IMG/VR virus record: IMGVR_UViG_3300042691_038938
Direction: 5' to 3' (one strand)
Length of the DNA: 64,000 nt
Origin: a virus
Taxonomy: Duplodnaviria > Caudoviricetes
Part shown: piece after piece, positions 1 to 64,000 of the stretch
Layout: each line of letters begins with the position of its first letter
Position numbering within the stretch: the first letter of the stretch is position 1
Made by a program: the position numbers and the translations under genes
Notes under the pieces: model-generated
What the model saw: only the letters and a program-made list of their open reading frames with translations
The model's database searches: none
What the model was told of the DNA's origin: nothing

Positions 1-36
1 TATATTTTGCCATTTCAAAATATTTTTTATTATTTA

Positions 37-642
37 TTAAGAAGAGACAGAGTTATTTATTAGACCATTCAACCTTGCGTTAAATTCAGCAACGCTGTCC
101 TCATTGAAATGATTTACCATTTTGTCAAACTCATTGTTCTTTGAAGAATCAGTAATCTGTGGTTTGAATTCTGAAAATATCCTTTCAAAGAGTTCCTTTT
201 CGCTCTCTGCATTCTCAAAGTTTCCAAAGTAGTCTTTCTCTCTTCTAGTGATCTCAATCTCTTCAGCTCTCTCAACATATAGGACTTTGCTGTTCTGATA
301 AAGGTCACTCATTAGGATCTTCTTAAACTCTTCCAATAACCGAATCGCGCCCATTCTCTCTCGATAGATCGACCACACATAGGCTGAGAAGATGCAACGA
401 TCAAAGACTAGGATGTGATCCTTTAAGAGAGTCTGATTGAGCTCAAGTATCGTAAGCACGTTCGCAATGCTAAAGTAATGAACTCCTGGCCCAGTCTCCT
501 GATCCTTCATCTTCAAGGCTTCAATATATTTTGCGAATTGAAACTTGTAGTAATGAACCCTAGGATCAGTGTTCTGTTCAAGAAACTTTTCGATTAGAAA
601 AGTCTTTCCGCTATGTCTATGGCCTTCTATTATTAGTATCAT
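37..642 (-). CDS. Thymidylate/dNMP kinase-like P-loop protein
   Basis: IIEGHRHSGKT Walker A at N-terminus; FDRCIFSAY matches the dTMP-kinase DR motif. Confidence 0.6.
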   Translation of the reverse strand: MILIIEGHRHSGKTFLIEKFLEQNTDPRVHYYKFQFAKYIEALKMKDQETGPGVHYFSIANVLTILELNQTLLKDHILVFDRCIFSAYVWSIYRERMGAIRLLEEFKKILMSDLYQNSKVLYVERAEEIEITRREKDYFGNFENAESEKELFERIFSEFKPQITDSSKNNEFDKMVNHFNEDSVAEFNARLNGLINNSVSS

Positions 643-1232
643 CTCTTTAATTCTATTCTTCTTGATTCTCCTGCAGTAAAACTGTGGAGCGATATCACCT
701 TTGATTTATCCACTAGCTGCATGTTTAAAGTCATTAAACTACTCAATGAGGTTGCGGATCTTTGGATAGTCAAAACGTATTCATGGAAAAATTGCTGGTA
801 TTTCTTTAGCTGTTCTAATGAATCCTCATATACTCTTATCTCTTTGATGGTTGGAGTTTTTTCTAACTCAGACTTAAGAATAAGGATCTTCTCGGTCTTT
901 CTGCCCAAGAAGTAGCAGCGATCGAAGGAGATACCGTATTTTTCTAATAGGTGATCGACACAATGCTTAAGCTCCTCTATCCTATGTGTGATTAGTATAG
1001 TTATTGCGGTCGGGTCCTTTGAAGCTCTTAGCCAATCATCGTATACTGGTTCAATTAACTGAATGTTATGGATTTCAGGATCCATTGAGCTAGGGTGATC
1101 GTAAAACGAATAAGGATCGGGAAAATCAAGTTCCGGATTGAGCCTTTCTACTGAGAATCGATCAGTGTAGCCTGGCATTCTAAACAGTGTTTCATCAAAA
1201 TCAAACACAAAAATCTTAGTAATATCTTTCAT
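639..1232 (-). CDS. HAD-superfamily phosphatase (Swiss-Army-Knife RNA-repair-like HAD)
   Basis: FVFDFDETLFRMP motif I, ITHR motif II, YEDS motif IV; start moved to MKDITK. Confidence 0.65.
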   Translation of the reverse strand: MKDITKIFVFDFDETLFRMPGYTDRFSVERLNPELDFPDPYSFYDHPSSMDPEIHNIQLIEPVYDDWLRASKDPTAITILITHRIEELKHCVDHLLEKYGISFDRCYFLGRKTEKILILKSELEKTPTIKEIRVYEDSLEQLKKYQQFFHEYVLTIQRSATSLSSLMTLNMQLVDKSKVISLHSFTAGESRRIELKR

Positions 1233-1245
1233 GATATATTTTATT

Positions 1246-1253
1246 GATAAATA
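1246..1253 (+). promoter_or_regulatory. Late-type promoter box GATAAATA
   Basis: 22 nt before ATG 1276; variant of the T4 late box TATAAATA. Confidence 0.6.
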
Positions 1254-1275
1254 ATAAAAAGTTTTGATCTCTAAG

Positions 1276-1767
1276 ATGGGAAAATACATCAAGCTATTTG
1301 AGGACTATGAAAACGAACTAAAGAATTCGGACGAAGAGACCTCTCACAACTGGACCGACATTCGTGATGCCGTCCAGATGAGACTGCCCTTCGTGATAAT
1401 AGTCTTCAAGAACTCTGATTCATACCTATCTGCGTTGGACTCTGAACTGATCGGTGGAGACTACATCAAGCAAAAAGCCCTAATGAGTAAGGACGGAACG
1501 CTTGTTAAGTACCCTTCGATCTTCATGGTTGTCCAGGACGACGAGACCTTTAAGAATAAGATACCAAAGATATTCGATGCATTTAAGACTAAGGTGATCT
1601 TTTTGGGTAAAAAGGGAGACGACCAGATTGACTGTTATTACTCAGATGGATCTAACGTACAAGCAGGTAATGAGATAGTGTCCTCCTTAGGAAAGGATGA
1701 GATGGACAACAACGACCACTTTGAGATAGGATCAACTAATTACATGTTTGTTGACTTCGTCGGATAA
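1276..1767 (+). CDS. Hypothetical protein with CTS-like N-terminus
   Basis: MGKYIKLFEDYENE. Confidence 0.75.
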   Translation: MGKYIKLFEDYENELKNSDEETSHNWTDIRDAVQMRLPFVIIVFKNSDSYLSALDSELIGGDYIKQKALMSKDGTLVKYPSIFMVVQDDETFKNKIPKIFDAFKTKVIFLGKKGDDQIDCYYSDGSNVQAGNEIVSSLGKDEMDNNDHFEIGSTNYMFVDFVG

Positions 1768-1813
1768 ACCTAGCTCTCATTTTGAGTATAACATAAGATA
1801 AAGTCAAGACTCG

Positions 1814-2248
1814 ATGAACGAAGAAACCAAGCAAAAGATCTCCGCTAAATTTCAGGAACGACGTGCTGATATCTCAAAAGAGATCTATGCTAACATAGAA
1901 AAGCTCTCCAACCTAAAGACTCTAAAGGAGGCTCAGGTCAACATGCTCTCCCTACGTCAGCGACTGCTTGAGGACAATCACACTTTGCTGGAACACATCA
2001 CGATATTGCGTAAGAAATATCGAGAAGAACGAGCGGTCGAGCTTGAGAACGTTTCTAGAAACCTGCAGCTCAGGTATCAGGCAAACGAGAAGACTGTCGT
2101 GATTGACGGTCGTACTTCTGCGACTAAAGAATCTCTTGAAATGTTTGAGACCCAAGTCTCCTTCTTCAATGAGTCGATCAAGACCATCGATAACATCATC
2201 TTCGGGATCAAGACGAGACTTGATATAGAAAAGACCTTAGGTCTATAA
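1814..2248 (+). CDS. uvsY: Recombination mediator UvsY-like
   Basis: Helical 144 aa directly before UvsW; C-terminus FFNESIKTIDNIIFGIK resembles the UvsY C-terminal signature. Confidence 0.6.
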   Translation: MNEETKQKISAKFQERRADISKEIYANIEKLSNLKTLKEAQVNMLSLRQRLLEDNHTLLEHITILRKKYREERAVELENVSRNLQLRYQANEKTVVIDGRTSATKESLEMFETQVSFFNESIKTIDNIIFGIKTRLDIEKTLGL

Positions 2249-2258
2249 AATCTTCATT

Positions 2259-3833
2259 GTGTTAAAGTTTAAGCTCACACCCGACCGTAAATTCATTAAG
2301 CTTGTAGATTTTAATCTCAATATGGAAAGGACTGCGCTCTTTAATTTCTTTAAGAAGAAATCGAAGAAGGCTGCATTCAATGTGCTTGTTGATCGTGGCA
2401 TCTGGGACGGAATGGATCCATTCATCACTAAGAACGGAGAGATCGCAGTTGGTTTATGGAAGGAAATCTATAATTTTTCTGAAAGGAGCGGTTTTGAGTG
2501 TGAGATCGAGGGAGCAGAAGGTTTTGTGAATAAGAACCTAGATAGGGACAAGTATTTAGGATATGTCAAGAACTTATTAGACGGAATAGTCGACGAACGC
2601 GGCAACCCAATCATTCCTCGAGACTATCAGGTAGAAGGAGCATTTAGAGCAATAAAGTATAAGTTCTGTACTCAAGAGTTGGCGACTTCTGCTGGAAAGA
2701 CTCTGATCTTCTATATCTATAACTCATTCCTAAGAGACGGCGGCAAGATCAGTAAGGAGAAAAAGTCACTCATTATTGTGCCGAACATCTCACTAGTCGG
2801 TCAGACTGCCGAAAAGTTCATCATGTACGCCAAGCCTGGAAAGGAGTGGAATGTCTGTTCGATTGGAGGTAAGGATAAGTTCACTCAGGAAAGATTCGAT
2901 CAAGCAGAGATAGTGATATCCACATATCAGAGCTTAGTGAACCTGGATCCTAACCTGTTCAAATCATTCTCAGTCGTGCAAGTGGATGAAGTTCACAAGT
3001 CAAAGGGTAATTCCATTCGGGACATACTGCTCTCTTGTACTAATTGGGAATATCGGTTGGGTCTTTCAGGAACGGTGAAATTAGACGAGCAATTCTCAGA
3101 CTTTTTCAGAGTTCAAGAGAACGTTGGACCACTAGTGATGGTGCTCTCAGCAAAACATCTCATCGATAATGGTTATTCACCTAACATCAAGATCAAGATG
3201 GTGGAGGTGATGTATGATACGACAGACCCTCAGATCCAGAAATACTGGCACCTAAAGTCTACCGGCAAGGACATGTACAAGAATCCCAAGGATTTCGGTA
3301 GGGACATGTTGGCAATCGAAAAGGGAATCATCTTTGAGAGCAAGGAAAGATTAGATTTCATTAGCGATCTAGTAAGAAAGTTTGAAAAGAACTCTCTCAT
3401 ACTCTTTTCAGACGTAAAGAACGGCTATGGCAAACTGATCCAGTCAAAGTTACTTGAGTGGAATCCGGATACTTTTTACATCGACGGTGAGGTAGACTCA
3501 CTTGATCGAGACAAGTTTAAGGATATATTGGAATCTAAGGACGGAGTGGTGATAGTAGCGTCGTATGGAACCTTTGCTACTGGAATCGATTCCAAGAACC
3601 TGCACCACATCATACTCGCAGAGTCAACTAAGGCCGAGGTTACTCTTCGACAAGCGATAGGCCGAGGTATGCGAAAGCTCGCGGAAAAGACTAATGTGAT
3701 GGTTTGGGATCTAGTCGATCAGCTAGATGGATATTCAGTAAAGCATTCAAAGGTAAGAAAGGAGATCTATCAAGAACAGAAGTTTGAGATATCTAAGAGT
3801 CAAGTAGACTTAACAAAAAAGCGATCTGAGTAG
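2259..3833 (+). CDS. uvsW: SF2 helicase UvsW
   Basis: PRDYQ, LATSAGKT (I), VDEVH (II), GLSGT (III), SYGTFATGID (V), QAIGRGMR (VI). Confidence 0.9.
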   Translation: MLKFKLTPDRKFIKLVDFNLNMERTALFNFFKKKSKKAAFNVLVDRGIWDGMDPFITKNGEIAVGLWKEIYNFSERSGFECEIEGAEGFVNKNLDRDKYLGYVKNLLDGIVDERGNPIIPRDYQVEGAFRAIKYKFCTQELATSAGKTLIFYIYNSFLRDGGKISKEKKSLIIVPNISLVGQTAEKFIMYAKPGKEWNVCSIGGKDKFTQERFDQAEIVISTYQSLVNLDPNLFKSFSVVQVDEVHKSKGNSIRDILLSCTNWEYRLGLSGTVKLDEQFSDFFRVQENVGPLVMVLSAKHLIDNGYSPNIKIKMVEVMYDTTDPQIQKYWHLKSTGKDMYKNPKDFGRDMLAIEKGIIFESKERLDFISDLVRKFEKNSLILFSDVKNGYGKLIQSKLLEWNPDTFYIDGEVDSLDRDKFKDILESKDGVVIVASYGTFATGIDSKNLHHIILAESTKAEVTLRQAIGRGMRKLAEKTNVMVWDLVDQLDGYSVKHSKVRKEIYQEQKFEISKSQVDLTKKRSE

Positions 3834-3863
3834 ATCGCTTTTCACATCTATTGAAAACTAAGA

Positions 3864-4205
3864 TCAGTAGTTACTCATGTCCCAATTAGGTTCATCTTCG
3901 CCAGTCTCAGGATTTCTTAAAAGGTCTAGCGCGTGTTCTAAACCTGCCTTTATATCCTCAATTGAATTATAAGAAGACATTCCACTAACAAACATTTTAG
4001 CTAGCTTACGATCTCCGCTTAATTCTGTAAACAACATCTCTAATTGAGTTTGCTCTTCTGGAGTAAGCTCATCATATTGAGCCTTTTGTCCCCTTCCTCC
4101 AACTAGTTCAGATCTAAGTCGAGTTGATTTACTCTCTGGCTCTGAGCCATAATAGTATCCTTCATTTATGAATCGACCGAAAGGTTTTACATGATTTCTT
4201 TTCAT
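3864..4205 (-). CDS. Hypothetical protein with CTS-like N-terminus
   Basis: MKRNHVKPFGRFINE. Confidence 0.75.
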   Translation of the reverse strand: MKRNHVKPFGRFINEGYYYGSEPESKSTRLRSELVGGRGQKAQYDELTPEEQTQLEMLFTELSGDRKLAKMFVSGMSSYNSIEDIKAGLEHALDLLRNPETGEDEPNWDMSNY

Positions 4206-4222
4206 GAGTATTATTATTTTTT

Positions 4223-4987
4223 TTATTTATTTAGCTTCTCAGCATTTTCAATCTTTTCAAAAACTTTTTCTATCTTCTTGATTATAGGGTGCCGAACGAT
4301 ATCATCAGTCGATAGCCGAGCCATACCAATCTCCTCAATCTCCACGAAATATTCCATCAAGATCTCAAGCGCGCTCTTTTGATTCTTATTAACTGACTTT
4401 TGCTTGATGTCTCCTAAGAAGACCATCTTTGAATTCATTCCGATCCTGGTGATTAGAGTATGCAGGTGATCCTTTGCGATCTGCTGAGCCTCATCTATCA
4501 AGATGATTGAATCGTCTAACGTGACTCCTAGAGCAAACTTTATCGGCAGGATCTCGATCTTTCCGGCCGCCTTAAGAAACTCGGTCGCAGGCTTGCCAAT
4601 CACTTTATGAAAGTTAGAGATGAATGGATACATGTACATCTCCATCTTCTCCTCAAGAGTTCCCTTTAAGTAACCTATCTCCTCGTCCTTAGGAACGTTG
4701 ACTGACTTTATTAGGATGATCTTTTTATAGGTTCCTGGATCGTCCTTTAAGTACTTGAGAGCTCTAGCGCAAGAGAGGTATGTCTTACCCGTCCCTGGAG
4801 GACCTGTCACTATCGATATATCGTGATTCTCAATGGCGTTTATTGCATCCTTTTGTGCCTTTGATCTACATTTTATGTCTATCCTTTCGTTAAAATTCTT
4901 TGAAGTCTCAATCGCTTCTCTCTCCTTGGACCACAGGTCAAAGTCTTCTTGTTCTTCCTTGTTTAGTTGATTCTTTTTTCTTGCCAT
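4223..4987 (-). CDS. phoH: PhoH-family ATPase
   Basis: GPPGTGKTYL, IGYLKGTLEEKM, IDEAQ, FLGDIKQ, DIVRHP. Confidence 0.9.
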   Translation of the reverse strand: MARKKNQLNKEEQEDFDLWSKEREAIETSKNFNERIDIKCRSKAQKDAINAIENHDISIVTGPPGTGKTYLSCARALKYLKDDPGTYKKIILIKSVNVPKDEEIGYLKGTLEEKMEMYMYPFISNFHKVIGKPATEFLKAAGKIEILPIKFALGVTLDDSIILIDEAQQIAKDHLHTLITRIGMNSKMVFLGDIKQKSVNKNQKSALEILMEYFVEIEEIGMARLSTDDIVRHPIIKKIEKVFEKIENAEKLNK

Positions 4988-4990
4988 GCA

Positions 4991-5617
4991 TCAGTATATT
5001 TTAGCAGCGATCACGACACCAAGTATTATCCTAGAGTAGTGTAACTGAAAGTTAAGAAAGCCAGTAACGGCTTTGAATTGTCTTTCTGAGTATTCAGTAG
5101 ACTTTATTGAGGCCTCACTCAGTTTCTGTAAGCCTAATTTTATTTTGGATGTTAAGACAGTATCGTATATTCCCAAGAACTCGTTAAGTATCTCGCCGAA
5201 GTCTAGGCTCAACATGTGGTCGCAACCAAGTTCCTTAGTGAATTTTTTACCTAGTTTTATTGCTTTGCTCTTTTGGATCAGGTCATCTTCTTCTAGCGCC
5301 TTGTCGATGGTAAGTCGAATCGCATCCATCTTCTTGATCCTTTCAGACTCTTCCGCTATCCAATCAAGGTCATCCCTTGAGACAGATATCGCAACCTTTG
5401 AGTCATTATCATAATAATAAAAGCTTACGGTTTCAGTCATTCCGCTCTCTCCTATCATGTCAATTAGAAGCGGAGATATTCCCAACTGTAAGTAATCTTT
5501 CCCTTTCTCCTCTAACTTAATGTCGTATTCTTCGAACGGAAATACCGACATAAAGGGAAGGGCTGAGAACAGGTCTTTCGTCTTGTCTAGACTGCTTTCG
5601 TTTTCGAGCTCTTCCAT
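4991..5617 (-). CDS. Hypothetical protein
   Basis: 208-aa ORF abutting phoH, GATAAATA upstream. Confidence 0.75.
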   Translation of the reverse strand: MEELENESSLDKTKDLFSALPFMSVFPFEEYDIKLEEKGKDYLQLGISPLLIDMIGESGMTETVSFYYYDNDSKVAISVSRDDLDWIAEESERIKKMDAIRLTIDKALEEDDLIQKSKAIKLGKKFTKELGCDHMLSLDFGEILNEFLGIYDTVLTSKIKLGLQKLSEASIKSTEYSERQFKAVTGFLNFQLHYSRIILGVVIAAKIY

Positions 5618-5633
5618 AACTGAGTCTTTTTAT

Positions 5634-5641
5634 TATTTATC
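5634..5641 (-). promoter_or_regulatory. Late-type promoter box GATAAATA
   Basis: 16 nt upstream of ATG 5617. Confidence 0.55.
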
Positions 5642-5734
5642 TGACTTTTACAGGTCTTAAGTTTAAGGTCCCTCGAAGATTTAGTATTTTATTTAAGATC
5701 AAAACTTAAGCGTCTAAAAAAGTATAACTTTTAT

Positions 5735-7168
5735 ATGGAGGACAAATCAAAGAAAATAAAAAAGCTGGATCTAAAGCAGAATGCGATCAAGATCCTAATT
5801 AACTCGATATACGGAGCATTCGGTAACAAGTGGTTCTATTTTTACAATCCGGATATCGCTCAATCGATCACCCTTCAGGGTCAAGACCTAATAAAGTTCT
5901 CCATCAAGGCTGTGAATCACTATTTTCAAGAGAGATGGCACCTCGATAAGGAGCTGCACAGTCTACTTGGACTTGATGGATATACTATAAACAAGATAGA
6001 TGATGTCGCAGCGATCTATACTGACACTGACTCGATCTATGTACAGTTTGACTCTGCGATAGATTCGATAATCGGTGCAAACTTCACAAAGGAAGAGATC
6101 CTTAACATCTGTATCAATATCGACAAACATCGACTCTCTAGTTATTTCGACCAGTGTTTCGAAAGATACGGAAAGATATTCAATACGAAGAACCGACTTA
6201 AATTCAAATTGGAAAACCTTTCTGAACACGGAATCTGGTTAAAGAAGAAGAACTATGCTATTCGAGTGGCATATGAACCCAATCCTAGCTATGAGACTAT
6301 TCCTCAAGAGAAGAGATACCTTGTGATCAAGGGTCTCGAATCCATCAAGGGATCGTATCCAATCTGGGCCAGAAAAAAGCTTGAATCGCTTTACTCATTT
6401 ATTCTAAATCGAGGTAAACGTCTCGACATTGAGAAGGACATCATTCCGACTCTTCTTGAGATCAAGAAAGAGTTCATGAGCCTGCATCCAGACGAGCTTG
6501 CATTCAACTATAAGATTAGGGTCTATAATAAATACGTAGCGAGTGAGGCTAAGCTCGACTTAAAGAAGGGCATATCAATATTCCCAAGAGCAGCTGCCAT
6601 CTACAATCACACTCTAATCAAGACCAGTCTGACTGATCGCTATCCAAAGTTGAGAGAAGGTGACAAGATCAAGTTTTATTACTGTAATCCTGAAGAGAAT
6701 GACGGTGGATTTGACGTGTTCGCCTATTCTCCAGGTTCTTATCCTGATGAAATCGTTCCCAAGATGGACATGAATCTGCAGTTCTTCTCACTAATCGTCG
6801 AACCCATCAATAGGTTTCTTTTTGCGATGAACCTAGGTCAACTCGATCAAAACTTAAAAAGAGCAATTGAAGTGGTCACGATCAAGAGCAAGAAAGTTCT
6901 ATCTCAAAACCTAACTCATCCTCTCTTTGTAGTAGATCAAGCTAGTCTACAATACGAGCCTGTGCCCGAGAAGTTTTGGACAACTATTGGTAATCCAGAG
7001 AAGGAGGTCGAGACGCAAGACTTTCAAGAATATCTTAGCGTCATTACTCGATATGGTCTAAACTCAGTAATAGTCCCAGAGCCAGAGCTTGAAAAGTACA
7101 TCAAGCGTCTCTCTAAAAAGAAGGAAAAGGTAGAGTCTGAACTTGAGGTAGAGGAAGAAAATGTTTGA
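5735..7168 (+). CDS. Family-B DNA polymerase, C-terminal subunit (gp43B-like)
   Basis: Motif B KILINSIYGAFG, motif C YTDTDS, KKKNY, VIKGLE; no exonuclease domain or motif A. Confidence 0.9.
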   Translation: MEDKSKKIKKLDLKQNAIKILINSIYGAFGNKWFYFYNPDIAQSITLQGQDLIKFSIKAVNHYFQERWHLDKELHSLLGLDGYTINKIDDVAAIYTDTDSIYVQFDSAIDSIIGANFTKEEILNICINIDKHRLSSYFDQCFERYGKIFNTKNRLKFKLENLSEHGIWLKKKNYAIRVAYEPNPSYETIPQEKRYLVIKGLESIKGSYPIWARKKLESLYSFILNRGKRLDIEKDIIPTLLEIKKEFMSLHPDELAFNYKIRVYNKYVASEAKLDLKKGISIFPRAAAIYNHTLIKTSLTDRYPKLREGDKIKFYYCNPEENDGGFDVFAYSPGSYPDEIVPKMDMNLQFFSLIVEPINRFLFAMNLGQLDQNLKRAIEVVTIKSKKVLSQNLTHPLFVVDQASLQYEPVPEKFWTTIGNPEKEVETQDFQEYLSVITRYGLNSVIVPEPELEKYIKRLSKKKEKVESELEVEEENV

Positions 7169-8294
7169 TATCTTGACCAATTACAGTATACCTGAATTTG
7201 TTAGAGACCTCCTAAAAAAGAGGTTTCCTGGAGACAGGTTAAAACAGACTGTACACGACGCTGGAGATAAGCTTAACTTTGCATGCCCTTACTGTGGGGA
7301 TTCCAAGACTGATTCCAAGAAGAAGAGAGGTAACCTCTATCCTGAGAGAGGATTCTATAAGTGTTACAACGACGGGTGTTCCATCAAGGTGGATACTGCA
7401 AAGTTCGTCTCAAAATACGCTCAGACGTATGGATTAGAGATCCCAAGCGTCAAGGCTGTTGAACCGCAATGGGTACACAACACTTCCAAGAAGAAAAAAG
7501 GCTCCCTTATCGAGCTCCTAATAAATCGAAACATCGGATCATCCCTATTAGAAATAGATTATCTGGTCTCTAGGTTTTCTTTAACTCCCTGCAAAGAGGC
7601 CGACTTTGGATCTAGAATAGGGCAGTTTGTGGAGAGTCGAGGACTTAAAGGAATACCCACATTTGATGACTGTTGCTACTTCGATTCAAGCCAGAACAAG
7701 GTGTATCTCTTTAACGTCGACCTAAAATCAAAGAAGATCTTGGGATTTGCTATTCGTCGATTAGACCAAGTGAGCGGTCCAAAGTACTTGATCAAGAACT
7801 ATGCTGAACTAAAGAAAAACGGGCTAGTTCCTTCGCTAAACGATGAGGTGATAGGGGACATAGATTCTCTGAATAATTACTTTAACGTTTTTAACGTTGA
7901 CTTCACCAAGCCAGTCTTTGTGACTGAGGGTCAGATTGATGCAATGTTTCTTCAAAACGCGATAGCCACGACTGGAGTCTCTAAGAGTAAGCTGCTTCTT
8001 GAGAACCTTCTCTCTAAGAACTCTGCCCTCATCTTCTTCGATAGTGACCTTGCTGGAAAAAAGCAGTCGATTGAGCTCATTAAGAAAGGATATCGAGTCT
8101 TCCTATGGAGCAAGGTGATGAATGACTTAAAAATAAAGTACAAAGCCGATCGATTTGAAGTGTCTCTAATAAAAGACGTTAACGACTTGTTCCAATTCAT
8201 TCATTCAAGAGAAGAAGGGTTCGGGTTTGACGAATTTAACTCATTTGTTCTAGATTACTTTTCAGAATCGCCTCTAGATCTCATCTTGGTGTAG
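7161..8294 (+). CDS. DNA primase (T4 gp61-like)
   Basis: Zn finger CPYCGDS...KCYNDGC; TOPRIM VTEGQIDAMFL and FFDSD. Confidence 0.85.
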   Translation: MFDILTNYSIPEFVRDLLKKRFPGDRLKQTVHDAGDKLNFACPYCGDSKTDSKKKRGNLYPERGFYKCYNDGCSIKVDTAKFVSKYAQTYGLEIPSVKAVEPQWVHNTSKKKKGSLIELLINRNIGSSLLEIDYLVSRFSLTPCKEADFGSRIGQFVESRGLKGIPTFDDCCYFDSSQNKVYLFNVDLKSKKILGFAIRRLDQVSGPKYLIKNYAELKKNGLVPSLNDEVIGDIDSLNNYFNVFNVDFTKPVFVTEGQIDAMFLQNAIATTGVSKSKLLLENLLSKNSALIFFDSDLAGKKQSIELIKKGYRVFLWSKVMNDLKIKYKADRFEVSLIKDVNDLFQFIHSREEGFGFDEFNSFVLDYFSESPLDLILV

Positions 8295-8301
8295 ATAAAT
8301 A
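8294..8301 (+). promoter_or_regulatory. Late-type promoter box GATAAATA
   Basis: Overlaps primase stop; 19 nt before ATG 8321. Confidence 0.6.
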
Positions 8302-8320
8302 ACAAAAAGATCAAAAATTC

Positions 8321-8626
8321 ATGAAAAGAAGAATTTTATCGCTTAGAGACTATCGTCTTTATGAGTCTATCGATGAAAACGTTGACTTAAACATTGATAC
8401 TGCTATCCTAGATGAGCTAGTTGAACTCGTTGGATCAGAAGAGGACGTTGAAGAGGCTGCAAAAGCTGCTTTTGAGGACTTATCGGCTGCCGCTAAATCT
8501 AATCAAGTTGAAATGACGGAAGGCGACGTTCCTGAAAAGCTAGCGATGGCTGCATTACTAGTAAAACTTGTTGAAATGGGAAAACTCGATCCAACTAATG
8601 CTGATAAGCTCATGGAAAAAGTATAA
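8321..8626 (+). CDS. Acidic hypothetical protein with CTS-like N-terminus
   Basis: MKRRILSLRDYRLYE. Confidence 0.75.
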   Translation: MKRRILSLRDYRLYESIDENVDLNIDTAILDELVELVGSEEDVEEAAKAAFEDLSAAAKSNQVEMTEGDVPEKLAMAALLVKLVEMGKLDPTNADKLMEKV

Positions 8627-8657
8627 TCCTTTACTTTTGTCATATAAAGGTTTGTCT

Positions 8658-8692
8658 AACCTCACTCGCTGCCACAAGAGTGAGGTTTTTTT
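8658..8692 (+). terminator. Rho-independent terminator
   Basis: AACCTCACTC-N10-GAGTGAGGTT then T-tract. Confidence 0.75.
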
Positions 8693-8697
8693 ATTTA

Positions 8698-8705
8698 GAT
8701 AAATA
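8698..8705 (+). promoter_or_regulatory. Late-type promoter box GATAAATA
   Basis: 6 nt before ATG of the gp4-like gene. Confidence 0.6.
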
Positions 8706-8711
8706 ATCTAT

Positions 8712-9212
8712 ATGAAAGAGAAGAGAGACATACATGATTTCTTAAAACCACAAAGAGGAAAGGTCAAACAAGGATACTTTACTCCTCACAATCCTGAGAA
8801 ATACAAGGGAGACGTGACCAAGATCATCTATCGATCCAGTTGGGAACTTAAGTTTCTTCAGTATTGTGATAACAACGATCTAGTCGTTGAATATGCGTCT
8901 GAGCCAACTGGAATCGGGTATTGGAATCCTATTCTTAAGAAGGAATCAACATACTGGGTAGACTGTTACATGGCTACTCGTTCACCCGAAGGAGTGATAA
9001 CTAAGTGGATCATAGAGGTCAAACCCAATAAGTATCTCACTCCGCCTGAACCTCCAACTCGGCTTACTGAGAAAGCGACTCTTAATTATGCTCGTCATGC
9101 TAAGGCATACGTCATCAATGACGCTAAGTTCAAAGCAGCTAAAGTATACGCCAAGAAAAATAACATGCGTTTTGGGATCATAACAGAAAACTTTCTGTTC
9201 AACAAGGTGTAA
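8712..9212 (+). CDS. Head completion nuclease (T4 gp4-like, PD-(D/E)xK)
   Basis: QGYFTPHNPEKYKGD, IYRSSWELKF, YWVD, IEVKP. Confidence 0.85.
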   Translation: MKEKRDIHDFLKPQRGKVKQGYFTPHNPEKYKGDVTKIIYRSSWELKFLQYCDNNDLVVEYASEPTGIGYWNPILKKESTYWVDCYMATRSPEGVITKWIIEVKPNKYLTPPEPPTRLTEKATLNYARHAKAYVINDAKFKAAKVYAKKNNMRFGIITENFLFNKV

Positions 9213-9221
9213 AAGATAGTA

Positions 9222-9842
9222 TTGAAAAGATTTAATCAAATAGAGAAGAATGATGGATCTATGACTTATGCAAGAGTCGCAGAAGAAGTGGGTATCTCTC
9301 AAAATCGGTTACGAATAATTCCAGGAAGGTTTTATGCACTAAAGACAATGGTGCCAACTCCGAACATCAATGAAGAATTCGTTAGACTTTGGACCAAGAA
9401 AAACTATTTGGACCTGAATCCAGTCGGACTTTTACTCTTTCATGAGAATTGGAAGGAGACCAACTTGATCTTGAATTTAAAGGTAATTCCGCCAGTTGCT
9501 CTTAACAAGATCCTTGAGACATATTGGGAGTTTTCTTTGGTGAATGGACTGGCTAACTTATTCAAGCCGGACGGATCTTTAATTCCTCTTGAAGAGAGAA
9601 GACTTATCGATCAACGATTCTATTTAATCACTCCGACTACGTTAAGCAATGTATTAGGGATAGATAACTTAAATTACGCAATAAATAAATATGATATGGA
9701 CTATGTCCTTGAGGCAAGGCTGATCGATTGGGATAACTATGGAAAGTTAGTCAATCCTCAGCTTTCACCGGAAGGACTCTATCCAGATCCAATAAATATA
9801 GCAAAAGTCTTTGAAGACTTTTTAGAAAACTCAATAAAGTAA
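9222..9842 (+). CDS. Possible DNA end protector (T4 gp2-like)
   Basis: PGRFY...YLDLNPV...LNLKVIPP resembles gp2 PGxMY...YYDxFPL...GLNLHYLPP; next to gp4; TTG start. Confidence 0.45.
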   Translation: MKRFNQIEKNDGSMTYARVAEEVGISQNRLRIIPGRFYALKTMVPTPNINEEFVRLWTKKNYLDLNPVGLLLFHENWKETNLILNLKVIPPVALNKILETYWEFSLVNGLANLFKPDGSLIPLEERRLIDQRFYLITPTTLSNVLGIDNLNYAINKYDMDYVLEARLIDWDNYGKLVNPQLSPEGLYPDPINIAKVFEDFLENSIK

Positions 9843-9843
9843 G

Positions 9844-11562
9844 ATGGCAGGATTTTTAGACACAAATGGAAGAAGAGCAGGAAGCGCACTAGCCGGACTC
9901 AGTAAGTTCGGAACTCGACATGAGGATCTTCTTCTTAGAAACTCACAGGCAATAGGATTCATTGAGAGTCAGCTCCAGGCCAGATCAAACAAGATGAGTG
10001 CAAACGACGAACTCTTAAAGTTTTCAATGGCTATTTCTGATACGACATCTCAGCTTCGAACCAAGGCGATCGCCTTCTTTCAACTGGATTATGTTGTGAA
10101 GAGGGAACGACTTAGAGACGTCGCAGCAAACGGCGAGATCGAATTCATTCTTGAGACTATTGTGGATGACATGATCGTGTACGATGATGAGGGCCGATTC
10201 ATATATCCTAAGGACTTGACAGGCAAGATGCTTTATCGAGGAAACACTAAGGAAGAACGTTTAAACTTTCAGGAAGGAGTACTTAATAAGTATAGAGACA
10301 ATTTTGAGAAGATCTCAACTGCTTGGGGATTTAGTGAAGGAATATCTGCATGGCAGTATGCCTTTCAATTCCTAGTCGAAGGACACCTTTCTTTTGAGAT
10401 CATCTACGACGATTTAGACAAACCTAAAGAAGTCATAGGATTCAAAGAATTGGATCCTGCCAGCATTGCTCCACAGTTACAGAAGGATACTAATGGTAAA
10501 GTATTTCTTCAGTGGTTACAATACGACCCAGCTTCAGGTTCTACTCGAGTCCTAAACGATTCACAGGTGATCTATATCTCTTATGCAAACCACTTTAGGA
10601 CCAAGAGAGTCTCCTTTGTTGAGCGACTGATCAGATCATTCAATCTATTAAGAATCATCGAGCACAGTAAAGTTATTTGGCACGTGATGAATGCGCCGAT
10701 TCGCTTGACAACATCAGTTCCTATCGGAAGTAAGAGCTTTCAAAAGGGCCAAGAAGACGTTCGCGAGTTCCTAAACATGTTTAAGGAAGACATTTACTTT
10801 AATGGTGACACTGGAGAGCTTCAAGTTGACGGTAAACCTAATATTCTATTCTATAAGAACTACATCACACCAGTCAACGATCAGCAGCAACAGGTAAAGA
10901 TCGATGTTCTTCAGACTCCTGGACCAAACCTTTCCGGTTCAGAACTTCTTAATTACTTTTATAAGAAATTAAAGATGGACTCCAAGATACCTTACTCTCG
11001 TTGGGAAGGTCAGTCAGGTATGGGTGCATTTACTCTTAATGCTGAGGGTATTACTAGGGAGGAAGTTAGATATCAAAAATTCGTGAATCGATTAAGATCA
11101 GCTTTCTCTGAGCTCATGATCAAGCCATGGTACTTACAGATGTGTTTAGATTTTCCTGAGCTAGCGGATGACTATAAGTTCAACAATGCGATAGGCATAA
11201 CCTACAATAACGATAACGTCTTTGAAGAGATGAAGAAGAACGATATTGAGGCTAAGCGAATCGCATCGTTTACATCTAAGAAAGGAATCTTGAAGGACGA
11301 CGGTACGCCATTCTTCTCCACTCAATACTTGATTAGAGAAGAATTAAAGATGACTGAACCTGAGATTGAAGCTAATCAAAAATGGTTTGACCAAGAGATT
11401 AAGGAAGAGGCTGAAGCAGCAGCAGCCGCTCCACCTGCAGGAGGAGCTCCTCCACCAGCCGGAGGAGGAGGTGCAGCAGCCGCAGCAGGCGGAGCCGCTG
11501 CTGAAGGCGGAGGTTCTGAAGTAGTTGAGGGAGGCGAATCAAAAGGAGCAGGCCAACTTTAA
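9844..11562 (+). CDS. Portal vertex protein (T4 gp20-like)
   Basis: FLVEGHLSFE, YFYKKLKMDSKIPYSR, ITREEVRYQKFVNRLR; Ala/Gly/Pro tail. Confidence 0.9.
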   Translation: MAGFLDTNGRRAGSALAGLSKFGTRHEDLLLRNSQAIGFIESQLQARSNKMSANDELLKFSMAISDTTSQLRTKAIAFFQLDYVVKRERLRDVAANGEIEFILETIVDDMIVYDDEGRFIYPKDLTGKMLYRGNTKEERLNFQEGVLNKYRDNFEKISTAWGFSEGISAWQYAFQFLVEGHLSFEIIYDDLDKPKEVIGFKELDPASIAPQLQKDTNGKVFLQWLQYDPASGSTRVLNDSQVIYISYANHFRTKRVSFVERLIRSFNLLRIIEHSKVIWHVMNAPIRLTTSVPIGSKSFQKGQEDVREFLNMFKEDIYFNGDTGELQVDGKPNILFYKNYITPVNDQQQQVKIDVLQTPGPNLSGSELLNYFYKKLKMDSKIPYSRWEGQSGMGAFTLNAEGITREEVRYQKFVNRLRSAFSELMIKPWYLQMCLDFPELADDYKFNNAIGITYNNDNVFEEMKKNDIEAKRIASFTSKKGILKDDGTPFFSTQYLIREELKMTEPEIEANQKWFDQEIKEEAEAAAAAPPAGGAPPPAGGGGAAAAAGGAAAEGGGSEVVEGGESKGAGQL

Positions 11563-11610
11563 TAGTATCCAATAAAATAGTATAATAACTTAGAACAAAA
11601 AATCTAAGTT

Positions 11611-11997
11611 ATGAAAGAACAAGTCACAGTACTAGTAAACTCTCTGCTTGATCTACCTAAGGAGATCATGACCCTTCAACTTTCAGCTTTGTCGCTGAAT
11701 GAGAACATTCAAAAGCTATCTGAAGATATTACCGTTCGTGAGAATGAGATCAAGTCTGAGATCAATGCCGCAACCGATGACTCAGGTAAGAAGATGTATT
11801 CTAATGAAGAGTCTAGAAAGATCGCTTTCTTGAATGATTCCAAGAGTGATTCTACTCTGGCTTCTCTTTATTCTTCTAAGAAAGAATCAGATTCTTCTTT
11901 ACAGTCAATAAGAGTTGAGATTGAGATGAAGTCTAACGTCCAACGAAACATACGATCCATTCTAGGAGTCATGTCAGGCATTTCAATTGAGGGTTAG
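11611..11997 (+). CDS. Coiled-coil hypothetical protein
   Basis: 128-aa helical ORF, TATAAT at 11581. Confidence 0.7.
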   Translation: MKEQVTVLVNSLLDLPKEIMTLQLSALSLNENIQKLSEDITVRENEIKSEINAATDDSGKKMYSNEESRKIAFLNDSKSDSTLASLYSSKKESDSSLQSIRVEIEMKSNVQRNIRSILGVMSGISIEG

Positions 11998-12371
11998 TCG
12001 TAAAATATCGCGATAGAATTCTTGACTTCAGGGACGTCTATTAATAAAACAAGGATGTCTCTATTGGAAGTCTGATCAGCATAGATCGAGGGTTTCACCT
12101 CGATCTTTCTTTTTCTAGTCTCTCCAACATATCTATTGATCTGATCAGCTGCCTCTCTTGCCACGGCAAACGGATCGATTGAAAACTCAAAGAGATAATT
12201 GTTAAGGCTTACTCCAAAGTCAGGATCGCCAAGCACTTCTCCCTTGTTTGTGAATAGAGTCATTCGTATTCCTTGAATAGTTGCTTCAAGGTCGTCTGCG
12301 ATTTCCACCTGATTAGCCCGATATTTGGGATCATCCGGTGTTCTCATGTAAAAGTCTCTTAAGCTCGCCAT
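11994..12371 (-). CDS. Baseplate wedge subunit (gp25-like)
   Basis: LFTNKGEVLGDPDFG signature. Confidence 0.8.
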   Translation of the reverse strand: MASLRDFYMRTPDDPKYRANQVEIADDLEATIQGIRMTLFTNKGEVLGDPDFGVSLNNYLFEFSIDPFAVAREAADQINRYVGETRKRKIEVKPSIYADQTSNRDILVLLIDVPEVKNSIAIFYD

Positions 12372-12372
12372 C

Positions 12373-13107
12373 TTACTGTCTTGTTAAATACATCCAGTCG
12401 GCAGTGTTTTCACCCTTCATCATGGTGTTGACTGCTTCCATTTCTTTTTCTGCGGTTGTGACTATATTCTGATAATTCACAGTCACTCCTCCAGGAAGAG
12501 TATAATTAAAGGTCTGAAGCATGTGAGCAAGCCTCACTTTTGCGTGTGCTCTAACGTATCGTTGGAACATCTCATCCTCAAAAAGCTTGTCCTGTTCAAG
12601 TTTCTTGAAAACTCGAAGAACTGCATTTGTTTTAGGAGTTCTTCCGATCACTCCCAATAGTTTAGTGTTCTTGTTATAATCGTATGCAATCGTGTCTAGC
12701 ATCATAGCTTTAGTCAAGTCTAGGAAAGAGAACATTACCGTTCTGTACATGATGCTCTCTCCAATAAAAGGAGTCAAGAATATCTCAGAACCTATGAATT
12801 TCTGTTCAGCAAAGTCACGGTCGATCGTTGCAAAGATAGATCCTCCTTTTGCTTCCTTAAAGTCAACTACGAACTGTACACAGTCAGGAAGTTGAATCTG
12901 TCGTAGCTTCTTAAAGGTCGCATTATTAAAGAGGTCAAGAGGTAACATTAAGTATCTGCTCTCAACTGCATGTCTCCAGTTATCCCAAAAGAATCTAGAA
13001 TCATTTAGAATGATACGTTTAATCTCCTTTTCAGGAAGACCGTATGGTAATGCTCCTGAGAAAGTGATCTCATCATTTATGTCCTGTATGAGCTGGGCTT
13101 CCGTCAT
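12373..13107 (-). CDS. Neck protein (T4 gp13-like)
   Basis: YVRAHAK...LPGGVTVN...AEKEME C-terminal gp13 signature. Confidence 0.7.
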   Translation of the reverse strand: MTEAQLIQDINDEITFSGALPYGLPEKEIKRIILNDSRFFWDNWRHAVESRYLMLPLDLFNNATFKKLRQIQLPDCVQFVVDFKEAKGGSIFATIDRDFAEQKFIGSEIFLTPFIGESIMYRTVMFSFLDLTKAMMLDTIAYDYNKNTKLLGVIGRTPKTNAVLRVFKKLEQDKLFEDEMFQRYVRAHAKVRLAHMLQTFNYTLPGGVTVNYQNIVTTAEKEMEAVNTMMKGENTADWMYLTRQ

Positions 13108-13112
13108 TCTTA

Positions 13113-13556
13113 TTATTGATTTTTACCTGTTCCGCTTCCCTTCTCGTCGCTAAATCTAACGCTAGACTTATCGATTGAGAGGTTGAAGTCTTTGTCTCCC
13201 ATTGAGCGACCTAACGCTCTTAGGTTTTTCTTAGCGACGACATTATCCTGCTTAGCTGCACGACCAGTAGAATTCCTCATCACTTGATCTATGGCCTGTT
13301 GCTTGATATTTTTCTTCCAATCGCTATGAAAGATCATGTTCATCGCTCTAGTGATATCGACTTCCTGTATGTCGCCGTTATATCGATTTGGATTTCTTGC
13401 AGCCTTTTCATTCGCGAGCTCTCTGGCTATAGCCATAATCTGAGAATAAAGTCCAGCCAACGCGCCTTGTACCATGCCCTTAAAATTAGTAGGGTACACC
13501 ACCTCCTTAGTAGCTTCATTGATGAATTGATTATATGACTTTATCTTTCTCTCCAT
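13113..13556 (-). CDS. Hypothetical protein with CTS-like N-terminus
   Basis: MERKIKSYNQFINE. Confidence 0.75.
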   Translation of the reverse strand: MERKIKSYNQFINEATKEVVYPTNFKGMVQGALAGLYSQIMAIARELANEKAARNPNRYNGDIQEVDITRAMNMIFHSDWKKNIKQQAIDQVMRNSTGRAAKQDNVVAKKNLRALGRSMGDKDFNLSIDKSSVRFSDEKGSGTGKNQ

Positions 13557-13870
13557 TATGCGGTCGGCGTAGCAGGTTGAGGAACTGCTTCTGCTGCTTT
13601 TTGTGCGGCTGCTTGAGCAGCTTGAGTTGCAGCTTGCTTCTTCTTTTGTTCTTCAGCTAATACTTTTTTGCGATTCTCAATATCCCTTTCCCAAGTGTTT
13701 ATTTGGTTCTTATACTGCTGAATCTTTGTGCTAAGGTCAATCAACGTAGGGTCAGTAAGAGCAGCGTCTTCCTCCTTTACCATTTGAGGATTCGCACCAG
13801 CTTCTACTTCCTTAGCTGCCTTGTCTGCCGCGTTTTGAAAACTCTTAAAGCTCTTTATGTATGATGACAT
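13556..13870 (-). CDS. Ala/Gln-rich coiled-coil protein with CTS-like N-terminus
   Basis: MSSYIKSFKSFQN. Confidence 0.75.
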   Translation of the reverse strand: MSSYIKSFKSFQNAADKAAKEVEAGANPQMVKEEDAALTDPTLIDLSTKIQQYKNQINTWERDIENRKKVLAEEQKKKQAATQAAQAAAQKAAEAVPQPATPTA

Positions 13871-13885
13871 CGGTATGCTTTATTT

Positions 13886-14155
13886 TTATTTATTCTGGTG
13901 TCTTCTGGTCGCATCAATAAATTCTTTATATGACATGACCTTATTCTTTGAAGATCCCTTTGGGTTTGCTCCAAACGCACTAGTTAATCTTCCTCCAGAT
14001 AAGAATGGAGAGTTGTTCCAGTGTGCTGGTACCTTGCCCGACGCTCCTTGATAAAACATCAATGAGTTTGCTCGCTGAATGTCTGGTCTTGTGATTAGAT
14101 CCAATGGATCCGTTTCCATGGTGTTTGCACCAAATCCTTCAGTGAGTCTCTTCAT
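13886..14155 (-). CDS. Hypothetical protein with CTS-like motif at C-terminus
   Basis: MKRLTE start; KVMSYKEFID near the end. Confidence 0.7.
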   Translation of the reverse strand: MKRLTEGFGANTMETDPLDLITRPDIQRANSLMFYQGASGKVPAHWNNSPFLSGGRLTSAFGANPKGSSKNKVMSYKEFIDATRRHQNK

Positions 14156-14158
14156 GTT

Positions 14159-14614
14159 TTATGCTGGAAAGTTAAGATCACTTGCAGGCTGGTCTAGAGA
14201 AAAATCAGCAGGTTGCGGTTCTACTTGCTTAGAGAAAGTAATATCCGTGTTATCGTCGATTGTAGGCTCCTCTGCACCAGTAGTCATGGCCAAGATCTCT
14301 TCCTTGTTCTCCTCTACGAATTTCTCAAGTCCCATGCAAACTAATGGATCGATCTTTTTACATCTTTCCATAAGCTCCTTAACTGTAAGATTCATCACAT
14401 CAGCCTCAGGCAAAGCCGGCTGAGAATCAGAAAAATTTGGCATCTCTTCCATTGAAGTAGCAGCAGGCTGTGGAACTTCCATTGGTATGTCCATTCCGCT
14501 TTGTGGTTGGATTGGAGCAGGCGCTGGCATTCCTTGTGCAGGCTGCATTTGCTGTGTTGGCATTTGCTGAACGTCATCTGCCTCGTAAAGTCTTTTTATT
14601 GAATTGTACCTCAT
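14159..14614 (-). CDS. Pro/Gln-rich hypothetical protein
   Basis: MRYNSIKRLYE start; low-complexity QP segment. Confidence 0.75.
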   Translation of the reverse strand: MRYNSIKRLYEADDVQQMPTQQMQPAQGMPAPAPIQPQSGMDIPMEVPQPAATSMEEMPNFSDSQPALPEADVMNLTVKELMERCKKIDPLVCMGLEKFVEENKEEILAMTTGAEEPTIDDNTDITFSKQVEPQPADFSLDQPASDLNFPA

Positions 14615-14685
14615 GATGTAACAAACATTATTTTATATCTTTATTTATTCAAAAACCAGTAGATTGTTTTGAGATATAATCAATC

Positions 14686-14925
14686 ATGAAGGAAAAAGAG
14701 ATAGCAGCAGCGTCTGCTGCACTTATAGAAGAATTAAAAGGACAAATATTGAAGAAGATCGAGTTAGTTAGATCTAATATAGTCGAAGGCCAAGGCTCCA
14801 ATAGTGAATCATACATTCAGATGTTAATGATGATCGATGAGGATCTTGATGACGTTCTCTTGAATTGGGAATACGATTCGATCAGTGCAAGGAGAATCGG
14901 ATCATTTTTTGATGAAGAAGACTAA
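14686..14925 (+). CDS. Hypothetical protein
   Basis: 79 aa, TATAAT just upstream. Confidence 0.7.
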   Translation: MKEKEIAAASAALIEELKGQILKKIELVRSNIVEGQGSNSESYIQMLMMIDEDLDDVLLNWEYDSISARRIGSFFDEED

Positions 14926-14934
14926 CAGCAAAGT

Positions 14935-15408
14935 TTATCTTTTCCCATTCAAGTCAACCATGTACTTACCCTTAGTGATTGCATTCTTACCTATGATACA
15001 TGGAAATTTCATATTGCCTCTATCCGTAAGAGACACCTGAACCCTAATCTCGTCATTCCCTATCTTAAGCATAGTCCTAATTCGGTAGCGGTCCTCAGAC
15101 TTGCCTGAAGAATTCTTGACCTTTACTTTATCAAATTTTGAGAATTCTAGACGATTAGATGGAGATTTTATCCAAAATGAAAGAACCCCATTTTTAACTT
15201 TAATGTCGTTTGCGTCGATTGAAGTTCCATCTGCTCCAGTATCAATCTTAGCTTTAATGCTAGACACTTTAAGCTCAGGAAAAGATACTTTTTCAGTGGA
15301 CCCTAATGATCTTCGAGGATTTGAACCATAGTAATCCCAAGCTCCTGGGTTCTGATGGATCTCTGATGAAGTTATGAACTCCTTAAAACTCTCTACTAGC
15401 CTTTTCAT
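14935..15408 (-). CDS. Retropepsin-like aspartic protease (RimK-associated family) with CTS-like N-terminus
   Basis: AKIDTGADGTS, LTDRGNMKFPCIIG; MKRLVESFKEFI. Confidence 0.8.
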   Translation of the reverse strand: MKRLVESFKEFITSSEIHQNPGAWDYYGSNPRRSLGSTEKVSFPELKVSSIKAKIDTGADGTSIDANDIKVKNGVLSFWIKSPSNRLEFSKFDKVKVKNSSGKSEDRYRIRTMLKIGNDEIRVQVSLTDRGNMKFPCIIGKNAITKGKYMVDLNGKR

Positions 15409-16016
15409 TTGCCTAGGTGATTCATTAAAGCTCCGCCTATGATGTTTGCATGAATCCTAAGATGAGCACAATCCTCTGAATCAAGCTTAGTCTTCTTTCT
15501 AGTATAATCTATTCCCATTATTCCTATGAACTTATCATCAATGTTCTTGATAGAGAATAGGTACCCTGACCTACAACCAGATTCTTCAGCAACATACTTT
15601 AGTCCATAAGTAGCAATACTTTCATCTTTGAAATCAGGTATCTCAATCGCATCCCTATCTAATAACTGATTTATTGACCGACTAAATAGGTTTACTGGTA
15701 TGTTTTGAAAGCTAGTTTGAATAGAATTTGCACCGCTTCCAACAGTCTCATATAGCATGCTAAACTTAGCAATAGACTTTCCAGTGGGATAGAAATGTCC
15801 TCCATTATGAAACTGGATGATCCACACACGGTCAGCTTTAAAATCTTCCCGGATTGCCTCTATCTTATTCGTTATCTGTTCGCCGACTTTTAGTGCATCA
15901 AGCACAATATCTGGTTTCGGCTTAGAATTGTCCAGTTTATTCTTTATGTAGATGACAAGAACTGGTCCTATCACACCTGTTATGAATGCTATTATTATAG
16001 GTATCATCTCCTTCAC
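15405..16016 (-). CDS. Single-TM protein with GAF-like domain (possible T4 holin T-like)
   Basis: N-terminal TM IPIIIAFITGVIGPVLVIYI; ADRVWIIQFHNG...FIGIMGIDY GAF-like pattern. Confidence 0.45.
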   Translation of the reverse strand: MKEMIPIIIAFITGVIGPVLVIYIKNKLDNSKPKPDIVLDALKVGEQITNKIEAIREDFKADRVWIIQFHNGGHFYPTGKSIAKFSMLYETVGSGANSIQTSFQNIPVNLFSRSINQLLDRDAIEIPDFKDESIATYGLKYVAEESGCRSGYLFSIKNIDDKFIGIMGIDYTRKKTKLDSEDCAHLRIHANIIGGALMNHLGK

Positions 16017-16030
16017 TAAGTACTCTTTAA

Positions 16031-16696
16031 TTACATGTTACAGCCACAACTATAACCGTACTCGTCTCCCATTGCTCCGCAATTAGAGCAGAATTGCTCT
16101 TCTTCTTCAGAATAATAGTCCTCTTCTGGATACATTCCATATTCATCCTCATCCTCTGGATACATTCCATATTCATCCTCATCTGGGTTTGCGCCATACC
16201 CGAAATAGTCATCAGGATTAGCTCCATAGTCTTCACCACTATCTTCGTCTTCTCCATAATAACCATCATATGATTCATTAAGGAATCTAGAAAAACTCTT
16301 TACTAGTCTAAAGCTTTCTTCGACTTTTTCTTCTTCAGTCTCGTCTTCTTCAGTCTCGTCTCCTTCAGGATTTCCAGAGTCATCATCATCCTCTTCAACT
16401 TCTTCAGCGTCATCTTCAAAGTCGTCTTCTTCCTCTTCTTCTGGAGGATTCATTCCTGGTCTTTCTCCTTGAGAGAATGCAGGAACGCTTCCTTCTCCTG
16501 GACCAGCCGGTGTTGCTTCATAATTACCAGAAACAGGTCGTTTTGGCCCTAATTCAGGTTGATCGTATGTTGTATCATCAAATCCCTCTTCAAAGTTTGA
16601 GGAAGCACTTGTCATGTTATCCACTCCCAATGGATCGCTATTTCCTGTTGAATATTTGTCAGAAAATTCGAAAAAGTTTAAAACTCTACCCGACAT
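16031..16696 (-). CDS. Highly acidic protein with internal CTS-like motif and Cys-rich end
   Basis: MSGRVLNFFEF; internal RLVKSFSRFLNE; CSNCG...SCGCNM. Confidence 0.75.
   Translation of the reverse strand: MSGRVLNFFEFSDKYSTGNSDPLGVDNMTSASSNFEEGFDDTTYDQPELGPKRPVSGNYEATPAGPGEGSVPAFSQGERPGMNPPEEEEEDDFEDDAEEVEEDDDDSGNPEGDETEEDETEEEKVEESFRLVKSFSRFLNESYDGYYGEDEDSGEDYGANPDDYFGYGANPDEDEYGMYPEDEDEYGMYPEEDYYSEEEEQFCSNCGAMGDEYGYSCGCNM
16125..16183. repeat. 30-bp coding tandem repeat (2 copies)
   Basis: TCTGGATACATTCCATATTCATCCTCATC(C) twice, encoding DEDEYGMYPE. Confidence 0.85.
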
Positions 16697-16715
16697 TGTG
16701 TATAATTATTTTAGT

Positions 16716-16723
16716 TATTTATC
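16716..16723 (-). promoter_or_regulatory. Late-type promoter box GATAAATA
   Basis: 19 nt upstream of ATG 16696. Confidence 0.6.
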
Positions 16724-16758
16724 TCTAACTTTTAGAGACTTTAAAAAAATCAAGTTAA

Positions 16759-16965
16759 ATGAGTGAATGGAGAGTACGAGATGATCACCGAGCCAATGAG
16801 CTTAGTGTGATGCCAGGAGGAAGCGACGTAAAAGCGCTTTACACAGATGGCAAAATATTAATTTACGACAAAATAAAGAACGTCAAGAAGTATTGCTCCG
16901 TTCTTATTTCTAGACCCGAAGTCATTGAGATCTGGGTCGATGAGAAACCTTATTGGAAACGCTAA
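16759..16965 (+). CDS. Hypothetical protein
   Basis: First of a tightly packed + strand run. Confidence 0.7.
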   Translation: MSEWRVRDDHRANELSVMPGGSDVKALYTDGKILIYDKIKNVKKYCSVLISRPEVIEIWVDEKPYWKR

Positions 16966-16975
16966 ACAATCATAT

Positions 16976-17389
16976 ATGGAAAATGAAATGGAACAGATGC
17001 TTGACTCCTACTATGAGGATTCAGTCGAGCTTAGGGACAACAAGTTCTTAATTTTTAAGAGAGTCAATGACTATCGTCAGAGCGATCGAATGGCTGCAAT
17101 GGTCTACCTTGAGGATCGTACTCTTGGAACCATGATTGAGCTAGGAACTTACTTTGACGCTTCGTGGAGGTTTCTAACTCCGATGACTGAGAAACTGTTT
17201 TGGTCAAACGTTAAGTCCTATCAGGATGAAACTAAGGATGTCTTCAACAGGATTAGGTGTCGCATTCCAGATTCTAGAGACCTGTTTATGTATCGTTTGC
17301 ATTTTTCCAAATTTAGGACCAGCACAGCAGAAACGATAGACCGACTTAAAAAAATATTTCACGGTGAAGTACAAGACAATAACAATTAG
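16976..17389 (+). CDS. Hypothetical protein
   Basis: Start moved to MENEMEQ after previous stop. Confidence 0.65.
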   Translation: MENEMEQMLDSYYEDSVELRDNKFLIFKRVNDYRQSDRMAAMVYLEDRTLGTMIELGTYFDASWRFLTPMTEKLFWSNVKSYQDETKDVFNRIRCRIPDSRDLFMYRLHFSKFRTSTAETIDRLKKIFHGEVQDNNN

Positions 17390-17555
17390 AGTTGAACTCT
17401 CAGGAGAGAAAGAAGCTCTTCTAAAGACTGTGACAGACATTGAACTAAAGGTCTCAAAGAAAATAAATCGCGTGATCTGGTGGAGGCGACTCTTTGGAAA
17501 GAAGAGTACCATCAATCTGGACAGGGTTAACATAACACAATTTCCAAACAATTAA
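17364..17555 (+). CDS. Hypothetical protein
   Basis: Fits the operon packing. Confidence 0.55.
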   Translation: MKYKTITIRVELSGEKEALLKTVTDIELKVSKKINRVIWWRRLFGKKSTINLDRVNITQFPNN

Positions 17556-17557
17556 TT

Positions 17558-17836
17558 ATGGCAAGATTATATAAGACAGTTGAAGTAGACGCCGAGGTAG
17601 AGATAAAGTTCAACGACGTAATCGAATACATTGAAGATTACGCGACGAGGGCCGAGATCGCAGAGATCCTAGAGACGATACGTGACGAGAAAGTAGACAA
17701 TTTTCTTGAAGCAAATAAGCTAGATGGAGACTACCTCAAAGAAGAAAAGACTATTCTGCTTTCAAGAGCGGCAAAGAAGTTCACACTACAGGAACTTGAA
17801 GAAAAGCTTGGAGGAAATAAATTTGATTTTATTTAG
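17558..17836 (+). CDS. Hypothetical protein
   Basis: 2 nt after previous stop. Confidence 0.7.
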   Translation: MARLYKTVEVDAEVEIKFNDVIEYIEDYATRAEIAEILETIRDEKVDNFLEANKLDGDYLKEEKTILLSRAAKKFTLQELEEKLGGNKFDFI

Positions 17837-17948
17837 GTCCTTTTTTACGAGACCTAACTATTAAACAGACGATTATCGCAATTAGAATTACTGATAGTCC
17901 GCTTAAGTGGACTATCGATTCTATTTCTTGAGATACCATTTATTAGTG

Positions 17949-18458
17949 CTATTTAAGATTATACTTCTTAGCGAGCATCATCGCTCTTTTCTTATCCATT
18001 CCACCGGCCTTATATTGAGCAAGCTTAGCGTCTGCATAGTCGTTATCCCCGTCTCCGTCCTGGTCTTCTTGCTTCTTCTTTTTAGCGGCAGCTTTCATCT
18101 TTTCTTTCTTCTTTGCTTCATTCACAGTAAAACTCTCAAAGCTCTTAGCTAACTTACTAAATGGGTTGTCCTGCATCATGAGCCCAGCAAGAGGATTTTC
18201 TCCGCCTTGATGTTGAGTACTCATTAGGAAGTTTGCAACCTCTTGGATATCGTCTAGTGAGGAAGCAATGTGATCAACCGCCCAACCATGACCGTCACTT
18301 AGGATTGAATCAACCATTTGAGGATCCATTTCTAGCATCGCATCAATGTGTCTCTTTATGGTCTTTAGGTTTCCGAAGAACATGTAGTTATCAGGTTCCT
18401 GCATACAACCACCGTCCATTCCTCCACAACCGCATCCACATTCGTAAAGTCTTCTCAT
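17949..18458 (-). CDS. Protein with Cys/Gly N-terminus, internal CTS-like motif and DxDGDG loop
   Basis: MRRLYECGCGCGG; KLAKSFESFTVNE; DQDGDGDNDYAD. Confidence 0.75.
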   Translation of the reverse strand: MRRLYECGCGCGGMDGGCMQEPDNYMFFGNLKTIKRHIDAMLEMDPQMVDSILSDGHGWAVDHIASSLDDIQEVANFLMSTQHQGGENPLAGLMMQDNPFSKLAKSFESFTVNEAKKKEKMKAAAKKKKQEDQDGDGDNDYADAKLAQYKAGGMDKKRAMMLAKKYNLK

Positions 18459-18467
18459 CTCTTTTAA

Positions 18468-19379
18468 TTATTTTCCTTTAGAAGCCTTGATCAAGTTCTT
18501 AGCTAGAGTATTTCTCTTATGGGTCTTAGCATCCTTCTTGTCAAGCTGAAGTCCAGGTTTCTTTTTATCTTTGTCCTTCTTCTTAAGTTTTGCCTCGCTC
18601 TTATCGATGTCAGATATATTCATCTTCTCACCTTTTTTCATTCCCATTTCCTTGCGAAGAGCTCCCTTCTTCATGTCTCCAACAACTCCTCCGATCCATT
18701 TGTCTTTCTTAGCTTCATTTACGAATTGTGAGAAGCTCATGATTCCCCTAGACTCCTGTACTCCAGGTTGAGTTGCAGTATCCAATTCGCCTTCAACTGG
18801 GGCAGCAGGTACAGTTCCTGAAGTAACTTGACTATCACTAGGCGCGACTCCAGTAGTGCCGACTGGCTGAGCATCAAGGGATTGATCTAGGTTAAATCGT
18901 ACTGCTACTGGAATAGACGTGTCTCCAGTAACGAATTCAGACTGGTATGTTCCTCCGACCATTCCATCCTTCATGTCTTTAAACTGTTCATCACTAATCA
19001 CAAAAGAGATCGCATCAGGATCGTCTTGCGAACCAGTGGTCTGTTTTCCAGCTATACTTATCTTCATTGATACAGTAACGACATCTAATGAAGTTTGCTT
19101 ATTCATGAACTTAGCATCAGGCTTGAGTAGAGTACCGTCTTTTTCTAACTGTTCAACTTCCGCCTTTGTGAAGAGAGAGTCAAGTATATGAGTCTTCGCA
19201 AGCTCTTCAAAGTTTAAGACCGCAGGTTCATCAGTAGATGAAACGTTCGCTTTTATTTGAGTCGAATCGCTAGGCACGCTCGCTTCTGGAGCGGCCGGTG
19301 TTCCCATTTCTTCTGGGCTTAGAGGCTCTCCCGCTTGTTCAGCTTCGAATATCTTTGCAAAATTAAAGTACTTATGCAT
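18468..19379 (-). CDS. Acidic domain plus Lys-rich C-terminal domain separated by a CTS-like motif
   Basis: MHKYFNFAKIFEAE; GIMSFSQFVNE before the basic tail. Confidence 0.75.
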   Translation of the reverse strand: MHKYFNFAKIFEAEQAGEPLSPEEMGTPAAPEASVPSDSTQIKANVSSTDEPAVLNFEELAKTHILDSLFTKAEVEQLEKDGTLLKPDAKFMNKQTSLDVVTVSMKISIAGKQTTGSQDDPDAISFVISDEQFKDMKDGMVGGTYQSEFVTGDTSIPVAVRFNLDQSLDAQPVGTTGVAPSDSQVTSGTVPAAPVEGELDTATQPGVQESRGIMSFSQFVNEAKKDKWIGGVVGDMKKGALRKEMGMKKGEKMNISDIDKSEAKLKKKDKDKKKPGLQLDKKDAKTHKRNTLAKNLIKASKGK

Positions 19380-19397
19380 TAGTATTTCCTTTTTTGT

Positions 19398-19405
19398 TAT
19401 TTATC
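19398..19405 (-). promoter_or_regulatory. Late-type promoter box GATAAATA
   Basis: 18 nt upstream of ATG 19379. Confidence 0.6.
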
Positions 19406-20146
19406 TTAATCAGAATAGATTTTAGAATAGAGATCAGACATTAAGTCTATCATCTCTTCTATCGTACCTTCCCTTCTTAGTTCCTTGAAGACTAAATTCT
19501 CGACTGAGAACTCTCCTCCTGAAGCAAGACCTGACTTCCGGTCAGCTAATACCTTCCTTTTGAGTCTCTCAACATACTCATACAGGATCTTAGCTTCCAT
19601 TCCGGAGATAGACTTTGCTCTCTTCTTCATCATCTCTACTTCTGCCTGAATCACTCTCTTCTTTTCAGAAACGTCCTTTTGATCGATCTGTGGAGGATTG
19701 TATTGTGGAACTATTATCCACTTTCCTTTAAGAAGAGAATAGAGACCTGAAGCGGTGTGTTGTTCGTCTTTGTGTTGTACATAGCATTCCACATCATGTC
19801 CTCTAAGGACTACTGGATGCCGTTGGTTCCACATAAATCTCTGACCATCCAATGCCTTTCTTACTAAATCGATGTTTGAGTCGACTTGTGAAAAATCAAC
19901 TATTAAGTGAACATCTAGGTCAGAGTCACGATTCCAGTTATAGTTAGCCAACGAGCCAGTCAGCTGTACGTCAATGATCGGAACATCGAGCTTTAAGGAT
20001 TCCCAAAAGTCCTTGGCTATCTGTAAGAGAGTCTTTCTGATCTCAGGCTTCATTTGATTTTCCTCCCATATCTTTGGACAGAGATCCTTATGATACTCAA
20101 CCTTTTCGTTGATCCACTCGCTAAATTTTCTAGCTCGATTTTTCAA
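19406..20146 (-). CDS. Pol-beta superfamily nucleotidyltransferase with CTS-like N-terminus
   Basis: LTGSLANYNWNRDSDLDVH (GS...DxD), third carboxylate in HDVECY; (M)KNRARKFSEWINE; TTG start. Confidence 0.8.
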   Translation of the reverse strand: MKNRARKFSEWINEKVEYHKDLCPKIWEENQMKPEIRKTLLQIAKDFWESLKLDVPIIDVQLTGSLANYNWNRDSDLDVHLIVDFSQVDSNIDLVRKALDGQRFMWNQRHPVVLRGHDVECYVQHKDEQHTASGLYSLLKGKWIIVPQYNPPQIDQKDVSEKKRVIQAEVEMMKKRAKSISGMEAKILYEYVERLKRKVLADRKSGLASGGEFSVENLVFKELRREGTIEEMIDLMSDLYSKIYSD

Positions 20147-20165
20147 AATAAGAGATAATTTGTAT

Positions 20166-20194
20166 TATTTATCTGATTATTCTTTTGATAAATA
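20166..20194. promoter_or_regulatory. Back-to-back late-type boxes
   Basis: GATAAATA on - (20166-20173) and + (20187-20194) serving divergent genes. Confidence 0.65.
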
Positions 20195-20200
20195 ATGAAT

Positions 20201-21127
20201 ATGAAACACGTTAAATCATACTCCTCAATAAATGAGTCAGTTCTTCAAAACGGAATAGTCCTAATCAAGGGAAAGCCTAGAGGTAAGGACAAGGAGAAGA
20301 TGTTGTATGCAGGTCACGTGATGAGTTCTGCTGAGCTTAGACCTGGTGCAACCATGCTCTTTATGTCAGACCAGTTCTATAGAATAATAAAAGAAGGAGA
20401 TCGACTGAAGGGAGTGAAGATAAACTGGAGGAGTGAAGAGTCACTAAAGGATTCACTAAACTTGAAGTCTCCAGGAAAGATAAGCATCGTTAAGAATAAC
20501 AATAAGACTCCATATCATTGGAAGACACTAAAAGAGACTACAATCTCACAGGCACTAGACAGAGTTAGGGACGACATCGACGGTTCAGATTATCTCTTTG
20601 AGTCAGTTGACCAGACAGCAGGGGGCTCTACTTACGCTAAGTTCGTCAAAGCTGCAGTAGATTCGATATTCGGAGGAGAAAAGAAAGCTGTCGTTCTTTC
20701 ATGGACTGCGACTGACGCGATGGATCTCGTCGAACCTGACGAAGACAGTACTGTCGCTGAGCATGAAGCAAAGATTCAATTCATATTTATAGATCCGAGT
20801 CTAGTCAAAGAATTAGAGGAAATGGGTGCAAGCACTAGGGGCGACCTGTACTTAGAGATCTCATCTAACTTGACTTATTCTAGTTGGTATGATCCTGGAG
20901 ATTACATGAATCCGCCTGATGGAGACACTGAGATAACTGATGCTGAGCATGAGATAGTCGACATATCTATAAGTAACGTGGAATATGACGCAAATTTCGT
21001 TGAATTTGAACTCAACCCCATAAAAAAGACCATCAGTACTGCGTTAACTGGATCAAATGACGTTGACGATTTTCTTATCTCTTCTCCTAGATCCTACACA
21101 AATTTTGAGAAATATTTTAATATTTAA
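20201..21127 (+). CDS. Hypothetical protein with CTS-like N-terminus
   Basis: MKHVKSYSSINE. Confidence 0.75.
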   Translation: MKHVKSYSSINESVLQNGIVLIKGKPRGKDKEKMLYAGHVMSSAELRPGATMLFMSDQFYRIIKEGDRLKGVKINWRSEESLKDSLNLKSPGKISIVKNNNKTPYHWKTLKETTISQALDRVRDDIDGSDYLFESVDQTAGGSTYAKFVKAAVDSIFGGEKKAVVLSWTATDAMDLVEPDEDSTVAEHEAKIQFIFIDPSLVKELEEMGASTRGDLYLEISSNLTYSSWYDPGDYMNPPDGDTEITDAEHEIVDISISNVEYDANFVEFELNPIKKTISTALTGSNDVDDFLISSPRSYTNFEKYFNI

Positions 21128-21159
21128 CTTTCTTTAAGTATCTTTTCAAAAAGGAAAGA

Positions 21160-21558
21160 ATGGAAAAGTGTTATCACATGAATGATTCTGAATTCGAGGA
21201 ATTCTTAGAATCAATCGGAGGTCTCGAAAATGGGTACTATACTGATCGACCTCGTATCGTATCCAAAGGATTTTTTGAAGTTGACCCCGGCTGGTATGGT
21301 CTTATTAAGGAGCTCATTGAAGAAATCATTGCTCTTGGCTGGGACAAGCAAATATGTCAAGTAAAAGAGAAATTTGGAGGTCTTCGATTCTACATCAACT
21401 CTGCAAGCAATGAGATTCATGACAGGATAAGTGAAGCTGAGAAACTAAGTTACTCGGTTTGTGAGAAGTGTGGAAATCCTGGAAAGCTTAGAAACAATCG
21501 ACGTTGGGTTCTCACACTGTGTGACCAGCATGATGCTGAACCTAAAAAAACTAATTAA
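21160..21558 (+). CDS. Conserved phage protein with C-terminal CxxC
   Basis: QVKEKFGGLRFY...VCEKCGNPG. Confidence 0.7.
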   Translation: MEKCYHMNDSEFEEFLESIGGLENGYYTDRPRIVSKGFFEVDPGWYGLIKELIEEIIALGWDKQICQVKEKFGGLRFYINSASNEIHDRISEAEKLSYSVCEKCGNPGKLRNNRRWVLTLCDQHDAEPKKTN

Positions 21559-21559
21559 C

Positions 21560-21862
21560 ATGGCAAAGAAAAGAATGAGCATGCAAGAAAAGCATCAAGA
21601 GACGATCATTGATATGATCAATGAGATGTTCAAATTCGCCGGTCATGACGTGACCTATGACGACATTAAGGATCGTAAGGACGATTGGTACATGCAGTGG
21701 ACCATGACTCACGCACAGTACGATGAGTGGCGAGCTTGGGGATCAACTTACCTTAAGAAGAAGTACAATTGGAACAAGACTCTAATCGAAAGAGAGATGT
21801 CGATGTTTGGACTCATGTGGGGACTCAAGTTCAGCGACAGTCCACAATACTTTTCAAAATGA
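21560..21862 (+). CDS. Hypothetical protein
   Basis: Start moved to MAKKRM right after previous stop. Confidence 0.65.
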   Translation: MAKKRMSMQEKHQETIIDMINEMFKFAGHDVTYDDIKDRKDDWYMQWTMTHAQYDEWRAWGSTYLKKKYNWNKTLIEREMSMFGLMWGLKFSDSPQYFSK

Positions 21863-22275
21863 AGAAGCTTTTCTTAGATGACATTCGTATCCCAAAGGAT
21901 GCGATCACTCTAGTGCCAAGCCAATTTAATAAGTTCTACTGGGAAAACGATTGGGACATAGTTAGGACATACGATGAGTTCATGCAATATCTTACGTCAA
22001 GAGGCATGCCTGATTTTGTTTCCTTTGATCATGATCTTGCTGACTTTCACTATGATTTCAAGCCTGAGGATTATGAATCCATGAGTGAGGAGGAGATGAT
22101 CGCTAAATTCGGCAGCATGGAAAAGACCGGATTAGACTGTGCTAAAGCTCTGGTAGACTATTGCGGAATCTCCGATAAAAAATTACCAAATTACTTAGTA
22201 CACTCAGCTAACCCAACAGGTAAGGAAAACATAGAGAAGTTTTTAATTAACGCTAAAAAGCATCTTAATATTTAA
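21859..22275 (+). CDS. Cyclic-phosphate-processing receiver-like (cREC) domain protein
   Basis: LFLDDIR, VSFDHDL, TGLDCAKAL, VHSANPTG; ATGA overlap. Confidence 0.7.
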   Translation: MKKLFLDDIRIPKDAITLVPSQFNKFYWENDWDIVRTYDEFMQYLTSRGMPDFVSFDHDLADFHYDFKPEDYESMSEEEMIAKFGSMEKTGLDCAKALVDYCGISDKKLPNYLVHSANPTGKENIEKFLINAKKHLNI

Positions 22276-22310
22276 TTGGTTCTTTCGAGCCTTACGCAAA
22301 ACAGTTTATC

Positions 22311-22493
22311 ATGATGAACACATCTTTTTTATTGTTAGTCGGGATTGTCGCGAACTTAGGGTGCTGGATTTTCTCAACAGCCACGATGGTCAATGGAGAG
22401 CACAATAGAACCGCTTTTGTTATAAAATCAGTCTTCTATTGGTTTTCAGCTATAATCAATGTATTACTCGGTATTTTAATAATGGAATCATAA
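22311..22493 (+). CDS. Small two-TM membrane protein
   Basis: Two hydrophobic stretches. Confidence 0.6.
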   Translation: MMNTSFLLLVGIVANLGCWIFSTATMVNGEHNRTAFVIKSVFYWFSAIINVLLGILIMES

Positions 22494-22690
22494 TGGAGTG
22501 GAAAAAAATAAAGAGCAAGACCTGGTGCTTTCAATTAGGCGACGAACCAGAATTGATCCATGTGATCAAGACAGGATTTGAAGACATGTATATGGTGGTG
22601 CATGAAGACGCGTACCAACAGTTAATAGGTAAAGTTGAATTTGGAACCAAAAGGGATGTTGAAGTAAGATATAAAATAGAATTAACATGA
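22493..22690 (+). CDS. Hypothetical protein
   Basis: TAATG overlap, MEWKK start. Confidence 0.6.
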   Translation: MEWKKIKSKTWCFQLGDEPELIHVIKTGFEDMYMVVHEDAYQQLIGKVEFGTKRDVEVRYKIELT

Positions 22691-23175
22691 AAAAAGAAAA
22701 AAGAATAATCTTAAATCAGATTGAAACGCCGGACGGCACTGTGTTAAAATCAATGCATGTTCACGATTACGTGACCTATACTGACAAGAACGGTCGAGTA
22801 TACATGGTAGACGGAGGAAACGAATACTTGAGAAGAAACGTTCACAGGACCGAGCTCTCCGCTTGGATGAAGACAAAGGTTTTTCTACTAAAACTAATTG
22901 GTAAGACTTGGAAGGATCCGCTTGAATTCAAAGAGATCAGCATCTATAGCGATGCTCCCTTTGAGGTGATTCGTGAGAACTTCCACAGAGGAGGTAGAGG
23001 CAAGGATGGACGTCAGCCTCTGGCTTGGGTGCCGATGTCTGAGATGAGCGATGCTTGGCTAAAAGCGTGTATCTCATACAATAATGAAAGAGGCTTAGGA
23101 AGTAGCTTCGCTAATAAGATGTATCACAAGGAACTAAAATACCGAAAAGCTAACGGGATCAGTATTGAGGATTAA
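22687..23175 (+). CDS. Conserved phage hypothetical protein
   Basis: SMHVHDY...MVDGGNEYLRR; ATGA overlap. Confidence 0.7.
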   Translation: MKKEKRIILNQIETPDGTVLKSMHVHDYVTYTDKNGRVYMVDGGNEYLRRNVHRTELSAWMKTKVFLLKLIGKTWKDPLEFKEISIYSDAPFEVIRENFHRGGRGKDGRQPLAWVPMSEMSDAWLKACISYNNERGLGSSFANKMYHKELKYRKANGISIED

Positions 23176-23836
23176 CGTTTGGATCTATTACTTTTGTTGG
23201 ATCTAAAGTAGAAGCAATCTCTTCTTTGTCCTCCTTCGGTAGAGGAATATCACCTTCTTCAAACTCAATAGGAGGAGGCGCAACAAAAGCTAGAGTCTTA
23301 GCTAATTCCTCTCCTCCGGGTAATTTAGAAACATCAAACGCGTCTAAGTCAGGTAAAAATTCTCGGTTACCACCTTCATATACGAAAATCGCCTTAGCTA
23401 AAGTTTTGAACATGAGAATAGCGCTAGGGTCCGTCTCTTGATACCCTTTAAATTCAGGTAGTTTAGAGGTAGCTGTCGTACTAGGATTCCAACTCTTTTT
23501 AAGTTGTGAAGTTACATAATTAATGTATGCAGTAGACCCACCCGCGTAAACTTCTATGATGCCTTTGACTGTAAACAATTTTTTGACCGTGAAGTATTTA
23601 GATAAATTACCTAGTCCTGCACGTATTCCGTTTTCTAAAGTATCAAAGACTACAAATGGTTTTCCGCTATTTGAAGCAATCTTGTATCCAGTAACTCCCT
23701 TATAGTTTAAGGTTTTATCGTTCATGACGATATTGAACGGGTTGTTATCCGCACGAGTAGAAAAGGATCCAGGTAACTTTACTTTACCTCCCTCATTTAA
23801 GCTGACCCAATTATAGTATTCAAGTATGTGTTTCAT
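23159..23836 (-). CDS. Lysozyme-like virion protein (NNPxNI family) with CTS-like N-terminus
   Basis: NNPFNI...FVVFDTLENGIRAG...TVKGIIEVYA; MKHILEYYNWVSLNE. Confidence 0.55.
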   Translation of the reverse strand: MKHILEYYNWVSLNEGGKVKLPGSFSTRADNNPFNIVMNDKTLNYKGVTGYKIASNSGKPFVVFDTLENGIRAGLGNLSKYFTVKKLFTVKGIIEVYAGGSTAYINYVTSQLKKSWNPSTTATSKLPEFKGYQETDPSAILMFKTLAKAIFVYEGGNREFLPDLDAFDVSKLPGGEELAKTLAFVAPPPIEFEEGDIPLPKEDKEEIASTLDPTKVIDPNVNPQY

Positions 23837-23837
23837 C

Positions 23838-25214
23838 TTATGCTAACCAGCTTTCGATATCTTCGTCTCCTGATGTTTTGAAAGGATCTTCAAACTCTTC
23901 AGATTTGATCCCAAGTAGGGCACCCAAACTCACGTCAGCCTCCTTGATCTTTCCTGTAACTATGTATGCAATGAATTTACTAACAGTCCCATCAAGGGTG
24001 TGTTTTTTGATCATTGAAGGAATTGAAGCGTATTCACCAGCGATTGGAAGCTCTCTACGATACTGTTCAGGCTGTGCCTCTCTAGCACCAGTCTCAGGTT
24101 CACGTTGCTCCTCATCTGGACTAAATTTCTTAGTAGATATTCGATACAGATGGTACCAGCCTCCGCCTTTTCTCTGTATTTCCTGATTCTCTTTTTCTAA
24201 ATCAAATCCTGGAGTCTTTGAGTATGCGCTTATCGCTCCCTCAGTTCCAGCTCTACCTTCGTTGTACAGCTTTTGTCTAAAGTCTCTAAACTCAGTAAAC
24301 AGCATTCCATATAATCTCATTGGATTTGATTCCATCTCGTCAGCAAGAGCAGTGATCTCTCCAGGAGCAGAGCTCATCGCGTAAGAGGACTCAACTTTGG
24401 CTGCAAGCCGCGCTTGCATGTTGCCGTTCATCTTGGGATACATTGAATTTAGCTTGTTTGCAACGACTCTCACAAAATCGGCTGAGCTTGTCTTAGAGGA
24501 TTCTCTCTCCATTCTAGTCTCTCTAGGCTCGCCTGCTCCTTGTGAATGCGGGGCTGGTGCAGCCATCACGTATGCATTAACTGACTCTTCGTCCCTATTA
24601 GATGCCCATTTTTTACCACCGAATCCTTTGACTCTAGACCTTACGAATTCTTGTACCTTTCCTGCTGTGTTTCCTCCCTTATCAAGGTGTGCTTTTCTAA
24701 TGTCTCCAAGGTCAGCTGATCTTGTCGTCATCTCAGAAAAACCAAAATCGACTGCACTCTTTTTTATAGGGTCCCATGCGATCACCGCATATTGTGAACC
24801 TACTGCACCGACGCTCGGTTTCTTATTATAGATGAACACAAATAGGTCGTAATCTGGATGCACAATAAAGGATCGGTTCTCTCCATAAGGTAGGGATCTT
24901 AAGAACCAGATCAAGTCAGTGTATTCAGCGCTACCTAATTTTCCAGTGTCATCAGTATCGTTATTGAAAGGAGACTCTGTGCTCGTCCAGCCTCTAAGCT
25001 CAACCGGCGCTGGAATCTCAATTTCAGGAGAAGGTCTGTGATACTTATAAGGCATGGGAACTGCTCGTCTAGCCTTATATGTGTGTCCCATTCTAGGATA
25101 CTTTTCGTTATAGTGTTCGGGTTTCTGATGTATTGCAGAGATCATCTTCTTAGGAATCCCGATTTGACTCAAGTTAGAGTCCTCAAATATTGAGATGAAG
25201 TAATTAAAATCCAT
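23838..25214 (-). CDS. Large hypothetical protein, CTS-like start
   Basis: MDFNYFISIFED; 458 aa. Confidence 0.75.
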   Translation of the reverse strand: MDFNYFISIFEDSNLSQIGIPKKMISAIHQKPEHYNEKYPRMGHTYKARRAVPMPYKYHRPSPEIEIPAPVELRGWTSTESPFNNDTDDTGKLGSAEYTDLIWFLRSLPYGENRSFIVHPDYDLFVFIYNKKPSVGAVGSQYAVIAWDPIKKSAVDFGFSEMTTRSADLGDIRKAHLDKGGNTAGKVQEFVRSRVKGFGGKKWASNRDEESVNAYVMAAPAPHSQGAGEPRETRMERESSKTSSADFVRVVANKLNSMYPKMNGNMQARLAAKVESSYAMSSAPGEITALADEMESNPMRLYGMLFTEFRDFRQKLYNEGRAGTEGAISAYSKTPGFDLEKENQEIQRKGGGWYHLYRISTKKFSPDEEQREPETGAREAQPEQYRRELPIAGEYASIPSMIKKHTLDGTVSKFIAYIVTGKIKEADVSLGALLGIKSEEFEDPFKTSGDEDIESWLA

Positions 25215-25234
25215 TTCTAGAGGAATGTTTTTAT

Positions 25235-25242
25235 TATTTATC
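25235..25242 (-). promoter_or_regulatory. Late-type promoter box GATAAATA
   Basis: 20 nt upstream of ATG 25214. Confidence 0.6.
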
Positions 25243-25323
25243 TTTTTATTCTCTCTAGATTTTAATAGTAAGAAGCTTTTAGTACATTAGTCAAAACATT
25301 GAGTAACCGTTAAACATAAAAAG

Positions 25324-25352
25324 AAAAGCGAGCTTAAAGGCTCGCTTTTTTA
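25324..25352. terminator. Bidirectional terminator
   Basis: AAAAGCGAGC-TTAAAG-GCTCGCTTTT. Confidence 0.75.
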
Positions 25353-25372
25353 TTTTACAGACGGTAAGCCTT

Positions 25373-25984
25373 TTATTTTACATAATTGTAATATTTATAA
25401 GTAAGCTCTTTTCTGTGCTCTAATCCATTAGTTCCTCCATTAATTCTCTTTGTTAGAGCTAGGATTGCCGCATCAGTTATTCCTTGATCACAGATGGTCC
25501 ATAGCTTGTTTCGGTCAAAGAAAAACATTGCAGACTCAAAAGCATATGTTGTTGCGACTAAGTCAGGGTTTTCCATTATCTCAGGTTTCTTCAAATAGTC
25601 GGAGAAGTTCTTATAATTGGATTTTCCTGTCAACTGTAGGGCACCTCTTCCTCTATATTTCCAGCCGTCTCCTGATGTCTCATCCCCATTACCCATTCTG
25701 CTCGCATAAACTCTATTAGCAATCTTTTCAGGTTGTCGAGCATAGGACTCTTCAAGCGTTCCAGGAAAATACTTTCCAAAGGTTCCTTGTAATCCTTGAG
25801 CCGAATAATTTAGGTTTTCACTAAACGCCTTGAATACTCCAGTCTCATGTGAGGTTTGAGCAAAGAAGTGAGCTGCTCTCACCGGAGTTAGCTTATAATA
25901 AGCCATCGCGGCCTTCATTGTTCCAGGACCAAACGCACCATCGGTAGTAGTTCCTATCTTTTCTTGTAAACTTTTTAAACTCAT
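25373..25984 (-). CDS. GH19 endolysin with N-terminal peptidoglycan-binding segment
   Basis: DGAFGPGT; AHFFAQTSHETG; YRGRGALQLTGKSNY; INGGTNGLEHR. Confidence 0.9.
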   Translation of the reverse strand: MSLKSLQEKIGTTTDGAFGPGTMKAAMAYYKLTPVRAAHFFAQTSHETGVFKAFSENLNYSAQGLQGTFGKYFPGTLEESYARQPEKIANRVYASRMGNGDETSGDGWKYRGRGALQLTGKSNYKNFSDYLKKPEIMENPDLVATTYAFESAMFFFDRNKLWTICDQGITDAAILALTKRINGGTNGLEHRKELTYKYYNYVK

Positions 25985-26034
25985 CTTACACTGTTTTCTT
26001 ATTATTTATTAAATAAATAAAGAAAAAGACTTTT

Positions 26035-27714
26035 GTGATCAAGGATTTTAAGACATTTGTCAATGAGGCACTAACAGTAAGGTCGAGTCTGACCGGAGTC
26101 AAAGACACTCACTTTGAAGAGAGAGCAAAGCTTCGATTAAAAGGATTAAAGATAGTAAATTTTCTAGACGATTCAGGAAAGAATGTTGATGTAGATCCTA
26201 AGGTAAAATCAGCGAGCACAAGATTCTTTCAAGAAGTTTTCTTTCACCTAGCTGATCCAGAAAAGAGTAAGATATTTGATGAGGTTGACGTTCCTTTAGG
26301 AATGATTGGACTCATTAGAATGGGAAAACCAGTAGTAGTTCTTCCTAACGGCAAAAAGGTCAAGCCTGTGTTTGAAGTCTATGAAAGGACTGACCAGGGC
26401 AAGAAGATAATGAGGACTGGCCTCTACTTCTGGATATTCACAATAGGTTCGACTGTTCGTACCATAAAGCTATATACGTTAGACGGCAGCAACCAGTCTG
26501 AGAGAAACACGATCATCAATAAGTCAATAGATCACTTACGGTTTAATAAAGAGGCTGAACTTGCTAGGATATCTAGAGTGTTAAATGTGAGAATGGAAAA
26601 TCCGGAAGACTTGAAACAAAAGCACAAAGTTGTTTTAAAGCCGGCTGGCATAGATGAAGTAACATTTGACCTTAGTCTGCCTGCATCAACTGAACAACAG
26701 CTAACCGACTTTATCGCTGGAAGCACAGTCACTCGACAGGAACAAGTCTATATCGCTCCTGAGAGAGGCACTACTGATTTTACTTTAGAGACTGTTCCCA
26801 AACAAATGAACATCACCCCAAACAAGGTGTGGATTCTAGAGAGAAACGAGAAGCACAATACTTGGGGAGCAATACCCATTGAAGATTCTCAACTAGTGAA
26901 GAGAGGAGGGGACAATGAGATAGCTATGAAGATCGGAAAGAAATGGGTACACTGGTTAGACGAACCTAGATTCAATCCTCCTGTTCCTACTAACGAAAGA
27001 TTTATCAGAAAGGGAGACACTATCACACTAGCTAAGCAGTTAGGAAGCGGCCAGTGGCTCGCTAACACAGGAACTATTCGAGAGATCTCAATAGATCCAA
27101 AGAGCGCTTATCCATATGCCAAGACTGCGGGATGGGATAAGACTGAAATAATTCCTGCGGATCTTGCAGAGAGAATGTTTAAGGATTATCGATTAGCCAA
27201 TGAGAGCAGGTTTGTGATGAGCTTTAACGAATGGATAGATCACACCACTCCATTAAGCACCCGTTTGAATGAGGAAATAGTGATTGATAAAGAGATACCG
27301 GAAATGGATCAGTTCTTAGAGATAGTGTGTAATCCAGACGGCTCGCTTAAGTATCCCGAGCTTTTCACAAGATTGCAAGGAGGTAATGACAACCCTAAGC
27401 TTAGAGAACAGATCAAGAAAATGTATCTAGACACAAGTACTAGAAAAAACAAGAAGGCCAAATATTCAAAAGAGGCAAGGACGGTGATAGAAATGGTTTG
27501 GGAACTGACTAAAATAAACACTGATTCGGAAATAGACATTGACAAAATTATTCCTGAAACTATACTTGATCCAACTGAAAAGCAAGCTGATGGAACATAT
27601 CCGACTGACTACAAGTTCTTCGTTTTTACTGATCTAAATTCAAAAGCGATCGATTACTTGACTGGAGAAAGAAGCGGCATTGCCACAGGTTTTATGGGAC
27701 TCATGGCTAGATAA
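26035..27714 (+). CDS. Large hypothetical protein with N-terminal and internal CTS-like motifs
   Basis: (M)IKDFKTFVNE; ANESRFVMSFNEW; GTG start. Confidence 0.75.
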   Translation: MIKDFKTFVNEALTVRSSLTGVKDTHFEERAKLRLKGLKIVNFLDDSGKNVDVDPKVKSASTRFFQEVFFHLADPEKSKIFDEVDVPLGMIGLIRMGKPVVVLPNGKKVKPVFEVYERTDQGKKIMRTGLYFWIFTIGSTVRTIKLYTLDGSNQSERNTIINKSIDHLRFNKEAELARISRVLNVRMENPEDLKQKHKVVLKPAGIDEVTFDLSLPASTEQQLTDFIAGSTVTRQEQVYIAPERGTTDFTLETVPKQMNITPNKVWILERNEKHNTWGAIPIEDSQLVKRGGDNEIAMKIGKKWVHWLDEPRFNPPVPTNERFIRKGDTITLAKQLGSGQWLANTGTIREISIDPKSAYPYAKTAGWDKTEIIPADLAERMFKDYRLANESRFVMSFNEWIDHTTPLSTRLNEEIVIDKEIPEMDQFLEIVCNPDGSLKYPELFTRLQGGNDNPKLREQIKKMYLDTSTRKNKKAKYSKEARTVIEMVWELTKINTDSEIDIDKIIPETILDPTEKQADGTYPTDYKFFVFTDLNSKAIDYLTGERSGIATGFMGLMAR

Positions 27715-27716
27715 GA

Positions 27717-28037
27717 CTAGTCTCTAAACTTTCCTGGAAAGATCTGTCTCCATTCATGACCCTTCGGTATGAATTTCTTCTTGACTCCAAAGATCTTGTC
27801 CTCTCCTGGATCACAAGCATTCTCACCATTCCACTTGAATCCGTTGCGACATGCCCAATTCTTCATGAATATGGTAAAGGGTTGACCTGTCACAAAGGGA
27901 AACCTTACTCCAGACTCGTTATCAATTTCCTCAATCTTTCCGTGAGTCATCTTAATTGTAATAGTTCTTCCCTGTCTCGATGTAAGGACTATGACTTCTT
28001 CTCTCATCCAGCTTTCGTATAGCACAACGTGTTTCAC
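27717..28037 (-). CDS. Hypothetical protein with CTS-like N-terminus
   Basis: MKHVVLYESWMRE. Confidence 0.7.
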   Translation of the reverse strand: MKHVVLYESWMREEVIVLTSRQGRTITIKMTHGKIEEIDNESGVRFPFVTGQPFTIFMKNWACRNGFKWNGENACDPGEDKIFGVKKKFIPKGHEWRQIFPGKFRD

Positions 28038-28039
28038 TA

Positions 28040-28741
28040 TTAAATCTTTATTTTATATGCAGTCGTTTTTGCCACTCCCTTTAGGTTTCTTAGAGGTTCG
28101 CAAGAGTGTAACTGTAATTCTGAAAGAAGTCTACCGCTTCTTCTACGTTTACCCTCATAACATCTCTGCTGATAGTCAATGATCTCTAATTTACGACTCT
28201 TCTTAGAAACTAGATCCTCTATCCTTTTCTCCTCCTCTTTAGGTAGAGCTTCAGTAAAGCTAAAGGTCACGTTTCCAGGTTCAGAAACAGTCGACTCCAT
28301 TCGAGAAGCAGTGTTTACCGTGTTACCGAAGAAGTCCCATAGTTTTTTACCTTGGATGTCTGTCTGCTTTTTATATAGAGGTCCCCAGCAGATCCCAAGT
28401 CGAATCGTCATGTTCTTATCCTTAATCTTGATAGGGTTATTCTTAAGGTCCTCCTGTATCTCCATGCCTGCCTCTACCGCTCTTAGTAAGGAGTCCTTGC
28501 CCTCGAAGCTGACCATGTAACTATCACCGATAGTCTTTACGATCATGCCCTTGAACTTTGTGACCACCTTTGTCATTCGCTTATTGTGCTCTTCAAGAGC
28601 ATTGAACATGCCAGACTGATGTAGCTTCCAAAGCTTAGAGCTTGACTTAACGTCAGTGAACAGGATCGCCTGCTCCTTCTCTTCAAGTTTCTTTAGAGAG
28701 TCAATGCTCTCCCAGATAGGATAAGATACTAAGTATTTCAT
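28040..28741 (-). CDS. Class III adenylate cyclase with CTS-like N-terminus
   Basis: ILFTDVKSS, VKTIGDSYM, IRLGICWGP, WDFFGNTVNTASRME. Confidence 0.9.
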   Translation of the reverse strand: MKYLVSYPIWESIDSLKKLEEKEQAILFTDVKSSSKLWKLHQSGMFNALEEHNKRMTKVVTKFKGMIVKTIGDSYMVSFEGKDSLLRAVEAGMEIQEDLKNNPIKIKDKNMTIRLGICWGPLYKKQTDIQGKKLWDFFGNTVNTASRMESTVSEPGNVTFSFTEALPKEEEKRIEDLVSKKSRKLEIIDYQQRCYEGKRRRSGRLLSELQLHSCEPLRNLKGVAKTTAYKIKI

Positions 28742-28744
28742 GTC

Positions 28745-29074
28745 TTATTTGGGCCCAAATGTTTTTATCTTCTTGAGACCGTGTCTCTCTAAAAACTCAG
28801 AAGGAACTGCCTCTTCGATGATTGTGTGTAACTGTGATGCTAGCATTTCTTGATAAGTGGTCTCGTTTACATTAACAAAGCAGAACCAGTGAGTCGCAGG
28901 AAGCTCTCCTGTCTCAGACAAGGGAATAGTTAAATGGTCTACTGAAAACTCAGGGTCTTTCTTTTTCTTCAACTCAATGATGCGGTCTGCTGATTCGCGT
29001 TTAGGCAAGACACCAGCTGATCTCTTTCTAGCTTCAACTACATTCTCATTTTCACATAGTATGCATAGTCTCAT
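28745..29074 (-). CDS. Hypothetical protein
   Basis: Start moved to MRLCILC downstream of the previous stop. Confidence 0.6.
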   Translation of the reverse strand: MRLCILCENENVVEARKRSAGVLPKRESADRIIELKKKKDPEFSVDHLTIPLSETGELPATHWFCFVNVNETTYQEMLASQLHTIIEEAVPSEFLERHGLKKIKTFGPK

Positions 29075-29090
29075 ATACTTAATATTTTTT

Positions 29091-30014
29091 TTAGTAGCTA
29101 AATAGCGATAGTATCGATGTACCTTGACTCTCAAGGTTCAGGTTCTTTATGTATGAGACATAATACGGCGCAAGAGCTCCGCCCGTCTCAGTATCCACCT
29201 TAAAGAGTCCAAGGTTAGGATCTCCATCTAGTTCAGAGTCTGCAAACACTATCGCAGAGTAAACTGTGCCTCTGTGCTCGACTGTGCTGAATACTCCAAG
29301 TATCAACTCCACTCTAGTCTCACTAGGAGAAGGAACGAGTATGTTAGAATAGATAAAGTCGCCTGCATCTATATCAAAAGGCCCTATGATTATATCTGGC
29401 CCAGCATACGCTATCGCCCATGGAGTTCCATCATACAGAAAGAGGTTTCTAAGTAGGTAACCTGTCACGCCGTCATCGACTTCAGATACTTCAGTCACAT
29501 CGACCGTTTCGGCTAATTCGTTCAGTGTCACTCTAATGATGCTAGACACTCCAGTCTTCTTGAAACCGTTATCTAGATAGATAAAACTCCCATTACCTTC
29601 ATAATACAGAGAGCTTGCTCCCTTTGTCGCATAATCGTTGATGTTATTATCAAAGAAGGTAAACTCTCTGGTCTCCTTGTCGATTCGTATGAAATATACT
29701 TCTCCACCAAAATCAACCGCTGCGTATAAACGATCATCGTCTGTGTTTAGGGTGATTACGGTCAGATCAGGAAAATTCTCGAAGTTGAATGGCCAATTGG
29801 CTTCAGTTCGGTCTACTGTGTATATTAGACCATCGAATGAGACTCCAAATAGTCCCTCCAATGGATCATATCCGCCGCCGCTACCTGCTGCGCCAACTCC
29901 GCCTTGTGACTGCATCTTGATTCTTATTGCTTGCTCAAATAGAGCATCCTGTTCTAGCTTTGCGCGAAGAGCTCTTTGTTCGGGCGTCTCGTTTCCCCAA
30001 TTGATGAATGACAT
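29091..30014 (-). CDS. MSFINWG-anchor protein with beta-rich C-terminal domain
   Basis: N-terminus shared with 39765-41417; Gly linker. Confidence 0.75.
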   Translation of the reverse strand: MSFINWGNETPEQRALRAKLEQDALFEQAIRIKMQSQGGVGAAGSGGGYDPLEGLFGVSFDGLIYTVDRTEANWPFNFENFPDLTVITLNTDDDRLYAAVDFGGEVYFIRIDKETREFTFFDNNINDYATKGASSLYYEGNGSFIYLDNGFKKTGVSSIIRVTLNELAETVDVTEVSEVDDGVTGYLLRNLFLYDGTPWAIAYAGPDIIIGPFDIDAGDFIYSNILVPSPSETRVELILGVFSTVEHRGTVYSAIVFADSELDGDPNLGLFKVDTETGGALAPYYVSYIKNLNLESQGTSILSLFSY

Positions 30015-30034
30015 TCTATCTAAGTTTATTTTAG

Positions 30035-30661
30035 TTATTTATCCTGAAAGTGTCGCTGTATTCGTTCGCTTAGCCTAATTCTAGGATCCGACTTACTTCG
30101 TCCCAACTCCTCGTACTCTAACATGAATCCAAAACTAAGCAGCACTCTTCTACTCTTAAAAGGATTTGGTGTCCAGTGCTTGTATAGACTGGCTTCAAAA
30201 CAATAGAGATCAGTCTCTTCAACGTTTACTATCTCCTTCTCTATTGCGAACTCGTAGGGTCCTGAGAGCACACTCACGTTACACTTATAGTTTATGAGTC
30301 CGTCAAAGCCGGCATCATAGTGCGCTCCAATAGTTCCTCCCTCGTCCATGTCAACTATCTGCAAGAAGGAATTCTTGTTTGGAATCCCTACTTCTTTGCA
30401 GACACTCTCAGCGATGTCGCGAAAAACATTAGGTATCTCTGTCTGGACGACTGCACCCCCAGCTTGGTATTGGGAGATCTTGCCCGAGATCTCATTCTGA
30501 CTCAGGTCAAACATGCAAGAAAAGCCATTTAGCTTTCCTATGAGCTCTTTAAGATGAGGATTAGTTAAGTCTCCATCAGACCTTAAAGAATTAACGAAGT
30601 TTAGGATCTGATTCCTTTGTCTCTGAGCTAGGAATCCTTTGTGTAATAGGTGATTCGACAT
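30035..30661 (-). CDS. 2OG-Fe(II) oxygenase
   Basis: HYD, YKHW, RRVLLSFG; TATAAATA at 30685-30692. Confidence 0.8.
   Translation of the reverse strand: MSNHLLHKGFLAQRQRNQILNFVNSLRSDGDLTNPHLKELIGKLNGFSCMFDLSQNEISGKISQYQAGGAVVQTEIPNVFRDIAESVCKEVGIPNKNSFLQIVDMDEGGTIGAHYDAGFDGLINYKCNVSVLSGPYEFAIEKEIVNVEETDLYCFEASLYKHWTPNPFKSRRVLLSFGFMLEYEELGRSKSDPRIRLSERIQRHFQDK
30036..30043 (-). promoter_or_regulatory. Late-type box embedded in the end of the upstream gene
   Basis: GAT AAA TAA = D-K-stop of 30035-30661. Confidence 0.6.
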
Positions 30662-30697
30662 AATAAAAGCGTGTTATCTACTTTTATTTATAAAAGC

Positions 30698-30725
30698 AAA
30701 AAGGATCTCATTGGAGATCCTTTTT
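30698..30725. terminator. Bidirectional terminator
   Basis: AAAAAGGATCTC-ATTG-GAGATCCTTTTT. Confidence 0.8.
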
Positions 30726-30751
30726 CATTAAATTTATTTGTAATTGTAAAA

Positions 30752-31078
30752 TTATTGTGCTTCTACTGGGATAGCTGCTTCCAGTTCTGCTATGAATTCC
30801 TCAAGAATCGTTGCGTCCACTTCTGAGATCTTAACTAAAAATGAAGTCTCAGCAGTAGTATCCTCTGCTCTAACTCCTAAATATCGAACTGACTCTCCAT
30901 TAAAGATGTGGATAACATGATAGTCAGTAAGAGTCACATCTTCAGGTTTAAAAGTCTTGACATGGTCAACTAGAGCAGTAAGTTTAGTCATGGTGTCAGC
31001 TTTTATTGTACCTTTTTTCTCTCCGATAAGCTGAACATCCCCAAATCCAAAAACATGGATAGTATTAAATTTTGCCAT
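30752..31078 (-). CDS. Hypothetical protein
   Basis: GATAAATA at 31095-31102 upstream. Confidence 0.7.
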   Translation of the reverse strand: MAKFNTIHVFGFGDVQLIGEKKGTIKADTMTKLTALVDHVKTFKPEDVTLTDYHVIHIFNGESVRYLGVRAEDTTAETSFLVKISEVDATILEEFIAELEAAIPVEAQ

Positions 31079-31114
31079 TTTGAAAGTTTTTTATTATTTA
31101 TCTTAAACTAAAAT

Positions 31115-31141
31115 AAAAAAGGACTCAGCAAGAGTCCTTTT
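31115..31141. terminator. Terminator (bidirectional form)
   Basis: AAAAAAGGACTC-AGCAA-GAGTCCTTTT. Confidence 0.8.
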
Positions 31142-31163
31142 CCTAGAGCCTGACGGGCAAAAT

Positions 31164-31922
31164 TTATACTTTAGTTCCGCAGTTAGGGCAGAACTTCCAG
31201 CTGGATTTTTTAAGACGCGAGCCGCAATCAGTGCAGTAGTTTCTAATCTCTTTAAGATCGACTGGTTTTTTGGACTCTGGCAAGATCCTGATAAAGACTG
31301 AATTGCTTGCCCAGAAATTATATTCTGAGTTGTCCTGACCGAATTCTTGGTCAGAAGACTCTCCCTTCTCAGTTCGGCCAGTCTCAAGGGATCCTGCGAT
31401 CGGCATTGAAGAGGTGACCATTGACGAGTTTGCCCCAATGACATCGTTCAGTGAAAAACCTAAAGTAGGATTAGAATTAGAATAGTAGACTGTGTTGACT
31501 GTTGATCCGCCGAATGGAGGATATGAGTCATGCGTCCAAGTAGTATTGAACCCACCTGTCAGCTTGATGAATTCATCATAAAACTCTATTTTTACTCTAC
31601 CGTTTTCTCTAGTTGCCTCCTTCGATTCAGCTGAGTTCTCGACTTCATAAGTCTCAAAGATAAACTTTTTTGGCTCATCGATCCATCTTTCTAAAAAGAC
31701 TCTCTGGCCAGGTTTCACCACGATTCCAGTCGATGAAATAAGTTTTTCATCGATGTAGATCTTGGCAAGCACCTTTGATTTTTTGGGATTGTAAAGCTCT
31801 ATCTCAAAGTGAGTCCCGTCTTTAAGATAGACTTTGTTATCGTATTGTTTCATACGATTTCTGTTCACTGCAATGTGTGCAGTAGGAGACAGTGAGTCCC
31901 CTTTAATTGATGTGTAATTCAT
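31164..31922 (-). CDS. Hypothetical protein with C-terminal zinc ribbon
   Basis: CTDCG...FCPNCG. Confidence 0.75.
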   Translation of the reverse strand: MNYTSIKGDSLSPTAHIAVNRNRMKQYDNKVYLKDGTHFEIELYNPKKSKVLAKIYIDEKLISSTGIVVKPGQRVFLERWIDEPKKFIFETYEVENSAESKEATRENGRVKIEFYDEFIKLTGGFNTTWTHDSYPPFGGSTVNTVYYSNSNPTLGFSLNDVIGANSSMVTSSMPIAGSLETGRTEKGESSDQEFGQDNSEYNFWASNSVFIRILPESKKPVDLKEIRNYCTDCGSRLKKSSWKFCPNCGTKV

Positions 31923-32141
31923 AATTTACCTGTTTTTTTAAAGCCGACATCATCGTGGGTCAACCCACTCAAAAGCCACTAGGACTTGATGCCGACTGGA
32001 GTGTCAGGCTCTATTGATATTTACTCTAATTTAGGTAAAAGTTTTTGGGTTAGGAGGTTACTGCTCTCTAGTTTATCTGCTATTTCTGATCCCTAGGTCC
32101 AAGCTTATGAGTCCTTCCTAGCTTCTTTAAAGTTGGCATTG

Positions 32142-33608
32142 TTAGCTATTGAGTCTAAGCCAAGCGCTAAAGGACACGTTTAGTCCCTCTCCCAAGTACT
32201 TCTTACGTAATCGATCAGCTTTATCAATGTCTCCTTTCAAATAGGCATCAATGATCGCATCTTGTATCTCGTCCTGGCTCATCTCGCTTTCAACATCCGG
32301 CTCAACATCCGGCTCAACCTCTTGAGTCGGCATCTCGTATCGAGGTTCCTCCTCTTTAGATTGGTCACCATATTTAGACTGTGCTTCAAGGTTGGCTAGT
32401 GCTTCTTCAATTATGGGATAAAATAATCTTTCGATACCTGATTTATCATTCATCAAGATTGCATATACAATCTTAAGCATTTCCTTAGGGTCATCTTTAC
32501 CAGTCGTTGCAAGCATTCCAAATACCATCCAATAGAGACGTTGTTCCTCTGCCGCGAGGTCATTCCATATCGAATCGACATTCTCTCCTGTTTCTCGGTC
32601 CATTTCGCGTCGATAGCTAGAAAACCTCTCTTCAACTTCCGGATGAGAGTTGATTGCTTTACGAAAATCGTTCTGCATGTCAGTGCCGTACTTAAACTCT
32701 TCAGCTTCATCAAGTAGAGTATCAGTGTTCATTATCACCTGTTCTGCCTCATCTTCTGAAAGGTGCTCAGTGCTTAGCTGTACTGGAAGAACGTAGACTG
32801 CTTTGATCGCTTCATGGATAAGAACTGAGAGATCAACTCCCCTAGCAAATATCTTCATCTCAAGGTCTGCCATTAACTCTTCAGCTGAGTCGCTTTCAGT
32901 AAAGTCCTTTCCTTTTTCAAGATCGTCTAACATCTTCTTAGCTGCGTCTTCGTCTGGCTTTTTATCTCCAAAATCAATCATATTGACCCCAGCTCCAGAC
33001 ATCTTCAAGTAGGTCTTTATCTGGTTATCTGGTAATCTCCAATCATTGAATTGAGCCACTGCTGAGATCTTATTCAAGAGCTTAAGATATTCTTCACCGT
33101 CGGTTTTTCCTAGTATTGTCTTGATTCCAGACTTGAACATAGGTAGATTTAGAATCGCTTTAGAATTCAATCCCATTCCCTGCTGAAGCGTCTTTAAGAT
33201 CTTTCTCTTGTGGATCTCATTAATTATCTTACGATTAACGATTTCCTCGACGTTAGGCTGTTCAGGTTCCTCTGGAGTCATTGATCCCATTGATCGTGCC
33301 TCATCACCTATCTTAAAATCGAATTCAACATCATCAAGCAGACCCTTGAATATGAATCTAAATGAAGAAACAGTCAGGTCAGATAACGCGTCCTCGTGCC
33401 CTGATTGAAGTGCTTTTGATTTGCCAATAAGCCCCATGAAATTACTAAGGTCTTCACGATTTTCCATGGCAAATCTTGCCATTTTAGGATCCTTTTCCGC
33501 TTTGACCTTCGCTAACCATGAAGGATCATTGGACTCTCCTTCTCCTGGAATTCCGATGTTTCCTCTAAGGGAAGCCTCATTGATATAGTCTTCGAAATTA
33601 TTTAACAT
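32142..33608 (-). CDS. Large acidic helical protein with CTS-like N-terminus
   Basis: MLNNFEDYINE; C-terminal EGLNVSFSAWLRLN. Confidence 0.75.
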   Translation of the reverse strand: MLNNFEDYINEASLRGNIGIPGEGESNDPSWLAKVKAEKDPKMARFAMENREDLSNFMGLIGKSKALQSGHEDALSDLTVSSFRFIFKGLLDDVEFDFKIGDEARSMGSMTPEEPEQPNVEEIVNRKIINEIHKRKILKTLQQGMGLNSKAILNLPMFKSGIKTILGKTDGEEYLKLLNKISAVAQFNDWRLPDNQIKTYLKMSGAGVNMIDFGDKKPDEDAAKKMLDDLEKGKDFTESDSAEELMADLEMKIFARGVDLSVLIHEAIKAVYVLPVQLSTEHLSEDEAEQVIMNTDTLLDEAEEFKYGTDMQNDFRKAINSHPEVEERFSSYRREMDRETGENVDSIWNDLAAEEQRLYWMVFGMLATTGKDDPKEMLKIVYAILMNDKSGIERLFYPIIEEALANLEAQSKYGDQSKEEEPRYEMPTQEVEPDVEPDVESEMSQDEIQDAIIDAYLKGDIDKADRLRKKYLGEGLNVSFSAWLRLNS

Positions 33609-33870
33609 ATTTGTCGTGTAGTTTTTGAATCATTTTCATTCCTTCTGGAGTGTCCTTTATTGCGTTAAGCTCGTTAAAGAACATGTCAATCATCTCTTCG
33701 TATGCGAACTGAGGCTTGGTTTTCTCTCTTTCGCTAGGTCTCTTAGTAGGAATAGGCCTCCATGGTCTCTTTCCCTTCTCTTCATCCGGTGGTGCAGTAG
33801 GAGTCTTAGGCTTGATCGCAGGTTCTGCCATCGCTAACCTTTCGTTGATTGATTTGATGTACTTCCTCAT
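33598..33870 (-). CDS. Small protein with CTS-like N-terminus
   Basis: MRKYIKSINE. Confidence 0.7.
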   Translation of the reverse strand: MRKYIKSINERLAMAEPAIKPKTPTAPPDEEKGKRPWRPIPTKRPSEREKTKPQFAYEEMIDMFFNELNAIKDTPEGMKMIQKLHDKYVK

Positions 33871-33893
33871 GATGAGAACAAAGTTATTTTAGT

Positions 33894-33924
33894 TATTTAT
33901 TCTTATATTAGGTAAAGATAAATA
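33894..33924. promoter_or_regulatory. Divergent late-type boxes
   Basis: AATAAATA on - (33894-33901), GATAAATA on + (33917-33924). Confidence 0.55.
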
Positions 33925-33951
33925 AATCTATAAAAATACGATCAATAAAAG

Positions 33952-35472
33952 ATGAGTCACTTACTTTCATTTAATTCTTTTACAGACCAACCTAGAATGG
34001 ACGAAAACATCCAGGCAGCGAAGGGATATCTTCTTAAAAGTTATTCTGACAAGATGAACGTTCCCATCTCTGAGATTCCCAAAGAGGAGCAGGGAGAGAT
34101 CTTACGTAATAATAAAGACTATCAAGCGATCCTAACGATGCTAAAGGGCAAGGACGGATACGTATATCCCTTTGTTCTTTTTAGGTTTGAGCATAACGTT
34201 CGAATGAATCAGTTGGCTAACCTTCTAGAGAAGATCAAGCAGTATTCTGCTGTGTTAAATACTCTGCCGATGCCGATCGAAGAGTATGCGAAACAGGCTC
34301 AAGTAAACGGAGTAGATAGTTTCGAGGCACTGATGGACGCATTTGACTCAATAGAAGTAAAGAAAAGGAGCCGATGGATCATTGACGACACTCCAGGAGA
34401 CCTGCGTCGCCGATTAAGAATGTTGAGTGACCGTGACCAGGACAGACTGATAAAGTCTGCAAAGATCATTGACGATATCGATGCTAAAGTCGGAAACTTC
34501 ATTGATGAGGAGACTGGCAGAGAGACGAATAATAAGATCAGTCTTCTTAAGAAAGTAAAGTCATTCGCAGATAAATCAGCTGAAGAATATTTAGAATGGG
34601 TGGAGAGCTTTGCGGATGGAGTCGCCTCATCAGATGTTGTATCAAAGATGGAACAGCTAAAGGATCTCATACCTGAAGCTGGACTACTCTACCTAAAGAA
34701 TGGGTACATGGTTCTAGGAATTCGTACTGAAAAGGCTCAAAAGGATCTTTGTTCCATCGCTAACTGGTGTATCAACCGTGGATCTTGGGGATCGTACGGT
34801 GGTCAAAAGGATCGTTTACAAATAAACATCTTTAACTTCAACAAGAAACCGACAGATCCTCTACACATCACTGGTACTACAGTGACTAAGGACAAGAGAG
34901 TCACCCATTCACACGATAAGAACGACTTAAGCATCATAAAATCAAATGATTTCAGACAGCACCTCTTGGGTCTAGGTTATCCTGAGGAACTTGCGACAGC
35001 AGTTGACTCTTCCATCATGCGGGAGGGACTCATCAAAGATATCGTTACTGGGTTCAACATGGACGCAAGCTCTCCTAGAGATCTATTAAAGACGATAGTG
35101 TTTGCGAGCTACGATCCTCGAATGAATCTTGAAGAGGATAAGTCAGTGATCGGTCCGATACTTGAGATAATCGATGAACGTGTTTCAGGAAACATCTCGC
35201 CACAGGAAACACAGTCTCTCTTCATGGAAAAGGGATGGTTATCTCCTTTTTCAGCGAAGCTATTCAACCTGCTCTTTCCCGACCTTTCTACTGATTTTAG
35301 AAATAGGATAGTGAGTAGAGCGAAGGAGATCTTTGGAGATCTTGAAGAGATCCTCGTTTATTTCGGAGCTTCAAAATATCCTGCAGTAGCCGGAGCAGTG
35401 AAGAGAAAACAAGAGATCCTAGACATACTTGAGAGAGGCGAATCGATTGAGAGAGATTCTCAAGAAAGATAA
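33952..35472 (+). CDS. Large hypothetical protein, CTS-like start, WCI motif
   Basis: MSHLLSFNSF; CSIANWCINRG. Confidence 0.75.
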   Translation: MSHLLSFNSFTDQPRMDENIQAAKGYLLKSYSDKMNVPISEIPKEEQGEILRNNKDYQAILTMLKGKDGYVYPFVLFRFEHNVRMNQLANLLEKIKQYSAVLNTLPMPIEEYAKQAQVNGVDSFEALMDAFDSIEVKKRSRWIIDDTPGDLRRRLRMLSDRDQDRLIKSAKIIDDIDAKVGNFIDEETGRETNNKISLLKKVKSFADKSAEEYLEWVESFADGVASSDVVSKMEQLKDLIPEAGLLYLKNGYMVLGIRTEKAQKDLCSIANWCINRGSWGSYGGQKDRLQINIFNFNKKPTDPLHITGTTVTKDKRVTHSHDKNDLSIIKSNDFRQHLLGLGYPEELATAVDSSIMREGLIKDIVTGFNMDASSPRDLLKTIVFASYDPRMNLEEDKSVIGPILEIIDERVSGNISPQETQSLFMEKGWLSPFSAKLFNLLFPDLSTDFRNRIVSRAKEIFGDLEEILVYFGASKYPAVAGAVKRKQEILDILERGESIERDSQER

Positions 35473-36014
35473 CCCTCTATTTCTCCTTGAGTCTTTTTGA
35501 TCGGTGGAAACTTCTTTGGATGGGTGTAAGCTATAAAGATCTGTCTAATGAATGCACCCTTTCCTTGAAAAGTAAAGTCAAGCACTCGTTTGGATTCTAA
35601 ACCAAGGTCGCCGACCTCTGCCGCAAGGTTAGAGATCTTTTTAACTGCTTGTCTTTCAGCACGTTGAACTGATCCGTTTATTCCATCCTTACGACCAGCT
35701 CCTCCTCTACTAGTCAGACCCACCCAGGCCTTACCATCCTTGCTCTCCTCAATGGTGACTTCCCAAGAAACCTTCCAATTAGTATCGTCCATGTTGATCT
35801 TAATTGAGGTGATCTCTGGATTTGCTCCAAGCTCCTTGTAAAACTTTGCCAGTGCTTCATTCACGAGAGTGTTCATCTTGCCGCCGAAGCCATCCTTCTT
35901 TCTGGACTGAAAGGAATGCATGGCATCATAGTCTCCCCTAGGTGGTGAGAACTCTCCCTTCACAACTCTCTTTTTCTGTAGAGAAAACTGTTCGTAAAGT
36001 TTTAAGTACTTCAT
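35460..36014 (-). CDS. Hypothetical protein with CTS-like N-terminus
   Basis: MKYLKLYEQF; GATAAATA at 36021-36028. Confidence 0.75.
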   Translation of the reverse strand: MKYLKLYEQFSLQKKRVVKGEFSPPRGDYDAMHSFQSRKKDGFGGKMNTLVNEALAKFYKELGANPEITSIKINMDDTNWKVSWEVTIEESKDGKAWVGLTSRGGAGRKDGINGSVQRAERQAVKKISNLAAEVGDLGLESKRVLDFTFQGKGAFIRQIFIAYTHPKKFPPIKKTQGEIEGYLS

Positions 36015-36053
36015 ATACTTTATTTATCTTTTATTTTTAAGTACAATAGTACT

Positions 36054-36659
36054 ATGATAGACAATTTAGAAACCATTAAGCCTCTCTTAAAATTCTCTGA
36101 ACCTGGAGACTTTTACATGCTCTATGTGTTTAAAAGAAAGAAGGATCAGCCTGAAGGGGAACGAGACAATCACCAGTCGGTGCGAACCATTAAAACTTAT
36201 TGCATTGAGAGCATGGATCACCTGGAGAGAAGGTGGGACGAGATCAAGCAACTCTGTGAAGTATTCAGGGCCAGAGCCTACATCCATGTGCAGAAACAGA
36301 ATCATCGGGACGTTTCCTTGAACATGATGGTCTCACTTGCTGAAAGGATAAGAGACGGTGTTCAAAACCAGAAGGGTCTCTTTGACTCAGTAGTCGGTCA
36401 GATCAAGACTCAAGAAAAGAGATGGATCGTCGATATCGACACTCACGACTACCATGCAGTTAACGAGCTCGCAAAGGTCATCAATCGCTTGGATCCAGCT
36501 GGACCTAAGTGCGAAGTAGTTGTTCCCACGAAGAACGGATATCACCTGATCACTGCAAAGTTTGATGCAAAATCCTTCAAGGAGAAGTTCCCTGACATAG
36601 ACATACAGAAAAAGAATCCAACTCTTCTCTACTATCCGGATTCTCTAGATCAAAACTAA
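36054..36659 (+). CDS. Archaeo-eukaryotic primase (AEP)-like protein
   Basis: WIVDID (DxD) and TKNGYHL (motif II-like). Confidence 0.5.
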   Translation: MIDNLETIKPLLKFSEPGDFYMLYVFKRKKDQPEGERDNHQSVRTIKTYCIESMDHLERRWDEIKQLCEVFRARAYIHVQKQNHRDVSLNMMVSLAERIRDGVQNQKGLFDSVVGQIKTQEKRWIVDIDTHDYHAVNELAKVINRLDPAGPKCEVVVPTKNGYHLITAKFDAKSFKEKFPDIDIQKKNPTLLYYPDSLDQN

Positions 36660-36683
36660 TCACTGACTAATAGTAAAAATAAC

Positions 36684-37286
36684 ATGGAAGAATACATTCG
36701 TAAGGGCAATCATCACATTGCAGTATTCATGAAAGATTTCTATGATACTGGACTAGAGCCTTCGTATTACATTCGTAAGAACAAGGAGTATAAGATTGAG
36801 GAAGCTCAGTATCACTCCTCTTGGGACTGGCTCATGCCAGTTGTCGATAAGATCGAAGAACTTGGATTTAGAGTGTATCTCGATAAGTACTCATGTCAGA
36901 TCTACAGAAGAGATGCATCATTTCCGGAAAACTTTATAGTTGATGCTGATTTCAAGCAGGATAGGCTTGAGAACGCATTTGAAGGAATCTCAGCTTTCGC
37001 TGAGTGGTGGTGTCGTAAGAGGAGAAAGAGACCTGCACTCAAAAAGAATCCTGAACTCGAAAGGGAAATCTCTGAATTCATCAGTGATTGGATAATTGAA
37101 AGAATCTTATTTAAAGAGGAGAATATATTTGAGACAAGCTTCATGCCGGGCAAGACAACAAAGTGGTATCCTGTGCATCCAAAGGGAAGCTCAAATAGGC
37201 CTTATCTTGAAAAAAAGATGAGAGCCGATATATGCAGGTTGATCAGACTAAAAAAATCAGATAAGGATGCCGTTTCATCTACGTAG
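36684..37286 (+). CDS. Hypothetical protein
   Basis: YHSSWDWLMPVVDKIE motif. Confidence 0.7.
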   Translation: MEEYIRKGNHHIAVFMKDFYDTGLEPSYYIRKNKEYKIEEAQYHSSWDWLMPVVDKIEELGFRVYLDKYSCQIYRRDASFPENFIVDADFKQDRLENAFEGISAFAEWWCRKRRKRPALKKNPELEREISEFISDWIIERILFKEENIFETSFMPGKTTKWYPVHPKGSSNRPYLEKKMRADICRLIRLKKSDKDAVSST

Positions 37287-37563
37287 AATATCAGACAGGC
37301 GCAGTTGGTCAGGTTTAAGAAGCGAGGCTATTGCGTGGGACGAGGAGTCAGAGATCGGAAAGATTCACGGTCATGAGCCTGAGGTCGGCAAGTCAATCCT
37401 AGTCGGACCCATTAGATCCAACGATATCTGGATCACGACTCAGGTCGAGGAGATCTTGGAAGAGATCAGAACAGAACAAGTGGACTACCTTAGGTTCAGG
37501 ACAAAGAACTCAGAGTACGAATGGTGGAACGGAGTGCACCCAAAAGAAAGAGATGAAGACTAA
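37267..37563 (+). CDS. Hypothetical protein
   Basis: Operon packing. Confidence 0.6.
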   Translation: MPFHLRRISDRRSWSGLRSEAIAWDEESEIGKIHGHEPEVGKSILVGPIRSNDIWITTQVEEILEEIRTEQVDYLRFRTKNSEYEWWNGVHPKERDED

Positions 37564-37852
37564 ATACGAGGTATATGCGGTGGGTTCACAGGTGTGGGCG
37601 ATATCTAGATATAGAGCGTCCAATGGAGACACAGATCATTGCGCAGTCTATCCTGCAATAGTGCGGTCAGTCACCATATACCAGGACGATAAGACGAATG
37701 ACATCAGCATCGACTACTGGGTAAAGACTCCAAAGGGCGATGACTGGGGAGACTCAGTGGAAGCAGAGTGGGTGAGCGATAGCTTTGAAGAACTAATAGA
37801 AAAACTAAAGGAGGAATGGACAAGGAACGCCAATCGGATGGATCTAGAGTAA
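37553..37852 (+). CDS. Hypothetical protein
   Basis: Operon packing. Confidence 0.65.
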   Translation: MKTKYEVYAVGSQVWAISRYRASNGDTDHCAVYPAIVRSVTIYQDDKTNDISIDYWVKTPKGDDWGDSVEAEWVSDSFEELIEKLKEEWTRNANRMDLE

Positions 37853-38226
37853 AGAAGAGTCAAGACTATCAGGTCATGGGAAAGTATTTAGAGCACACTA
37901 GACGAGTCTTTACCGTTCGAGAGATACTGCACATTAGAGCAAAGATCATGAGGGGCACCAGGATCTCCAGGATAGCTGAGGGATATGGTGTCGATTATCG
38001 AGTAATAGCTAATATCTTCAAGGAATTTTGCTGGGGATTCTCTAAGAACTGCCCGTCAATCGTGATAGAGAGGCTCGGTCACAAGAACGAGCCCTACTAT
38101 GAAACTGAGGATGAGATGCTAGAAGAGCCTGAATACTCTTGGGAAAGCCTAAGTGCTCTGGAAAAGGAGTGGTACTTGCAAAGAACGGGAAATCCCACGT
38201 TAATCACAAACAAAATAGACAAATGA
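37816..38226 (+). CDS. Possible HTH DNA-binding protein
   Basis: ISRIAEGYGVDYRVIANI resembles an HTH; true start may be 37876. Confidence 0.45.
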   Translation: MDKERQSDGSRVKKSQDYQVMGKYLEHTRRVFTVREILHIRAKIMRGTRISRIAEGYGVDYRVIANIFKEFCWGFSKNCPSIVIERLGHKNEPYYETEDEMLEEPEYSWESLSALEKEWYLQRTGNPTLITNKIDK

Positions 38227-38369
38227 AAGAGTCACTAAACGACAAAAAGAAGAATAATCTTTTTTCTCTTGAGATAATTGAGAATGAGAAATACTGGAAG
38301 ATCTTTTTAAGAGGGACAATAATTGGGATCTTTTGTGGTATCGCGATCGCAATGCTCTTGATGAAGTGA
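38223..38369 (+). CDS. Small C-terminally anchored membrane protein
   Basis: ATGA overlap; IIGIFCGIAIAMLLM. Confidence 0.55.
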   Translation: MKESLNDKKKNNLFSLEIIENEKYWKIFLRGTIIGIFCGIAIAMLLMK

Positions 38370-38380
38370 CGTTAGTTTAT

Positions 38381-38980
38381 TTATGCAAAACGGTTTCCTC
38401 CTGAAACAAGCTGAGCTATCCCATCCGCGAGCTCATCTACTAATATTGCGACGGTTGCTGTATAATTCACTTGAGGCACAAAGCTTACGGTCAAGACCTG
38501 ATAGTCTCTTTCACTATAAGTAACGATTTCTTGAAGCCCGACTCTTCTAACATATGCTGAATCAATAGCGACTGCCCTATCTTCTAATATGGAGGATGTA
38601 TCCTGATCTAAAGCATAAAAACGTGGTCCGCGTGGCTCACCTATTCCTCCATCATAAGTGCTGTTATCGAAGAGAAGATTGACCCTTCTTCCTAGGCTCG
38701 AGATCACTCTTTTTCTACCCACTGCAAAGAATCTTTCACCTGCTGGGACTCGACGGCCTATTGGAAAATATGCTTCAGCAAGAGTCTCGCTTCCTGGCGA
38801 AAAAGCTAACTCAGGTGAATCGATGAAAGTCTCAGAGTATGCCTCTTGTAGGCTTTCCAAGAGCAAGGACTCAATGTTTAGTGACCATGCTCGCGGATCT
38901 CTTCTAGTTGTAAAAGTACGATATGTTGGAGAAAATCCATATGGAGAATTAACAAGAGATTGGAGTAGTTCAAAGGTCAT
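38381..38980 (-). CDS. Hypothetical protein
   Basis: GATAAATA at 39000-39007 upstream. Confidence 0.7.
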   Translation of the reverse strand: MTFELLQSLVNSPYGFSPTYRTFTTRRDPRAWSLNIESLLLESLQEAYSETFIDSPELAFSPGSETLAEAYFPIGRRVPAGERFFAVGRKRVISSLGRRVNLLFDNSTYDGGIGEPRGPRFYALDQDTSSILEDRAVAIDSAYVRRVGLQEIVTYSERDYQVLTVSFVPQVNYTATVAILVDELADGIAQLVSGGNRFA

Positions 38981-39035
38981 GGATTGTGAGATTTTATTTT
39001 ATTTATCTACAGGATTTTAGTACAATAGTGATAAG

Positions 39036-39761
39036 ATGAAAGATAGCATTTACGAGAGCATTTACGACTTCTGCAAGGTCAGAAACCTGGGCACGGTATT
39101 TATGAATGGTGACGAGCCCACACCAAGGGTAAAGTTCATCCTTGACCTCTTGGACAAGGAGGGGATTCCTTATGAGTTAGACAAGTTTAAAGTCAATAGC
39201 GCTCAATGCTATAACATCATACTTAGGGGTTCCAGTTCAAGAATGGTGACCGCTCACCATGACATCGTGAATCCCAACATCGATAACGCCAACGACAACT
39301 CGGCCTCAGTGATCAATGCAATCGCGATAAAGAAGAAACTACCTGAGGTTCACGTAGTCCTCCTAGACGGTGAGGAGGTGGGCGGCTTGGGATCCCAACG
39401 ATGTTCTGAACAGATCAAGGCTGGCGAGTTCGGAGAGATCGAGTGGGTGCTGAACTTAGAACTTACTGGCCGAGGTGGCAAGAACTTTTTTATCGGCAAC
39501 TATCCAGGTCCGCTGAGCGATCGTATCGGTGGAATGTTTGAGTGTCAGATAGAGTCAACCCCTTTCAACGACTCGGTCATCTTTAGGAGAAACGGCATCG
39601 ACTCAGTTGTGATCAATCCCTTGCCTATAGTTGATGGAGAGCTAGACTTTAGCATGCTCTGGAACTGTCACTCAAGTCGAGACACACTAGATACGATCTG
39701 CACCAAGGACATGCAGGAATTCGTGGAAGAGGTGGTGATTCCTATACTTAGGAACGACTAG
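39036..39761 (+). CDS. M28-family metallopeptidase
   Basis: TAHHD, NDNSAS, DGEEVG, LNLE, HSSRDT. Confidence 0.85.
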   Translation: MKDSIYESIYDFCKVRNLGTVFMNGDEPTPRVKFILDLLDKEGIPYELDKFKVNSAQCYNIILRGSSSRMVTAHHDIVNPNIDNANDNSASVINAIAIKKKLPEVHVVLLDGEEVGGLGSQRCSEQIKAGEFGEIEWVLNLELTGRGGKNFFIGNYPGPLSDRIGGMFECQIESTPFNDSVIFRRNGIDSVVINPLPIVDGELDFSMLWNCHSSRDTLDTICTKDMQEFVEEVVIPILRND

Positions 39762-39764
39762 ATT

Positions 39765-41417
39765 TTAAACTGTTCCTACTTGTAAAGATCCTTGAGCTGA
39801 GCTAAATGGATCGTTTGTGCTATAAGCGAATCCCTGCGTTCCTGATGCGGAGTTACCATTTCCGCTGTTGTCATTCAATAGAGCGCTTTCTGTTGTTCCT
39901 TGAAACAATAGAAGTTTAACAGTCGGTAAAGTTGGGACGGTGAATGGTGCAGCAGGTGACGTGAATCCAGCTGTTGAATACTGCGCGGTGTCTGACCATC
40001 TAAAGTTACTTATGAATCCGTCGAGCGAAGAATTAGGCTCGTTACCGTATCCTATTGCTAAAGGCAAGCCTTGACTCGGTATTGGGTCGGGGTACGGATT
40101 TGATGCAACATTTATACCATCGATAAAGAGATCAATATTACCACTTGTTCTCATTGCGCATATATGATACCATTGTCCTAGTGTAGGTGTAAATGACCCA
40201 ACCGACCTCTGATCACCGTTTGCCCAGAAAATGATTTGATTAGTTTGAAAAGATATAGCATTGGCAGCAGTCGGAAAGGCACCAAAACTATACGGACGAG
40301 GGGAGGTGCCGAAGACGTCTAGTTGATTAAAATTAACAAACATCTCGATCGTAAAATCACCCGTGATATCGAAGTCTATGCTTGCTGGAATACTAAGGTC
40401 CGACACCAGAATATTAACGTCTACCGTCCACCCATTTCCTTCTAGAACTTCTTTGGCCGCAAGACCAATTTCACTCGGCGCAGCATTAGTAACTCCAGAT
40501 AAATCAACATATCCATTCGATACCCCGTTAGTACTTAAAGCAACTAAGATGTTATCTACAGCTTCTTCCGTTAGAGCCCCATCATCCACATCCACAGATT
40601 CACCATCACCAAGAGGCTGGGTATTTGATATAATTACATTTGTGATATCATCGTTATTACTTAGATCAAACCCTCGTAAAGAAGGCAACATTGATAAGTC
40701 AATACTAGTAATATTGCAATCATCAAAATCTATATACTGAAGGTCATTTAAACCAGTCAAATCTGGAGTTCCAGCAGAAAAATCACTGTCATCAAGATAA
40801 AGAAATTCTAATGAAGTACAACCTGAAACATTAACACTTGTTAATGATGGCGCCTCTGTATCAAGATCATCACAATCACTAATATCAATATATGTAAGAT
40901 TAGTCATTCCTGAAAAATCTACGCTTACTAATGAATTGTAGTCTGCTCTAAATTCTTGTAAATTGGCAAGGGTTTGTAAACCAGTTATTGATACTAAAGA
41001 TGAATAATTATCATCCCAACCTGGAAAATCCAACTGTAATACTTTAAGAGGATCATCAAATGTAACTTTAACTGTGTACTCTCCACCTTCATCATATGTA
41101 TGTTCTTCTGAATAGAATCCTCCAGAGCCTGAACCTTCATATGTATTACCGTCGCCCCAATCAATAGTAAATTCGATTGGTTCATTTGTAGAAGTAAATT
41201 CAATTCTAAAGTCAAGTTCTTGTGTTGTATTTACTACAAATTGTAAGCCGGTTGGCGGCACACTCCCTCCGCCGGCGGCCCCGCCAAACATGGTATTTGT
41301 TCCACGGTTTCTTGCCTGACTTAGCCTAGCTGCCTGCTCTAACAGGGCATCTTGCTCAAATTTTGCACGAAGAGCTCTCTGCTCCGGCGATTCACCTCCC
41401 CAATTGATGAATGACAT
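39765..41417 (-). CDS. MSFINWG-anchor protein with PKD-like, LRR and LamG domains
   Basis: IDWGDG (PKD); LxxLxL repeats; DFTIEMFV...WYHICAMR...LFIDG (LamG); GATAAATA at 41438-41445. Confidence 0.8.
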   Translation of the reverse strand: MSFINWGGESPEQRALRAKFEQDALLEQAARLSQARNRGTNTMFGGAAGGGSVPPTGLQFVVNTTQELDFRIEFTSTNEPIEFTIDWGDGNTYEGSGSGGFYSEEHTYDEGGEYTVKVTFDDPLKVLQLDFPGWDDNYSSLVSITGLQTLANLQEFRADYNSLVSVDFSGMTNLTYIDISDCDDLDTEAPSLTSVNVSGCTSLEFLYLDDSDFSAGTPDLTGLNDLQYIDFDDCNITSIDLSMLPSLRGFDLSNNDDITNVIISNTQPLGDGESVDVDDGALTEEAVDNILVALSTNGVSNGYVDLSGVTNAAPSEIGLAAKEVLEGNGWTVDVNILVSDLSIPASIDFDITGDFTIEMFVNFNQLDVFGTSPRPYSFGAFPTAANAISFQTNQIIFWANGDQRSVGSFTPTLGQWYHICAMRTSGNIDLFIDGINVASNPYPDPIPSQGLPLAIGYGNEPNSSLDGFISNFRWSDTAQYSTAGFTSPAAPFTVPTLPTVKLLLFQGTTESALLNDNSGNGNSASGTQGFAYSTNDPFSSAQGSLQVGTV

Positions 41418-41474
41418 GGTATCAAGTTTATTTGTTTTATTTATCTTTTCGGAGATCTTTAGTATAATAGCTAC

Positions 41475-41600
41475 ATGAAAAATCAAAATATTTACCGATT
41501 ATTGGTTCAATTTTCGCTTATTGTCGGAATAGTCCACCTTGCCTCCCAAGGAATGGAGGGTTGGGGCTGGCTTATTATTGCATTATTTTTAACCCTATAA
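41475..41600 (+). CDS. 41-aa membrane peptide (not in ORF track)
   Basis: MKNQNIYRLLVQFSLIVGIVHLASQGMEGWGWLIIALFLTL; TATAAT upstream. Confidence 0.55.
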   Translation: MKNQNIYRLLVQFSLIVGIVHLASQGMEGWGWLIIALFLTL

Positions 41601-41610
41601 ATACGAAGAG

Positions 41611-42045
41611 ATGAATAAGTTTAGAGTGGGAGACAGGCTGCGAGCCAATGAGTTCGATCGAGAGAACTACGACCTCACGTGGGTGACGATCACTGAGATA
41701 GACGAGGAGAACGAGGTCTACCACTGGCAGGCAGAGGAACCTCTCACCGGCGACGCGATCCACTCAGGTTACTTCTTTCCCGACGCTGTCGAGTACGATG
41801 AGAGGGAAGAGGCAATGATCAGGATGATGCGGGAGGACGAGGCGTCCGGAATCTATCAGGAACTCAGCCCAGTGGAGTGGTTCATTGAGGAACTCAAGAA
41901 GCTCAATGAGATACTGGATCCCCAGACCTGGCACTTCACCCGGATCGAGATCTACGAAAAGGCCAAACGGATGGAACGGGAAAGGGACGAGCTGCTCAAG
42001 GACTTCGATAACTGGAAGAAGTGGAAACACGGAGAACCTTTCTAA
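41611..42045 (+). CDS. Hypothetical protein
   Basis: 144 aa, follows the small peptide. Confidence 0.7.
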   Translation: MNKFRVGDRLRANEFDRENYDLTWVTITEIDEENEVYHWQAEEPLTGDAIHSGYFFPDAVEYDEREEAMIRMMREDEASGIYQELSPVEWFIEELKKLNEILDPQTWHFTRIEIYEKAKRMERERDELLKDFDNWKKWKHGEPF

Positions 42046-42158
42046 ATTAGAACATCACCGCCATGCAAAAGTACACAGCAGACTTTGGGCTCCAGGCAAG
42101 GACCACTCCTTGGCCGCATCGAACCCATTCAGACGTCGAGGTTGAGATCAAACTCTTA

Positions 42159-42533
42159 TTAATATCTTTCCCCTCTATATCTGCGCTCGTTCTCAGCCTG
42201 GACGTCAGCCATGCGCTTCCACATCTCCTCTGTTCTTCTTTCAGAGTCCTCTCTGAATCTACCCTTTCTCTGCCACAGGCTTTCATCATCCATAAAACTC
42301 CTCTTTAGTCTGTCCAATTCCAATAAGAGCTGGTTTGCAGGCTCAGCATAGTTCTCATTGATATATCTAGAGTCGACTCCCTCAATCCTTAGAGCTCTTA
42401 GGTGATCTACTAGAGCAGAAAGATCGTTTAGTGGTTCCTGAAAGACTTCCATTGAATGTAATAGGTCCTTATATGTCTCGTTGATTCGACTCTCGTTCAG
42501 GTGATTTTCAAATCCTTTTACGTAATTCTTCAT
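42159..42533 (-). CDS. Hypothetical protein with CTS-like N-terminus
   Basis: MKNYVKGFENHLNESRINE; GATAAATA 42553-42560. Confidence 0.75.
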   Translation of the reverse strand: MKNYVKGFENHLNESRINETYKDLLHSMEVFQEPLNDLSALVDHLRALRIEGVDSRYINENYAEPANQLLLELDRLKRSFMDDESLWQRKGRFREDSERRTEEMWKRMADVQAENERRYRGERY

Positions 42534-42644
42534 GATGGTTCTTTATTTTTTTTATTTATCTACTACGGAGTCCAGCTACTAATACTAAATAACTAGAGAT
42601 AAAGATAAAAGAAAAGATTGGTAGGCGACAGAGACCCAAACCCT

Positions 42645-43109
42645 TTAAAAAGAACCGCTAAACCTTGATATGCCGCTGCTGCTATAGCCGCCGCTAGTGT
42701 CTAGAGACTGGCTTCTTGAGCCTGAAGAGCGCATTTTTGGCATTCTCTCCCAATCCGCTTTAACCTCTCTAAAATAGTTTTCAACGAAATCATTGGCTCC
42801 TTGAACAAAACCGGTTAGATTAGAGTAGGGCTCAGTCTCCAATAGCTCAAGTAGGTTTTCCCTAGTTCCTTCTACTTTACCGGCATACCACGCATCCTTA
42901 AACGCGTCCAGGATCTCATCCTCACTGTACTGTGAAATATCGACCTTTAAAAAGTCTTCTTTAGTCGGTGAATCCAGGCGTTTGAGGTACCACAGATATG
43001 CGCTCGACGGTTTTTCCGGCTCCTGCTGTCTGCTTTTTTTCCAACCGAACCAGCTCTCGTCCAACCTAGATTGCGAAAAGGATTCAAACGTCTTGATATG
43101 CTTCTTCAT
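42645..43109 (-). CDS. Hypothetical protein with CTS-like N-terminus
   Basis: MKKHIKTFESFSQSRLDE; GATAAATA 43130-43137. Confidence 0.75.
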   Translation of the reverse strand: MKKHIKTFESFSQSRLDESWFGWKKSRQQEPEKPSSAYLWYLKRLDSPTKEDFLKVDISQYSEDEILDAFKDAWYAGKVEGTRENLLELLETEPYSNLTGFVQGANDFVENYFREVKADWERMPKMRSSGSRSQSLDTSGGYSSSGISRFSGSF

Positions 43110-43173
43110 GACTCTCTTCTATTTTTCTTTATTTATCTACTAACGCTGTTCTACTACGGAGTCCAGCACCCGA

Positions 43174-43749
43174 TCAATCGCGGTACCAATCACCTTCCTC
43201 GTCGCCCAGGGCCACCTCTGAATCAAATGACTTGAGCACCTGTACCAGGTCGTCGACAGTGAATATGTTGATCTCGCCGTTATAGATCCACGTGCCGTCA
43301 TAATCAAAGTAGCCATCGTCATCATCGTCATAAGCCGCGTCCTCATGATTCGCATATAGCGCCCTGATCTCGACCGTGCTCTCCACACCAAGTCCAATGA
43401 CTATCAGAGCAGGCTCATCATCAACGACCTGATACGACCAGTCGTTATAGTGAGTTTCAGGCAGGTCTAGAAGACCCGGCGCAACAGTCAGCTCAGCGGC
43501 CTCAAAGCTAGCATATCTCGTCTTCTTCACCCCAAGATACTTATCGGGCTCGGAATTACACAGAGCCTCAAGCTGAGAATAAAACTCGTCGGCCCAACCC
43601 TGTAGGTCAATCTCCTTGATCCCCTTTTCAAACTCTTGCTGGCTAATTAGCCCGAGCCCTAACAGTCGATTAAGGTGACGTTCGGTCTTTTCTCCGCTCT
43701 GTTGAGAGTCCTCGCTCTCCCATACTCTAGATGATTTGATATACTTCAT
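43174..43749 (-). CDS. Acidic protein with CTS-like N-terminus
   Basis: MKYIKSSRVWE; GATAAATA 43771-43778. Confidence 0.75.
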   Translation of the reverse strand: MKYIKSSRVWESEDSQQSGEKTERHLNRLLGLGLISQQEFEKGIKEIDLQGWADEFYSQLEALCNSEPDKYLGVKKTRYASFEAAELTVAPGLLDLPETHYNDWSYQVVDDEPALIVIGLGVESTVEIRALYANHEDAAYDDDDDGYFDYDGTWIYNGEINIFTVDDLVQVLKSFDSEVALGDEEGDWYRD

Positions 43750-43763
43750 GCCACGCTAGTTCT

Positions 43764-44231
43764 TTAGTTATATTTATCAGGTCTCCATACTGGCACGTTT
43801 TCAACTCCATCGGGTATCCTATAACGTTTAGAAAAATGGGGCAGCTCATGCACGATGGACCTAGCGTCAATGCTGTGACCCTTCCTGGAGAGCACGTTCT
43901 CTATGCACTGTTCCGGATCATTGCTAAACCAGATCTCTCTTAAATCGACTCCTTCCAACTCAGCTAGACCCTGCCTAAGCTTCTCCCCTAGACCGATAAG
44001 AGTATAATCCTCAAAGTAGGGAGAGGCCAAGATCACGTGCTCTCCACTCTGCAAGGCTGATACTATCTCTTCAACGCTAGCAGAATCGTCGAAGACTCTC
44101 CACTCAAGATCGCTATCACTAATGATCTCACGTATGAGATGACTCTTACCCGAACCAGGTAGACCGTGTATCCAGACCATTGAAACCTTCGATCTGTTCT
44201 CAAATAATGAATATGATACTATGTGCTTCAT
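43764..44231 (-). CDS. P-loop kinase (PNK/AAA_33-like) with CTS-like N-terminus
   Basis: WIHGLPGSGKS; MKHIVSYSLFE; TATAAATA 44254-44261. Confidence 0.7.
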   Translation of the reverse strand: MKHIVSYSLFENRSKVSMVWIHGLPGSGKSHLIREIISDSDLEWRVFDDSASVEEIVSALQSGEHVILASPYFEDYTLIGLGEKLRQGLAELEGVDLREIWFSNDPEQCIENVLSRKGHSIDARSIVHELPHFSKRYRIPDGVENVPVWRPDKYN

Positions 44232-44529
44232 GCTATAGTTAGTTCTTTAGTTATATTTATACTACGGAGTCCGGCCACCAGTGACCAAGATACCCAGAAA
44301 CCAGGACAAAGAGAAATGGGAAGAGAGTCTCTAGACAGGAGACCCAACATCATAGATAGCCCATGGCCAGGAGCGTAGATCCTAGAGACCAGACACGATA
44401 CCAACGACCTACCGCCAGACCAGCCAAAGGAGCCCAGCTACAGTCGCACCCAGGTAGCCCTTTAGTGAGACGTAATGTGGGAACCACTGCCGACTGGGTC
44501 TACGGAGTCCCATACGGGAAACTCCATGG

Positions 44530-44568
44530 GTGCCACCCTTGTTGCCACGCTTGCTACGTTTGCCATGC
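44530..44568. repeat. Degenerate 9-bp direct repeats
   Basis: GTGCCACCC, then TTGCCACGC TTGCTACGT TTGCCATGC in tandem. Confidence 0.6.
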
Positions 44569-44606
44569 TACTTTCAGTGTGAACCCCTTATGGCAAGCCC
44601 AGGTGT

Positions 44607-44614
44607 GATAAATA
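44607..44614 (+). promoter_or_regulatory. Late-type promoter box GATAAATA
   Basis: 15 nt before ATG 44630. Confidence 0.55.
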
Positions 44615-44629
44615 ATAAGAAAGGGTAAC

Positions 44630-45322
44630 ATGTACGTAAAGGAGGTAATGGCAACCTTGCAATGCAGCTATAACGCCTGCCGCAAGTGGAGGAACGAGGG
44701 TAAGCTAAGGACCACCAAGATGCCCAACGGCAAGGTGATGTACTGGGACGACGACGTCTACGCCCTACTGGGCAAGAAGATCCAGAAGGAGAACTGGTCG
44801 GTCGCCTACTGTAGGGTACCGGGGACTACGGAGTCCGACCGGAGACTCATGCTCCGCCAGCAGCAACTGATCCGGGAGTGGTGTGCCAAGCGTGGAGTGT
44901 CTCTAGAAAAGCTCTACGACGACTGGTGCCCGTCTACTGACTTCTCCATGGACGGGAGACCCGGGTTACATGAGCTCATACAGGATGTCATAAAGAAAAA
45001 GATAAGCGTGATCGTGGTGGAGACCCCGGACAGGCTGGCTCGAGTCGGTTGGGAGATCTTTCCCTCCTGGTTCAAGTATTATGGGGTGGAGGTAATAGTC
45101 ATCAACAGTGCTATAGTGGTGCCAGAGTATCAGCAGGAGCAGGAGAGGGATCTCACGAATCTCTTGTTAAAGGCGGGCGTGGACAGGCTGGATAAGCTAG
45201 GAGCTGAGAGCCTACCGGTACCCAGAAAGCGGGAGAGGCGCAAGCACCCGGGCAAGATCACCCCTGACTGGGAGGACAAGCCAGAGACCCCATCAGATCG
45301 AGACCTGTCAGACCTCATGTAG
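44630..45322 (+). CDS. IS607-type serine recombinase homolog lacking the catalytic Ser
   Basis: N-terminal MerR-like HTH; AYCRVP in place of YARVS; VVETPDRLARVG. Confidence 0.8.
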   Translation: MYVKEVMATLQCSYNACRKWRNEGKLRTTKMPNGKVMYWDDDVYALLGKKIQKENWSVAYCRVPGTTESDRRLMLRQQQLIREWCAKRGVSLEKLYDDWCPSTDFSMDGRPGLHELIQDVIKKKISVIVVETPDRLARVGWEIFPSWFKYYGVEVIVINSAIVVPEYQQEQERDLTNLLLKAGVDRLDKLGAESLPVPRKRERRKHPGKITPDWEDKPETPSDRDLSDLM

Positions 45323-45334
45323 ATAAATATTAGT

Positions 45335-45679
45335 ATGGAAGAAGAATTAAGCCTGTATGGCGCCGGCGTCGAGTGGATCGGCCAGCGTCCCATCAACACG
45401 GTCGGCAACGACTCCCCTGACTGGGAGCTCATGTATGAGCTCTGGCTTAGGGTAAAGGACGAGTCTCCCAAACCGGTCGCGATAGAGAAGACTAGCTTCA
45501 CCGTGACAGCAGTGCAGCGAGTAAGGATCCTGGAGGAACCCGTCGCGGTCGCGCTCTTCTACTCGCTGGACGAGTGGATAGGGGAGGAGGATCCCAGGAA
45601 GGACTTTACCTGGTTCATGGTGGGAGACGGTTTCCTTCGGGAATTGGAGCTCATAAAGGAGTGGGGATTCCGCCTATAA
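45335..45679 (+). CDS. Hypothetical protein
   Basis: GATAAATA 45322-45329 upstream. Confidence 0.7.
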   Translation: MEEELSLYGAGVEWIGQRPINTVGNDSPDWELMYELWLRVKDESPKPVAIEKTSFTVTAVQRVRILEEPVAVALFYSLDEWIGEEDPRKDFTWFMVGDGFLRELELIKEWGFRL

Positions 45680-45701
45680 ATAACTAAAAAATCGAGGAGG
45701 C

Positions 45702-45845
45702 ATGGCAAAGGCGAAAGGGGCTAGCGTTGCCGTGTGGAATCCAAGAGCCAAGACCAAGCGGCCTGGAGTACACGCGAAGTGCAAACGTAGCGCCTCTAAG
45801 AAGAGCAAGAACTGGAAGAAGCCCTATCGCGGACAGGGTCGGTAA
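45702..45845 (+). CDS. 47-aa highly basic peptide (not in ORF track)
   Basis: MAKAKGASVAVWNPRAKTKRPGVHAKCKRSASKKSKNWKKPYRGQGR; TATAAATA 45675-45682 and GAGGAGG upstream. Confidence 0.75.
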   Translation: MAKAKGASVAVWNPRAKTKRPGVHAKCKRSASKKSKNWKKPYRGQGR

Positions 45846-45868
45846 CAGACAACAGTTCTACAGTCTAG

Positions 45869-45895
45869 AAGGGTCTCTTAGGGAGGCCCTTTCTT
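45869..45895 (+). terminator. Probable terminator of the + strand operon
   Basis: AAGGGTCTC-loop-GAGGCCCTT then TCTT. Confidence 0.5.
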
Positions 45896-46044
45896 GCATC
45901 TCATTAGTATCTACCGGTCAGATTAACGAGCCTCGTCCAGGGAAACGGTGTCCCTCTTGGTTGAGCTCCGCGCGCCATGGTAGCCAGGGCTCCCAGAAGT
46001 CTCGGCGGGCAGGGGAACCGGGAGACCCGGCTAGCGGTAGAAAT

Positions 46045-46067
46045 CGGGAGACTCCTCGGGTCTCCCG
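46045..46067. repeat. Perfect inverted pair of the promoter-upstream box
   Basis: CGGGAGAC-N7-GTCTCCCG. Confidence 0.85.
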
Positions 46068-46140
46068 TGTACGGGCACCCGCAGGCGGGTTACGACGCGC
46101 GATACCAGAGACTCCCTACTACGGAGTAAAAGTATGAGCC

Positions 46141-46166
46141 AAAAAAGGGAGCCGTTAAGCTCCCTC
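46141..46166 (-). terminator. Terminator ending the minus-strand array
   Basis: GGGAGC-N6-GCTCCC followed by T6 on -. Confidence 0.75.
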
Positions 46167-46185
46167 TTCTCAAGTCAAACCAACC

Positions 46186-47361
46186 TTACAAGGTCGCGTA
46201 GTCTGCGAACTGTAAGTCATATCCGCTGTTAGCTCCTTTTGCGAAGAGCTGGCCAGCAGCTGCCTTTAATTCGTATTTGTTCTCTAATTCAATTCCCGAG
46301 TTGTTGGATCCCAAGTAGGTCAAGGAGTTCACGACATCCCAGATCGACATGCCCGTTCGGATGAAGCTCTTCTGGCGATCGTTCAGCTTCATTGGGTCCT
46401 GACCCTTTTGCACTATTCTGGCCATGGTATTGTTGTAGCCGTCGAAGTAGTTGCGTTGCACCGCATCGATGAAGTTCTTCTTGAACTGTGGGTCGTCCTC
46501 CTTCACCTTGCGCTGCACGCTTAGCATTGCCTGCTCAACTTCAGTAAGACTCGCTTTAGTGGAGACCGCACGTTCCAATGACTGTTGAAAGCCTAATGGA
46601 ACAAAGTCCGCCTTCTTCATCGCTTCTATGTTGTTAAGGAAGGTACGAATGTCCTCGGCATCTGTGCCTCCTAGACGAAACTTCTCTGCGAAGTTTAGGT
46701 CACGGTTTCCACCGATGGCTCCGCTTCCTAGGCTTACTCGTAACCCATTGGAGCATACTAATCTCTGGTTGTAGGTCTCAATGATGGTGTCACGAGTGGT
46801 CTGCATGATGGAGAAGCCGAACTTAAAGAACTCGTCCTTGCCTGCTCCTGGGAAACCTACCTCGTTTTGATTTAAGAAGTTGATCTCGACCGAGCCGGAG
46901 TAAGGGTTGTGGTCGATGGTCTCTATCATCAGGGAAGGGTGCTCGTTCATGATCTTGCTCGTGATATCGAAGAGCGAGTCGGTGGTCACTCGACGGTAAC
47001 GCTTAGGATCGCAGACGTCGACGATCTCGCGAGTGCTAACGTTCGCTATTAGCAGGACTGAAGCTCCGCCCTGACGCTGACGATAATCGTTTAGTGCGTT
47101 CATCAGTGCTGCAGCAACCTTGCCGTCCTCGTTCTTGATGAACTCTCGAGTAAGGGAGGCGTTCATCTTCATCATGCTCGCTAGCTTGATAAAGAAGTTC
47201 TGAGCCACCTTGACTGGCTGGCCTGACACCTCTATCTGACCCTTAAGGAACGATTGGTCGCTGAGCTTGATCGCTGAGGTAGGCACCTCTTTAGTAGCAA
47301 ACTCGTTGGACACCATCGCCTCGCGAATGGCATCGAATTGTGATTGTGTTACTTCTCTCAT
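46186..47361 (-). CDS. DUF932-like protein
   Basis: YNQRLVCSNGL resembles the DUF932 RxVCxNGL motif. Confidence 0.55.
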   Translation of the reverse strand: MREVTQSQFDAIREAMVSNEFATKEVPTSAIKLSDQSFLKGQIEVSGQPVKVAQNFFIKLASMMKMNASLTREFIKNEDGKVAAALMNALNDYRQRQGGASVLLIANVSTREIVDVCDPKRYRRVTTDSLFDITSKIMNEHPSLMIETIDHNPYSGSVEINFLNQNEVGFPGAGKDEFFKFGFSIMQTTRDTIIETYNQRLVCSNGLRVSLGSGAIGGNRDLNFAEKFRLGGTDAEDIRTFLNNIEAMKKADFVPLGFQQSLERAVSTKASLTEVEQAMLSVQRKVKEDDPQFKKNFIDAVQRNYFDGYNNTMARIVQKGQDPMKLNDRQKSFIRTGMSIWDVVNSLTYLGSNNSGIELENKYELKAAAGQLFAKGANSGYDLQFADYATL

Positions 47362-47426
47362 TGTCTCTTTGTTTTTAGTTGATTTGACTTATTTATATTA
47401 TACTAATTTTCTGGTCTACTTTAAAA
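47362..47426 (-). promoter_or_regulatory. Variant early-type promoter
   Basis: TTTAAA-N17-TATAAT with A-rich leader. Confidence 0.6.
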
Positions 47427-47437
47427 TTTGGGGACGA

Positions 47438-48556
47438 TTAATTTTCGTCGTCCCCTTCGATTTCTACTAGGTCCTGATCCTCCTCTTCTACGGAGTGATC
47501 GTCGAACGTTCTGCCCAAGAAGACCTGCTCAAAGCGTAGGCTCAAGTCCTGCTGACGCAAGGTCTCGACGTTCTCCATTGAGCGTAGCTCCTCGGTCTCA
47601 GCATAGCGTGTAACGTCGTACACCACCTGACCTTCCTCGTTCAGCTTGTAGTAGAGACGTTTGCCCGTACCGCTGCCGCCTCGACGGTTCTTTGAGAACT
47701 CTAGGTAGCGTAGGCCAGTCGAGTCGAAACGGATCTCAACCATTGCCGTAGTTGCATGCTTAAGATATGTAGAACCAACGTACTGCCCTCCCTTCGTCAT
47801 GTGCTGGATGGCCAACACTGCACAGCCGTTCTTCTCTGCCGCATCGATCATCATGTTAGTCATCCACGACTCGGCTTTAGTTGACTTCCAACCATGTACT
47901 TCCTTGAGCTTTACTAACACGTCCTGATAAGAGTCTAAGAGGATGATGTCGTAGTCGCCGTTGAAGGTCTTCTCGAGGACGGGTGCAAGCTGATTAGACT
48001 TCACGTAATCCATGAGCAAGAGTGTGGGCACGCGACCGATGGCAGGGGTCTTACGATAGTAGAACATGATGTCGTTTCTGGTCATCTCGCTGGAGATGTA
48101 TAGGATCCTTGCCTCGGGGTTTTGGTCCACGACAGATGCCAAGAGATCCAGCATGACAGTTGACTTACCGACGCCTGACTCGCCGATGACGATGTTCACA
48201 GTACCGCCGTAGATACCGCCACCTTCCTCATGGTCTGAGAAGAGATCGTCGATCTTTTTGCCTGTACGGAAGAGACCGAAGTTAGGGAACTCCATGTCCT
48301 CCACCCTTACTATCTGAGGCTCTACTACGGAGTGAACTGATGCAGTATGTTCGCTGCGTTCGTAGTGACCCTCGGCCACGATCTTCTTGATGACTCCATT
48401 GAAGAGCCCGTATGAGATCTCCTCGGGCCTTTCACCCGCGTCGAATTCCTGGAACAGGTCCAGTACCTTTGAGCGAGTCGGCACGACTCCTTCGTAAGCG
48501 TCATTAAACCACTGTCTAACGATTTGCTCCTTCTTTCCTCCTGTGATTTCAATCAT
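47438..48556 (-). CDS. RadA/Sms-like RecA-fold ATPase
   Basis: GESGVGKST, LYISSE, ILLDSYQ, QHMTKGGQYVG, KNRRGG; no Zn finger or Lon-like domain. Confidence 0.75.
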   Translation of the reverse strand: MIEITGGKKEQIVRQWFNDAYEGVVPTRSKVLDLFQEFDAGERPEEISYGLFNGVIKKIVAEGHYERSEHTASVHSVVEPQIVRVEDMEFPNFGLFRTGKKIDDLFSDHEEGGGIYGGTVNIVIGESGVGKSTVMLDLLASVVDQNPEARILYISSEMTRNDIMFYYRKTPAIGRVPTLLLMDYVKSNQLAPVLEKTFNGDYDIILLDSYQDVLVKLKEVHGWKSTKAESWMTNMMIDAAEKNGCAVLAIQHMTKGGQYVGSTYLKHATTAMVEIRFDSTGLRYLEFSKNRRGGSGTGKRLYYKLNEEGQVVYDVTRYAETEELRSMENVETLRQQDLSLRFEQVFLGRTFDDHSVEEEDQDLVEIEGDDEN

Positions 48557-48621
48557 AATTCTGCTTTTTTTATTGGTTTGACTTAAGATTATAGTACTAA
48601 ATTTCCGGTAAACTTTAAAAC
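48557..48621 (-). promoter_or_regulatory. Variant early-type promoter
   Basis: TTTAAA-N17-TACTAT. Confidence 0.6.
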
Positions 48622-49047
48622 TTATTGCGATAAATCTTTCAGTCTCTGAAGTTCTTCCGCTGTGAAGTTCTGAAGTCCTTTAGCTTGCACCAAGTCTAGC
48701 AACTCGTCGAGACTCATGGTACACTTCTTCTTGACGTTACCGAATTCCCTGTCCCACTCCGCGCTCATGGGTTTGAAGTGCTCAAAGAAACCCTCACTTA
48801 GGTTGGCAGAGGCCTGATCGCCCTCGACCCACACGATGATTGGTAACTGATCCTCCATTTCGGCCTCAACCTCCTTAAAGATCTGCACGATCTGTGCGGG
48901 ACTCTTGTCAGTACCGATGATTGATATGACACCAAACGGAGAACCTGCTCCCACAGAGGTCTCTCTACACCCGATACGTTCGATTGCTTGTTGGTCACCT
49001 TGAGTTGGAATTGGCATTCCGAACCTGATTAAAAATACTTTTTTCAT
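48622..49047 (-). CDS. Hypothetical protein with DUF6576-like C-terminal motif
   Basis: LDELLDLVQAKGLQNFTAEELQRL. Confidence 0.65.
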   Translation of the reverse strand: MKKVFLIRFGMPIPTQGDQQAIERIGCRETSVGAGSPFGVISIIGTDKSPAQIVQIFKEVEAEMEDQLPIIVWVEGDQASANLSEGFFEHFKPMSAEWDREFGNVKKKCTMSLDELLDLVQAKGLQNFTAEELQRLKDLSQ

Positions 49048-49131
49048 CTGCTTTTGTTTTTAAGTTTATATAGTAAATATACTACTAAAGAACCCAAATG
49101 TACAATCCTGGCGTGAGTAAATTCGGGAGAC
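49048..49131 (-). promoter_or_regulatory. Repeated early-type promoter element 1
   Basis: GTCTCCCG...AGGATTGTACA-N17-TATATTTAC...TTAAAAACAAAAG. Confidence 0.85.
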
Positions 49132-49171
49132 GCGACCTGCCTGGACTAGCTCCATTACTACGGAGTAAAAC

Positions 49172-49200
49172 AAAAAAGCCAGCCTCTTGCGAAGCTGGCC
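49172..49200 (-). terminator. Rho-independent terminator
   Basis: GCCAGC-N10-GCTGGC plus T6 on -. Confidence 0.75.
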
Positions 49201-49225
49201 GACCCGGAAAAGCAGGAACCTAGGT

Positions 49226-49411
49226 CTAATTACTTATCTGAACTCCAACAGTCTGCCACTGTGTTATGGTGTACTCAAAGCCTTCCTCTTCGGGCATGGC
49301 CATCTTTAATCTCTCTCTGACATCAAGCGCTCTGGCAACCGTAGTTATCGATCTCTTATCAGTGGAGAAGTAATGCTTCCCATCCTTGCTTACGTTTATC
49401 TCGTACCACAT
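49226..49411 (-). CDS. Hypothetical protein
   Basis: 61 aa, coupled to upstream gene. Confidence 0.7.
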   Translation of the reverse strand: MWYEINVSKDGKHYFSTDKRSITTVARALDVRERLKMAMPEEEGFEYTITQWQTVGVQISN

Positions 49412-49416
49412 GTCTC

Positions 49417-49848
49417 CTAAAATTCGATTACTCCTGAGATTACTAGATTGAGTGGAACAGGGTCCTCATCATTGTGAGAGGTCTTCACGAGCCACTCTCC
49501 CTCCTGAGTGAACAGGTATCCATACTCCTCGATGTCTGACTTAAAGAATGAAGAGACTGACTCGTCCTTACGTGGATCAGTGTCGTCCTCACCTCGGTCT
49601 CTGCCGTATGCGACTGTGACTCCCTTCTCCCGCTGGTCATAGTCGAAGCCGTGTGGGCCGGTTGGGTGCACCTTCTTGCCCAGTAGCGATAGGTCTCCTA
49701 GAGCGATGAGGTCCTTCACCTTCTCTGGGTCTTGATAGTGGGTGTGTAGGATGAACCCGTTGTATTCGATGTAACCGTCACTGTGACAGTATACTGAGAG
49801 AACTGAGCCGTCCTCTTGCTCCATTGCGATTCTTGATCTTGTTGCCAT
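49417..49848 (-). CDS. Conserved phage hypothetical protein
   Basis: MATRSRI...SVYCHSDGY. Confidence 0.75.
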   Translation of the reverse strand: MATRSRIAMEQEDGSVLSVYCHSDGYIEYNGFILHTHYQDPEKVKDLIALGDLSLLGKKVHPTGPHGFDYDQREKGVTVAYGRDRGEDDTDPRKDESVSSFFKSDIEEYGYLFTQEGEWLVKTSHNDEDPVPLNLVISGVIEF

Positions 49849-49933
49849 GCTGCTTTTGTTTTTAAGTTTATATAGTAAATATACTAAGATTCTTGTGACT
49901 TGTACAATCCAGTGGACCTAAAAGTCGGGAGAC
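49849..49933 (-). promoter_or_regulatory. Repeated early-type promoter element 2
   Basis: Same consensus; spacer identical to elements 3 and 4. Confidence 0.85.
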
Positions 49934-49941
49934 GGTGCCGC

Positions 49942-50175
49942 CTACTGCGGGAAGAGAAAGTCCTGCACTTCTTTGAGTAGACCCGGATACTCGTCCTCAC
50001 TGAAGGTGTCTCCATACTGGTCAGTCATGAAGGTATCGATGACAGCTTCTTCCTGAGTCAAGATCTCGGTGTAGACAATCGTGATCTCCTCTTCCTCGTC
50101 GTTTAATATGTATTCACGTACGATTACTGGGTTCTTTTCTTCTTGCTTGAGCAATTCAAATCTTGGTGTTTTCAT
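49942..50175 (-). CDS. Acidic hypothetical protein
   Basis: Between two promoter elements. Confidence 0.7.
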   Translation of the reverse strand: MKTPRFELLKQEEKNPVIVREYILNDEEEEITIVYTEILTQEEAVIDTFMTDQYGDTFSEDEYPGLLKEVQDFLFPQ

Positions 50176-50257
50176 CTGCTTTTGTTTTTAAGTTATAAGT
50201 AAATATACTAAGATTCTTGTGACTTGTACAATCCTGCCGTGACAGAAATCAAGAGAC
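50176..50257 (-). promoter_or_regulatory. Repeated early-type promoter element 3
   Basis: Same consensus. Confidence 0.85.
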
Positions 50258-50283
50258 GTTATTCCTCTTCCGTTACATGGTTT

Positions 50284-50499
50284 CTAAATTTCAATAATAT
50301 CAACATCAGTTACTTCAAACGAAAATATATCAAGCTCATCAATCACTTCCTCGTCATATCCGTATTCATCTGCCATCATCTTTTTAACCTCATCTTCGGC
50401 CTGCTCGGACTCTTTGCATTTGATATGAAAGATAACCGGGCTATCTAGCCCAACTGAGTATCCCTCATCTGATACTACTACGCAAAATAATTTCTTCAT
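50284..50499 (-). CDS. Acidic hypothetical protein flanked by the direct repeat
   Basis: 71 aa. Confidence 0.7.
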   Translation of the reverse strand: MKKLFCVVVSDEGYSVGLDSPVIFHIKCKESEQAEDEVKKMMADEYGYDEEVIDELDIFSFEVTDVDIIEI

Positions 50500-50581
50500 G
50501 GTTTCTGCTTTTAAGTTATAGTATAAATATACTAAGATTCTTGTGACTTGTACAATCCTGCCGTGGCAGAAATCAAGAGAC
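50500..50581 (-). promoter_or_regulatory. Repeated early-type promoter element 4
   Basis: Same consensus. Confidence 0.85.
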
Positions 50582-50582
50582 G

Positions 50583-50789
50583 CTATTCCTCTTCCGTTAC
50601 ATGGTGAGCCTCGATCTCGAAAGAGTTGTTCTCTAAAAAAGAGTTGAGTGCGGGCTGCTCTCCCTTAAAGTAGACGATTGCGGATGGGCCTCCTGCGCCA
50701 AGATGAGTCCACTCCAATCCTTCGTACTCTAGCTCGTGTATTACTGAGTCCACCTTTTCTGGGTCTACAAAAATGCTGAATGCTTTCAT
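50583..50789 (-). CDS. Hypothetical protein
   Basis: 68 aa. Confidence 0.7.
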   Translation of the reverse strand: MKAFSIFVDPEKVDSVIHELEYEGLEWTHLGAGGPSAIVYFKGEQPALNSFLENNSFEIEAHHVTEEE

Positions 50790-50868
50790 GGGTTTGATTT
50801 AAGTTATAAGTAAATATACAAAGACTAATTAGTATTGTACACTTCTACGGAGTAAACTTTCGGGAGAC
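50790..50868 (-). promoter_or_regulatory. Repeated early-type promoter element 5
   Basis: Consensus, with CTACGGAGT between the -35 and the GAGAC box. Confidence 0.85.
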
Positions 50869-50872
50869 CTGG

Positions 50873-51142
50873 CTAGAAGGTTGCCTTAGTCTCCATCGCG
50901 AAGACGAGCTCCACGCCCCACGGAAACTTATAGGCTCTGAACCCACCTGTCCCTGTAGACATAGTCTCTTCTGAATTCTGCATTGCGTTGACTAGAAGAA
51001 TCGCCGCAGTTCTTTTTAAATCATCTATCGTCGGCATCTCACCTCTCCATTTCCAATCAACCTGTACCATGTAGTCGTGCACCTTTTGAAAATCGAATCT
51101 ATCGATGATCTGTCCTATCGTCTCTGCGTGTTTCTGTTCCAT
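50873..51142 (-). CDS. Hypothetical protein
   Basis: FDFQKVHDYM...W...STGTGGF. Confidence 0.7.
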   Translation of the reverse strand: MEQKHAETIGQIIDRFDFQKVHDYMVQVDWKWRGEMPTIDDLKRTAAILLVNAMQNSEETMSTGTGGFRAYKFPWGVELVFAMETKATF

Positions 51143-51151
51143 CTTTCCTGC

Positions 51152-51361
51152 TTATTGGTTTTCTAATCGGGTTAACTTCTTGTTTAGGGTCTTTAGCCTG
51201 CCCTTGAGTCTCTTGGTCTCGAGCCTACGTAGGTAGGGACCGTGATTGTAGGTGCTGCCTTCCCATGCCATGGTCCAAACAGTCTTATCGTTCTTTAGGA
51301 ACTCTATCCTTGCGTCGATCTTTTGGATGAGGTCTAATATCTCCTGTCTAGTCATCGCCAC
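51152..51361 (-). CDS. Hypothetical protein
   Basis: Coupled by stop/start overlap. Confidence 0.65.
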   Translation of the reverse strand: MAMTRQEILDLIQKIDARIEFLKNDKTVWTMAWEGSTYNHGPYLRRLETKRLKGRLKTLNKKLTRLENQ

Positions 51362-51603
51362 TACTTTAGAATGAATACTGTCTCTTCCTCGTGGATGCCC
51401 TCTTCTGTGTCCAGTCCAAGTCCTTCCATGATGGGCTCAAACTCTTCCTGATTCTTGACCAGGACCATGAATCCAGGATCGTCGGTAATATCCTCTCCAC
51501 AGTTTAGGAAGCCCAAATAACCTGAGCTATTAGGATTGAGTTGGAAATCGTTCTTTACCTTGAGTAGGAATAGAACACCGGCTTTGAATTCTTCTTTAGT
51601 CAT
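51361..51603 (-). CDS. Hypothetical protein
   Basis: Directly after promoter element. Confidence 0.7.
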   Translation of the reverse strand: MTKEEFKAGVLFLLKVKNDFQLNPNSSGYLGFLNCGEDITDDPGFMVLVKNQEEFEPIMEGLGLDTEEGIHEEETVFILK

Positions 51604-51685
51604 CTGCTTTTGTTTTTAAGTTATAAGTAAATATAATAAAAACTTGGGTATGAGTACAATCCTATGATGGGTAAATTCAGGAGAC
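51604..51685 (-). promoter_or_regulatory. Repeated early-type promoter element 6
   Basis: Same consensus. Confidence 0.85.
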
Positions 51686-51701
51686 TCGGTGCCAAGTCGG
51701 C

Positions 51702-51998
51702 TCAGTAACCCTCTTCTCCAAAAAACGCGGTTGCCGTTATGCTATATGACTTTCCTTCAAGCATAAATGAGATTTCCCAGATATCATCAAAGTGATTCTT
51801 TCTGCCGGTTAGCTCTACCTCTGTTTCCATTAGCTCTACTAATTTCTCAAGGGTGCTAGTTCCATAATCGTCGGCTCCTATACTTTGGGCATGGACTCCA
51901 TCAACTAACATAGTATTCGTTACTTGCCAGTTCTCCATCCAATTCGATCCCATGTACCAATCAAAGAGTCCATCAATCGTTGTTGTTGCGGTATTCAT
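51702..51998 (-). CDS. Hypothetical protein
   Basis: 98 aa. Confidence 0.7.
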   Translation of the reverse strand: MNTATTTIDGLFDWYMGSNWMENWQVTNTMLVDGVHAQSIGADDYGTSTLEKLVELMETEVELTGRKNHFDDIWEISFMLEGKSYSITATAFFGEEGY

Positions 51999-52058
51999 CT
52001 GCTTTTGTTTTTAAGTTATAAGTAAATATAATAAACGCTTGAGCATTTGTACAATCCT
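51999..52058 (-). promoter_or_regulatory. Repeated early-type promoter element 7 (no GAGAC box)
   Basis: -35, -10 and leader conserved. Confidence 0.8.
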
Positions 52059-52067
52059 GTTGAAAGA

Positions 52068-52985
52068 TTATTCGTTTATTTGAAATCCGCTAGCGTACTT
52101 AAGAAATTCCTCAAACTCGATTCCTAGTCTCTCCATTACTAACGTGCTTAGTTTGATGGGTCTCCCTCCATATTGAGTAGATTCACTGGCAGGGTCGACT
52201 ACTCTTATGATAAAAGGGGACAGCTCATCTTCTTGTAAAATCCTAATCAGTCTAGAAGTAGTTGAGCAAAAGGTTGTCCCGAAAAAGAAATGCCATGGAC
52301 GACCATTGCTTTTTAGGAATACCTCTTCTTTGATCTCAAAGACGGACTCCAATAGCTCCTTGACCTGGATCTTTCCATATGGATCCTTTTTCCCGTATTC
52401 CACATCGATCACGTCAATTAGTTCGTCGTCAACACCAAAAGATTCTTTAAGATTAGCGAGTGCATCTTTTCTTACCATGAAGTCCTCATCCACGCATAAC
52501 TTGACTAGAAGATCCTTCGGTGTCATTTCATGTTTAGCCGCTCGGCATCTCTCAACCCAATTAAAAGATTTGGAAAATCTCTCCAATATCTCGAGCCGAG
52601 TGGAGTCAAGAGTGTTTTGGTGACGAAGTATTTCGGATTGTAGATCCGGCTCCTCCTTTGCAAACTTAGAAAGAATTTCAGCTGGACAGAAAGGGGAGCT
52701 CACGTATTTCTTCCTTGTCGCAAGTGACTTCACGTTAGGGTCAAACTTCTCCTCCTTAGTCGAGACCTCGATTGATTCGATCTCATAGGTTCCAATGGAC
52801 ATCGACCGTGAATCTCTTCCGTATGAGTCGATCACGTTACACATGTATTCATGGATCTTTTGATTGGCCACTTTCTCGGCATCCTCTTGGCTTTCTCCAT
52901 GAACCATGAAAGTCTTAGTTGGCATAAAGGACGGGCGTCGTTGTGCGCTCGATGTTCTCTTAAATTGTACGCGATACCTTTTCAT
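52068..52985 (-). CDS. Protein with HEAT/LRV-like repeats
   Basis: CPAEILSKFA, TPKDLLVKLCVDEDFMVR. Confidence 0.6.
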   Translation of the reverse strand: MKRYRVQFKRTSSAQRRPSFMPTKTFMVHGESQEDAEKVANQKIHEYMCNVIDSYGRDSRSMSIGTYEIESIEVSTKEEKFDPNVKSLATRKKYVSSPFCPAEILSKFAKEEPDLQSEILRHQNTLDSTRLEILERFSKSFNWVERCRAAKHEMTPKDLLVKLCVDEDFMVRKDALANLKESFGVDDELIDVIDVEYGKKDPYGKIQVKELLESVFEIKEEVFLKSNGRPWHFFFGTTFCSTTSRLIRILQEDELSPFIIRVVDPASESTQYGGRPIKLSTLVMERLGIEFEEFLKYASGFQINE

Positions 52986-53065
52986 ACTTCTGTTTTTAAG
53001 TTATAAGTAAATATAACCAAGAATCAGGCATTTGTACAATCCTGGCGTGGGTAAAATCGGGAGAC
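52986..53065 (-). promoter_or_regulatory. Repeated early-type promoter element 8
   Basis: Same consensus. Confidence 0.85.
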
Positions 53066-53068
53066 GCT

Positions 53069-53233
53069 TTACTCCTGCTCTGCAATGGAGCTCACCTCAT
53101 CGAGCAGCGCAATCATCTGAGAAAAGACGAACTCTTCCACCTCGGTCTCGGCGCCTTTCAGCTCCTCTCCATATGCAAGCTTTCTGCCCGTAATAAAGTC
53201 TCTCACTGCTTGTAATCTTTCTTTATCGTTCAT
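53069..53233 (-). CDS. 54-aa hypothetical protein (not in ORF track)
   Basis: MNDKERLQAVRDFITGRKLAYGEE...; fills the gap exactly. Confidence 0.6.
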   Translation of the reverse strand: MNDKERLQAVRDFITGRKLAYGEELKGAETEVEEFVFSQMIALLDEVSSIAEQE

Positions 53234-53234
53234 C

Positions 53235-53492
53235 CTAATAATATTTGATCTTTACTATCGTTACTTGTTGTTCTCCCTTCAGGCTCTTAAGGGTATAAGC
53301 ACCCTTTACCTTAATCGTCTCTAGCACCTTGCGATAGCTAGAGTCAGGATCAGCCACTCTTCCCAAGAACATGCCGACTTCATATGCCTTCTTCAGGTTG
53401 GAGCAGACGGCAAGCGTCTCCACGAGTTCTTGCTCCCACTGGAGACCGGTCTCCCTATTGCTCATTACCAAGTAAACCTCTCTTCTCTTCAT
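53235..53492 (-). CDS. Hypothetical protein
   Basis: Operon packing. Confidence 0.65.
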   Translation of the reverse strand: MKRREVYLVMSNRETGLQWEQELVETLAVCSNLKKAYEVGMFLGRVADPDSSYRKVLETIKVKGAYTLKSLKGEQQVTIVKIKYY

Positions 53493-53730
53493 CCTCTATC
53501 TTTTTTTGTAGGTCCCTAATGAAAGCACAGTCCTCATACTTTTCTTCGCTCTCAAAGTGTCTTAACATCGTCTTTAGAGCTGAGATCTTTTGTGAGACTT
53601 GGTGACCGTCCTCTACTGCCAGGTCGGGAAACCTTTTTAGAGACTCCAGCACCAGCTGCATGAAGAGTGATGGGTCCCGCTCTCGTATCTCCAATAGAGA
53701 TGCCAAGAACTCTTCATCCTGCGGATTCAT
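53455..53730 (-). CDS. Hypothetical protein with UvrB/UvrC-like C-terminal motif
   Basis: EKYEDCAFIRDLQKKI. Confidence 0.55.
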   Translation of the reverse strand: MNPQDEEFLASLLEIRERDPSLFMQLVLESLKRFPDLAVEDGHQVSQKISALKTMLRHFESEEKYEDCAFIRDLQKKIEDEEKRGLLGNEQ

Positions 53731-54031
53731 CCCTCTCCTTCTTTATGGCGGTTAGTACTTGTTCCTCGATCTCTAATACCTTCTCCTCGCCTACTCTCTC
53801 TGAGAGCTCAAGCTTGAGACGATCGTATGCCGATTGTGCACCCTCTATCTTGCTGGTAAAGAAGGGAAGGGGCGTCCCTTTTCCTAGCTCCTTAGCCAGG
53901 TCGAGGTAGATCGCAGTTGATTGGAAAGCTTCTGCCAGTTGGCGTGAGCTCCTCTTAAAGAAGTCTCGGAGACCCTGTTCTTCCAGGTAGTGCTCCTCAT
54001 CTTCGTAAAAAACTATAAATTGTGTGTTCAT
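53714..54031 (-). CDS. Hypothetical protein
   Basis: 105 aa. Confidence 0.7.
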   Translation of the reverse strand: MNTQFIVFYEDEEHYLEEQGLRDFFKRSSRQLAEAFQSTAIYLDLAKELGKGTPLPFFTSKIEGAQSAYDRLKLELSERVGEEKVLEIEEQVLTAIKKERDESAG

Positions 54032-54033
54032 GA

Positions 54034-54195
54034 CTACGGAGTAAAAAGTAAGTAAATCGGCCAGAGAATCAATATCGCCAGCGTCTGTATCGGACCGTTC
54101 ATCTCATATCCCTTGTTACTTAGGTAGAGTAGAGTGGTAAAGCCTGCTGCGGTCCAGAGCAGCAGGCTTAGTATTATGATTATGGTTGTTATCAA
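54034..54195 (-). CDS. Possible 53-aa two-TM peptide (TTG start overlapping the sigma stop)
   Basis: ITTIIIILSLLLWTAAGFTTLLYL...LAILILWPIYLLFTP; its stop lies inside the polar motif. Confidence 0.4.
   Translation of the reverse strand: MITTIIIILSLLLWTAAGFTTLLYLSNKGYEMNGPIQTLAILILWPIYLLFTP
54140..54169 (-). terminator. 11-bp hairpin after the sigma gene
   Basis: AAGCCTGCTGC-N8-GCAGCAGGCTT; short U-tract. Confidence 0.45.
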
Positions 54196-54905
54196 TTGAT
54201 TCGCATTTTTTCTAGCGATGCCTTCACGATCTGGCTGACACGAACGTTTGACATGTCGTAGCGCTCAGCGATCGCATCAGTCGGCATCTCATACTCTCGG
54301 TCTATGCCGAAGTAGTCCATCACGATCAGGCGGTCACGTTCCTTTAGGGAGCTTAAGACCTTCTTTACCTTGAACTTGATGTCGTCGATCTCGATCTCAG
54401 ACTCAGTTTGGGATGGAGAGTGTAGGATGAGGTCGCCTAGAGACGTGCCGCCTTCTTCTCCTACTCGATCGTCGATGTAGGCACGCTTGGGTTCTTCGAC
54501 CTCCTCATGATTCATCTTGGCCTTGTAGATCTCGTATTCCTGGTTGTGAGGCAGTCTCACTATCCGGCCCGTCTTAGCGACTGCTTCGTTAAGTCGTTTA
54601 CGAATCCATAGGCTCGCGTATGAAATGAATCTCTGACCCTCTTTGGGCTTGAAGTTCTTTGCGGCTTCCATCAAGCCGATGTTGCCCTCTTGGATGAGGT
54701 CGTCGATGGGCACTCCTTGACCTATGTGGCGGTTTGCAAGCTTCACCACGAATTTTAGGTTGGCCTGTACGAGCTCGTTAAGTGCCATACGATCTCCCTC
54801 TTGGATTAGTTTTACCAGTTCGATCTCACGATCGTGCGTCACTGGCGTGCTCTTTTGAATAGTACGAAAGTACTTTGGCAAGTTTTCTGAAGTTTCAAAT
54901 CTCAT
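54192..54905 (-). CDS. Sigma70-family factor, Bacteroidota RpoD-like, shortened region 3
   Basis: ANLKFVV, DLIQEGNIGL, RFISYASLWIR, IVRLPHNQ, C-terminal HTH RVSQI. Confidence 0.9.
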   Translation of the reverse strand: MRFETSENLPKYFRTIQKSTPVTHDREIELVKLIQEGDRMALNELVQANLKFVVKLANRHIGQGVPIDDLIQEGNIGLMEAAKNFKPKEGQRFISYASLWIRKRLNEAVAKTGRIVRLPHNQEYEIYKAKMNHEEVEEPKRAYIDDRVGEEGGTSLGDLILHSPSQTESEIEIDDIKFKVKKVLSSLKERDRLIVMDYFGIDREYEMPTDAIAERYDMSNVRVSQIVKASLEKMRIN

Positions 54906-54967
54906 GTTCTTTATGTTTTTAAGTTATATAGTAAATTTAACAAATTACTCTGATTCTGTACAATCCT
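54906..54967 (-). promoter_or_regulatory. Repeated early-type promoter element 9 (no GAGAC box)
   Basis: -35 lies in the last codons of 54945-55154. Confidence 0.75.
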
Positions 54968-55154
54968 GTTCGTTTAATTTTCCGCTTTTTACCAGAGACC
55001 AATACTGCTCTTCCGTGATCCGAACTCCACCGAGTAGATCGAGTTGCACGCAGTCTGAACAGGTCACTGCCTCTGAATTGATGTCCACCTTAGGTACGAT
55101 GTTACCGCATCTCTTACACGCTAACTGCTTAAATGTCTTGCTTAAATTCTTCAT
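54945..55154 (-). CDS. Zn-ribbon protein
   Basis: CKRCG...CSDC. Confidence 0.7.
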   Translation of the reverse strand: MKNLSKTFKQLACKRCGNIVPKVDINSEAVTCSDCVQLDLLGGVRITEEQYWSLVKSGKLNEQDCTESE

Positions 55155-55178
55155 CTTTTCTGCTTTTTTCTTTTTATA

Positions 55179-55415
55179 TTATACTCTGTTTTTTGGCTTA
55201 AGTTTAGCCTTTTCAAATCGTTCTAGCTCTATCTCGGCTCTGAGCTTGGCTCCCTCTAGGGTCTCCTCCCACTCATCTGCAGGTAGGAACTTGGAGACCT
55301 CATCGATCCGGATGTAGATCGAGAGCACCTTCTCTTCGCGGTTCATTAGGATCCAACATCGGACCTTGTCCTGTTGACCCTCGACTATCCTGTCTCTGAC
55401 TGGTCCCCACTTCAT
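55179..55415 (-). CDS. Hypothetical protein
   Basis: ATGA overlap. Confidence 0.65.
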   Translation of the reverse strand: MKWGPVRDRIVEGQQDKVRCWILMNREEKVLSIYIRIDEVSKFLPADEWEETLEGAKLRAEIELERFEKAKLKPKNRV

Positions 55416-55645
55416 ATGTGGGAGGTTTTTGAGTATTCAGTAAAGTACCAATTAGTCAGCGTCGCGTGATCCTCACCGCTTAGTCGACTCGTCTCGTCGG
55501 TGATTCCATAGGTGACCTTACGTACGAAGTCGTCAGAATCAATTGCGATCTCAAACATCGTGTGGAGAAAGTCTAGGATCTCTTCGAGCTCGACCTGAGT
55601 ATAGATCCCCTCATATTCTGTCGTTATCGTCTTCATCGCAATCAT
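55412..55645 (-). CDS. Hypothetical protein
   Basis: ATGA overlap. Confidence 0.65.
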   Translation of the reverse strand: MIAMKTITTEYEGIYTQVELEEILDFLHTMFEIAIDSDDFVRKVTYGITDETSRLSGEDHATLTNWYFTEYSKTSHI

Positions 55646-55767
55646 ACTTTAGCTCCACAATCACTGCATCTCACTAGCTGTATTCCCGATACGTGTCGTA
55701 CTGCCACATAGGTTCTCTTGTGCTCGCACTTAGGTTTTTCTACCTGCTTTTCTTTTGAATTTTCCAT
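55642..55767 (-). CDS. 41-aa Cys-containing peptide (not in ORF track)
   Basis: MENSKEKQVEKPKCEH...RCSDCGAKV; right after promoter, ATGA overlap downstream. Confidence 0.65.
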   Translation of the reverse strand: MENSKEKQVEKPKCEHKRTYVAVRHVSGIQLVRCSDCGAKV

Positions 55768-55849
55768 TTTGCTTTGTTTTTAAGTTATAAGTAAATATAA
55801 TTATTATTCTGCAATAAGTACAATCCTGGTGCGATAAAAATCGGGAGAC
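55768..55849 (-). promoter_or_regulatory. Repeated early-type promoter element 10
   Basis: Same consensus. Confidence 0.85.
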
Positions 55850-55868
55850 CCTGTATAACAGCACAAAG

Positions 55869-55889
55869 AAAAGGCTCCGCTTGGGAGCC
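55869..55889 (-). terminator. Rho-independent terminator
   Basis: GGCTCC-N5-GGAGCC plus T-tract on -. Confidence 0.7.
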
Positions 55890-55896
55890 GTGTTTC

Positions 55897-56364
55897 TTAT
55901 CCGTGATAAGATTCAATCTTGAACCAGATCTCGTAGCCGTTTGCGATCCTGTCCTGTCGACCGTTTCGGGTCCAGAACCAGTCGTGAATGAACTCGCCCT
56001 TGATCTTCTTAACGTCGATCACGAACGGTGTCTCATCAAGGTATCCCAAGACTACTTCGACTGGCTCCTTAAACTCAAGCACTGCCTCATGACTCCACCT
56101 GTTCTCTCGGATAATCTTTACTCCATCGTAAAACTCGATTTGAGTCTTGTCCTTTTTTCTGGTGAGACGGTTAATCCAGTGGCTTGCTCCCTCCTCATCC
56201 AGTGCATTCGCGTCTCTCGTGTAGGATGCCACGGTTGGATAAGTACCATCATCAGTATCCTGAGATATTTCGAATAACATGCAGTTATTACCAAAGTCCA
56301 TCTTAATTCCTTTAAGCGGGCCGTCTCCATCGAGCAGGCTCCAGATGCTGTGTGTTGTTTTCAT
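55897..56364 (-). CDS. Hypothetical protein
   Basis: 155 aa. Confidence 0.7.
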   Translation of the reverse strand: MKTTHSIWSLLDGDGPLKGIKMDFGNNCMLFEISQDTDDGTYPTVASYTRDANALDEEGASHWINRLTRKKDKTQIEFYDGVKIIRENRWSHEAVLEFKEPVEVVLGYLDETPFVIDVKKIKGEFIHDWFWTRNGRQDRIANGYEIWFKIESYHG

Positions 56365-56447
56365 GCTGCTTTCGTTTTTAAGTTATAGTTAAATATAATC
56401 ATTAAGTCTGAATCTTAACAATCCGGTAGCGAAAACTTTTAAGAGAC
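56365..56447 (-). promoter_or_regulatory. Repeated early-type promoter element 11
   Basis: GTCTC box overlaps the stop of 56439-56828. Confidence 0.8.
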
Positions 56448-56828
56448 ATGTTCCGCCTCTTCCTTCAAGTAGTTATCGAAGTTGACTAATAGGAACTGGC
56501 CGTAGCTTTTAAAGTACTCTTCAACGATTCGTTCTATACGACGGAGAGAACTCGCTCTGACCTTTGACTCGTCTCCTTCGCAGACAAGCACCCACCACCC
56601 GTTACTGCGACCGGCAAAGCTCCAATCAGTAATGAACGGATAGTCACTCTCCATTATCTTCTCGAAACACTGTTCTGAGTGATAGTTAGTATAGAACCCG
56701 TCCTCCCACTCGTATTGTAGGAGTTCCTCATGAGCTTCAGTTAGGGGCAAAGTAGGAAACTTCACGTCGAACTCAATGGTGAAGTCACAGTGAAAGTCTC
56801 TTTTGTGTCTGTTAAATACTGCTTCCAT
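56439..56828 (-). CDS. Hypothetical protein
   Basis: WSFAGRSNGWWV. Confidence 0.7.
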   Translation of the reverse strand: MEAVFNRHKRDFHCDFTIEFDVKFPTLPLTEAHEELLQYEWEDGFYTNYHSEQCFEKIMESDYPFITDWSFAGRSNGWWVLVCEGDESKVRASSLRRIERIVEEYFKSYGQFLLVNFDNYLKEEAEHVS

Positions 56829-56844
56829 TTCTTCTTGTTTTAGG

Positions 56845-57090
56845 TTATGAAAATCTTAAAAATTCTACTGATCCTGTATGGATGAACGCAATCGATCCGT
56901 CTCCGAACTGGATGCCGATTGTGTGTTCGTCGGCTGAACAGACGGTCACGTCGATCTCGTCTCCTTTCGCGAAGGCCTCCTCGACCGGTTTGTGTAGCTC
57001 GATATCCTCGTTCTCAAAGACCTCAATGAGAGTGTCTCCTAAGAACATGAATACTACGTCGTCCCCTTCTTCAAAGTCTTGTGTTTTCAT
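56845..57090 (-). CDS. Acidic hypothetical protein
   Basis: 81 aa. Confidence 0.7.
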   Translation of the reverse strand: MKTQDFEEGDDVVFMFLGDTLIEVFENEDIELHKPVEEAFAKGDEIDVTVCSADEHTIGIQFGDGSIAFIHTGSVEFLRFS

Positions 57091-57172
57091 GCTTTTAAGT
57101 TTTTAAGTTATAGTTAAATATAATACTAATCTTTGAGTCGTGAAAATTGGGCGGCGACAAAAGTAGGGAGAC
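57091..57172 (-). promoter_or_regulatory. Repeated early-type promoter element 12
   Basis: Same consensus, divergent -35. Confidence 0.8.
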
Positions 57173-57189
57173 GCGTCGCCCAGACCGGA

Positions 57190-57534
57190 TCAGACTTGAT
57201 CTAGGACGAGGTCGATGAATTTTTGAAAGTCGTCTTTCTCTAGGTCATCAAAGGAGACGGGAGCCTCGATCAAGGCTTGCATCATTAGACGAGCTTCTTC
57301 CTCAGTATTCGCAGCGACTGGGAAAGGCGTAGCATCCCAAAAGAACTGAATGAGCCCTTCCTCATAGATGCTGATTATCGGCGGACACGCTTCGTCAGGA
57401 AAATCGATAATGGGTTCGTAACAAGTAAAGTGGCCAAACTCCTCGTTCTCACATCCCTCATCCTCCCTAGAATCAAAGGTTTGAACGAGCTTGATTCCAA
57501 ATAATTCTTCTACTTTTTCTTTTACTTCTTGCAT
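57190..57534 (-). CDS. Acidic hypothetical protein
   Basis: 114 aa. Confidence 0.7.
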   Translation of the reverse strand: MQEVKEKVEELFGIKLVQTFDSREDEGCENEEFGHFTCYEPIIDFPDEACPPIISIYEEGLIQFFWDATPFPVAANTEEEARLMMQALIEAPVSFDDLEKDDFQKFIDLVLDQV

Positions 57535-57614
57535 CTTTTTGTTTTTAAGTTATAGTTAAATATAACAACTATTCTCCAATCTATAAAATCCTGGTTTGGG
57601 AAAAGTCGGGAGAC
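57535..57614 (-). promoter_or_regulatory. Repeated early-type promoter element 13
   Basis: Same consensus. Confidence 0.85.
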
Positions 57615-57644
57615 TCTTTTGACAGGTCTTGACAGAGCACAAAG

Positions 57645-57670
57645 AAAAAGGGACCGATTTCTCGATCCCC
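57645..57670 (-). terminator. Rho-independent terminator
   Basis: GGGATCGA-GAAA-TCGGTCCC plus T-tract on -. Confidence 0.7.
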
Positions 57671-57713
57671 GTTCCTACAACTTAAAACAACTTCTTTGTT
57701 ACTACGGAGTAAA

Positions 57714-57965
57714 CTATTTAAGTCCCTTTGCCCCGTTGTATATCTTCTCTGCCTTTGTATAATCGTACTCAGCAGCTATTAGTGCTCCTATCTCCTGGGA
57801 GAAATTGGTCCTAAAGAATTTTAGATTCTCCGGAGTGTCGTTCACGTAGGGCACCATCTCGTGCAGGACGGGTAACCTCTCCTTTAGACTCAGTCTCTTG
57901 AGGTACTGTCTTACCGTGTCCTGTGCCCCGACCTTGATCAGGTTTATCGCTTTGTCCACTCTCAT
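57714..57965 (-). CDS. Hypothetical protein
   Basis: ATGA overlap. Confidence 0.65.
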   Translation of the reverse strand: MRVDKAINLIKVGAQDTVRQYLKRLSLKERLPVLHEMVPYVNDTPENLKFFRTNFSQEIGALIAAEYDYTKAEKIYNGAKGLK

Positions 57966-58276
57966 GCTACGTATCCTTGGTTATAGACTAAGTATACATA
58001 AAATCGGATGGCGTTTAAATTGATTGAGTCGGCTCTTCCCACTGTCTCCATCAAGTTGTTATCGACTATCGCCTGCACAAAGCTTCCGCCTGGAAATCCC
58101 ACTCCCCACTTGGTGCTCAGTATGGAGACGCCGATCCTAGTGACGTGTTCTCTACTTTCGTTGAACGCTATCGCCTGTCCAAATGCGAGGTCGTGTCCCC
58201 ACGAGTAATACTCATCGATTCGCTTGGAAACGACCTCTGCTATTCTCTCCTCTTGTCCTTCAGTGTATGCTGCCAT
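57962..58276 (-). CDS. Conserved phage hypothetical protein
   Basis: PGGSFVQAIVDNNL...VGRADSIN. Confidence 0.7.
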   Translation of the reverse strand: MAAYTEGQEERIAEVVSKRIDEYYSWGHDLAFGQAIAFNESREHVTRIGVSILSTKWGVGFPGGSFVQAIVDNNLMETVGRADSINLNAIRFYVYLVYNQGYVA

Positions 58277-58335
58277 CTTTTTTGTTTTAAGTTATATAGT
58301 AAATATACTAAATTCTCTAGTGCTTGTACAATCCT
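58277..58335 (-). promoter_or_regulatory. Repeated early-type promoter element 14 (no GAGAC box)
   Basis: -35, -10 and leader conserved. Confidence 0.8.
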
Positions 58336-58696
58336 AGCGTAAACTCTTTAAGAAATCTTTGTCGACTCTGTGGAGTTCTATCTCTGCAATCTGGAGACCG
58401 TCAAACCCCATTCCTATTAGAGCCTGCTTAAATGGTACCCATACGTTCTCTTTGTGTGGTACGCCGCTTGCATATCCATGATAATCTCTCGTGCCCCATA
58501 CGGCAACGACTGCCTTGGCTCTTCGTACCAATTTAACGGGGTCTTTGATGAGCTTAGACTGCTTCTCAGCTAGACTCTGGATAGGCGAGCCATTACCATA
58601 AAACCAGTTTCGCATGCCGTGTTTGTAGAAGTCCATCTCCAGTGCACGGTGATAGTCCTTTGTTTGAGGTTCAATTGATGTTACCTGTAAATTCAT
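58334..58696 (-). CDS. Hypothetical protein
   Basis: Start moved to MNLQVTS after the promoter leader. Confidence 0.7.
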   Translation of the reverse strand: MNLQVTSIEPQTKDYHRALEMDFYKHGMRNWFYGNGSPIQSLAEKQSKLIKDPVKLVRRAKAVVAVWGTRDYHGYASGVPHKENVWVPFKQALIGMGFDGLQIAEIELHRVDKDFLKSLR

Positions 58697-58777
58697 TGTG
58701 CTTGTTTTTAAGTTATAAGTAAATGTAATAATAATAACTGATAATGTACAATTAGTCGGCCCTAAAAGCCGAGAGAC
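58697..58777 (-). promoter_or_regulatory. Repeated early-type promoter element 15
   Basis: Same consensus. Confidence 0.8.
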
Positions 58778-58792
58778 GCTGGGATACTGGGC

Positions 58793-58819
58793 AAAAAAAG
58801 ATCCCGATTTCTCGGGATC
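58793..58819 (-). terminator. Rho-independent terminator
   Basis: GATCCCGA-GAAA-TCGGGATC plus T7 on -. Confidence 0.8.
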
Positions 58820-58829
58820 AAATTGAGTC

Positions 58830-59321
58830 TTATAATGGCGGACCTCCGAACCACCATCTACCTCGTTGATATGTTTCACAAGGACCAAGTCGATCTCGAA
58901 TCTCTTGAGTACATTTTGGATTGTTTAGCACGTAATAGCGAATCGCATCGTTCTTCTCATGGCTTAGGATCTCAAGAAGGTTCTCTGGGATCTCCTCATT
59001 TTTTGCGAGCATACGTTTGACGTCGGGCCGATCGTTAATGAGATTGGCTAGGACGTCCGCTGGAGTCGACGGATTTCCTGCGACTCTTGATCGAATCACA
59101 CTGCTTCGATCCTTCGAAAGCTTTCGTAAGACGTCGCTTGGACACGTTCGGTTTTTGGCAACGATATCCTTGAAAGTGGTCGAGCTCAATGACTCCAATG
59201 CCATTGGGTCGGATGTCGTCTCCGCGATGGTGCTTAACCGTACACCCTTGTCGATCGAGGTCAATGTACGATCTCTTTTGATTTTTTTAATTTGGTCTAA
59301 GACGCTCATGTTTTCTTGCAT
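58830..59321 (-). CDS. Leucine-rich-variant (LRV/HEAT-like) repeat protein
   Basis: VAKNRTCPSDVL, VAGNPSTPADVL, LAKNEEIPENLL, VLNNPKC. Confidence 0.75.
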   Translation of the reverse strand: MQENMSVLDQIKKIKRDRTLTSIDKGVRLSTIAETTSDPMALESLSSTTFKDIVAKNRTCPSDVLRKLSKDRSSVIRSRVAGNPSTPADVLANLINDRPDVKRMLAKNEEIPENLLEILSHEKNDAIRYYVLNNPKCTQEIRDRLGPCETYQRGRWWFGGPPL

Positions 59322-59404
59322 AGCTTTTAAGCTTTTAAGTTATGTATAAATATAACAATAATAACGAGTAATGTACAATCCTGGCCGAAAGACTTTTGGG
59401 AGAC
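59322..59404 (-). promoter_or_regulatory. Repeated early-type promoter element 16
   Basis: Same consensus. Confidence 0.85.
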
Positions 59405-59412
59405 CTGTAGAT

Positions 59413-59943
59413 CTATTTCACAAAGAGCGTGCAATTGGTGTAAGGAAAGGAATGTTCTCCAAGCTTTACCTCAAGCTCCTCGAGGTCGAACCCCATCTCC
59501 TCACAAACAGAAGATATTGTCTCAGGACTAGCTTCATTTGGAACCTGGAACCCGCTCACCTTAAGAAACTTGAGAGCTGCATCTAGCCTAGCTTGCTCCT
59601 CATTAAGGGACTCAACGGTCGTCACCATCGATGCGGTGCCTAGGGGCAGGCTAGAGTAGCGGTTTGCCAGTATCGCAACTGAGAAAGTCTCCGTCTCATC
59701 AGGAACGGTAGGAACTTCAGCTCCCTCAAGGAAATTGAGAAGATCACCTACTTTCTCGACGTCCTCTAATTCTTCAGGAATCTTTACTCCAAACTTTTTC
59801 TCGAGCTTTATGATTACCTCGACGATGTCCAATGCATCCATTCTAAGATCGTCCATTAGGCTCGTGTTCTCGTCGATCTCAGCGCACACTGCATACTCCT
59901 CAACGTGAAGTCTAATTATCTCAAATACTTTTTCTTTTAACAT
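59413..59943 (-). CDS. Acyl-carrier-protein-like domain (Ser to Ala) fused to an unknown domain
   Basis: EKVFEII...DDLRMDALDIVEVIIKLEKKFGVKIPEE...KVGDL. Confidence 0.8.
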   Translation of the reverse strand: MLKEKVFEIIRLHVEEYAVCAEIDENTSLMDDLRMDALDIVEVIIKLEKKFGVKIPEELEDVEKVGDLLNFLEGAEVPTVPDETETFSVAILANRYSSLPLGTASMVTTVESLNEEQARLDAALKFLKVSGFQVPNEASPETISSVCEEMGFDLEELEVKLGEHSFPYTNCTLFVK

Positions 59944-60024
59944 GGTGGTAGGTTTTAAGTTATAAGTAAATATAACTACGATCCCTGAATAAGTACAATC
60001 CTGTGATGGGTAAATTCAGGAGAC
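59944..60024 (-). promoter_or_regulatory. Repeated early-type promoter element 17
   Basis: Same consensus. Confidence 0.85.
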
Positions 60025-60068
60025 CAGTTGGATCCAGTCTTGATCCAACGTACTACGGAGTAAACGAC

Positions 60069-60091
60069 AAAGGGTCAGCTCCCGCTGACCC
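60069..60091 (-). terminator. Repeated terminator module A
   Basis: GGGTCAGC-GGGA-GCTGACCC-TTTG. Confidence 0.75.
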
Positions 60092-60115
60092 CAGTCTCTA
60101 ACCTAAAACAACTTC

Positions 60116-60310
60116 TTAATATTCGCCTTTGTCGTATTCCTTTTTCAAGAGTTCAACGATCATTTCTCTCTCCTCCTCTAACATTCTGTTGTTGGCGAAG
60201 GAAACTAGGATGTCGGCAACGGTTAGCCCATGTTCTCCTGAGTCTACCATTCCTACTAGGATTTCTCCAAGGACGTCGTTTCGTGTTGATTCGTTTGCTG
60301 ATTTTTCCAT
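60116..60310 (-). CDS. Hypothetical protein
   Basis: 64 aa ending EY-stop. Confidence 0.65.
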   Translation of the reverse strand: MEKSANESTRNDVLGEILVGMVDSGEHGLTVADILVSFANNRMLEEEREMIVELLKKEYDKGEY

Positions 60311-60318
60311 GGGTTCTA

Positions 60319-60708
60319 TTATTTAAAGAGTGCAATTATCTTATTCTCAAGCTCACGATCGAACGCGATATCATTATTACAATCGTCATCGAACTCGTGA
60401 CTAACACATCCCGCTAAGAGGTCGAGAGCGTTTGATTCCATCTCCACTCCTTCCTCGTCCTCCCACTCGAAGTTGAAGAAGTCTCTAGAATCTCCATGCA
60501 CCACCACATCGATGGTCCCATCCTCGCGTACCCTCCATGCAGGATAGTGACTATTAAGAACGAACTCTAGTGCTTCAGCCTCAGCATCACTCTCGCACTG
60601 CTCTTCCCAATTGGCAATGAAGCTATTGACATGATTGGTGATGGCAACGTACAGTGCACTGTCGATCTTCTCTACCTCATTGTCGTTAAGAAACCTTTGA
60701 TTTGTCAT
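60319..60708 (-). CDS. Acidic hypothetical protein
   Basis: 129 aa. Confidence 0.7.
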   Translation of the reverse strand: MTNQRFLNDNEVEKIDSALYVAITNHVNSFIANWEEQCESDAEAEALEFVLNSHYPAWRVREDGTIDVVVHGDSRDFFNFEWEDEEGVEMESNALDLLAGCVSHEFDDDCNNDIAFDRELENKIIALFK

Positions 60709-60790
60709 AGTGTTTAAGTTTTAAGTTATAAGTAAATATAACAAATGCTTTCAAATAAGTACAATCCTGTGCTCAGCAAATTTGGGAGAC
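60709..60790 (-). promoter_or_regulatory. Repeated early-type promoter element 18
   Basis: Same consensus. Confidence 0.85.
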
Positions 60791-60822
60791 ACTCAGGCTT
60801 GAAGTTGAAAGGAGTTGAAACG

Positions 60823-60845
60823 AAAAAGCGGAGATTTCTCTCCGC
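60823..60845 (-). terminator. Rho-independent terminator
   Basis: GCGGAGA-GAAA-TCTCCGC plus T5 on -. Confidence 0.75.
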
Positions 60846-60850
60846 CTCGA

Positions 60851-61375
60851 CTATCCTATCTTGCTCGCTATCTGCCTCACCTTGTTGACGTAATCGGGAT
60901 CCCCTGCGTAATTCTTTTTGAGGTACTGCAAGTATTCTTCTCTCGTCTTACACTTTTTCGTGTAGGCAGCCTGGAAGAGCGCGTAGTCCATGACGCTATG
61001 CTGCCACGACTCGTACTTTGCGTGACCCTTGTATTCTCCTATCGCGGTCGTGGGTCGCTGCCTTGCCACCTTCATGCCGAAGAGGTTATTACCGTTCCTA
61101 AAGATGTTAGAGGTGAATCGCCCAGTCTCGACTATTGCTTGAGCGTAGACGATGTCATAGTACTTGACTCTCATCTCCTTCAGGGTCTCTAGAAGCTTTT
61201 CCTTGCTGAAGCTCGGATCGACTGGTTTTACGGGTTCTACTCGAGCGACTCTCTCTAACTTGAGACCCGATACTTCAGGTTTCTTTAAGAACGACAGCGA
61301 GATGATGAGTCCAAAGCAGACTCCGGTAAATCCATAAAGCAATCTTTTAAACGGTTCCATGTTTACTGTTTCCAT
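60851..61375 (-). CDS. Membrane-anchored GH73-like glucosaminidase
   Basis: TM LLYGFTGVCFGLIISLSFL; AQAIVETG, NNLFGMK, YAGDPDY; start moved to METVNM. Confidence 0.8.
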   Translation of the reverse strand: METVNMEPFKRLLYGFTGVCFGLIISLSFLKKPEVSGLKLERVARVEPVKPVDPSFSKEKLLETLKEMRVKYYDIVYAQAIVETGRFTSNIFRNGNNLFGMKVARQRPTTAIGEYKGHAKYESWQHSVMDYALFQAAYTKKCKTREEYLQYLKKNYAGDPDYVNKVRQIASKIG

Positions 61376-61456
61376 CTTTTTTGTTTTTAAGTTATGGTTA
61401 AATATAACCATTATCTTTGGATAAGTACAATCCTAGTTGCAGAAAAACTGGGAGAC
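61376..61456 (-). promoter_or_regulatory. Repeated early-type promoter element 19
   Basis: Same consensus. Confidence 0.85.
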
Positions 61457-61565
61457 TCGTCTGCTACAGGAATTCGGCTTCCCTACTTTGAGCTCGGGGC
61501 GCCATGGCACATGGGCTCTCTCGGAGTCTCAGCGGGCAGGGGCTCGGCTCTACGGAGTAAACGAC

Positions 61566-61588
61566 AAAGGGCCAGCTCTCGCTGACCC
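61566..61588 (-). terminator. Repeated terminator module B
   Basis: GGGTCAGC-GAGA-GCTGGCCC-TTTG. Confidence 0.75.
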
Positions 61589-61613
61589 CTCGTCTCTAAC
61601 CTAAAACAACTTC

Positions 61614-62006
61614 TTAATATTCCTCTTCCTCGTCGTAGTCCTCTTCTTCTCCTTTCGTATCAATCTCTATCTCACCGATCCGGATTATTCCGTCTTCCTC
61701 GCTAGTTTCAAAGTCCTCCTCAAAATCAAAGGTGTTTCCTAACGTAATTTCCAAGTGTCCCTCTGTTATATCATCGACTAGCACACAACCGATCGATCCC
61801 GAATCTACTGGATACCCGTTACCGTGCTGATCGGGATACACTCCGTCTCCGTAAGCGGTCCCATAGATCGCGAACTTGGTCCCATCCTTAAGCTCAAACT
61901 CTCCGTCCAAACAGTTGTGGTCCACGATGATGAGGTCACACACCTCAGTCCAACGGTCTCCCAAAACATAGCATAGGTCTCCAACATAATACTTGCCTGC
62001 TTTCAT
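61614..62006 (-). CDS. Conserved phage hypothetical protein
   Basis: YYVGDLCYV...GTAYGDG...VDSGSIG. Confidence 0.75.
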   Translation of the reverse strand: MKAGKYYVGDLCYVLGDRWTEVCDLIIVDHNCLDGEFELKDGTKFAIYGTAYGDGVYPDQHGNGYPVDSGSIGCVLVDDITEGHLEITLGNTFDFEEDFETSEEDGIIRIGEIEIDTKGEEEDYDEEEEY

Positions 62007-62089
62007 ACTCTTTTAGTTTTTAAGTTATAGTTAAATATAATCATTTCTTTCTAATCTTGACAATCCTGCATCGGATAAAGTCGGGAGAC
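62007..62089 (-). promoter_or_regulatory. Repeated early-type promoter element 20
   Basis: Same consensus. Confidence 0.85.
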
Positions 62090-62122
62090 CTGCTCCCATT
62101 CTTCTACTACGGAGTAAACGAC

Positions 62123-62145
62123 AAAGGGTCAGCTCCCGCTGACCC
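62123..62145 (-). terminator. Repeated terminator module C
   Basis: Identical to module A. Confidence 0.75.
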
Positions 62146-62151
62146 CAGTCT

Positions 62152-62256
62152 CTAACTCAATATGAATCTGATTATGTTTCCGATAATGATGAACGATCCC
62201 AATAGGATCAGGATCGCCCACATGATTTGCTCGAATAACTCGCTTCCTCTTCTCAT
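62152..62256 (-). CDS. 34-aa membrane peptide (not in ORF track)
   Basis: MRRGSELFEQIMWAILILLGSFIIIGNIIRFILS. Confidence 0.5.
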   Translation of the reverse strand: MRRGSELFEQIMWAILILLGSFIIIGNIIRFILS

Positions 62257-62260
62257 GACT

Positions 62261-62515
62261 CTATAGGTTTGAGAGGAAGATTTCCTGGTTCACTGAAACG
62301 CTTCTCCACGACTGTTTCTCAAGATCGAAGAAGGTGACCTGCCGAGGAGAGCTCTCTCGCACTCCCTTAGGGTGGTGGTCGCTAGGAATGGTGGTAAGGT
62401 TGGTCGTACCTACCGCGGTACGCAAGGTCCCGTCTAGTTTCTTGAATGCGAACTGCACTGCTCCGCTTCTCAATCTCTGACGCAATACTTCTGGTGAAAT
62501 CGGCTCTAATACCAT
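62261..62515 (-). CDS. SH3-like beta-barrel (WYL_2/DUF2693-like) protein
   Basis: FAFKKLDGTLRTAVGT...FFDLEKQSWRSV. Confidence 0.75.
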   Translation of the reverse strand: MVLEPISPEVLRQRLRSGAVQFAFKKLDGTLRTAVGTTNLTTIPSDHHPKGVRESSPRQVTFFDLEKQSWRSVSVNQEIFLSNL

Positions 62516-62608
62516 GTCTTTTATGTTTTTAAGTTATAGTTAAATATAACCATTATTCGTTAAAAGTAAAAATCCTGTGTAAAAATTTTTCGCCTAAAAT
62601 CAGGAGAC
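62516..62608 (-). promoter_or_regulatory. Repeated early-type promoter element 21 (box shifted by 10 nt)
   Basis: GAGAC at 61 nt rather than 51; box encodes V-S-stop of the upstream gene. Confidence 0.8.
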
Positions 62609-62887
62609 CCGGCCGTGCTTGGCTTTAACGTAAGCCCTCGCGTTTTGAGCAGTAATGTGAGCGTCATTGCATACTCGAAACTCAATACCTTCTTGGCTGG
62701 TGTACACCCACTCGGTCGTGGGATCGAACTCTGGCCCGGTTGAGTGGGAAAAGTTAAATACCATTGAGTTACCAGTCTTGGCTGAGACTACCTCGTACTG
62801 GGTATCAAACTGGACATCCTTTTCTGAAACTTTGATAATCCCTGTTTCAACTGAAAATCTTACCTCTTTAAGGTTTACTCTCTTCAT
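62600..62887 (-). CDS. Hypothetical protein
   Basis: Start moved to MKRVNLKE. Confidence 0.7.
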   Translation of the reverse strand: MKRVNLKEVRFSVETGIIKVSEKDVQFDTQYEVVSAKTGNSMVFNFSHSTGPEFDPTTEWVYTSQEGIEFRVCNDAHITAQNARAYVKAKHGRVS

Positions 62888-62968
62888 TCTTCTTGTTTTT
62901 AAGTTATGTATAAATATAACCATTATACTTGAATAAGTACAATCTTCTTTACGATAAAGTCGGGAGAC
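62888..62968 (-). promoter_or_regulatory. Repeated early-type promoter element 22
   Basis: Same consensus. Confidence 0.85.
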
Positions 62969-62996
62969 ACGCCCGATCGAGCCAAGATTACCAAAC

Positions 62997-63020
62997 AAAA
63001 AAAGCCAGCGTAAGCTGGCT
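62997..63020 (-). terminator. Rho-independent terminator
   Basis: GCCAGC-TTAC-GCTGGC plus T7 on -. Confidence 0.75.
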
Positions 63021-63040
63021 CTCCATTAAACTGTGACTGA

Positions 63041-63301
63041 TTATGACTTGACTATCTTATAAGTGATACACTCATTATCCTCGTCGAACTCATGATTCTC
63101 ATCTGAGAGGGTGTACCCCATCTTTTCCAAAGCATCTAAGACCGGTTCGTTAACACAATCGTTAGCGTTCTCAGCAGCGGCTTCTAAGTCTAGCCTCCAT
63201 CTCTTACGACTGTCCCACTCACTCGACTCATAATAGACTACCATCTTAGTAAAATCATCAGTGATCGTTCCGGTGCAATTAAAACCGATTTCCATTTCCA
63301 T
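63041..63301 (-). CDS. Acidic hypothetical protein
   Basis: Start moved to MEMEIGF. Confidence 0.7.
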   Translation of the reverse strand: MEMEIGFNCTGTITDDFTKMVVYYESSEWDSRKRWRLDLEAAAENANDCVNEPVLDALEKMGYTLSDENHEFDEDNECITYKIVKS

Positions 63302-63382
63302 GTTGTTTGTTTTTAAGTTATAGTTAAATATAACCATTATTCTTCAGTCTTGACAATATTGTCTTGATTAAAATCAGGAGAC
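63302..63382 (-). promoter_or_regulatory. Repeated early-type promoter element 23
   Basis: Box and -35 lie inside the end of 63337-63513. Confidence 0.8.
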
Positions 63383-63513
63383 AGGAACATGGCTAGCCTA
63401 GCGGGAATCACCACCGTCATGTTACATGAGTCACAACATCGACCCGAGTTTACGGGCTCAGCATTGTTTGACCGATTCTCTTGAATTGACTCTTTACAGA
63501 TTGAACATTTCAT
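63337..63513 (-). CDS. Small Zn-finger protein
   Basis: CSIC...NNAEPV...CCDSCN; start moved to MKCSIC. Confidence 0.7.
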   Translation of the reverse strand: MKCSICKESIQENRSNNAEPVNSGRCCDSCNMTVVIPARLAMFLSPDFNQDNIVKTEE

Positions 63514-63529
63514 CTCTTTTGTTTTTAGG

Positions 63530-63760
63530 TTAAAGTAAATTCCAAATATCCTGTGTCGCGTCGTAGACAAAGATGTCTCCGGCATGTCCGTCCTTGAACA
63601 CTAGTGAGGTTCCCTTCTTCTCTATCACGTAGCGAATGCCTAGGTCCTCCTTGATGTCTCTCTTGGCAGAGGCGATTGAGATTCTGGATAATTCCGCCCA
63701 CATGTCGATTAGAGAATCGTGAGCGCTTGAGTGCTCCTTCTTAAGATCAGTTAGATTCAT
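63530..63760 (-). CDS. Hypothetical protein
   Basis: 76 aa directly after promoter. Confidence 0.7.
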   Translation of the reverse strand: MNLTDLKKEHSSAHDSLIDMWAELSRISIASAKRDIKEDLGIRYVIEKKGTSLVFKDGHAGDIFVYDATQDIWNLL

Positions 63761-63842
63761 GTCTTTAAGTTTTTAAGTTATAAGTAAATATAACAATAAT
63801 AATCTTTACTTTAAAATCCTGGCCTAATAAAAATTGGGAGAC
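63761..63842 (-). promoter_or_regulatory. Repeated early-type promoter element 24
   Basis: Same consensus. Confidence 0.85.
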
Positions 63843-63886
63843 CCGTTGGATCCAGCATTGATCCAACTTACTACGGAGTAAACAAC

Positions 63887-63909
63887 AAAGGGCCGGCTTT
63901 AGCCGACCC
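63887..63909 (-). terminator. Repeated terminator module D
   Basis: GGGTCGGC-TAAA-GCCGGCCC-TTTG. Confidence 0.75.
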
Positions 63910-63936
63910 CTGTCCCGTCTCTTCTCGACGATACCT

Positions 63937-64000
63937 TTACTCCACGACTCTGAATCGAACATGAGTAAGATCGAATTTTTCTCCTTCAATCACTCCATCT
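63937..64000 (-). CDS. 3' end of a gene truncated by the window
   Basis: ...DGVIEGEKFDLTHVRFRVVE-stop, just before terminator D. Confidence 0.5.
   Translation of the reverse strand, partial: DGVIEGEKFDLTHVRFRVVE

Follow-up and report, generated by a model that had tools for sequence, protein, structure and literature searches.

A serine-less IS607-type transposase homologue as a candidate sequence-specific DNA binder of freshwater T4-like jumbo phages

Transposases of the IS607 family (IS607 OrfA, IS1535, ISC1926) combine an N-terminal winged helix with a resolvase-type domain, and the substitution Ser72Gly in IS607 OrfA abolishes transposition (Chen et al. 2018, PMC6188088). Binding of TnpA dimers to the several repeats of the subterminal region is cooperative, and IS1535 TnpA coats the repeats of the transposon end (PMC6188088). 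Purely architectural binding and bridging without cutting has a precedent in the accessory subunits of the resolvase and Sin synaptosomes (res sites II/III; PMC2428073), although these subunits are a catalytically competent protein, whereas the phage gene described here has itself lost the codon for the nucleophile. Similarly, TldR, in the available part of its description (PMC13418256), is a nuclease-dead TnpB turned phage transcription factor, and is likewise a component of IS605/IS607-type elements domesticated as a non-cutting DNA-targeting protein; unlike the phage protein, it derives from tnpB, is RNA-guided and has been tested experimentally. In T4-type phages, PeSLs are described, in the accessible parts of two papers (PMC2839356, PMC4122927), as promoter–terminator motifs, and no paper returned by the literature searches connects PeSLs with a strand-polar 9-mer or a transposase-derived protein. 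Literature searches on serine recombinases without the serine returned nothing relevant, and no description of a domesticated IS607-type serine transposase was found.

The window analysed here (a 64-kb stretch of DNA from a tailed phage, IMG/VR record IMGVR_UViG_3300042691_038938) encodes a protein with the same domain order as these TnpAs, preceded by a promoter-like box.

44630–45322, + strand: coding sequence of the TnpA-derived protein, 230 aa (open reading frame, profile and fold matches)
44607–44614, + strand: GATAAATA box, 16 nt 5′ of the ATG, T4 late promoter-like, invariant in 9 aligned relatives

The protein consists of a winged helix (residues ~1–50), a resolvase-type domain (~56–181) and a C-terminal extension that contains HPGKI(T/V)PDW and ends in DLSDLM. 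The Pfam Resolvase profile (PF00239) covers residues 58–165 at 45 bits (cut-off 23.3), HTH_17 and MerR_1 match residues 3–46 weakly, phrog_6620 (‘transposase’) matches at 1.8e-24, and the NCBIfam IS607 transposase profile (NF033518) scores 89.3 bits, under its curated cut-off of 110. An AF2 model (pLDDT 74.9) places the winged helix at 1–46, strand 1 at 56–63, a loop at 64–67 and helix A from residue 68, and the top PDB matches, both by sequence and by Foldseek with this model, are catalytic domains of IS607-like TnpAs (3lhk, 6dgc, 3ilx, 3lhf, 6dgb). Pfam, model and Foldseek agree on the arrangement typical of IS607 TnpA, a MerR/excisionase-type HTH and then a resolvase-type catalytic domain, and bear out the first-pass annotation, which had described both domains as present. 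The Arg/Asp pocket of PF00239 serine recombinases is also in place, with R62, D134, R135 and R138 standing for R8, D67, R68 and R71, as are the equivalents of Y6, D36 and R45 of IS607 TnpA; the DRLAR reported as retained lies within PDRLAR (133–138). Unlike IS607 TnpA, the phage protein lacks the serine nucleophile, has a 2-aa loop insertion and the extra C-terminal extension, falls below the NCBIfam cut-off and has a late-type promoter box in front of its gene. HPGKI(V/T)PDW and the acidic-hydrophobic tail DLSDLM-COOH (45245–45319) are conserved behind a variable linker, and the tail consensus [DG]L[SA]D[LM][MILV]-COOH is widely conserved, distant family clusters included. By analogy with the clamp-binding epitopes of T4, this tail looks like a docking peptide; for a T4-type sliding-clamp epitope in particular, the DNA polymerase fragment in the window has a quite different C-terminal end, and a search of the window for a clamp gene found none. 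Among GenBank phages, only canonical TnpAs (24–32% identity) were found, and a close relative was absent.

The T4 late promoter has the sequence TATAAATA. The related GATAAATA occurs 20 times in the window where 3.5 copies are expected, nearly always 8–35 nt before the start of an open reading frame and also before structural genes such as the head-closure gene. The late box ascribed to the transposase homologue is one of these copies, and by analogy with the T4 promoter the gene is probably expressed late, a timing read from the box alone.

The genomic setting of the gene is not that of a mobile element. A protein search returned at least 120 clusters with 45–100% identity and an intact frame, nearly all of 226–240 aa, on contigs of up to 270 kb, and the gene occupies an identical position in phage contigs of 100–270 kb. 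For example, in three relatives (84, 70 and 45% identity) it is convergent with the gene for a RecA-fold ATPase of 355–382 aa, with a sigma-factor gene a few kb away. The context of an IS607 element (tnpB, several copies or variable sites, two ends) was not found: the gene is present once in the 64-kb window, the two downstream open reading frames encode no TnpB domain, as had been noted before, and the window holds no second array of the hexamers described below that could form a second end. The alignment of homologues and dN/dS analysis proposed in the first-pass annotation yielded a variable Ser column with a single loss of the residue, and a dN/dS of 0.05–0.25 (Nei–Gojobori, unsaturated pairs). 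Domestication of an IS607-type TnpA, until then only apparent, is well supported by the single copy, the absence of tnpB, the fixed and syntenic position, purifying selection and the single loss of the serine. That the gene is instead a decaying IS607 remnant absent from relatives, the refuting case raised earlier, would agree with the missing Ser and tnpB and the sub-threshold NCBIfam score, but is hardly credible given the at least 120 full-length homologues with open frames, the low dN/dS, the conserved neighbours and the new, family-specific conserved motifs at the C-terminus.

The active-site loop reads YCRVPGTTES where TnpA has YARVS.

44819–44821, + strand: codon CCG for Pro64, at the place of the catalytic Ser in canonical Y-A-R-V-S (HMMER alignment to MJ0014/TnpA)
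44825–44836, + strand: exact copy of the polar motif ACTACGGAGTCC inside codons T66-T67-E68-S69, with synonymous sites frozen

Pro64 aligns to the serine of Y-x-R-V-S, as previously stated, with one correction: across 120 homologues this column takes several states (A 68, N 20, G 9, P 7, T 7, S 5, D 4), and Pro is just the one found in the window's lineage. The G-T-T-E-S that follows (residues 65–69) is nearly invariant in these homologues, R62, D98, T103, R110, R135 and R138 are invariant, position 66 is Thr in 112 and Ser in 4, and D134 is changed to Cys in 16. The stretch from R-V to helix A is two residues longer in the family than in canonical TnpA, and counting back from the invariant M74 and Q77 brings T66 into the register of the canonical Ser. 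In a codon alignment of 39 distinct genes (47–87% identity to the window), T66 is encoded by ACT in 37/37, T67 by ACG in 31/32, E68 by GAG in 36/37 and S69 by TCC in 36/36, while the invariant R62, V63 and R71 use 5, 4 and 6 codons, respectively; the five-codon window TTESD has a codon identity of 0.974 against a median of 0.47 (rank 1 of 226). The frozen codons point to selection on the nucleotides ACTACGGAGTCC, that is, on the polar motif, whose exact match at 44825 agrees with the earlier reading of GTTES as encoded by a motif copy, and conservation of TTES is therefore largely a DNA-level effect.

More distant relatives argue against a restored nucleophile. In a wider phage clade, alike in insertion, synteny and motif, the loops (for example RVNGVFKEDK, RVKGVFQADK and RVNQKTGPGK) have no Ser/Thr in common, and three of its members (L077, L081, L085) have neither residue. 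A search of representatives covered 1.84 billion sequences, and in the ~25 nearest 50%-identity clusters examined, K, H, N, R or E stands at position 66, Cys, Ser or Asn often takes the place of D67, and several clusters have lost the equivalent of R71, including ones that carry Ser at 64. A Thr nucleophile is therefore unlikely, since wider relatives lack Ser/Thr and some lack other catalytic residues as well. In a maximum-likelihood tree, all 46 of the 46 proteins without the canonical Ser and with the insertion are split from 18 canonical YARVS proteins by a 100/99 branch, and L035, the sole member of the window's clade with Ser64, is nested deep within the Ser-less group. On this tree the serine was lost once, together with the 2-aa loop insertion, at the base of the phage clade, and the simplest reading is one ancestral loss followed by a non-catalytic life. 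Six TnpA-like clusters outside the clade are also without Ser at Y-x-R-V-S (P0138, P0142, P0150, P0164, P0168 and P0191, with RVKN, RIAT, RVTK, RVNK, RVNN and RVDE, respectively), and Ser-less TnpA homologues may have arisen several times; the search of representatives thus points to several more such lineages in metagenomes.

The nucleotide word inside the gene belongs to a set of strand-polar copies, of which four lie upstream.

44500–44510, + strand: polar motif copy at −130, in a conserved block, at the left edge of the swapped module
44262–44272, + strand: polar motif copy at −368; its minus-strand side directly adjoins the late box of gene 43764–44231
43154–43164, + strand: polar motif copy, CC class; its minus-strand side is 13 nt from the late box of gene 42645–43109
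42563–42573, + strand: polar motif copy, CC class; its minus-strand side directly adjoins the late box of gene 42159–42533

These are the other exact copies of CTACGGAGTCC, all on the + strand, against 0.8 expected by chance, and this longer form, an 11-mer, is restricted to a cluster of 3–6 copies near the gene (contigs of 50–127 kb). The 9-mer core CTACGGAGT occurs 16 times in the window (42563–63871), 16 to 0 on the + strand and all within 42.5–64 kb; in 39 family loci (303 kb) it was counted 221 times on the gene's strand and never on the other, and the contigs of four relatives have 6–17 copies on a single strand. In the three relatives whose domain is uncut by a contig end, the 9-mer spans 19–25 kb and is densest towards the end where the gene lies, and it is confined to the early-gene domain of 20–25 kb, with about one copy per 1–2 kb, coding sequences included. 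In the early cassettes, the motif lies 3′ of the terminator hairpin on the strand that is transcribed. Of 39 distinct coding sequences, 38 contain one or more embedded copies, at +196, +304 or +449: the +196 copy (TTES) in 31/39 genes, and further copies at +304 (S-T-E) and +449 (Y-Y-G-V) in the ~50%-identity clade. In the wider clade the motif lies 31–51 nt 5′ of the ATG or in upstream arrays, and in one clade it is inverted relative to the gene. Some factor reads the polar DNA word. A 14-mer, TTACTACGGAGTCC, has 82 matches in IMG/VR, mostly single and at chance level except in known relatives, and therefore carries no information on phages without the gene; a literature search on the motif returned nothing relevant. 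A conserved block of ~50 nt (CCGTAATG...CCTACG) precedes the −130 copy and forms the left flank of the swapped module; the copy and, 3′ of it, a small conserved hairpin, GTCCC-N4-GGGA, lie within 44500–44530 of the window and at the corresponding place in relatives.

Motif copies are also found in and near a conserved neighbour of the gene.

47438–48556, − strand: gene for a RadA/Sms-like RecA-fold ATPase, closest to bacterial RadA

The ATPase gene has embedded copies at 47488–47496 and 48325–48333, both of which read x-S-V-x in variable linkers. All relatives have two such copies, one on either side of the ATPase core and ~840–860 bp from each other, in highly variable protein sequence of which only [DHNY]-S-V-[VEA] is kept. 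A complex prediction for the TnpA-derived protein with this ATPase gave no support and allowed no call. The stretch 44250–46200, which holds the TnpA-derived gene, forms a + strand island between minus-strand blocks, with a G+C of 0.53–0.59 against ~0.40–0.45 in most of the window. Downstream of the gene, a 47-aa, extremely basic (Lys/Arg-rich) open reading frame (45702–45845, + strand) has its own TATAAATA box at ~45675, in a position that is not conserved in relatives. It is followed by a GC-rich (0.57–0.59), non-coding stretch with stacked GGGAGAC/GTCTCCC palindromes (45846–46118). This stretch separates the + strand genes from the terminator of gene 46186–47361 and ends in a polar-motif copy at 46119. 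Rfam (gathering thresholds) and a tRNA scan gave no matches in the window, and contigs of four DNA sequencing runs yielded strain variation only, plus untrustworthy short-sided joints (side 20).

Directly 5′ of the gene, short repeats form a row in the interval from the −130 motif copy to the late box.

44531–44596, + strand: phased hexamer array, candidate winged-helix binding array, unique in the 64-kb window
Members: TGCCAC at 44531, TGCCAC at 44543, TGCTAC at 44552, TGCCAT at 44561, TGCTAC at 44566 and an inverted ATGGCA at 44590

The array extends from −101 to −35 of the start codon and has 6 matches in 110 nt, compared with at most 2 in any other 110-nt stretch of the 64 kb. Relatives carry 5–8 hexamers at like positions with respect to the box (~−78, −66, −57, −48 and −37, and an inverted copy at −17), with words that differ by lineage, namely CTATCA, CTG(T/A)CA, T(A/G)CTCA, GGGGTTCA/CAACTT and CCCACT; exact 5-mer counts beat shuffles at p<0.05 in 17/35 loci, i.e. 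about half. The word follows the recognition helix of the protein: TGCCAC occurs with SYNACRKW or SYNGLRKW, CTATCA with SYNTLK[ST]W, T[AG]CTCA with SYSTVRRY and GGGGTTCA with SISTFKRY, and the pairing persists where it is at odds with the whole-protein tree. For example, loci L001 and L008 encode C-domains that are 94% identical and N-domains that are 39% identical, and their arrays differ; L033 and L039 show the same pattern, with N-domain identities of such pairs spanning 39–49%. By sliding-window identity, the diverged DNA segment runs from ~−115, just after the −130 motif block, to ~+100/+160, which together with the domain identities shows that array, promoter box and winged helix are exchanged as one module. 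Such co-exchange would be the pattern expected of a cognate protein–site pair, making the hexamer array the best candidate for the binding site of the winged helix. A row of short repeats directly 5′ of the gene is also reminiscent of the left end of an IS607-family element, with its subterminal motifs bound by TnpA (PMC6188088), the phage array being a candidate site; unlike the element, the phage gene has no tnpB and no second repeat array in the window, and is single-copy and syntenic. As far as the accessible PeSL descriptions go, there is a further likeness in that the gene sits at the edge of an early promoter–terminator cassette array and its own candidate binding module is shuffled between conserved flanks.

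Two other sequences had been proposed as the DNA read by this protein. The GAGAC box is not supported, as relatives do not share the copy within the gene (44843), which is put down to chance. Nor is the polar motif supported as the site of the winged helix, since recognition-helix identity between lineages is 27–60% while the motif is invariant, which speaks against this helix as the reader. A broader form of the idea, in which the protein reads CTACGGAGT(CC) in and around its own gene and in the early-promoter cassettes, is rather unlikely. Both motif and C-domain are highly conserved, and the domain possibly reads the motif; binding might then occur via this catalytic-type domain instead of the winged helix, and the motif's central GG would be what is left of the end/target dinucleotide of IS607. 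The confinement of the 11-mer to the cluster around the gene, the embedded copies in nearly every coding sequence, the positions upstream of the ATG in the wider clade and the −130 copy, placed ~19 bp beyond the hexamer array at the point expected for an IS607 end with its GG, are consistent with such a reader. However, the 9-mer core marks the whole early-gene domain and also lies inside the ATPase gene, so that its reader could be any conserved factor of phage or host, and the inversion of the motif relative to the gene in one clade, like the variable helix, counts against this protein as the reader. It is less probable still that the hexamer row is a structural element (a hairpin, cruciform or leader RNA) while the protein acts elsewhere or via protein–protein contacts, for example through its widely conserved C-terminal tail. 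The last hexamer, always inverted, can pair with an upstream copy (TTGCCAT/ATGGCAA in the window, GCTATCA/TGATAGC in L006 and GGGGTTCA/TGAACCCC in L008), and these pairings amount to compensatory changes between lineages, but 4–7 more direct copies at ~10 nt spacing are without a pairing partner and the word class follows the recognition helix; a leader RNA is further disfavoured by the position of the array 5′ of the promoter-like box, which would leave it out of the late mRNA.

Least expected among these functional readings is an active recombinase or nickase with the nucleophile shifted to Thr66 (Ser in the R[MV]NKSTTES subclade) and the ‘xG’ at 64–65 as the insertion. The near-constant Thr or Ser at position 66, the invariant R62, D98, T103, R110, R135 and R138, and the modelled loop (64–67) just before helix A would suit such an enzyme, and T66 is kept even in the motif-less variants GTGES, GTSEL, GTQES, GTGEK and GTEEA. 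Its uniform ACT codon, however, points to DNA-level and not protein-level selection; P0056 (NGRDDKA), L077, L081, L085 and most 50%-identity representatives are without Ser/Thr at 64–67, the D67- and R71-equivalents are missing in many relatives, and essential genes flanked by directly repeated sites of a working recombinase would be deleted. No natural serine recombinase is known to use a Thr nucleophile. The protein is therefore likely, short of proof, to be non-cutting, which upholds that part of the original proposal on the strength of the DNA-driven GTTES codons and the wider relatives without Ser/Thr. The caveat attached to it, that a nearby Ser/Thr could restore activity, applies in weakened form, as T66, T67 and S69 are conserved mainly as codons of a DNA motif; the retained catalytic-type residues and T66 leave a low probability of residual chemistry in the GTTES subclade.

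The reading preferred here, with a probability of roughly 0.55, is that the gene encodes a domesticated, nucleophile-less TnpA that serves as a sequence-specific DNA binder in a clade of freshwater T4-like jumbo phages. The protein would be unable to form the phospho-serine link, and its N-terminal winged helix would bind the 5–8 hexamers, ~10 bp apart, 5′ of its own start codon, loading cooperatively as the dimers of IS607-family TnpA do on a transposon end with its many short repeats. Several dimers would thus build a nucleoprotein complex where the early-gene domain has its edge. This complex would control, at a minimum, the promoter of the gene itself, and via the conserved catalytic-type domain it might also hold or bridge DNA elsewhere. 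GTTES would then be the protein-level shadow of a DNA motif under selection within the gene and no new active site. Several observations weigh against this DNA-binder model: the hexamers could be arms of a DNA or RNA hairpin, as the last copy is always inverted and the same covariation would be expected; the exact 5-mer counts are significant in only half of the loci; adjacent elements may be co-inherited by linkage alone; and the catalytic-type residues are invariant and T66 nearly so, with five lineages that lack the embedded motif still keeping T66.

A more far-reaching combination, in which the Ser-less TnpA, the winged-helix/array module and CTACGGAGT together form a domesticated transposon-end synaptic machine, is a speculative proposal that is improbable at present. 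If true, a TnpA filament would start from the array, polar-motif sites, as relics of the GG end/target, would be captured by the catalytic-type domain, and with these sites kept every 1–2 kb on one strand, coding sequences included, the machine would organise, silence or shuffle the domain of early-gene cassettes.

Domestication is well documented among DDE transposases and has recently been described for TnpB, and the phage gene would extend it to the IS607-type serine transposases. It offers a case in which a ‘conserved protein motif’ is written by a DNA signal, in a gene tied to a strictly one-stranded 9-mer (221 to 0 in relatives) of T4-like jumbo phages. The at least 120 sequence clusters, with their naturally swapped pairs of winged helix and array, make the proposed recognition a clear, testable prediction.

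Follow-up and report, generated by a model that had tools for sequence, protein, structure and literature searches.

Genomic context and content of the array

The window analysed here, that is the whole stretch of 64,000 nucleotides, is part of an uncultured freshwater jumbo phage with a T4-type portal, whose genome, judging from relatives, is about 250 kb long. Its genes include those encoding a helicase, a DNA polymerase, a portal, a head-closure protein and a primase; the portal is similar to those of T4-type and of huge Bacteroidota-associated phages, and the host is probably a member of the Bacteroidota. A Shine-Dalgarno (SD)-like motif, defined by a loose pattern, is found upstream of just 4 of the 43 ORFs checked, and many of these ORFs are preceded by a separate late-type GATAAATAA box.

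One part of the window carries an array of small genes in which each copy of a repeated element is followed by one to five ORFs on the same strand; an earlier note on this DNA had given one to four, so that the co-oriented small ORFs stand and the range is wider. The cargo named in that note agrees with our analysis: the ACP-like protein, sigma factor, LRV repeats and hydrolase have Pfam matches, CxxC mini-proteins are visible in the ORF translations, and the mostly small acidic cargo is reflected in a pI of 5.3 or less for 22 of 35 sense-strand ORFs (hand count). The majority of array ORFs have no PHROG family match and, because most of the cargo is ORFan, the proposed enrichment in anti-defence genes finds no support. 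The sigma gene occurs in at least 510 metagenome stretches and in each of the four relatives for which the fetched stretch includes its position (the G005 stretch ends earlier). The main genes of the array and its flank are the following.

62261–62515, minus: WYL_2 (Sm-like SH3) small protein, family F1 (Pfam)
60851–61375, minus: glucosaminidase-domain protein (Pfam Glucosaminidase), hydrophobic N-terminus
59413–59943, minus: ACP-like protein (Pfam PP-binding), phosphopantetheine-site Ser changed to Ala, C-terminal extension of ~100 aa
58830–59321, minus: LRV-repeat protein (Pfam LRV_2)
54192–54905, minus: sigma-70 family factor (regions 1.2, 2, 4; Pfam Sigma70 r2 and r4), family F3
52068–52985, minus: 305-aa ORFan cassette, present in the window, missing from X11, L130 and G001
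47438–48556, minus: RadA/Sms-like RecA-family ATPase, directly downstream of the array, conserved flank F21
44630–45322, plus: IS607-like serine recombinase, 3.7 kb from the array

Architecture of the repeated element

The motif AGGATTGTACW-N15-19-TATATTTA has 12 exact matches, all on the minus strand between 49074 and 61434 (0 expected, 100 shuffles), and the use of TAACTTAAAA as an anchor with at most one mismatch yields 24 full copies of the element plus two leader-only remnants (63532 and 56847). A profile built from the 24 copies gives exactly 24 nhmmer matches (E values from 5.5e-11 to 2.8e-20), which all lie within 49047–63847 on the minus strand, in agreement with the 24 co-oriented copies of the earlier note; elsewhere in the 64 kb, all of which was scanned, no further element was found, the next-best match having E>1. 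The array is truncated by the window edge, because identical overlapping contigs (L122, 100% identical by blastn over 54319–64000, and L210, with the same genes) carry nine extra elements beyond position 64000; the full count is thus at least 33 elements over about 20 kb, 24 of them within the window.

The element is about 85 bp long, with its 3' end some 6–11 nt ahead of the ATG in all 24 co-oriented copies, and has the consensus GTCTCccgAnttt-N~12-AGGATTGTac-N18-TATATTTA-N3-5-TAACTTAAAAaC-N6-10-ATG. From 5' to 3', a GTCTC/T-run box at about -60, in which GTCTC..GAC forms a partial inverted repeat, is followed by a box resembling -35/-33 (GGATTGTAC). A spacer of 18 nt separates the latter from the invariant -10/-7-like box TATATTTA, after which come the invariant leader/start region TAACTTAAAAAC and an A-rich tract, lacking an SD, that leads to the ATG. 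A block of 26 nt within it is nearly invariant between genomes, the -33 region differs by lineage (AGGATTGTAC, AATTTTCAGG or CCCCGATTTTT), and the 18-nt spacer is identical in three neighbouring elements (copies 21, 22 and 23). The copies, located by nhmmer with additional evidence in brackets, are listed here together with the endpoints discussed below.

63761–63847, minus: copy 1, promoter and leader, ATG at 63760 (57.3 bits)
63302–63385, minus: copy 2, upstream endpoint of the 784-bp indel (X11 comparison)
62888–62973, minus: copy 3
62518–62613, minus: copy 4, heads WYL_2 gene, downstream endpoint of the 784-bp indel (X11 comparison)
62008–62093, minus: copy 5
61375–61460, minus: copy 6, heads glucosaminidase gene
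60712–60793, minus: copy 7
59944–60027, minus: copy 8, heads ACP-like gene, endpoint of the 1247-bp indel (X11 comparison)
59324–59407, minus: copy 9, heads LRV gene
58696–58781, minus: copy 10, endpoint of the 1247-bp indel (X11 comparison)
58277–58351, minus: copy 11, no GTCTC box (sequence)
57534–57617, minus: copy 12, endpoint of the 1.1-kb indel (L130 comparison)
57092–57177, minus: copy 13
56365–56451, minus: copy 14, endpoint of the 1.1-kb indel (L130 comparison)
55770–55853, minus: copy 15
54908–54999, minus: copy 16, heads sigma-factor operon, no GTCTC box (sequence)
52986–53068, minus: copy 17, endpoint of the u305+u98 indel (missing from X11, L130, G001; comparison)
51998–52074, minus: copy 18, no GTCTC box (sequence)
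51603–51689, minus: copy 19, endpoint of the u305+u98 indel (X11 comparison)
50795–50872, minus: copy 20, endpoint of the 0.9-kb indel (L130 comparison)
50499–50584, minus: copy 21, endpoint of a stretch replaced in X11 (X11 comparison)
50175–50260, minus: copy 22, spacer and 22-nt upstream flank common to copy 21 (sequence)
49850–49936, minus: copy 23, endpoint of indels in both L130 and X11 (comparison)
49047–49135, minus: copy 24, the last, heads F20, RadA-like ATPase and F35

Judging from their composition, the elements would be promoters with leaders that are read early. A likeness to the Bacteroidota -33/-7 promoter, suggested previously, holds for the TTG-N21-TATATTTA spacing, which agrees with the derived consensus, and for the SD-less leader with an A-run at -10 to -14, which matches the Bacteroidetes translation-initiation pattern (PMC6847099). 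It fails at G-5 of the -7 box TAHHTTTG, nearly invariant in Bacteroidetes (PMC6847099), where every copy has A (the consensus is that of Bacteroidetes, the presumed host group). This A leaves doubt about which sigma factor recognises the element, and the boxes are equally readable as a sigma70-type promoter (TTGTAC/TTGTCA-N18-TATATT).

Predicted terminators and additional motifs

About 10 of the 24 elements are preceded by a GC hairpin and T-run, and these hairpins may act as terminators. Predicted terminators were flagged by a scan, apart from that before copy 6.

63888–63911, minus: hairpin and T-run, before copy 1
62999–63024, minus: before copy 3
62125–62146, minus: repeated GGGGTCAGCGGGAGCTGACCC type, before copy 5
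61569–61591, minus: repeated GGGGTCAGCGGGAGCTGACCC type, before copy 6 (sequence reading)
60825–60848, minus: before copy 7
60071–60092, minus: repeated type, before copy 8
58800–58819, minus: before copy 10
57649–57670, minus: before copy 12
55873–55889, minus: before copy 15
49177–49200, minus: before copy 24

The array has additional conserved parts, namely ACTCCGTAG and an anti-leader complementary to the leader: GTTTTAGGTTA with GAGAC complements the leader start TAACTTAAAAC with the GTCTC box. The motif TTTACTCCGTAG has 10 matches at up to one mismatch (9 exact) versus 0.19 expected.

61597–61607, minus: anti-leader GTTTTAGGTTA, then GAGAC (sequence)
60099–60109, minus: anti-leader GTTTTAGGTTA, then GAGAC (sequence)
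57678–57688, minus: anti-leader GTTTTAAGTTG (sequence)
63871–63882, minus: TTTACTCCGTAG (motif count)
62107–62118, 61550–61561, 60053–60064, 57702–57713, 54034–54045, 50845–50856, 49158–49169, 46119–46130: further exact copies of TTTACTCCGTAG

Variation of the array among relatives

We compared the window with four IMG/VR relatives, the metagenome contig L130 (82–96% identity) and the strain X11 (~96–97% identity). The array is found in all of them, but cassette content and order vary. The four IMG/VR relatives have 7–16 exact element copies (13–29 by profile) in a single co-oriented array with the same flanking genes, and families common to relatives occur in differing order. Adjacency is conserved for 17 of 95 gene pairs with an intervening element versus 51 of 85 without one; part of this contrast is expected, as pairs of the second kind sit close together within operons. 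Upstream halves of elements are 50% alike within a genome, 41% between genomes and 47% between elements heading orthologous genes. In distant relatives, breakpoints could not be placed within elements and the linkage of halves to neighbouring genes was weak.

Comparison at strain level revealed five distinct multi-cassette indels or replacements, and all ten endpoints lie within elements, with 19–66 nt of common sequence at the joints. X11 lacks the two-cassette blocks 58706–59952 (1247 bp) and 62524–63307 (784 bp); at these joints two elements meet in register, and the stretches matching both sides measure 19 and 35 nt. It also lacks ~51686–53031 (the u305 and u98 cassettes), an event common to the independent assemblies L130, G001 and X11. 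L130 lacks 57536–56436 (1.1 kb) and 50797–49916 (0.9 kb), and its junction elements are visibly chimeric, aligning to both parental elements over 55–66 nt. The crossover site varies, falling in the -7 box/leader in three events and in the interval from the GTCTC box to the -33 box in one. These data are assembled contigs, and a 35-nt repeat might in principle mislead a k=31 assembler; such an artefact is countered by the 19-nt joint, which cannot arise in this way, by the depth inside the three blocks skipped by X11 (0 in two, low in the third), and by the agreement of assemblies. Shuffling by recombination at the element, as proposed in the earlier note, is therefore sustained; a fixed gene order with no breakpoints in elements was looked for among relatives, and clearly the opposite was found.

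Interpretation

We consider it likely that this is an early hyperplastic region of at least 33 co-oriented mini-operons, in which the repeated modules drive homologous cassette shuffling of the type known from promoter-early stem-loops (PeSLs). Every mini-operon would open with one standard ~85-bp expression module, composed of a strong promoter for the host RNA polymerase holoenzyme, presumably active soon after infection, joined to an optimised translation start, so that each small gene set would be its own transcription unit. The modules are long direct repeats of nearly identical sequence, and the genome comparison shows that, as a result, entire cassettes are deleted, inserted, replaced and moved through homologous exchange between them. 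This could take place inside one genome or among co-infecting relatives, and a dedicated integrase would not be required. Cassette content would then change fast while each newcomer retains working expression signals.

It is decidedly unlikely that the elements are plain repeated promoters and that illegitimate recombination happens anywhere, with intergenic events surviving selection and endpoints merely seeming element-borne. Elements fill most of the intergenic space of the array (about 60%, a rough estimate), so that intergenic-only indels would often strike them anyway, and both the partly expected adjacency contrast and the weak linkage of element halves in distant relatives are compatible with this view; however, the combination of in-register joints, shared sequence of 19–66 nt and chimeric junction elements is what homologous exchange leaves behind, every endpoint of the five events falls in an element, the upstream halves have become more uniform within each genome, and identical spacers occur in neighbouring elements. 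Highly improbable is a true phage integron analogue, in which the elements are sites of the IS607-like serine recombinase, perhaps helped by the RadA-like ATPase. This gene, 3.7 kb away, means that the array is not strictly "integrase-free", as had been claimed: it is conserved in three of five related contigs (in G001, G004 and G003 it lies beside the array and is 67–73% identical), the GTCTC..GAC partial inverted repeat might bind a dimer, and a RecA-family ATPase adjoins the array. Yet crossovers are not at a fixed site and show no link to the recombinase, their positions vary among events, and the joints have long common stretches, versus the fixed 2-bp core of serine recombinases; moreover the gene stands behind a late-type GATAAATAA box, and the contigs of G002 and G005, both fragments, yielded no copy of it.

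A further reading, unlikely in our judgement, concerns the reader of the promoters, which would be the phage sigma factor (54192–54905) and not the host primary sigma, making the array a delayed-early/middle regulon. The wide occurrence of the sigma gene (four of four covering relatives and at least 510 metagenome stretches) and the deviation of every copy from the host consensus at G-5 speak for it, and the invariant boxes, with a lineage-specific -33 region, would mirror the specificity of that factor. Against it, the sigma gene itself stands behind such an element, so another factor must fire first, TATATTTA is unchanged in lineages whose sigma is only ~45–60% identical, and the boxes also suit the sigma70-type TTGTCA-N18-TATATT. 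If true, this reading would alter the promoter reader, not the cassette shuffling.

Comparison with known systems

The array resembles integrons in its small co-oriented cassettes with content turnover, an analogy already made for PeSLs by Arbiol et al. (PMC2839356). It differs from them in lacking a tyrosine integrase, an attC site 3' of promoterless cassettes and a single Pc promoter; promoters come with the individual cassettes, and exchange appears homologous, not site-specific. The "integron-like platform" proposed earlier is an analogy only, since none of the defining features of integrons is present.

The host-takeover module of Bacillus phage SPO1, reportedly described by Stewart et al. 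in 1998, consists of about two dozen small early genes in a compact block. It is organised in many short operons, each with a strong early promoter and a terminator; these promoters are of the host sigma-A type with SD sites, and the module is located in the terminal redundancy. The array shares with it a compact set of small early genes in short operons with their own promoters and terminators, and is SD-less; cassette shuffling at the SPO1 module promoters has not, to our knowledge, been reported.

PeSLs are mobile regulatory cassettes of the T4-type phages RB49/phi1, PST/T4 and nt-1/KVP40, whose crossovers have been placed in the interval from the -10 box to the ATG; their promoter and terminator activity and mini-circles have been demonstrated, whereas the array is known here from sequence (PMC2839356; PMC4122927). 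The sequences are unrelated, and the array differs in its SD-less, A-rich, Bacteroidota-like leader, where PeSLs have a Shine-Dalgarno site, in its GTCTC box at ~-60, in a clear hairpin at only ~10 of 24 copies, in its additional anti-leader and ACTCCGTAG, and in its density and regularity (33 copies per 20 kb, with a 26-nt near-invariant block). Both are repeated composite modules of ~85–100 bp, that combine a terminator hairpin and an early-type promoter with signals for translation start and the ATG, clustered and co-oriented with the genes of an ORFan-rich hyperplastic region in phages with T4-type structural genes; in both, indel or replacement endpoints of close relatives fall within modules, often from the -10 box to the ATG, and chimeric modules result. 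On these sequence comparisons, the array represents PeSL-type modular shuffling (PMC2839356; PMC4122927) in a phage clade new for it, whose expression signals are different.

The repeated element and the extent of the array

The minus strand of the window carries, in its last third, an array of cassettes, each composed of a promoter-like element and the small ORFs behind it. A strict core pattern of the element occurs 12 times, always on the minus strand (49074-61434), against a chance expectation of 0 for the window search. When the leader word TAACTTAAAA is used as anchor, 24 full copies and two leader-only remnants (63532 and 56847) are found, and a profile built from these 24 copies recovers exactly 24 (E 5.5e-11 to 2.8e-20, 49047-63847), with no further copies in the 64-kb window, where everything else has E>1. 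The anchored search and the profile thus bear out the 24 co-oriented copies of a promoter-like element described in the earlier note. The consensus reads GTCTCccgAnttt, about 12 nt, AGGATTGTac, 18 nt, TATATTTA, 3-5 nt, TAACTTAAAAaC, 6-10 nt and ATG; TATATTTA is present in 24/24 copies, two of which have one substitution, a GATTKT-type box lies 18 nt 5' of it, and the ATG follows 17-21 nt past the leader start in all 24. Behind every copy there are one to five ORFs on the same strand. About 10 of the 24 copies have a clear GC hairpin and T-run ahead of them, and the remainder lie directly behind the upstream stop codon.

The array extends past the window edge. Two contigs of the same genome, one 100% identical to window 54319-64000 (L122) and one overlapping the same region (L210), add nine elements (L210:3500-8600), whose -33 box is the variant TTTTAATTGTCAG, and place the array start about 4.9 kb past the window end, giving 33 elements in about 20 kb; beyond the window end the array is interrupted by a ferritin-like gene on the opposite strand (L210).

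Three consecutive elements (50175-50584 and 49850-49936) have an identical 18-nt spacer, AAGTCACAAGAATCTTAG, and two of them also have in common 22 nt upstream of the GTCTC box, coding in one and non-coding in the other, which points to recent local duplication or gene conversion. The element is not MITE-like, because target-site duplications are absent, no copy departs from the common orientation and the register to the ATG does not vary. A reading of the GTCTC box as part of a consistent hairpin was also dropped, since the upstream sequences give no common stem.

Promoter reading and probable host

Judging by its position, its fixed register to the ATG, a pair of boxes spaced as in promoters and the terminators in front of it, the element is probably a promoter fused to a translation-initiation region; we infer from sequence both its promoter activity and its early timing. 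Two readings of the boxes compete. As a sigma70-type promoter the element reads TTGTCA/TTGTAC/TGTACA-N17-18-TATATT and scores 9-10 of 12. The likeness to the Bacteroidota -33/-7 promoter proposed in the earlier note holds in part. The Bacteroidota sigma-A promoter has a -7 box TAHHTTTG, with G-5 nearly invariant, and a weak -33 TTTG about 20 nt upstream (PMC6847099). The element reads TTG-N21-TATATTTA, with spacing at most 1 nt off this consensus, and TATATTTA matches TAHHTTTG at 7/8 positions, but G-5 is replaced by A in every copy. The leader, AACTTAAAAACAAAAGCAG-ATG, is devoid of a GGAG-type Shine-Dalgarno site; an A-run at -10..-14 fits the Bacteroidetes translation-initiation pattern (PMC6847099) and is a candidate host-specific counterpart of that site. 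The element may therefore be read by a sigma70-type or by a Bacteroidota sigma factor, and a conserved sigma factor is also encoded in the array itself.

The window encodes a helicase, DNA polymerase, primase, portal, head-closure protein and PhoH. The portal family is common to 2022 phage records, by name tally mostly T4-type phages and cyanophage myoviruses but also huge phages; the best matches, at 30-38% identity, come from Prevotella Lak phages and from huge phages known from metagenomes. The IMG/VR relatives are contigs of 70-137 kb rated 28-54% complete, which implies genomes of about 250 kb for the group. Shine-Dalgarno sites are virtually absent throughout, a loose motif of this kind preceding only 4 of the 43 larger ORFs of the window. 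In view of the freshwater source, the relatives of the portal and the A-rich leaders that lack an SD site, the host probably belongs to the Bacteroidota. Near-identical DNA was not found in GenBank phages, nor tRNAs or Rfam families in searches of the window. About 20 nt 5' of many start codons, on both strands of window 1-44000, lies GATAAATAA, by its sequence a putative T4-late-like promoter box; it would form a second class of promoters, different from the element of the array.

Exchange of cassettes between strains

The array is wholly or partly present in twenty public runs, none of them recorded as RNA; a possible RNA run (X20) has a share of just 0.05. One of the twenty, X11, yields contigs of a strain about 96-97% identical to the window, in which three blocks are skipped:

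Blocks of the window skipped in strain X11
58706-59952, ACP-like and LRV cassettes; joint at equal leader position of two elements, 19 nt fitting both sides
62524-63307, two ORFan cassettes; 35 nt fitting both sides
about 51686-53031, cassettes of 305 aa and 98 aa

Depth in X11 is zero in the first and third blocks and low in the second, and 49864-50581 is replaced, with both ends within elements. In an independent JGI contig (L130, 82-96% identical), 57536-56436, 50797-49916 and the 305-aa/98-aa block are missing. Over 55-66 nt, the junction elements of this contig can be aligned with both parental elements; of the two crossovers, one falls in the invariant -7 box/leader block and the second lies between the GTCTC and -33 boxes. 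Altogether, five different events were resolved. Their ten endpoints are all inside elements, although elements occupy about 14% of the array; their share of its intergenic DNA is roughly estimated at about 60%. Because the crossover positions vary and the shared stretches are long, homologous exchange is favoured over site-specific exchange.

This comparison rests on assembled contigs. An assembly artefact is unlikely because the 19-nt joint is shorter than the assembler word size, the depth gaps agree, and three independent assemblies share one event. Contigs of two other runs (X4 and X9) also contain joints that go back along the array, as those of an excised mini-circle would, but the sides of these joints measure only 24-32 nt and lie within the repeat; we attribute them to repeat ambiguity and set them aside.

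Order, content and element classes in distant relatives

The core pattern retrieves four distinct related IMG/VR contigs and a near-duplicate of one of them. Each has a single co-oriented array, with 7-16 exact copies (13-29 by profile) and the same flanks, namely a divergent gene block on one side and the conserved family F20, a RadA-like ATPase and the family F35 on the other. The arrays have 49 protein families in common, whose order differs, and content varies among the relatives. Two shared families remain neighbours in 17 of 95 cases where an element lies between them versus 51 of 85 where none does, although these counts are not independent and the contrast is partly expected for operon partners. 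The shuffling of cassettes at the elements, as the earlier note had proposed, is thus upheld by differing order and content among relatives and by the endpoints of all five strain-level events. Breakpoints within elements were also sought among the relatives of about 70% identity, where the signal is too weak (proximal half 0.53 against a background of 0.45).

The 26-nt -7 box/leader block GTTATATTTAcTTATAACTTAAAAAC is almost invariant in all genomes, and the upstream half is specific to lineage or class (AGGATTGTAC, AAACGCATTACC, AATTTTCAGGTCCC, CCCCGATTTTT). In three relatives (G001, G003 and G005; stretches L116, L120 and L121) the 5' half of the array has AAACGCATTACC in place of the GGATTGT box, with the same -7 box and leader; these elements may form a sub-class of early promoters under separate regulation. 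Likeness of the upstream half is 50% within a genome, 41% between genomes and 47% for elements heading orthologous genes. Since it is highest within genomes, concerted evolution is indicated.

Cargo of the cassettes

Family matches and translations show that the cargo named in the earlier note (an ACP mimic, a sigma factor, LRV repeats, Zn fingers and a hydrolase) is real: they give a Glucosaminidase, a PP-binding ACP-like protein, LRV_2, a sigma-70 factor (regions 2 and 4), WYL_2 and CxxC mini-proteins. The description of the remainder as mostly small acidic unknowns also agrees with the data, acidic products being the majority of the array proteins and most matching no PHROG family. For the 129-aa protein (60319-60708) the look-up gave same-strain contigs only, and no variants.

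59413-59943, minus strand, ACP-like protein that aligns to solved ACPs, with a C-terminal extension of about 100 aa

In this protein, gone from strain X11, the phosphopantetheine serine (DSLD) is an alanine (DALD), which makes it a candidate ACP mimic that cannot be loaded. At least 510 metagenome stretches, mostly from lakes and freshwater according to labels and runs, encode relatives of the sigma factor; among them are contigs as long as 271 and 465 kb. Where the identity of the sigma factor is about 57% or more, the element of the window can be detected, and relatives further removed have repeated boxes of their own (TTGTTAATAACTT, GATTTTTTCCTGTC).

Putative recombination enzymes beside the array

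Two genes of the flank are of interest in this context:

47438-48556, minus strand, RadA/Sms-like, UvsX-like RecA-family ATPase, conserved just downstream of the array
44630-45322, plus strand, IS607-like serine recombinase (NCBIfam 89 bits, below the cutoff of 110), behind a GATAAATAA box

Besides the window, G001 and G002, the two relatives whose stretch extends to this place, have the ATPase next to the array; it is possibly a phage recombinase beside the most recombinogenic region. The serine recombinase is kept at 67-73% identity beside the array in three of the five related contigs (G001, G004 and G003). The array had been called integrase-free: this stands insofar as the scanned flanking genes include no tyrosine recombinase, but not for recombinases in general, as the IS607-like enzyme adjoins the array. 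Nothing ties its gene to cassette exchange.

The 44-48 kb region has a GC content of 0.50-0.53 versus about 0.40. Besides the recombinase gene, it includes a GC-rich non-coding stretch (45850-46110), rich in GGGAGAC/GTCTCCC words and partly conserved in G001, in which no Rfam match was found.

A second repeated module

Several of the hairpins are part of another repeat, a module of about 75 bp with three components: (AAGAAGTT)GTTTTAAGTTA(GAGAC), the hairpin GGGGTCAGCGNGAGCTGRCCC with its T-run, and TTTACTCCGTAG(TA). The last word, TTTACTCCGTAG, has 9 exact copies and one at a single mismatch, against 0.19 expected. All are on the minus strand between 46119 and 63882, that is, in the array and its flank only, usually directly after terminator T-runs and once fused to a gene start (54034-54045). 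The words GTTTTAAGTTA and ACTCCGTAG/TTTACTCCGTAG are kept in relatives, the latter in all of them, and distant ones repeat ACTCCCTAGTAC in place of TTTACTCCGTAG. A MotA-box-like middle promoter was rejected for TTTACTCCGTAG, because no -10-like box follows at a fixed distance and because ACTCCGTAG lies inside terminator loops in G002.

The word GTTTTAAGTTA, here called the anti-leader, is often followed by GAGAC; reverse-complemented, GTTTTAAGTTA-GAGAC exactly matches the leader start TAACTTAAAAC and the GTCTC box. In the window it is found at:

61597-61607, minus strand, anti-leader
60099-60109, minus strand, anti-leader
57678-57688, minus strand, anti-leader

About 18 copies were counted in five genomes (the window and the relatives' stretches L116-L121), always intergenic and 5-12 nt ahead of terminator hairpins. 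In predicted full-length cassette mRNAs the first 9-13 nt would pair with the anti-leader 420-620 nt downstream, mostly with probability 0.8-1.0, and in read-through RNA a helix between the anti-leader and the leader of the next cassette is predicted to enclose the entire inter-cassette region (z -3.7 and -2.6). Cassette-specific co-variation of anti-leaders with their own leaders was not found (mean rank fraction 0.49, n=24, Wilcoxon p=0.77), the only hint being that 4-T/5-T anti-leaders go with 4-A/5-A leaders.

We consider it improbable that the inter-cassette module is more than promoter and terminator, with anti-leader and ACTCCGTAG forming a folded RNA or a single-stranded DNA junction. 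Such a junction might give early mRNAs a 5'-3' 'panhandle', insulate read-through transcripts translationally, or be a folded substrate for recombination, which the neighbouring RadA-like and IS607-like enzymes could possibly serve. If this were true, a large clade of freshwater jumbo phages would have a dedicated cassette system.

Significance and comparison with known systems

With the array, shuffling of the kind known from promoter-early stem-loops (PeSLs) in T4-like phages of enterobacteria and vibrios also has an example in freshwater jumbo phages that form a large, uncultured clade, and natural populations yield sequence-level evidence of cassette exchange inside the repeated module. 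The invariant 26-nt block is a candidate strong early promoter and translation start, usable as PCR primer or search pattern to harvest the variable early-gene pool, in which host-takeover and counter-defence genes would be expected.

The array is not an integron, and the integron-like platform suggested earlier is an analogy only. An integron has an IntI-type tyrosine integrase and an attI site, while the scanned flank genes hit AAA/RadA-like, DUF and serine-recombinase (Resolvase, IS607-like) families only. Moreover, integron cassettes are promoterless, end in attC and depend on a single Pc promoter, whereas here a promoter-like repeat stands 5' of each cassette, 24 in all, with neither attC site nor single Pc.

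The closer likeness is to PeSLs. In both, a repeated module with -35/-10-type boxes at fixed spacing ends at the downstream start codon and is clustered in an ORFan-rich hyperplastic region of a phage with a T4-type portal; in both, indel and replacement endpoints lie inside the modules and leave chimeric modules. PeSLs of T4-type phages have crossovers between the -10 box and the ATG (PMC2839356; PMC4122927), and the array matches them in architecture, genomic setting and mode of exchange, these crossovers included. The PeSL module, in contrast, has a stem-loop terminator directly upstream and a Shine-Dalgarno site, whereas in the array a hairpin lies ahead of only some copies and the leader is SD-less. 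The array also differs in its unrelated sequence, an extra GTCTC box, a very high copy density and extra conserved words (the anti-leader and ACTCCGTAG). Promoter and terminator activity and excised mini-circles with a chimeric module are known for PeSLs; the promoters and terminators of the array are putative. The array embodies no new principle, the mechanism being already published; it is a new and unusually clean example of PeSL-type arrays.

Follow-up and report, generated by a model that had tools for sequence, protein, structure and literature searches.

A GTCTC box in helical register with the -7 element of an arrayed phage promoter cassette

A short, G/C-rich box, GTCTCY, was found at whole-helical-turn distances from the -7 element in an array of promoter cassettes carried by the window, a stretch of 64,000 nucleotides from a large, uncultured T4-like phage, probably of a Bacteroidota host. 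The orientation of the box is fixed, and its sequence is specific to the phage lineage. On balance, the box appears to be the stereospecific upstream site of a putative sequence-specific factor, probably encoded by the phage, beside a T-tract of the kind that might serve the alpha-CTD of RNA polymerase.

Promoter array and spacing of the box

The promoter cassettes (n = 24), all on the minus strand, lie between 49.0 and 63.9 kb of the window and would drive genes of the phage that are presumably early. The spacing was measured from the G of the GTCTC box to the first T (T1) of the -7 box, TATATTTA. GTCTC was located at 50 nt in 20 of the cassettes (50-type) and at 60 nt in two (60-type; T1 at 62548 and at 54939), and the box was absent from two others (T1 at 52030 and 58307). 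The features are as follows.

49045..49131, minus: cassette 1, 50-type; box 49127-49131, T1 49081, ATG 49047 (ORF 48622-49047)
49846..49933, minus: cassette 2, 50-type; box 49929-49933, T1 49883, ATG 49848
50173..50257, minus: cassette 3, 50-type; box 50253-50257 (GTCTCT), T1 50207, ATG 50175
50497..50581, minus: cassette 4, 50-type; box 50577-50581, T1 50531, ATG 50499; spacer a near-duplicate of those in cassettes 2 and 3
50787..50868, minus: cassette 5, 50-type; box 50864-50868, T1 50818, ATG 50789; ACTCCGTAG motif between box and -33 block
51601..51685, minus: cassette 6, 50-type; box 51681-51685, T1 51635, ATG 51603; orthologous promoters in relatives also have the box at 49-50
51996..52059, minus: cassette 7, box-less with full -33/-7 core; T1 52030, ATG 51998
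52983..53065, minus: cassette 8, 50-type; box 53061-53065, T1 53015, ATG 52985 (305-aa ORF)
54192..54905, minus: phage sigma-70-family gene behind cassette 9; 237 aa, with regions 1.2, 2 and 4
54903..54999, minus: cassette 9, 60-type; box 54995-54999 inside ORF 54945-55154, -7 box TAAATTTA, T1 54939, ATG 54905; sigma-factor gene downstream
55765..55849, minus: cassette 10, 50-type; box 55845-55849, T1 55799, ATG 55767
56362..56447, minus: cassette 11, 50-type; box 56443-56447, coding V-S ahead of the stop of ORF 56439-56828, T1 56397, ATG 56364
57088..57172, minus: cassette 12, 50-type; box 57168-57172, T1 57122, ATG 57090
57532..57614, minus: cassette 13, 50-type; box 57610-57614, T1 57564, ATG 57534
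58274..58336, minus: cassette 14, box-less here and in all relatives, overlapping the 3' end of the upstream gene; T1 58307, ATG 58276 (operon of 104-aa and 83-aa proteins)
58694..58777, minus: cassette 15, 50-type; box 58773-58777 (GTCTCT), -7 box TACATTTA, T1 58727, ATG 58696
59319..59404, minus: cassette 16, 50-type; box 59400-59404, T1 59354, ATG 59321
59941..60024, minus: cassette 17, 50-type; box 60020-60024, T1 59974, ATG 59943
60706..60790, minus: cassette 18, 50-type; box 60786-60790, T1 60740, ATG 60708
61373..61456, minus: cassette 19, 50-type; box 61452-61456, T1 61406, ATG 61375 (glucosaminidase-domain ORF)
62004..62089, minus: cassette 20, 50-type; box 62085-62089, T1 62039, ATG 62006
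62513..62608, minus: cassette 21, 60-type; box 62604-62608, coding V-S ahead of the stop of the ORF ending at 62600, T1 62548, ATG 62515 (WYL_2 protein); additional AAAAATTTTT module between box and -33 block
62885..62968, minus: cassette 22, 50-type; box 62964-62968, T1 62918, ATG 62887
63299..63382, minus: cassette 23, 50-type; box 63378-63382 in ORF 63337-63585 (FLSPD), T1 63332, ATG 63301
63758..63842, minus: cassette 24, 50-type; box 63838-63842, T1 63792, ATG 63760

The pattern AAATAT-N(45-65)-GAGAC gave 21 matches against 1.5 expected. The plus strand carried 20 of these, 19 with a span of 57 nt (51 nt from T to C) and one, at 62542-62608, with a span of 67 nt. The cassette at 58727 is missed by this pattern because its -7 box is TACATTTA, and its GTCTC box is still located at the standard distance despite the variant. 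The initial annotation, which had placed GTCTC at a fixed 51 nt in 20 of 21 elements, was thereby reproduced (19 pattern matches, the cassette at 58727 and the element one turn longer); the exception of one helical turn that it reported at 62547-62608 is real, and it had missed a second such cassette, at 54939. The extended box GTCTCYNRNYTTT occurred 13 times against 0.74 expected, with 11 copies in cassettes and the other two having no promoter behind them. As had also been noticed, the box persists even where it has to code for the end of the preceding gene (HVS-stop, 56439; RVS-stop, 62600; FLSPD, 63337-63585), and the same was seen inside 54945-55154. The box is thus under selection inside coding sequence, and its retention within the 3' ends of upstream genes fixes two codons.

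Cassette anatomy and promoter class

Each cassette (~85-95 bp, early-type promoter plus conserved leader) runs in the order cg-n-GTCTCY-nGAyTTTt, 8 free nt, the -33 block GGATTGTAC (cAGGATTGTAc), ~13 free nt, the -7 block within TTATATTTA, CTTATAACTTAAAAac.. and ATG. Information content was high only in the box with its T-tract, the -33 block and the -7 block, and nil upstream of the box, where conservation begins abruptly at 2-3 nt. Among the window cassettes, pairwise identity reached 0.70-0.85 in the conserved blocks, compared with 0.33 and 0.37 in the free segments and 0.28 upstream of the box; indels were absent from the free segments despite this near-random identity. The claim that the intervening sequence varies freely was therefore borne out for the segments of ~8 and ~13 nt, and failed for the -33 block and for the T-tract, a conserved (N)GA(Y)TTT(T) immediately 3' of the box. 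This T-tract keeps a fixed offset from the box in all spacing classes. The DNA that separates the box unit from the -33 block consists of phased A/T-tract modules of ~10 bp in 0 to 3 copies: the 60-type has an added AAAAAGTTTC-like module, with A/T tracts phased by ~10 bp, and the 40-type of the relatives has no separate A-tract module and is still in phase. The core is the same whether a cassette has the box or, like two of them, lacks it. Pairing with upstream sequence gave no sign of a hairpin, the paired fraction being 0.495 (control, 0.484).

The core agrees with the Bacteroidota sigma-A promoter (-33 TTTG, -7 TAHHTTTG; PMC6847099) in the TTG located 21 nt upstream of the -7 element, in T-12, A-11, T-8, T-7 and T-6, in A/T-rich spacer motifs and in an A-rich leader devoid of a Shine-Dalgarno sequence, as expected for Bacteroidota; a Shine-Dalgarno-like 4-mer preceded just 6 of 71 genes. 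In contrast to host promoters, in which G-5 is near-invariant, every cassette has A at this position; the near-invariance of positions -4 to +11 (CTTATAACTTAAAA) is not a feature of host promoters, and the upstream box is missing from the host genomes sampled. The designation "-10 box" is better replaced by a -7 element, TAHHTTT-A. The core match and the SD-less leader lead us to infer that the enzyme transcribing from the cassettes is the host RNA polymerase carrying sigma-A. Transcription is predicted to start 5-7 nt downstream of TATATTTA, and the box would then occupy roughly -62 to -57 (-72 to -67 in the 60-type); the position proposed earlier holds if the promoter is of the Bacteroidota -33/-7 type (PMC6847099).

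Related cassettes and lineage specificity

A sample of relatives (171 loci from IMG/VR and metagenomes) provided 267 non-window cassette clusters. Within these, 120 of the 124 GTCTC or CGCTC boxes located 35-75 nt upstream were within 1 nt of 40, 50, 60 or 70 nt, where 29% was expected. GTCTC was found at 49-51 (n = 50), 59-61 (n = 28), 70-71 (n = 3) and 40-41 nt (n = 6), and CGCTC at 49-50 (n = 10) and 59-60 nt (n = 23), while the inverted box GAGAC showed no peaks at phased distances in the same clusters. The type of box, GTCTCY, CGCTCY or TSGNCCY, is set per contig, and the core is unchanged across these lineages. Promoters that precede members of one gene family swapped among the 40, 50, 60 and 70 classes and were never out of phase. 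It is hardly credible that the spacing was merely inherited, by copies of one ancestor having had too little time to change: cassettes 2, 3 and 4 do share an identical spacer, but free segments and flanks are at near-random identity (0.28-0.37) with zero indels, the register persists in distant lineages that have another box, and orthologous promoters are shifted by whole turns only.

The abrupt onset of conservation beside the box could also mark where a mobile cassette ends or crosses over (homologous exchange of the PeSL type, or the target of a site-specific recombinase or nickase), the phase-lock being a by-product of the 10-bp A-tract modules. Consistent with this, the array sits among small, variable ORFs of a T4-like phage, gene content flanking the cassettes varies among relatives, cassettes 2-4 look recently duplicated, and shuffling mediated by PeSL is known (PMC4122927). 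However, a crossover site offers no reason for a 1-nt register in four spacing classes or for a T-tract at fixed offset, the 40-type is in phase without an A-tract module, the box is kept at the cost of two codons, and no recombinase was seen in the array, all of which makes this explanation very unlikely. The whole cassette does resemble the promoter-early stem-loop (PeSL) cassettes of T4-like myoviruses (PMC2839356; PMC4122927), with which it shares many tandem composite units, a hyperplastic small-ORF region in a T4-type phage, and the order of upstream terminator hairpin, A/T-rich region, early promoter for the host primary sigma, translation start signal and ATG. Unlike PeSL, it has a Bacteroidota-type core, an A-rich, SD-less leader, a hairpin upstream of some cassettes only and at variable distance, and a G/C-rich, lineage-specific distal box in strict helical register that is absent from the PeSL description.

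Candidate readers of the box

In the reading preferred here, GTCTCY, the outermost module of the cassette, would most likely be bound by a sequence-specific protein beside RNA polymerase; the asymmetry of the site and its single orientation suggest that this protein is probably a monomer. The accompanying T-tract would be a docking site for the alpha-CTD next to the bound protein, and the ~10-bp A/T modules would hold all elements in register, giving a class I architecture of an activator site and then a neighbouring UP-like subsite. Part of the quantised spacing could be a by-product, because these modules may be phase-constrained for reasons of their own. Since the box varies by phage lineage and the core is constant, a phage gene is a likelier source of its reader than a host gene. 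The box-to-(-7) geometry was unenriched relative to a reversed-pattern control in 121 Flavobacteriaceae genomes, which cover one candidate host family; on both counts, the host protein proposed in the initial annotation as one possible reader is weakened. Bacteroidota promoters with the shared core 22-mer had no box.

MarA and SoxS sites are asymmetric and fixed in orientation, as is the box. With the class I promoters (CRP at -61.5, -71.5 and -82.5; MarA/SoxS) the cassettes share a specific site upstream of -35, on the polymerase face and displaced in whole-turn steps. Class I sites function at -61.5, -71.5, -82.5 and -92.5, and in many CRP promoters, as in the cassettes, the site is followed closely on its downstream side by an UP-like A/T sequence (PMC4132738). 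The box differs in being a 6-bp core in a ~14-bp unit rather than a 22-bp palindrome, in host phylum and sigma, and in serving phage promoters as an entire class, where class I sites serve scattered host operons.

A role in shut-off is as possible as one resembling class I activation. A negative or insulating factor at the box, either a phage protein of the early or middle phase that keeps polymerase at the promoter or shuts off early transcription, or a roadblock that shields each cassette from read-through, is a fairly unlikely explanation as a whole. The phi29 protein p4 at A2c is a precedent for holding polymerase or shutting off early transcription. The stereospecific geometry would be identical to that of activation, and the two roles look the same by sequence alone; the core promoters look strong by themselves, with complete -33 and -7 blocks that the box-less pair shares, the early genes of the array, a sigma factor among them, could reprogramme transcription, and late-type KATAAATA boxes are missing from the array. 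On the other hand, a pure roadblock has no need of helical register with the -7 box, and the loss of the host G-5 would suit a promoter needing help. Of the earlier proposal of a dedicated activator or polymerase-associated factor, what the comparison with relatives supports is a box under selection, fixed in orientation and tied to one face of the helix; the activating role is left unsupported by a geometry that a shut-off factor would need equally.

Direct reading by the polymerase, with box and T-tract forming the distal end of a phased UP-like or curved region touched by alpha-CTDs or by wrapping, is unlikely. Phased A/T-tract modules do occupy the interval from box to -33, and UP elements likewise need the same helix face as polymerase and tolerate whole-turn displacement (PMC4132738). 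The T4 early "uber" promoters (UP/-35/TGn/-10) also have conserved information upstream of -35 beyond the need of host promoters, and the injected virion protein Alt modulates their use via the alpha subunit (PMC2988021); an injected enzyme of this sort might likewise act on the polymerase beforehand. However, what T4 conserves there consists of A/T tracts and includes no discrete G/C box, Alt works as an enzyme and not as a DNA-binding reader, and no Alt-like ADP-ribosyltransferase was identified in the window. A G/C-rich, sequence-specific box is unlike the A/T minor-groove UP subsites, and its variation under a constant core, the unenriched geometry in Flavobacteriaceae and the box-less Bacteroidota promoters argue against direct reading as well.

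The search for a reader bears on the same question, as a lack of classical transcription factors would suit direct reading. The sole DNA-binding Pfam or PHROG match among the early ORFs was the sigma factor, and five related records had no MotA, HTH_3 or AraC-type match; the MotA control genomes went equally unmatched, which makes this screen of the records uninformative. Among the tagged ORFs, to which the initial annotation had linked an injected factor, those with a Pfam match encode a nucleotidyltransferase and a Zn protease; a DNA-binding domain was seen in none. Two candidates, P0002 and P0003, gave no significant match to solved structures; they are encoded by the conserved box-less operon and are confidently predicted to fold into all-helical domains (pLDDT 94 for both).

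Cassette array and core promoter

The source of the window is a large T4-like phage, and the window encodes a T4-type portal protein (PF07230, E 8e-60) together with a split family-B DNA polymerase, a helicase and a Toprim protein. The genes at 49-64 kb run on the minus strand, and about 39 small minus-strand ORFs, mostly without known families, lie at 48.6-64 kb. No relative among isolated phages was found by megablast of the window; for the portal, matches at only 31-38% came from huge uncultured phages (LR7565xx) and from the Prevotella Lak phages, and the portal and sigma genes taken together compared with these groups at only 28-38%. Near-identical DNA was present in lake, freshwater and other metagenomes (DNA runs of a 'fungus' metagenome were among the sources), and no RNA run was found to contain the window sequence, the sole possible one sharing 5% of the sampled words. 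A Shine-Dalgarno-like 4-mer was found in only 6 of the 71 long ORFs, and the 30 nt ahead of start codons were A-rich and G-poor; since few Shine-Dalgarno sequences and A-rich leaders are the pattern described for Bacteroidota (PMC6847099), the host probably belongs to this group. Host genomes yielded no binned phage contig pointing to a host.

A fixed spacing between the GTCTC box and the core had been described in the initial annotation, and a search of the window for AAATAT-N(45-65)-GAGAC bore this out, with 21 matches against 1.5 expected, 20 of them on the plus strand (19 with the same spacing and one 10 nt longer). Full cassettes (n = 24; each named by the first T of its -7 element) were then defined by anchoring on the leader. 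On the minus strand the order is GTCTCY-(N)GA(Y)TTT(T) ... cAGGATTGTAc ... TTATATTTA-CTTATAACTTAAAAac ... ATG. Counted from the first T of TATATTTA, the start of the box lay 50 nt upstream in 20 cassettes and 60 nt upstream in two (62548 and 54939), and the box was lacking in two (52030 and 58307); 63532 and 56847 are two extra sites consisting of the leader only. The array and spacing of the earlier element list thus stand, with the addition of 60-type cassette 54939, which had been overlooked because its -7 box is TAAATTTA.

Three blocks of the cassette alignment had high information content, which dropped to zero ahead of the box. For the 20 standard cassettes, pairwise identity reached 0.70 in the box/T-tract block, 0.73 in the -33 block and 0.85 in the -7 block, compared with 0.28 upstream of the box, 0.33 in the 8-nt gap and 0.37 in the spacer; the free segments had diverged yet contained no indels. 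The earlier statement that the intervening sequence varies freely is therefore right for the gap and the spacer only, as conserved blocks alternate with diverged, indel-free segments. Five boxes lie within ORFs called upstream and fix codons there, in agreement with the claim that the box is kept where it must encode an upstream gene; one box-holding ORF, 63765-63962, may be no real gene. The extended box occurred 13 times against 0.74 expected, with two copies outside the array that have no promoter behind them.

The -7 element of Flavobacterium johnsoniae reads T-12 A-11 H H T-8 T-7 T-6 G-5, with a weaker TTG at -33 (PMC6847099). TATATTTA agrees with the Bacteroidota -7 element at 7 of 8 positions, the near-invariant G-5 of the host being A in 24 of 24 cassettes; the -33 TTG also agrees and, within GGATTGTAC, lies 21 nt upstream of the -7 element. 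A conserved A-rich leader follows, and the ATG, whose start signal is not of the Shine-Dalgarno type, lies 20-30 nt downstream of the -7 element. With the first T taken as -12 and an inferred transcription start, the box would occupy positions of about -62 to -57 in the standard cassettes and -72 to -67 in the two with longer spacing, in line with the position first proposed.

The most conserved part of the cassette is the segment from about -4 to +11 (CTTATAACTTAAAA; e.g. 49047-49081 and 62515-62548, minus strand). Phage contigs of lake, sediment and Tara ocean origin share it, these relatives having been selected with this very pattern, and host promoters carry no conservation like it. The segment could act as a translation enhancer, or early mRNAs could be targeted there by a phage regulator or nuclease. 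Separately, the 22-mer TATATTTATTAATAACTTAAAA is conserved in the rpsL (MPTIQQL...) leader of several Bacteroidales genomes (L172, L174, L176, L178 and others; Bacteroidales/Paludibacteraceae), so the phage leader may imitate a highly expressed host leader.

Box spacing and box types among relatives

Relatives were retrieved with an exact pattern of -7 box plus leader (TATATTTANNNATAACTTAAAA), which gave 52 IMG/VR loci and at least 119 metagenome loci; cassettes at least 80% identical were merged, leaving 267 non-window clusters among the matches listed. In these clusters, again among the matches listed, the start of a GTCTC box lay 49-51 nt from the -7 element in 50 cases, 59-61 nt in 28, 70-71 nt in three and 40-41 nt in six, and that of a CGCTC box lay at 49-50 nt in 10 and at 59-60 nt in 23. 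Altogether, 120 of the 124 boxes found at 35-75 nt among the matches listed were within 1 nt of 40, 50, 60 or 70, compared with 29% expected. The reverse complement of the box gave no distance peaks in the same clusters of listed matches. The distance between -33 and -7 is invariant in the cassettes, so that a box register to -33 and one to -7 are not separable in these counts.

Orthologous promoters were compared by grouping cassettes by the protein family that they drive. Among the matches listed, the promoters of one family had spacings of 50 (8 cases), 60 (3), 61 (1) and 40 (1), those of another had 50 (5), 49 (1), 59 (3) and 61 (1), and the sigma-gene promoter was always at 59-60 or 71; half-turn offsets were absent from all protein families among these matches. 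That the spacing was simply inherited is excluded, because orthologous promoters switch classes in register and their flanks are saturated.

The T-tract belonging to the box always lies 9-13 nt downstream of the first base of the box. It merges into the -33 block in 40-type cassettes, about 8 free nt separate the two in the 50-type, and a AAAAAGTTTC-like module is inserted in the 60-type; the CGCTC lineages have A-tracts at about -50 and -40 from the -7 box. Given this T-tract/A-tract anatomy across the 40, 50 and 60 classes, the spacer is made up of A/T modules, each about 10 bp long and in phase with the next, with the G/C-rich box as a cap.

The box type is specific to the contig: the window and many freshwater contigs have GTCTCY, others have CGCTCY, a third group has TSGNCCY variants, and a fourth has GAGGTAAAATAA in place of the G/C box, with a distance to the -7 element of 35, 45 or 47 nt. 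The GAGGTAAAATAA lineage is more distant (L056, L077, L080, L104, L109, L163 and L167) and again has the 10-nt step (n = 12). An alternative -33 module, AAACGCATTACC, absent from the window, was seen with the same box (at 51 nt) and the same -7 element and leader in three related loci:

L001, IMG/VR 3300043568_002650, carrier of the AAACGCATTACC module
L037, IMG/VR 3300044846_005100, carrier of the AAACGCATTACC module
L043, IMG/VR 3300011114_001049, carrier of the AAACGCATTACC module

By analogy with T4, where the Mot box replaces the -35 element, these cassettes may form a second promoter subclass.

The box and its putative reader

Several other readings of the box were rejected. A hairpin or terminator with the box as its 3' arm would require pairing with the upstream sequence; the box was paired at 0.495, compared with 0.484 when that sequence was shuffled, and GAGAC was present upstream in only 2% of the cassettes. 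A tie to terminators also fails, as these, where present, sit 20-45 nt upstream. No consistent -10-like hexamer lies 16-18 nt downstream in the 40, 50 or 60 classes, as would be required if the box were the -35 element of a second, overlapping promoter. If the box were a UP element, it should be A/T-rich, lie at about -40 to -60 and offer its minor groove to the alpha-CTD; the adjoining T-tract and the inserted A-tract modules do fit such a description, and the box itself is G/C-rich (GTCTCY, CGCTCY). A middle promoter of the T4 MotA/AsiA kind was rejected because the -33 block is present and the box is near -60, not -30; a MotA_activ search gave no match in five related records, nor in control genomes, and is hence uninformative. 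The box is not a general feature of host promoters either: in 121 Flavobacteriaceae genomes, GTCTCY-N44-TAHHTTTR was about as frequent as a reversed control, and the core 22-mer occurs singly and without a box in many Bacteroidota genomes (e.g. in the Bacteroidales rpsL leader). No description of the upstream element was found in the papers searched, nor was the leader motif found there in a phage context.

Class I CRP sites function at -61.5, -71.5, -82.5 and -92.5, UP elements need the polymerase face of the helix, and in many CRP promoters the alpha-CTD docks on a UP-like sequence that directly follows the CRP site (PMC4132738). These precedents, together with the whole-turn quantisation within 1 nt, the fixed orientation and the co-travelling T-tract, point to a unit of reader site plus alpha-CTD subsite (box plus T-tract), in which a protein at the box would touch RNA polymerase from one fixed face of the helix. 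That a specific factor reads the box, as had been proposed, is supported by comparative evidence, namely the helical register of 120 of 124 boxes among the matches listed and the whole-turn switches between orthologous promoters; sites near -61.5 or -71.5 would follow from the predicted transcription start. The suggested origin as a host protein is disfavoured by the lineage-specific box. Functionally the box would behave like a class I site. A phage-encoded reader is favoured, because the box is lineage-specific on a constant core and because the sampled host genomes show no enrichment of this geometry. Its effect could equally be activation or later shut-off. The phi29 protein p4 at promoter A2c is a precedent for stereospecific over-stabilisation of polymerase.

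Candidates were sought with Pfam among 30 early ORFs and 10 tagged or neighbouring ORFs (the tag being a capsid-targeting-like N-terminal segment of virion proteins) and with PHROGs among 10 conserved ORFs. The families found were sigma factor, WYL_2, glucosaminidase, PP-binding, LRV, Zn protease and nucleotidyltransferase, and nothing else; none of the ORFs searched was a candidate for a DNA-binding activator contacting the alpha-CTD. The only DNA-binding family among the 30 early ORFs was a sigma-70-type protein:

54192-54905, minus strand, sigma-70-family gene (237 aa; regions 1.2, 2 and 4), behind a 60-type cassette

Its metagenomic homologues, of about 238 aa, number more than 1000. In five related records, 2-3 genes of the sigma family were found per record, and such numbers suggest a temporal cascade run by several sigma factors in these phages; HTH_3 and AraC-type domains had no match in the same five records. 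Between GTCTC and CGCTC lineages, the identity of the sigma protein falls from 59-89% to 31-40% and that of P0003, a small protein of 83 aa, from about 68% to 42%; the remaining conserved early proteins hold 55-79%, and only these two diverge sharply. P0003 and its operon partner P0002 (104 aa; both at 57717-58276, minus strand) were picked as candidates, because their promoter is the only one without a box in all lineages and P0003 diverges with the box type. The AlphaFold models of both are all-helical domains (pLDDT 94), and comparison with the PDB gave no significant structural match, a result that neither supports nor excludes a role as reader.

The initial annotation had also proposed a factor injected with the virion. 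T4 has extra upstream information in its early promoters and injects a modifier of alpha, the Alt enzyme (PMC2988021), which makes such putative cargo a reasonable idea. The specific version, in which a sequence-specific protein that arrives together with the DNA (one of about 26 tagged virion proteins or another packaged factor) reads the box, is improbable in our judgement; in the tagged virion ORFs, Pfam found the Zn protease and the nucleotidyltransferase and no DNA-binding domain. If it were true, each lineage would bring its own activator for immediate-early promoters, co-evolving with the box (GTCTCY, CGCTCY, TSGNCCY), and a T4-like phage of Bacteroidota would inject a promoter-specific recruiter of host RNA polymerase. 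We know of no described example of a recruiter of this sort.

Likeness to PeSL cassettes and neighbouring motifs

PeSL cassettes of T4-like phages consist of a terminator, an A/T-rich region, an early promoter and a start signal, and mark hyperplastic regions (PMC4122927). The window cassettes resemble them in lying in a region of small variable ORFs of a T4-type phage and in an early promoter like the consensus of the host primary sigma factor followed by a translation start signal and ATG. They may or may not share two further PeSL traits: a terminator stem-loop included in the unit ahead of the promoter, and gene gain, loss or replacement at cassettes in close relatives. A G/C hairpin and T-run stands upstream of several cassettes (e.g. 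63792, 62039, 59974, 57564, 55799 and 49081); the hairpins lie 20-45 nt from the box and are absent where the box is in coding sequence, and nothing upstream of the box is conserved. The gene families behind the cassettes are patchily shared among related contigs. Unlike PeSL, the window cassettes have a core resembling the Bacteroidota type, a leader without Shine-Dalgarno sequence and a phase-locked, lineage-specific box. The box may be described as a stereospecific upstream promoter element within a PeSL-like cassette.

Regulation of this kind is uncharted in this phage and host group; to our knowledge, very little is known of transcription activation in Bacteroidota or of host takeover by their large phages. 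The cassettes form a natural mutagenesis series: over 100 independent promoters share one core, carry lineage-specific boxes and place the box four, five, six or seven turns from the -7 element. Such a series makes the identity of the reader, the alpha-subunit route and the origin (host, early-made or injected) directly testable. For Bacteroidota genetics, the cassette offers a ready module of promoter and leader that is compact and probably strong; should the reader be phage-encoded, its pairings with the box would provide orthogonal regulatory parts.

Late-type (G/T)ATAAATA boxes occurred 30 times in the window against 5.3 expected, 27 of them within 1-47.4 kb; the other three, in the array, come from reading TATATTTATA variants of the cassette on the opposite strand. 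As the late-type boxes are concentrated outside the array, the cassettes appear to be a separate, pre-late promoter class. At 1-47400, nearly all (G/T)ATAAATA boxes lie just 5' of ORF starts on both strands, and they are mutually exclusive with the early cassettes. A further motif, ACTCCGTAG(TA), was present in 16 copies against 0.3 expected at 42563-63879, all on the minus strand and each on the strand that is transcribed. Related contigs with several of the box types carry it as well; within the array it comes, as a rule, between a terminator and a box, and at 42571, 43162 and 44270 it stands immediately before late-type (G/T)ATAAATA boxes.
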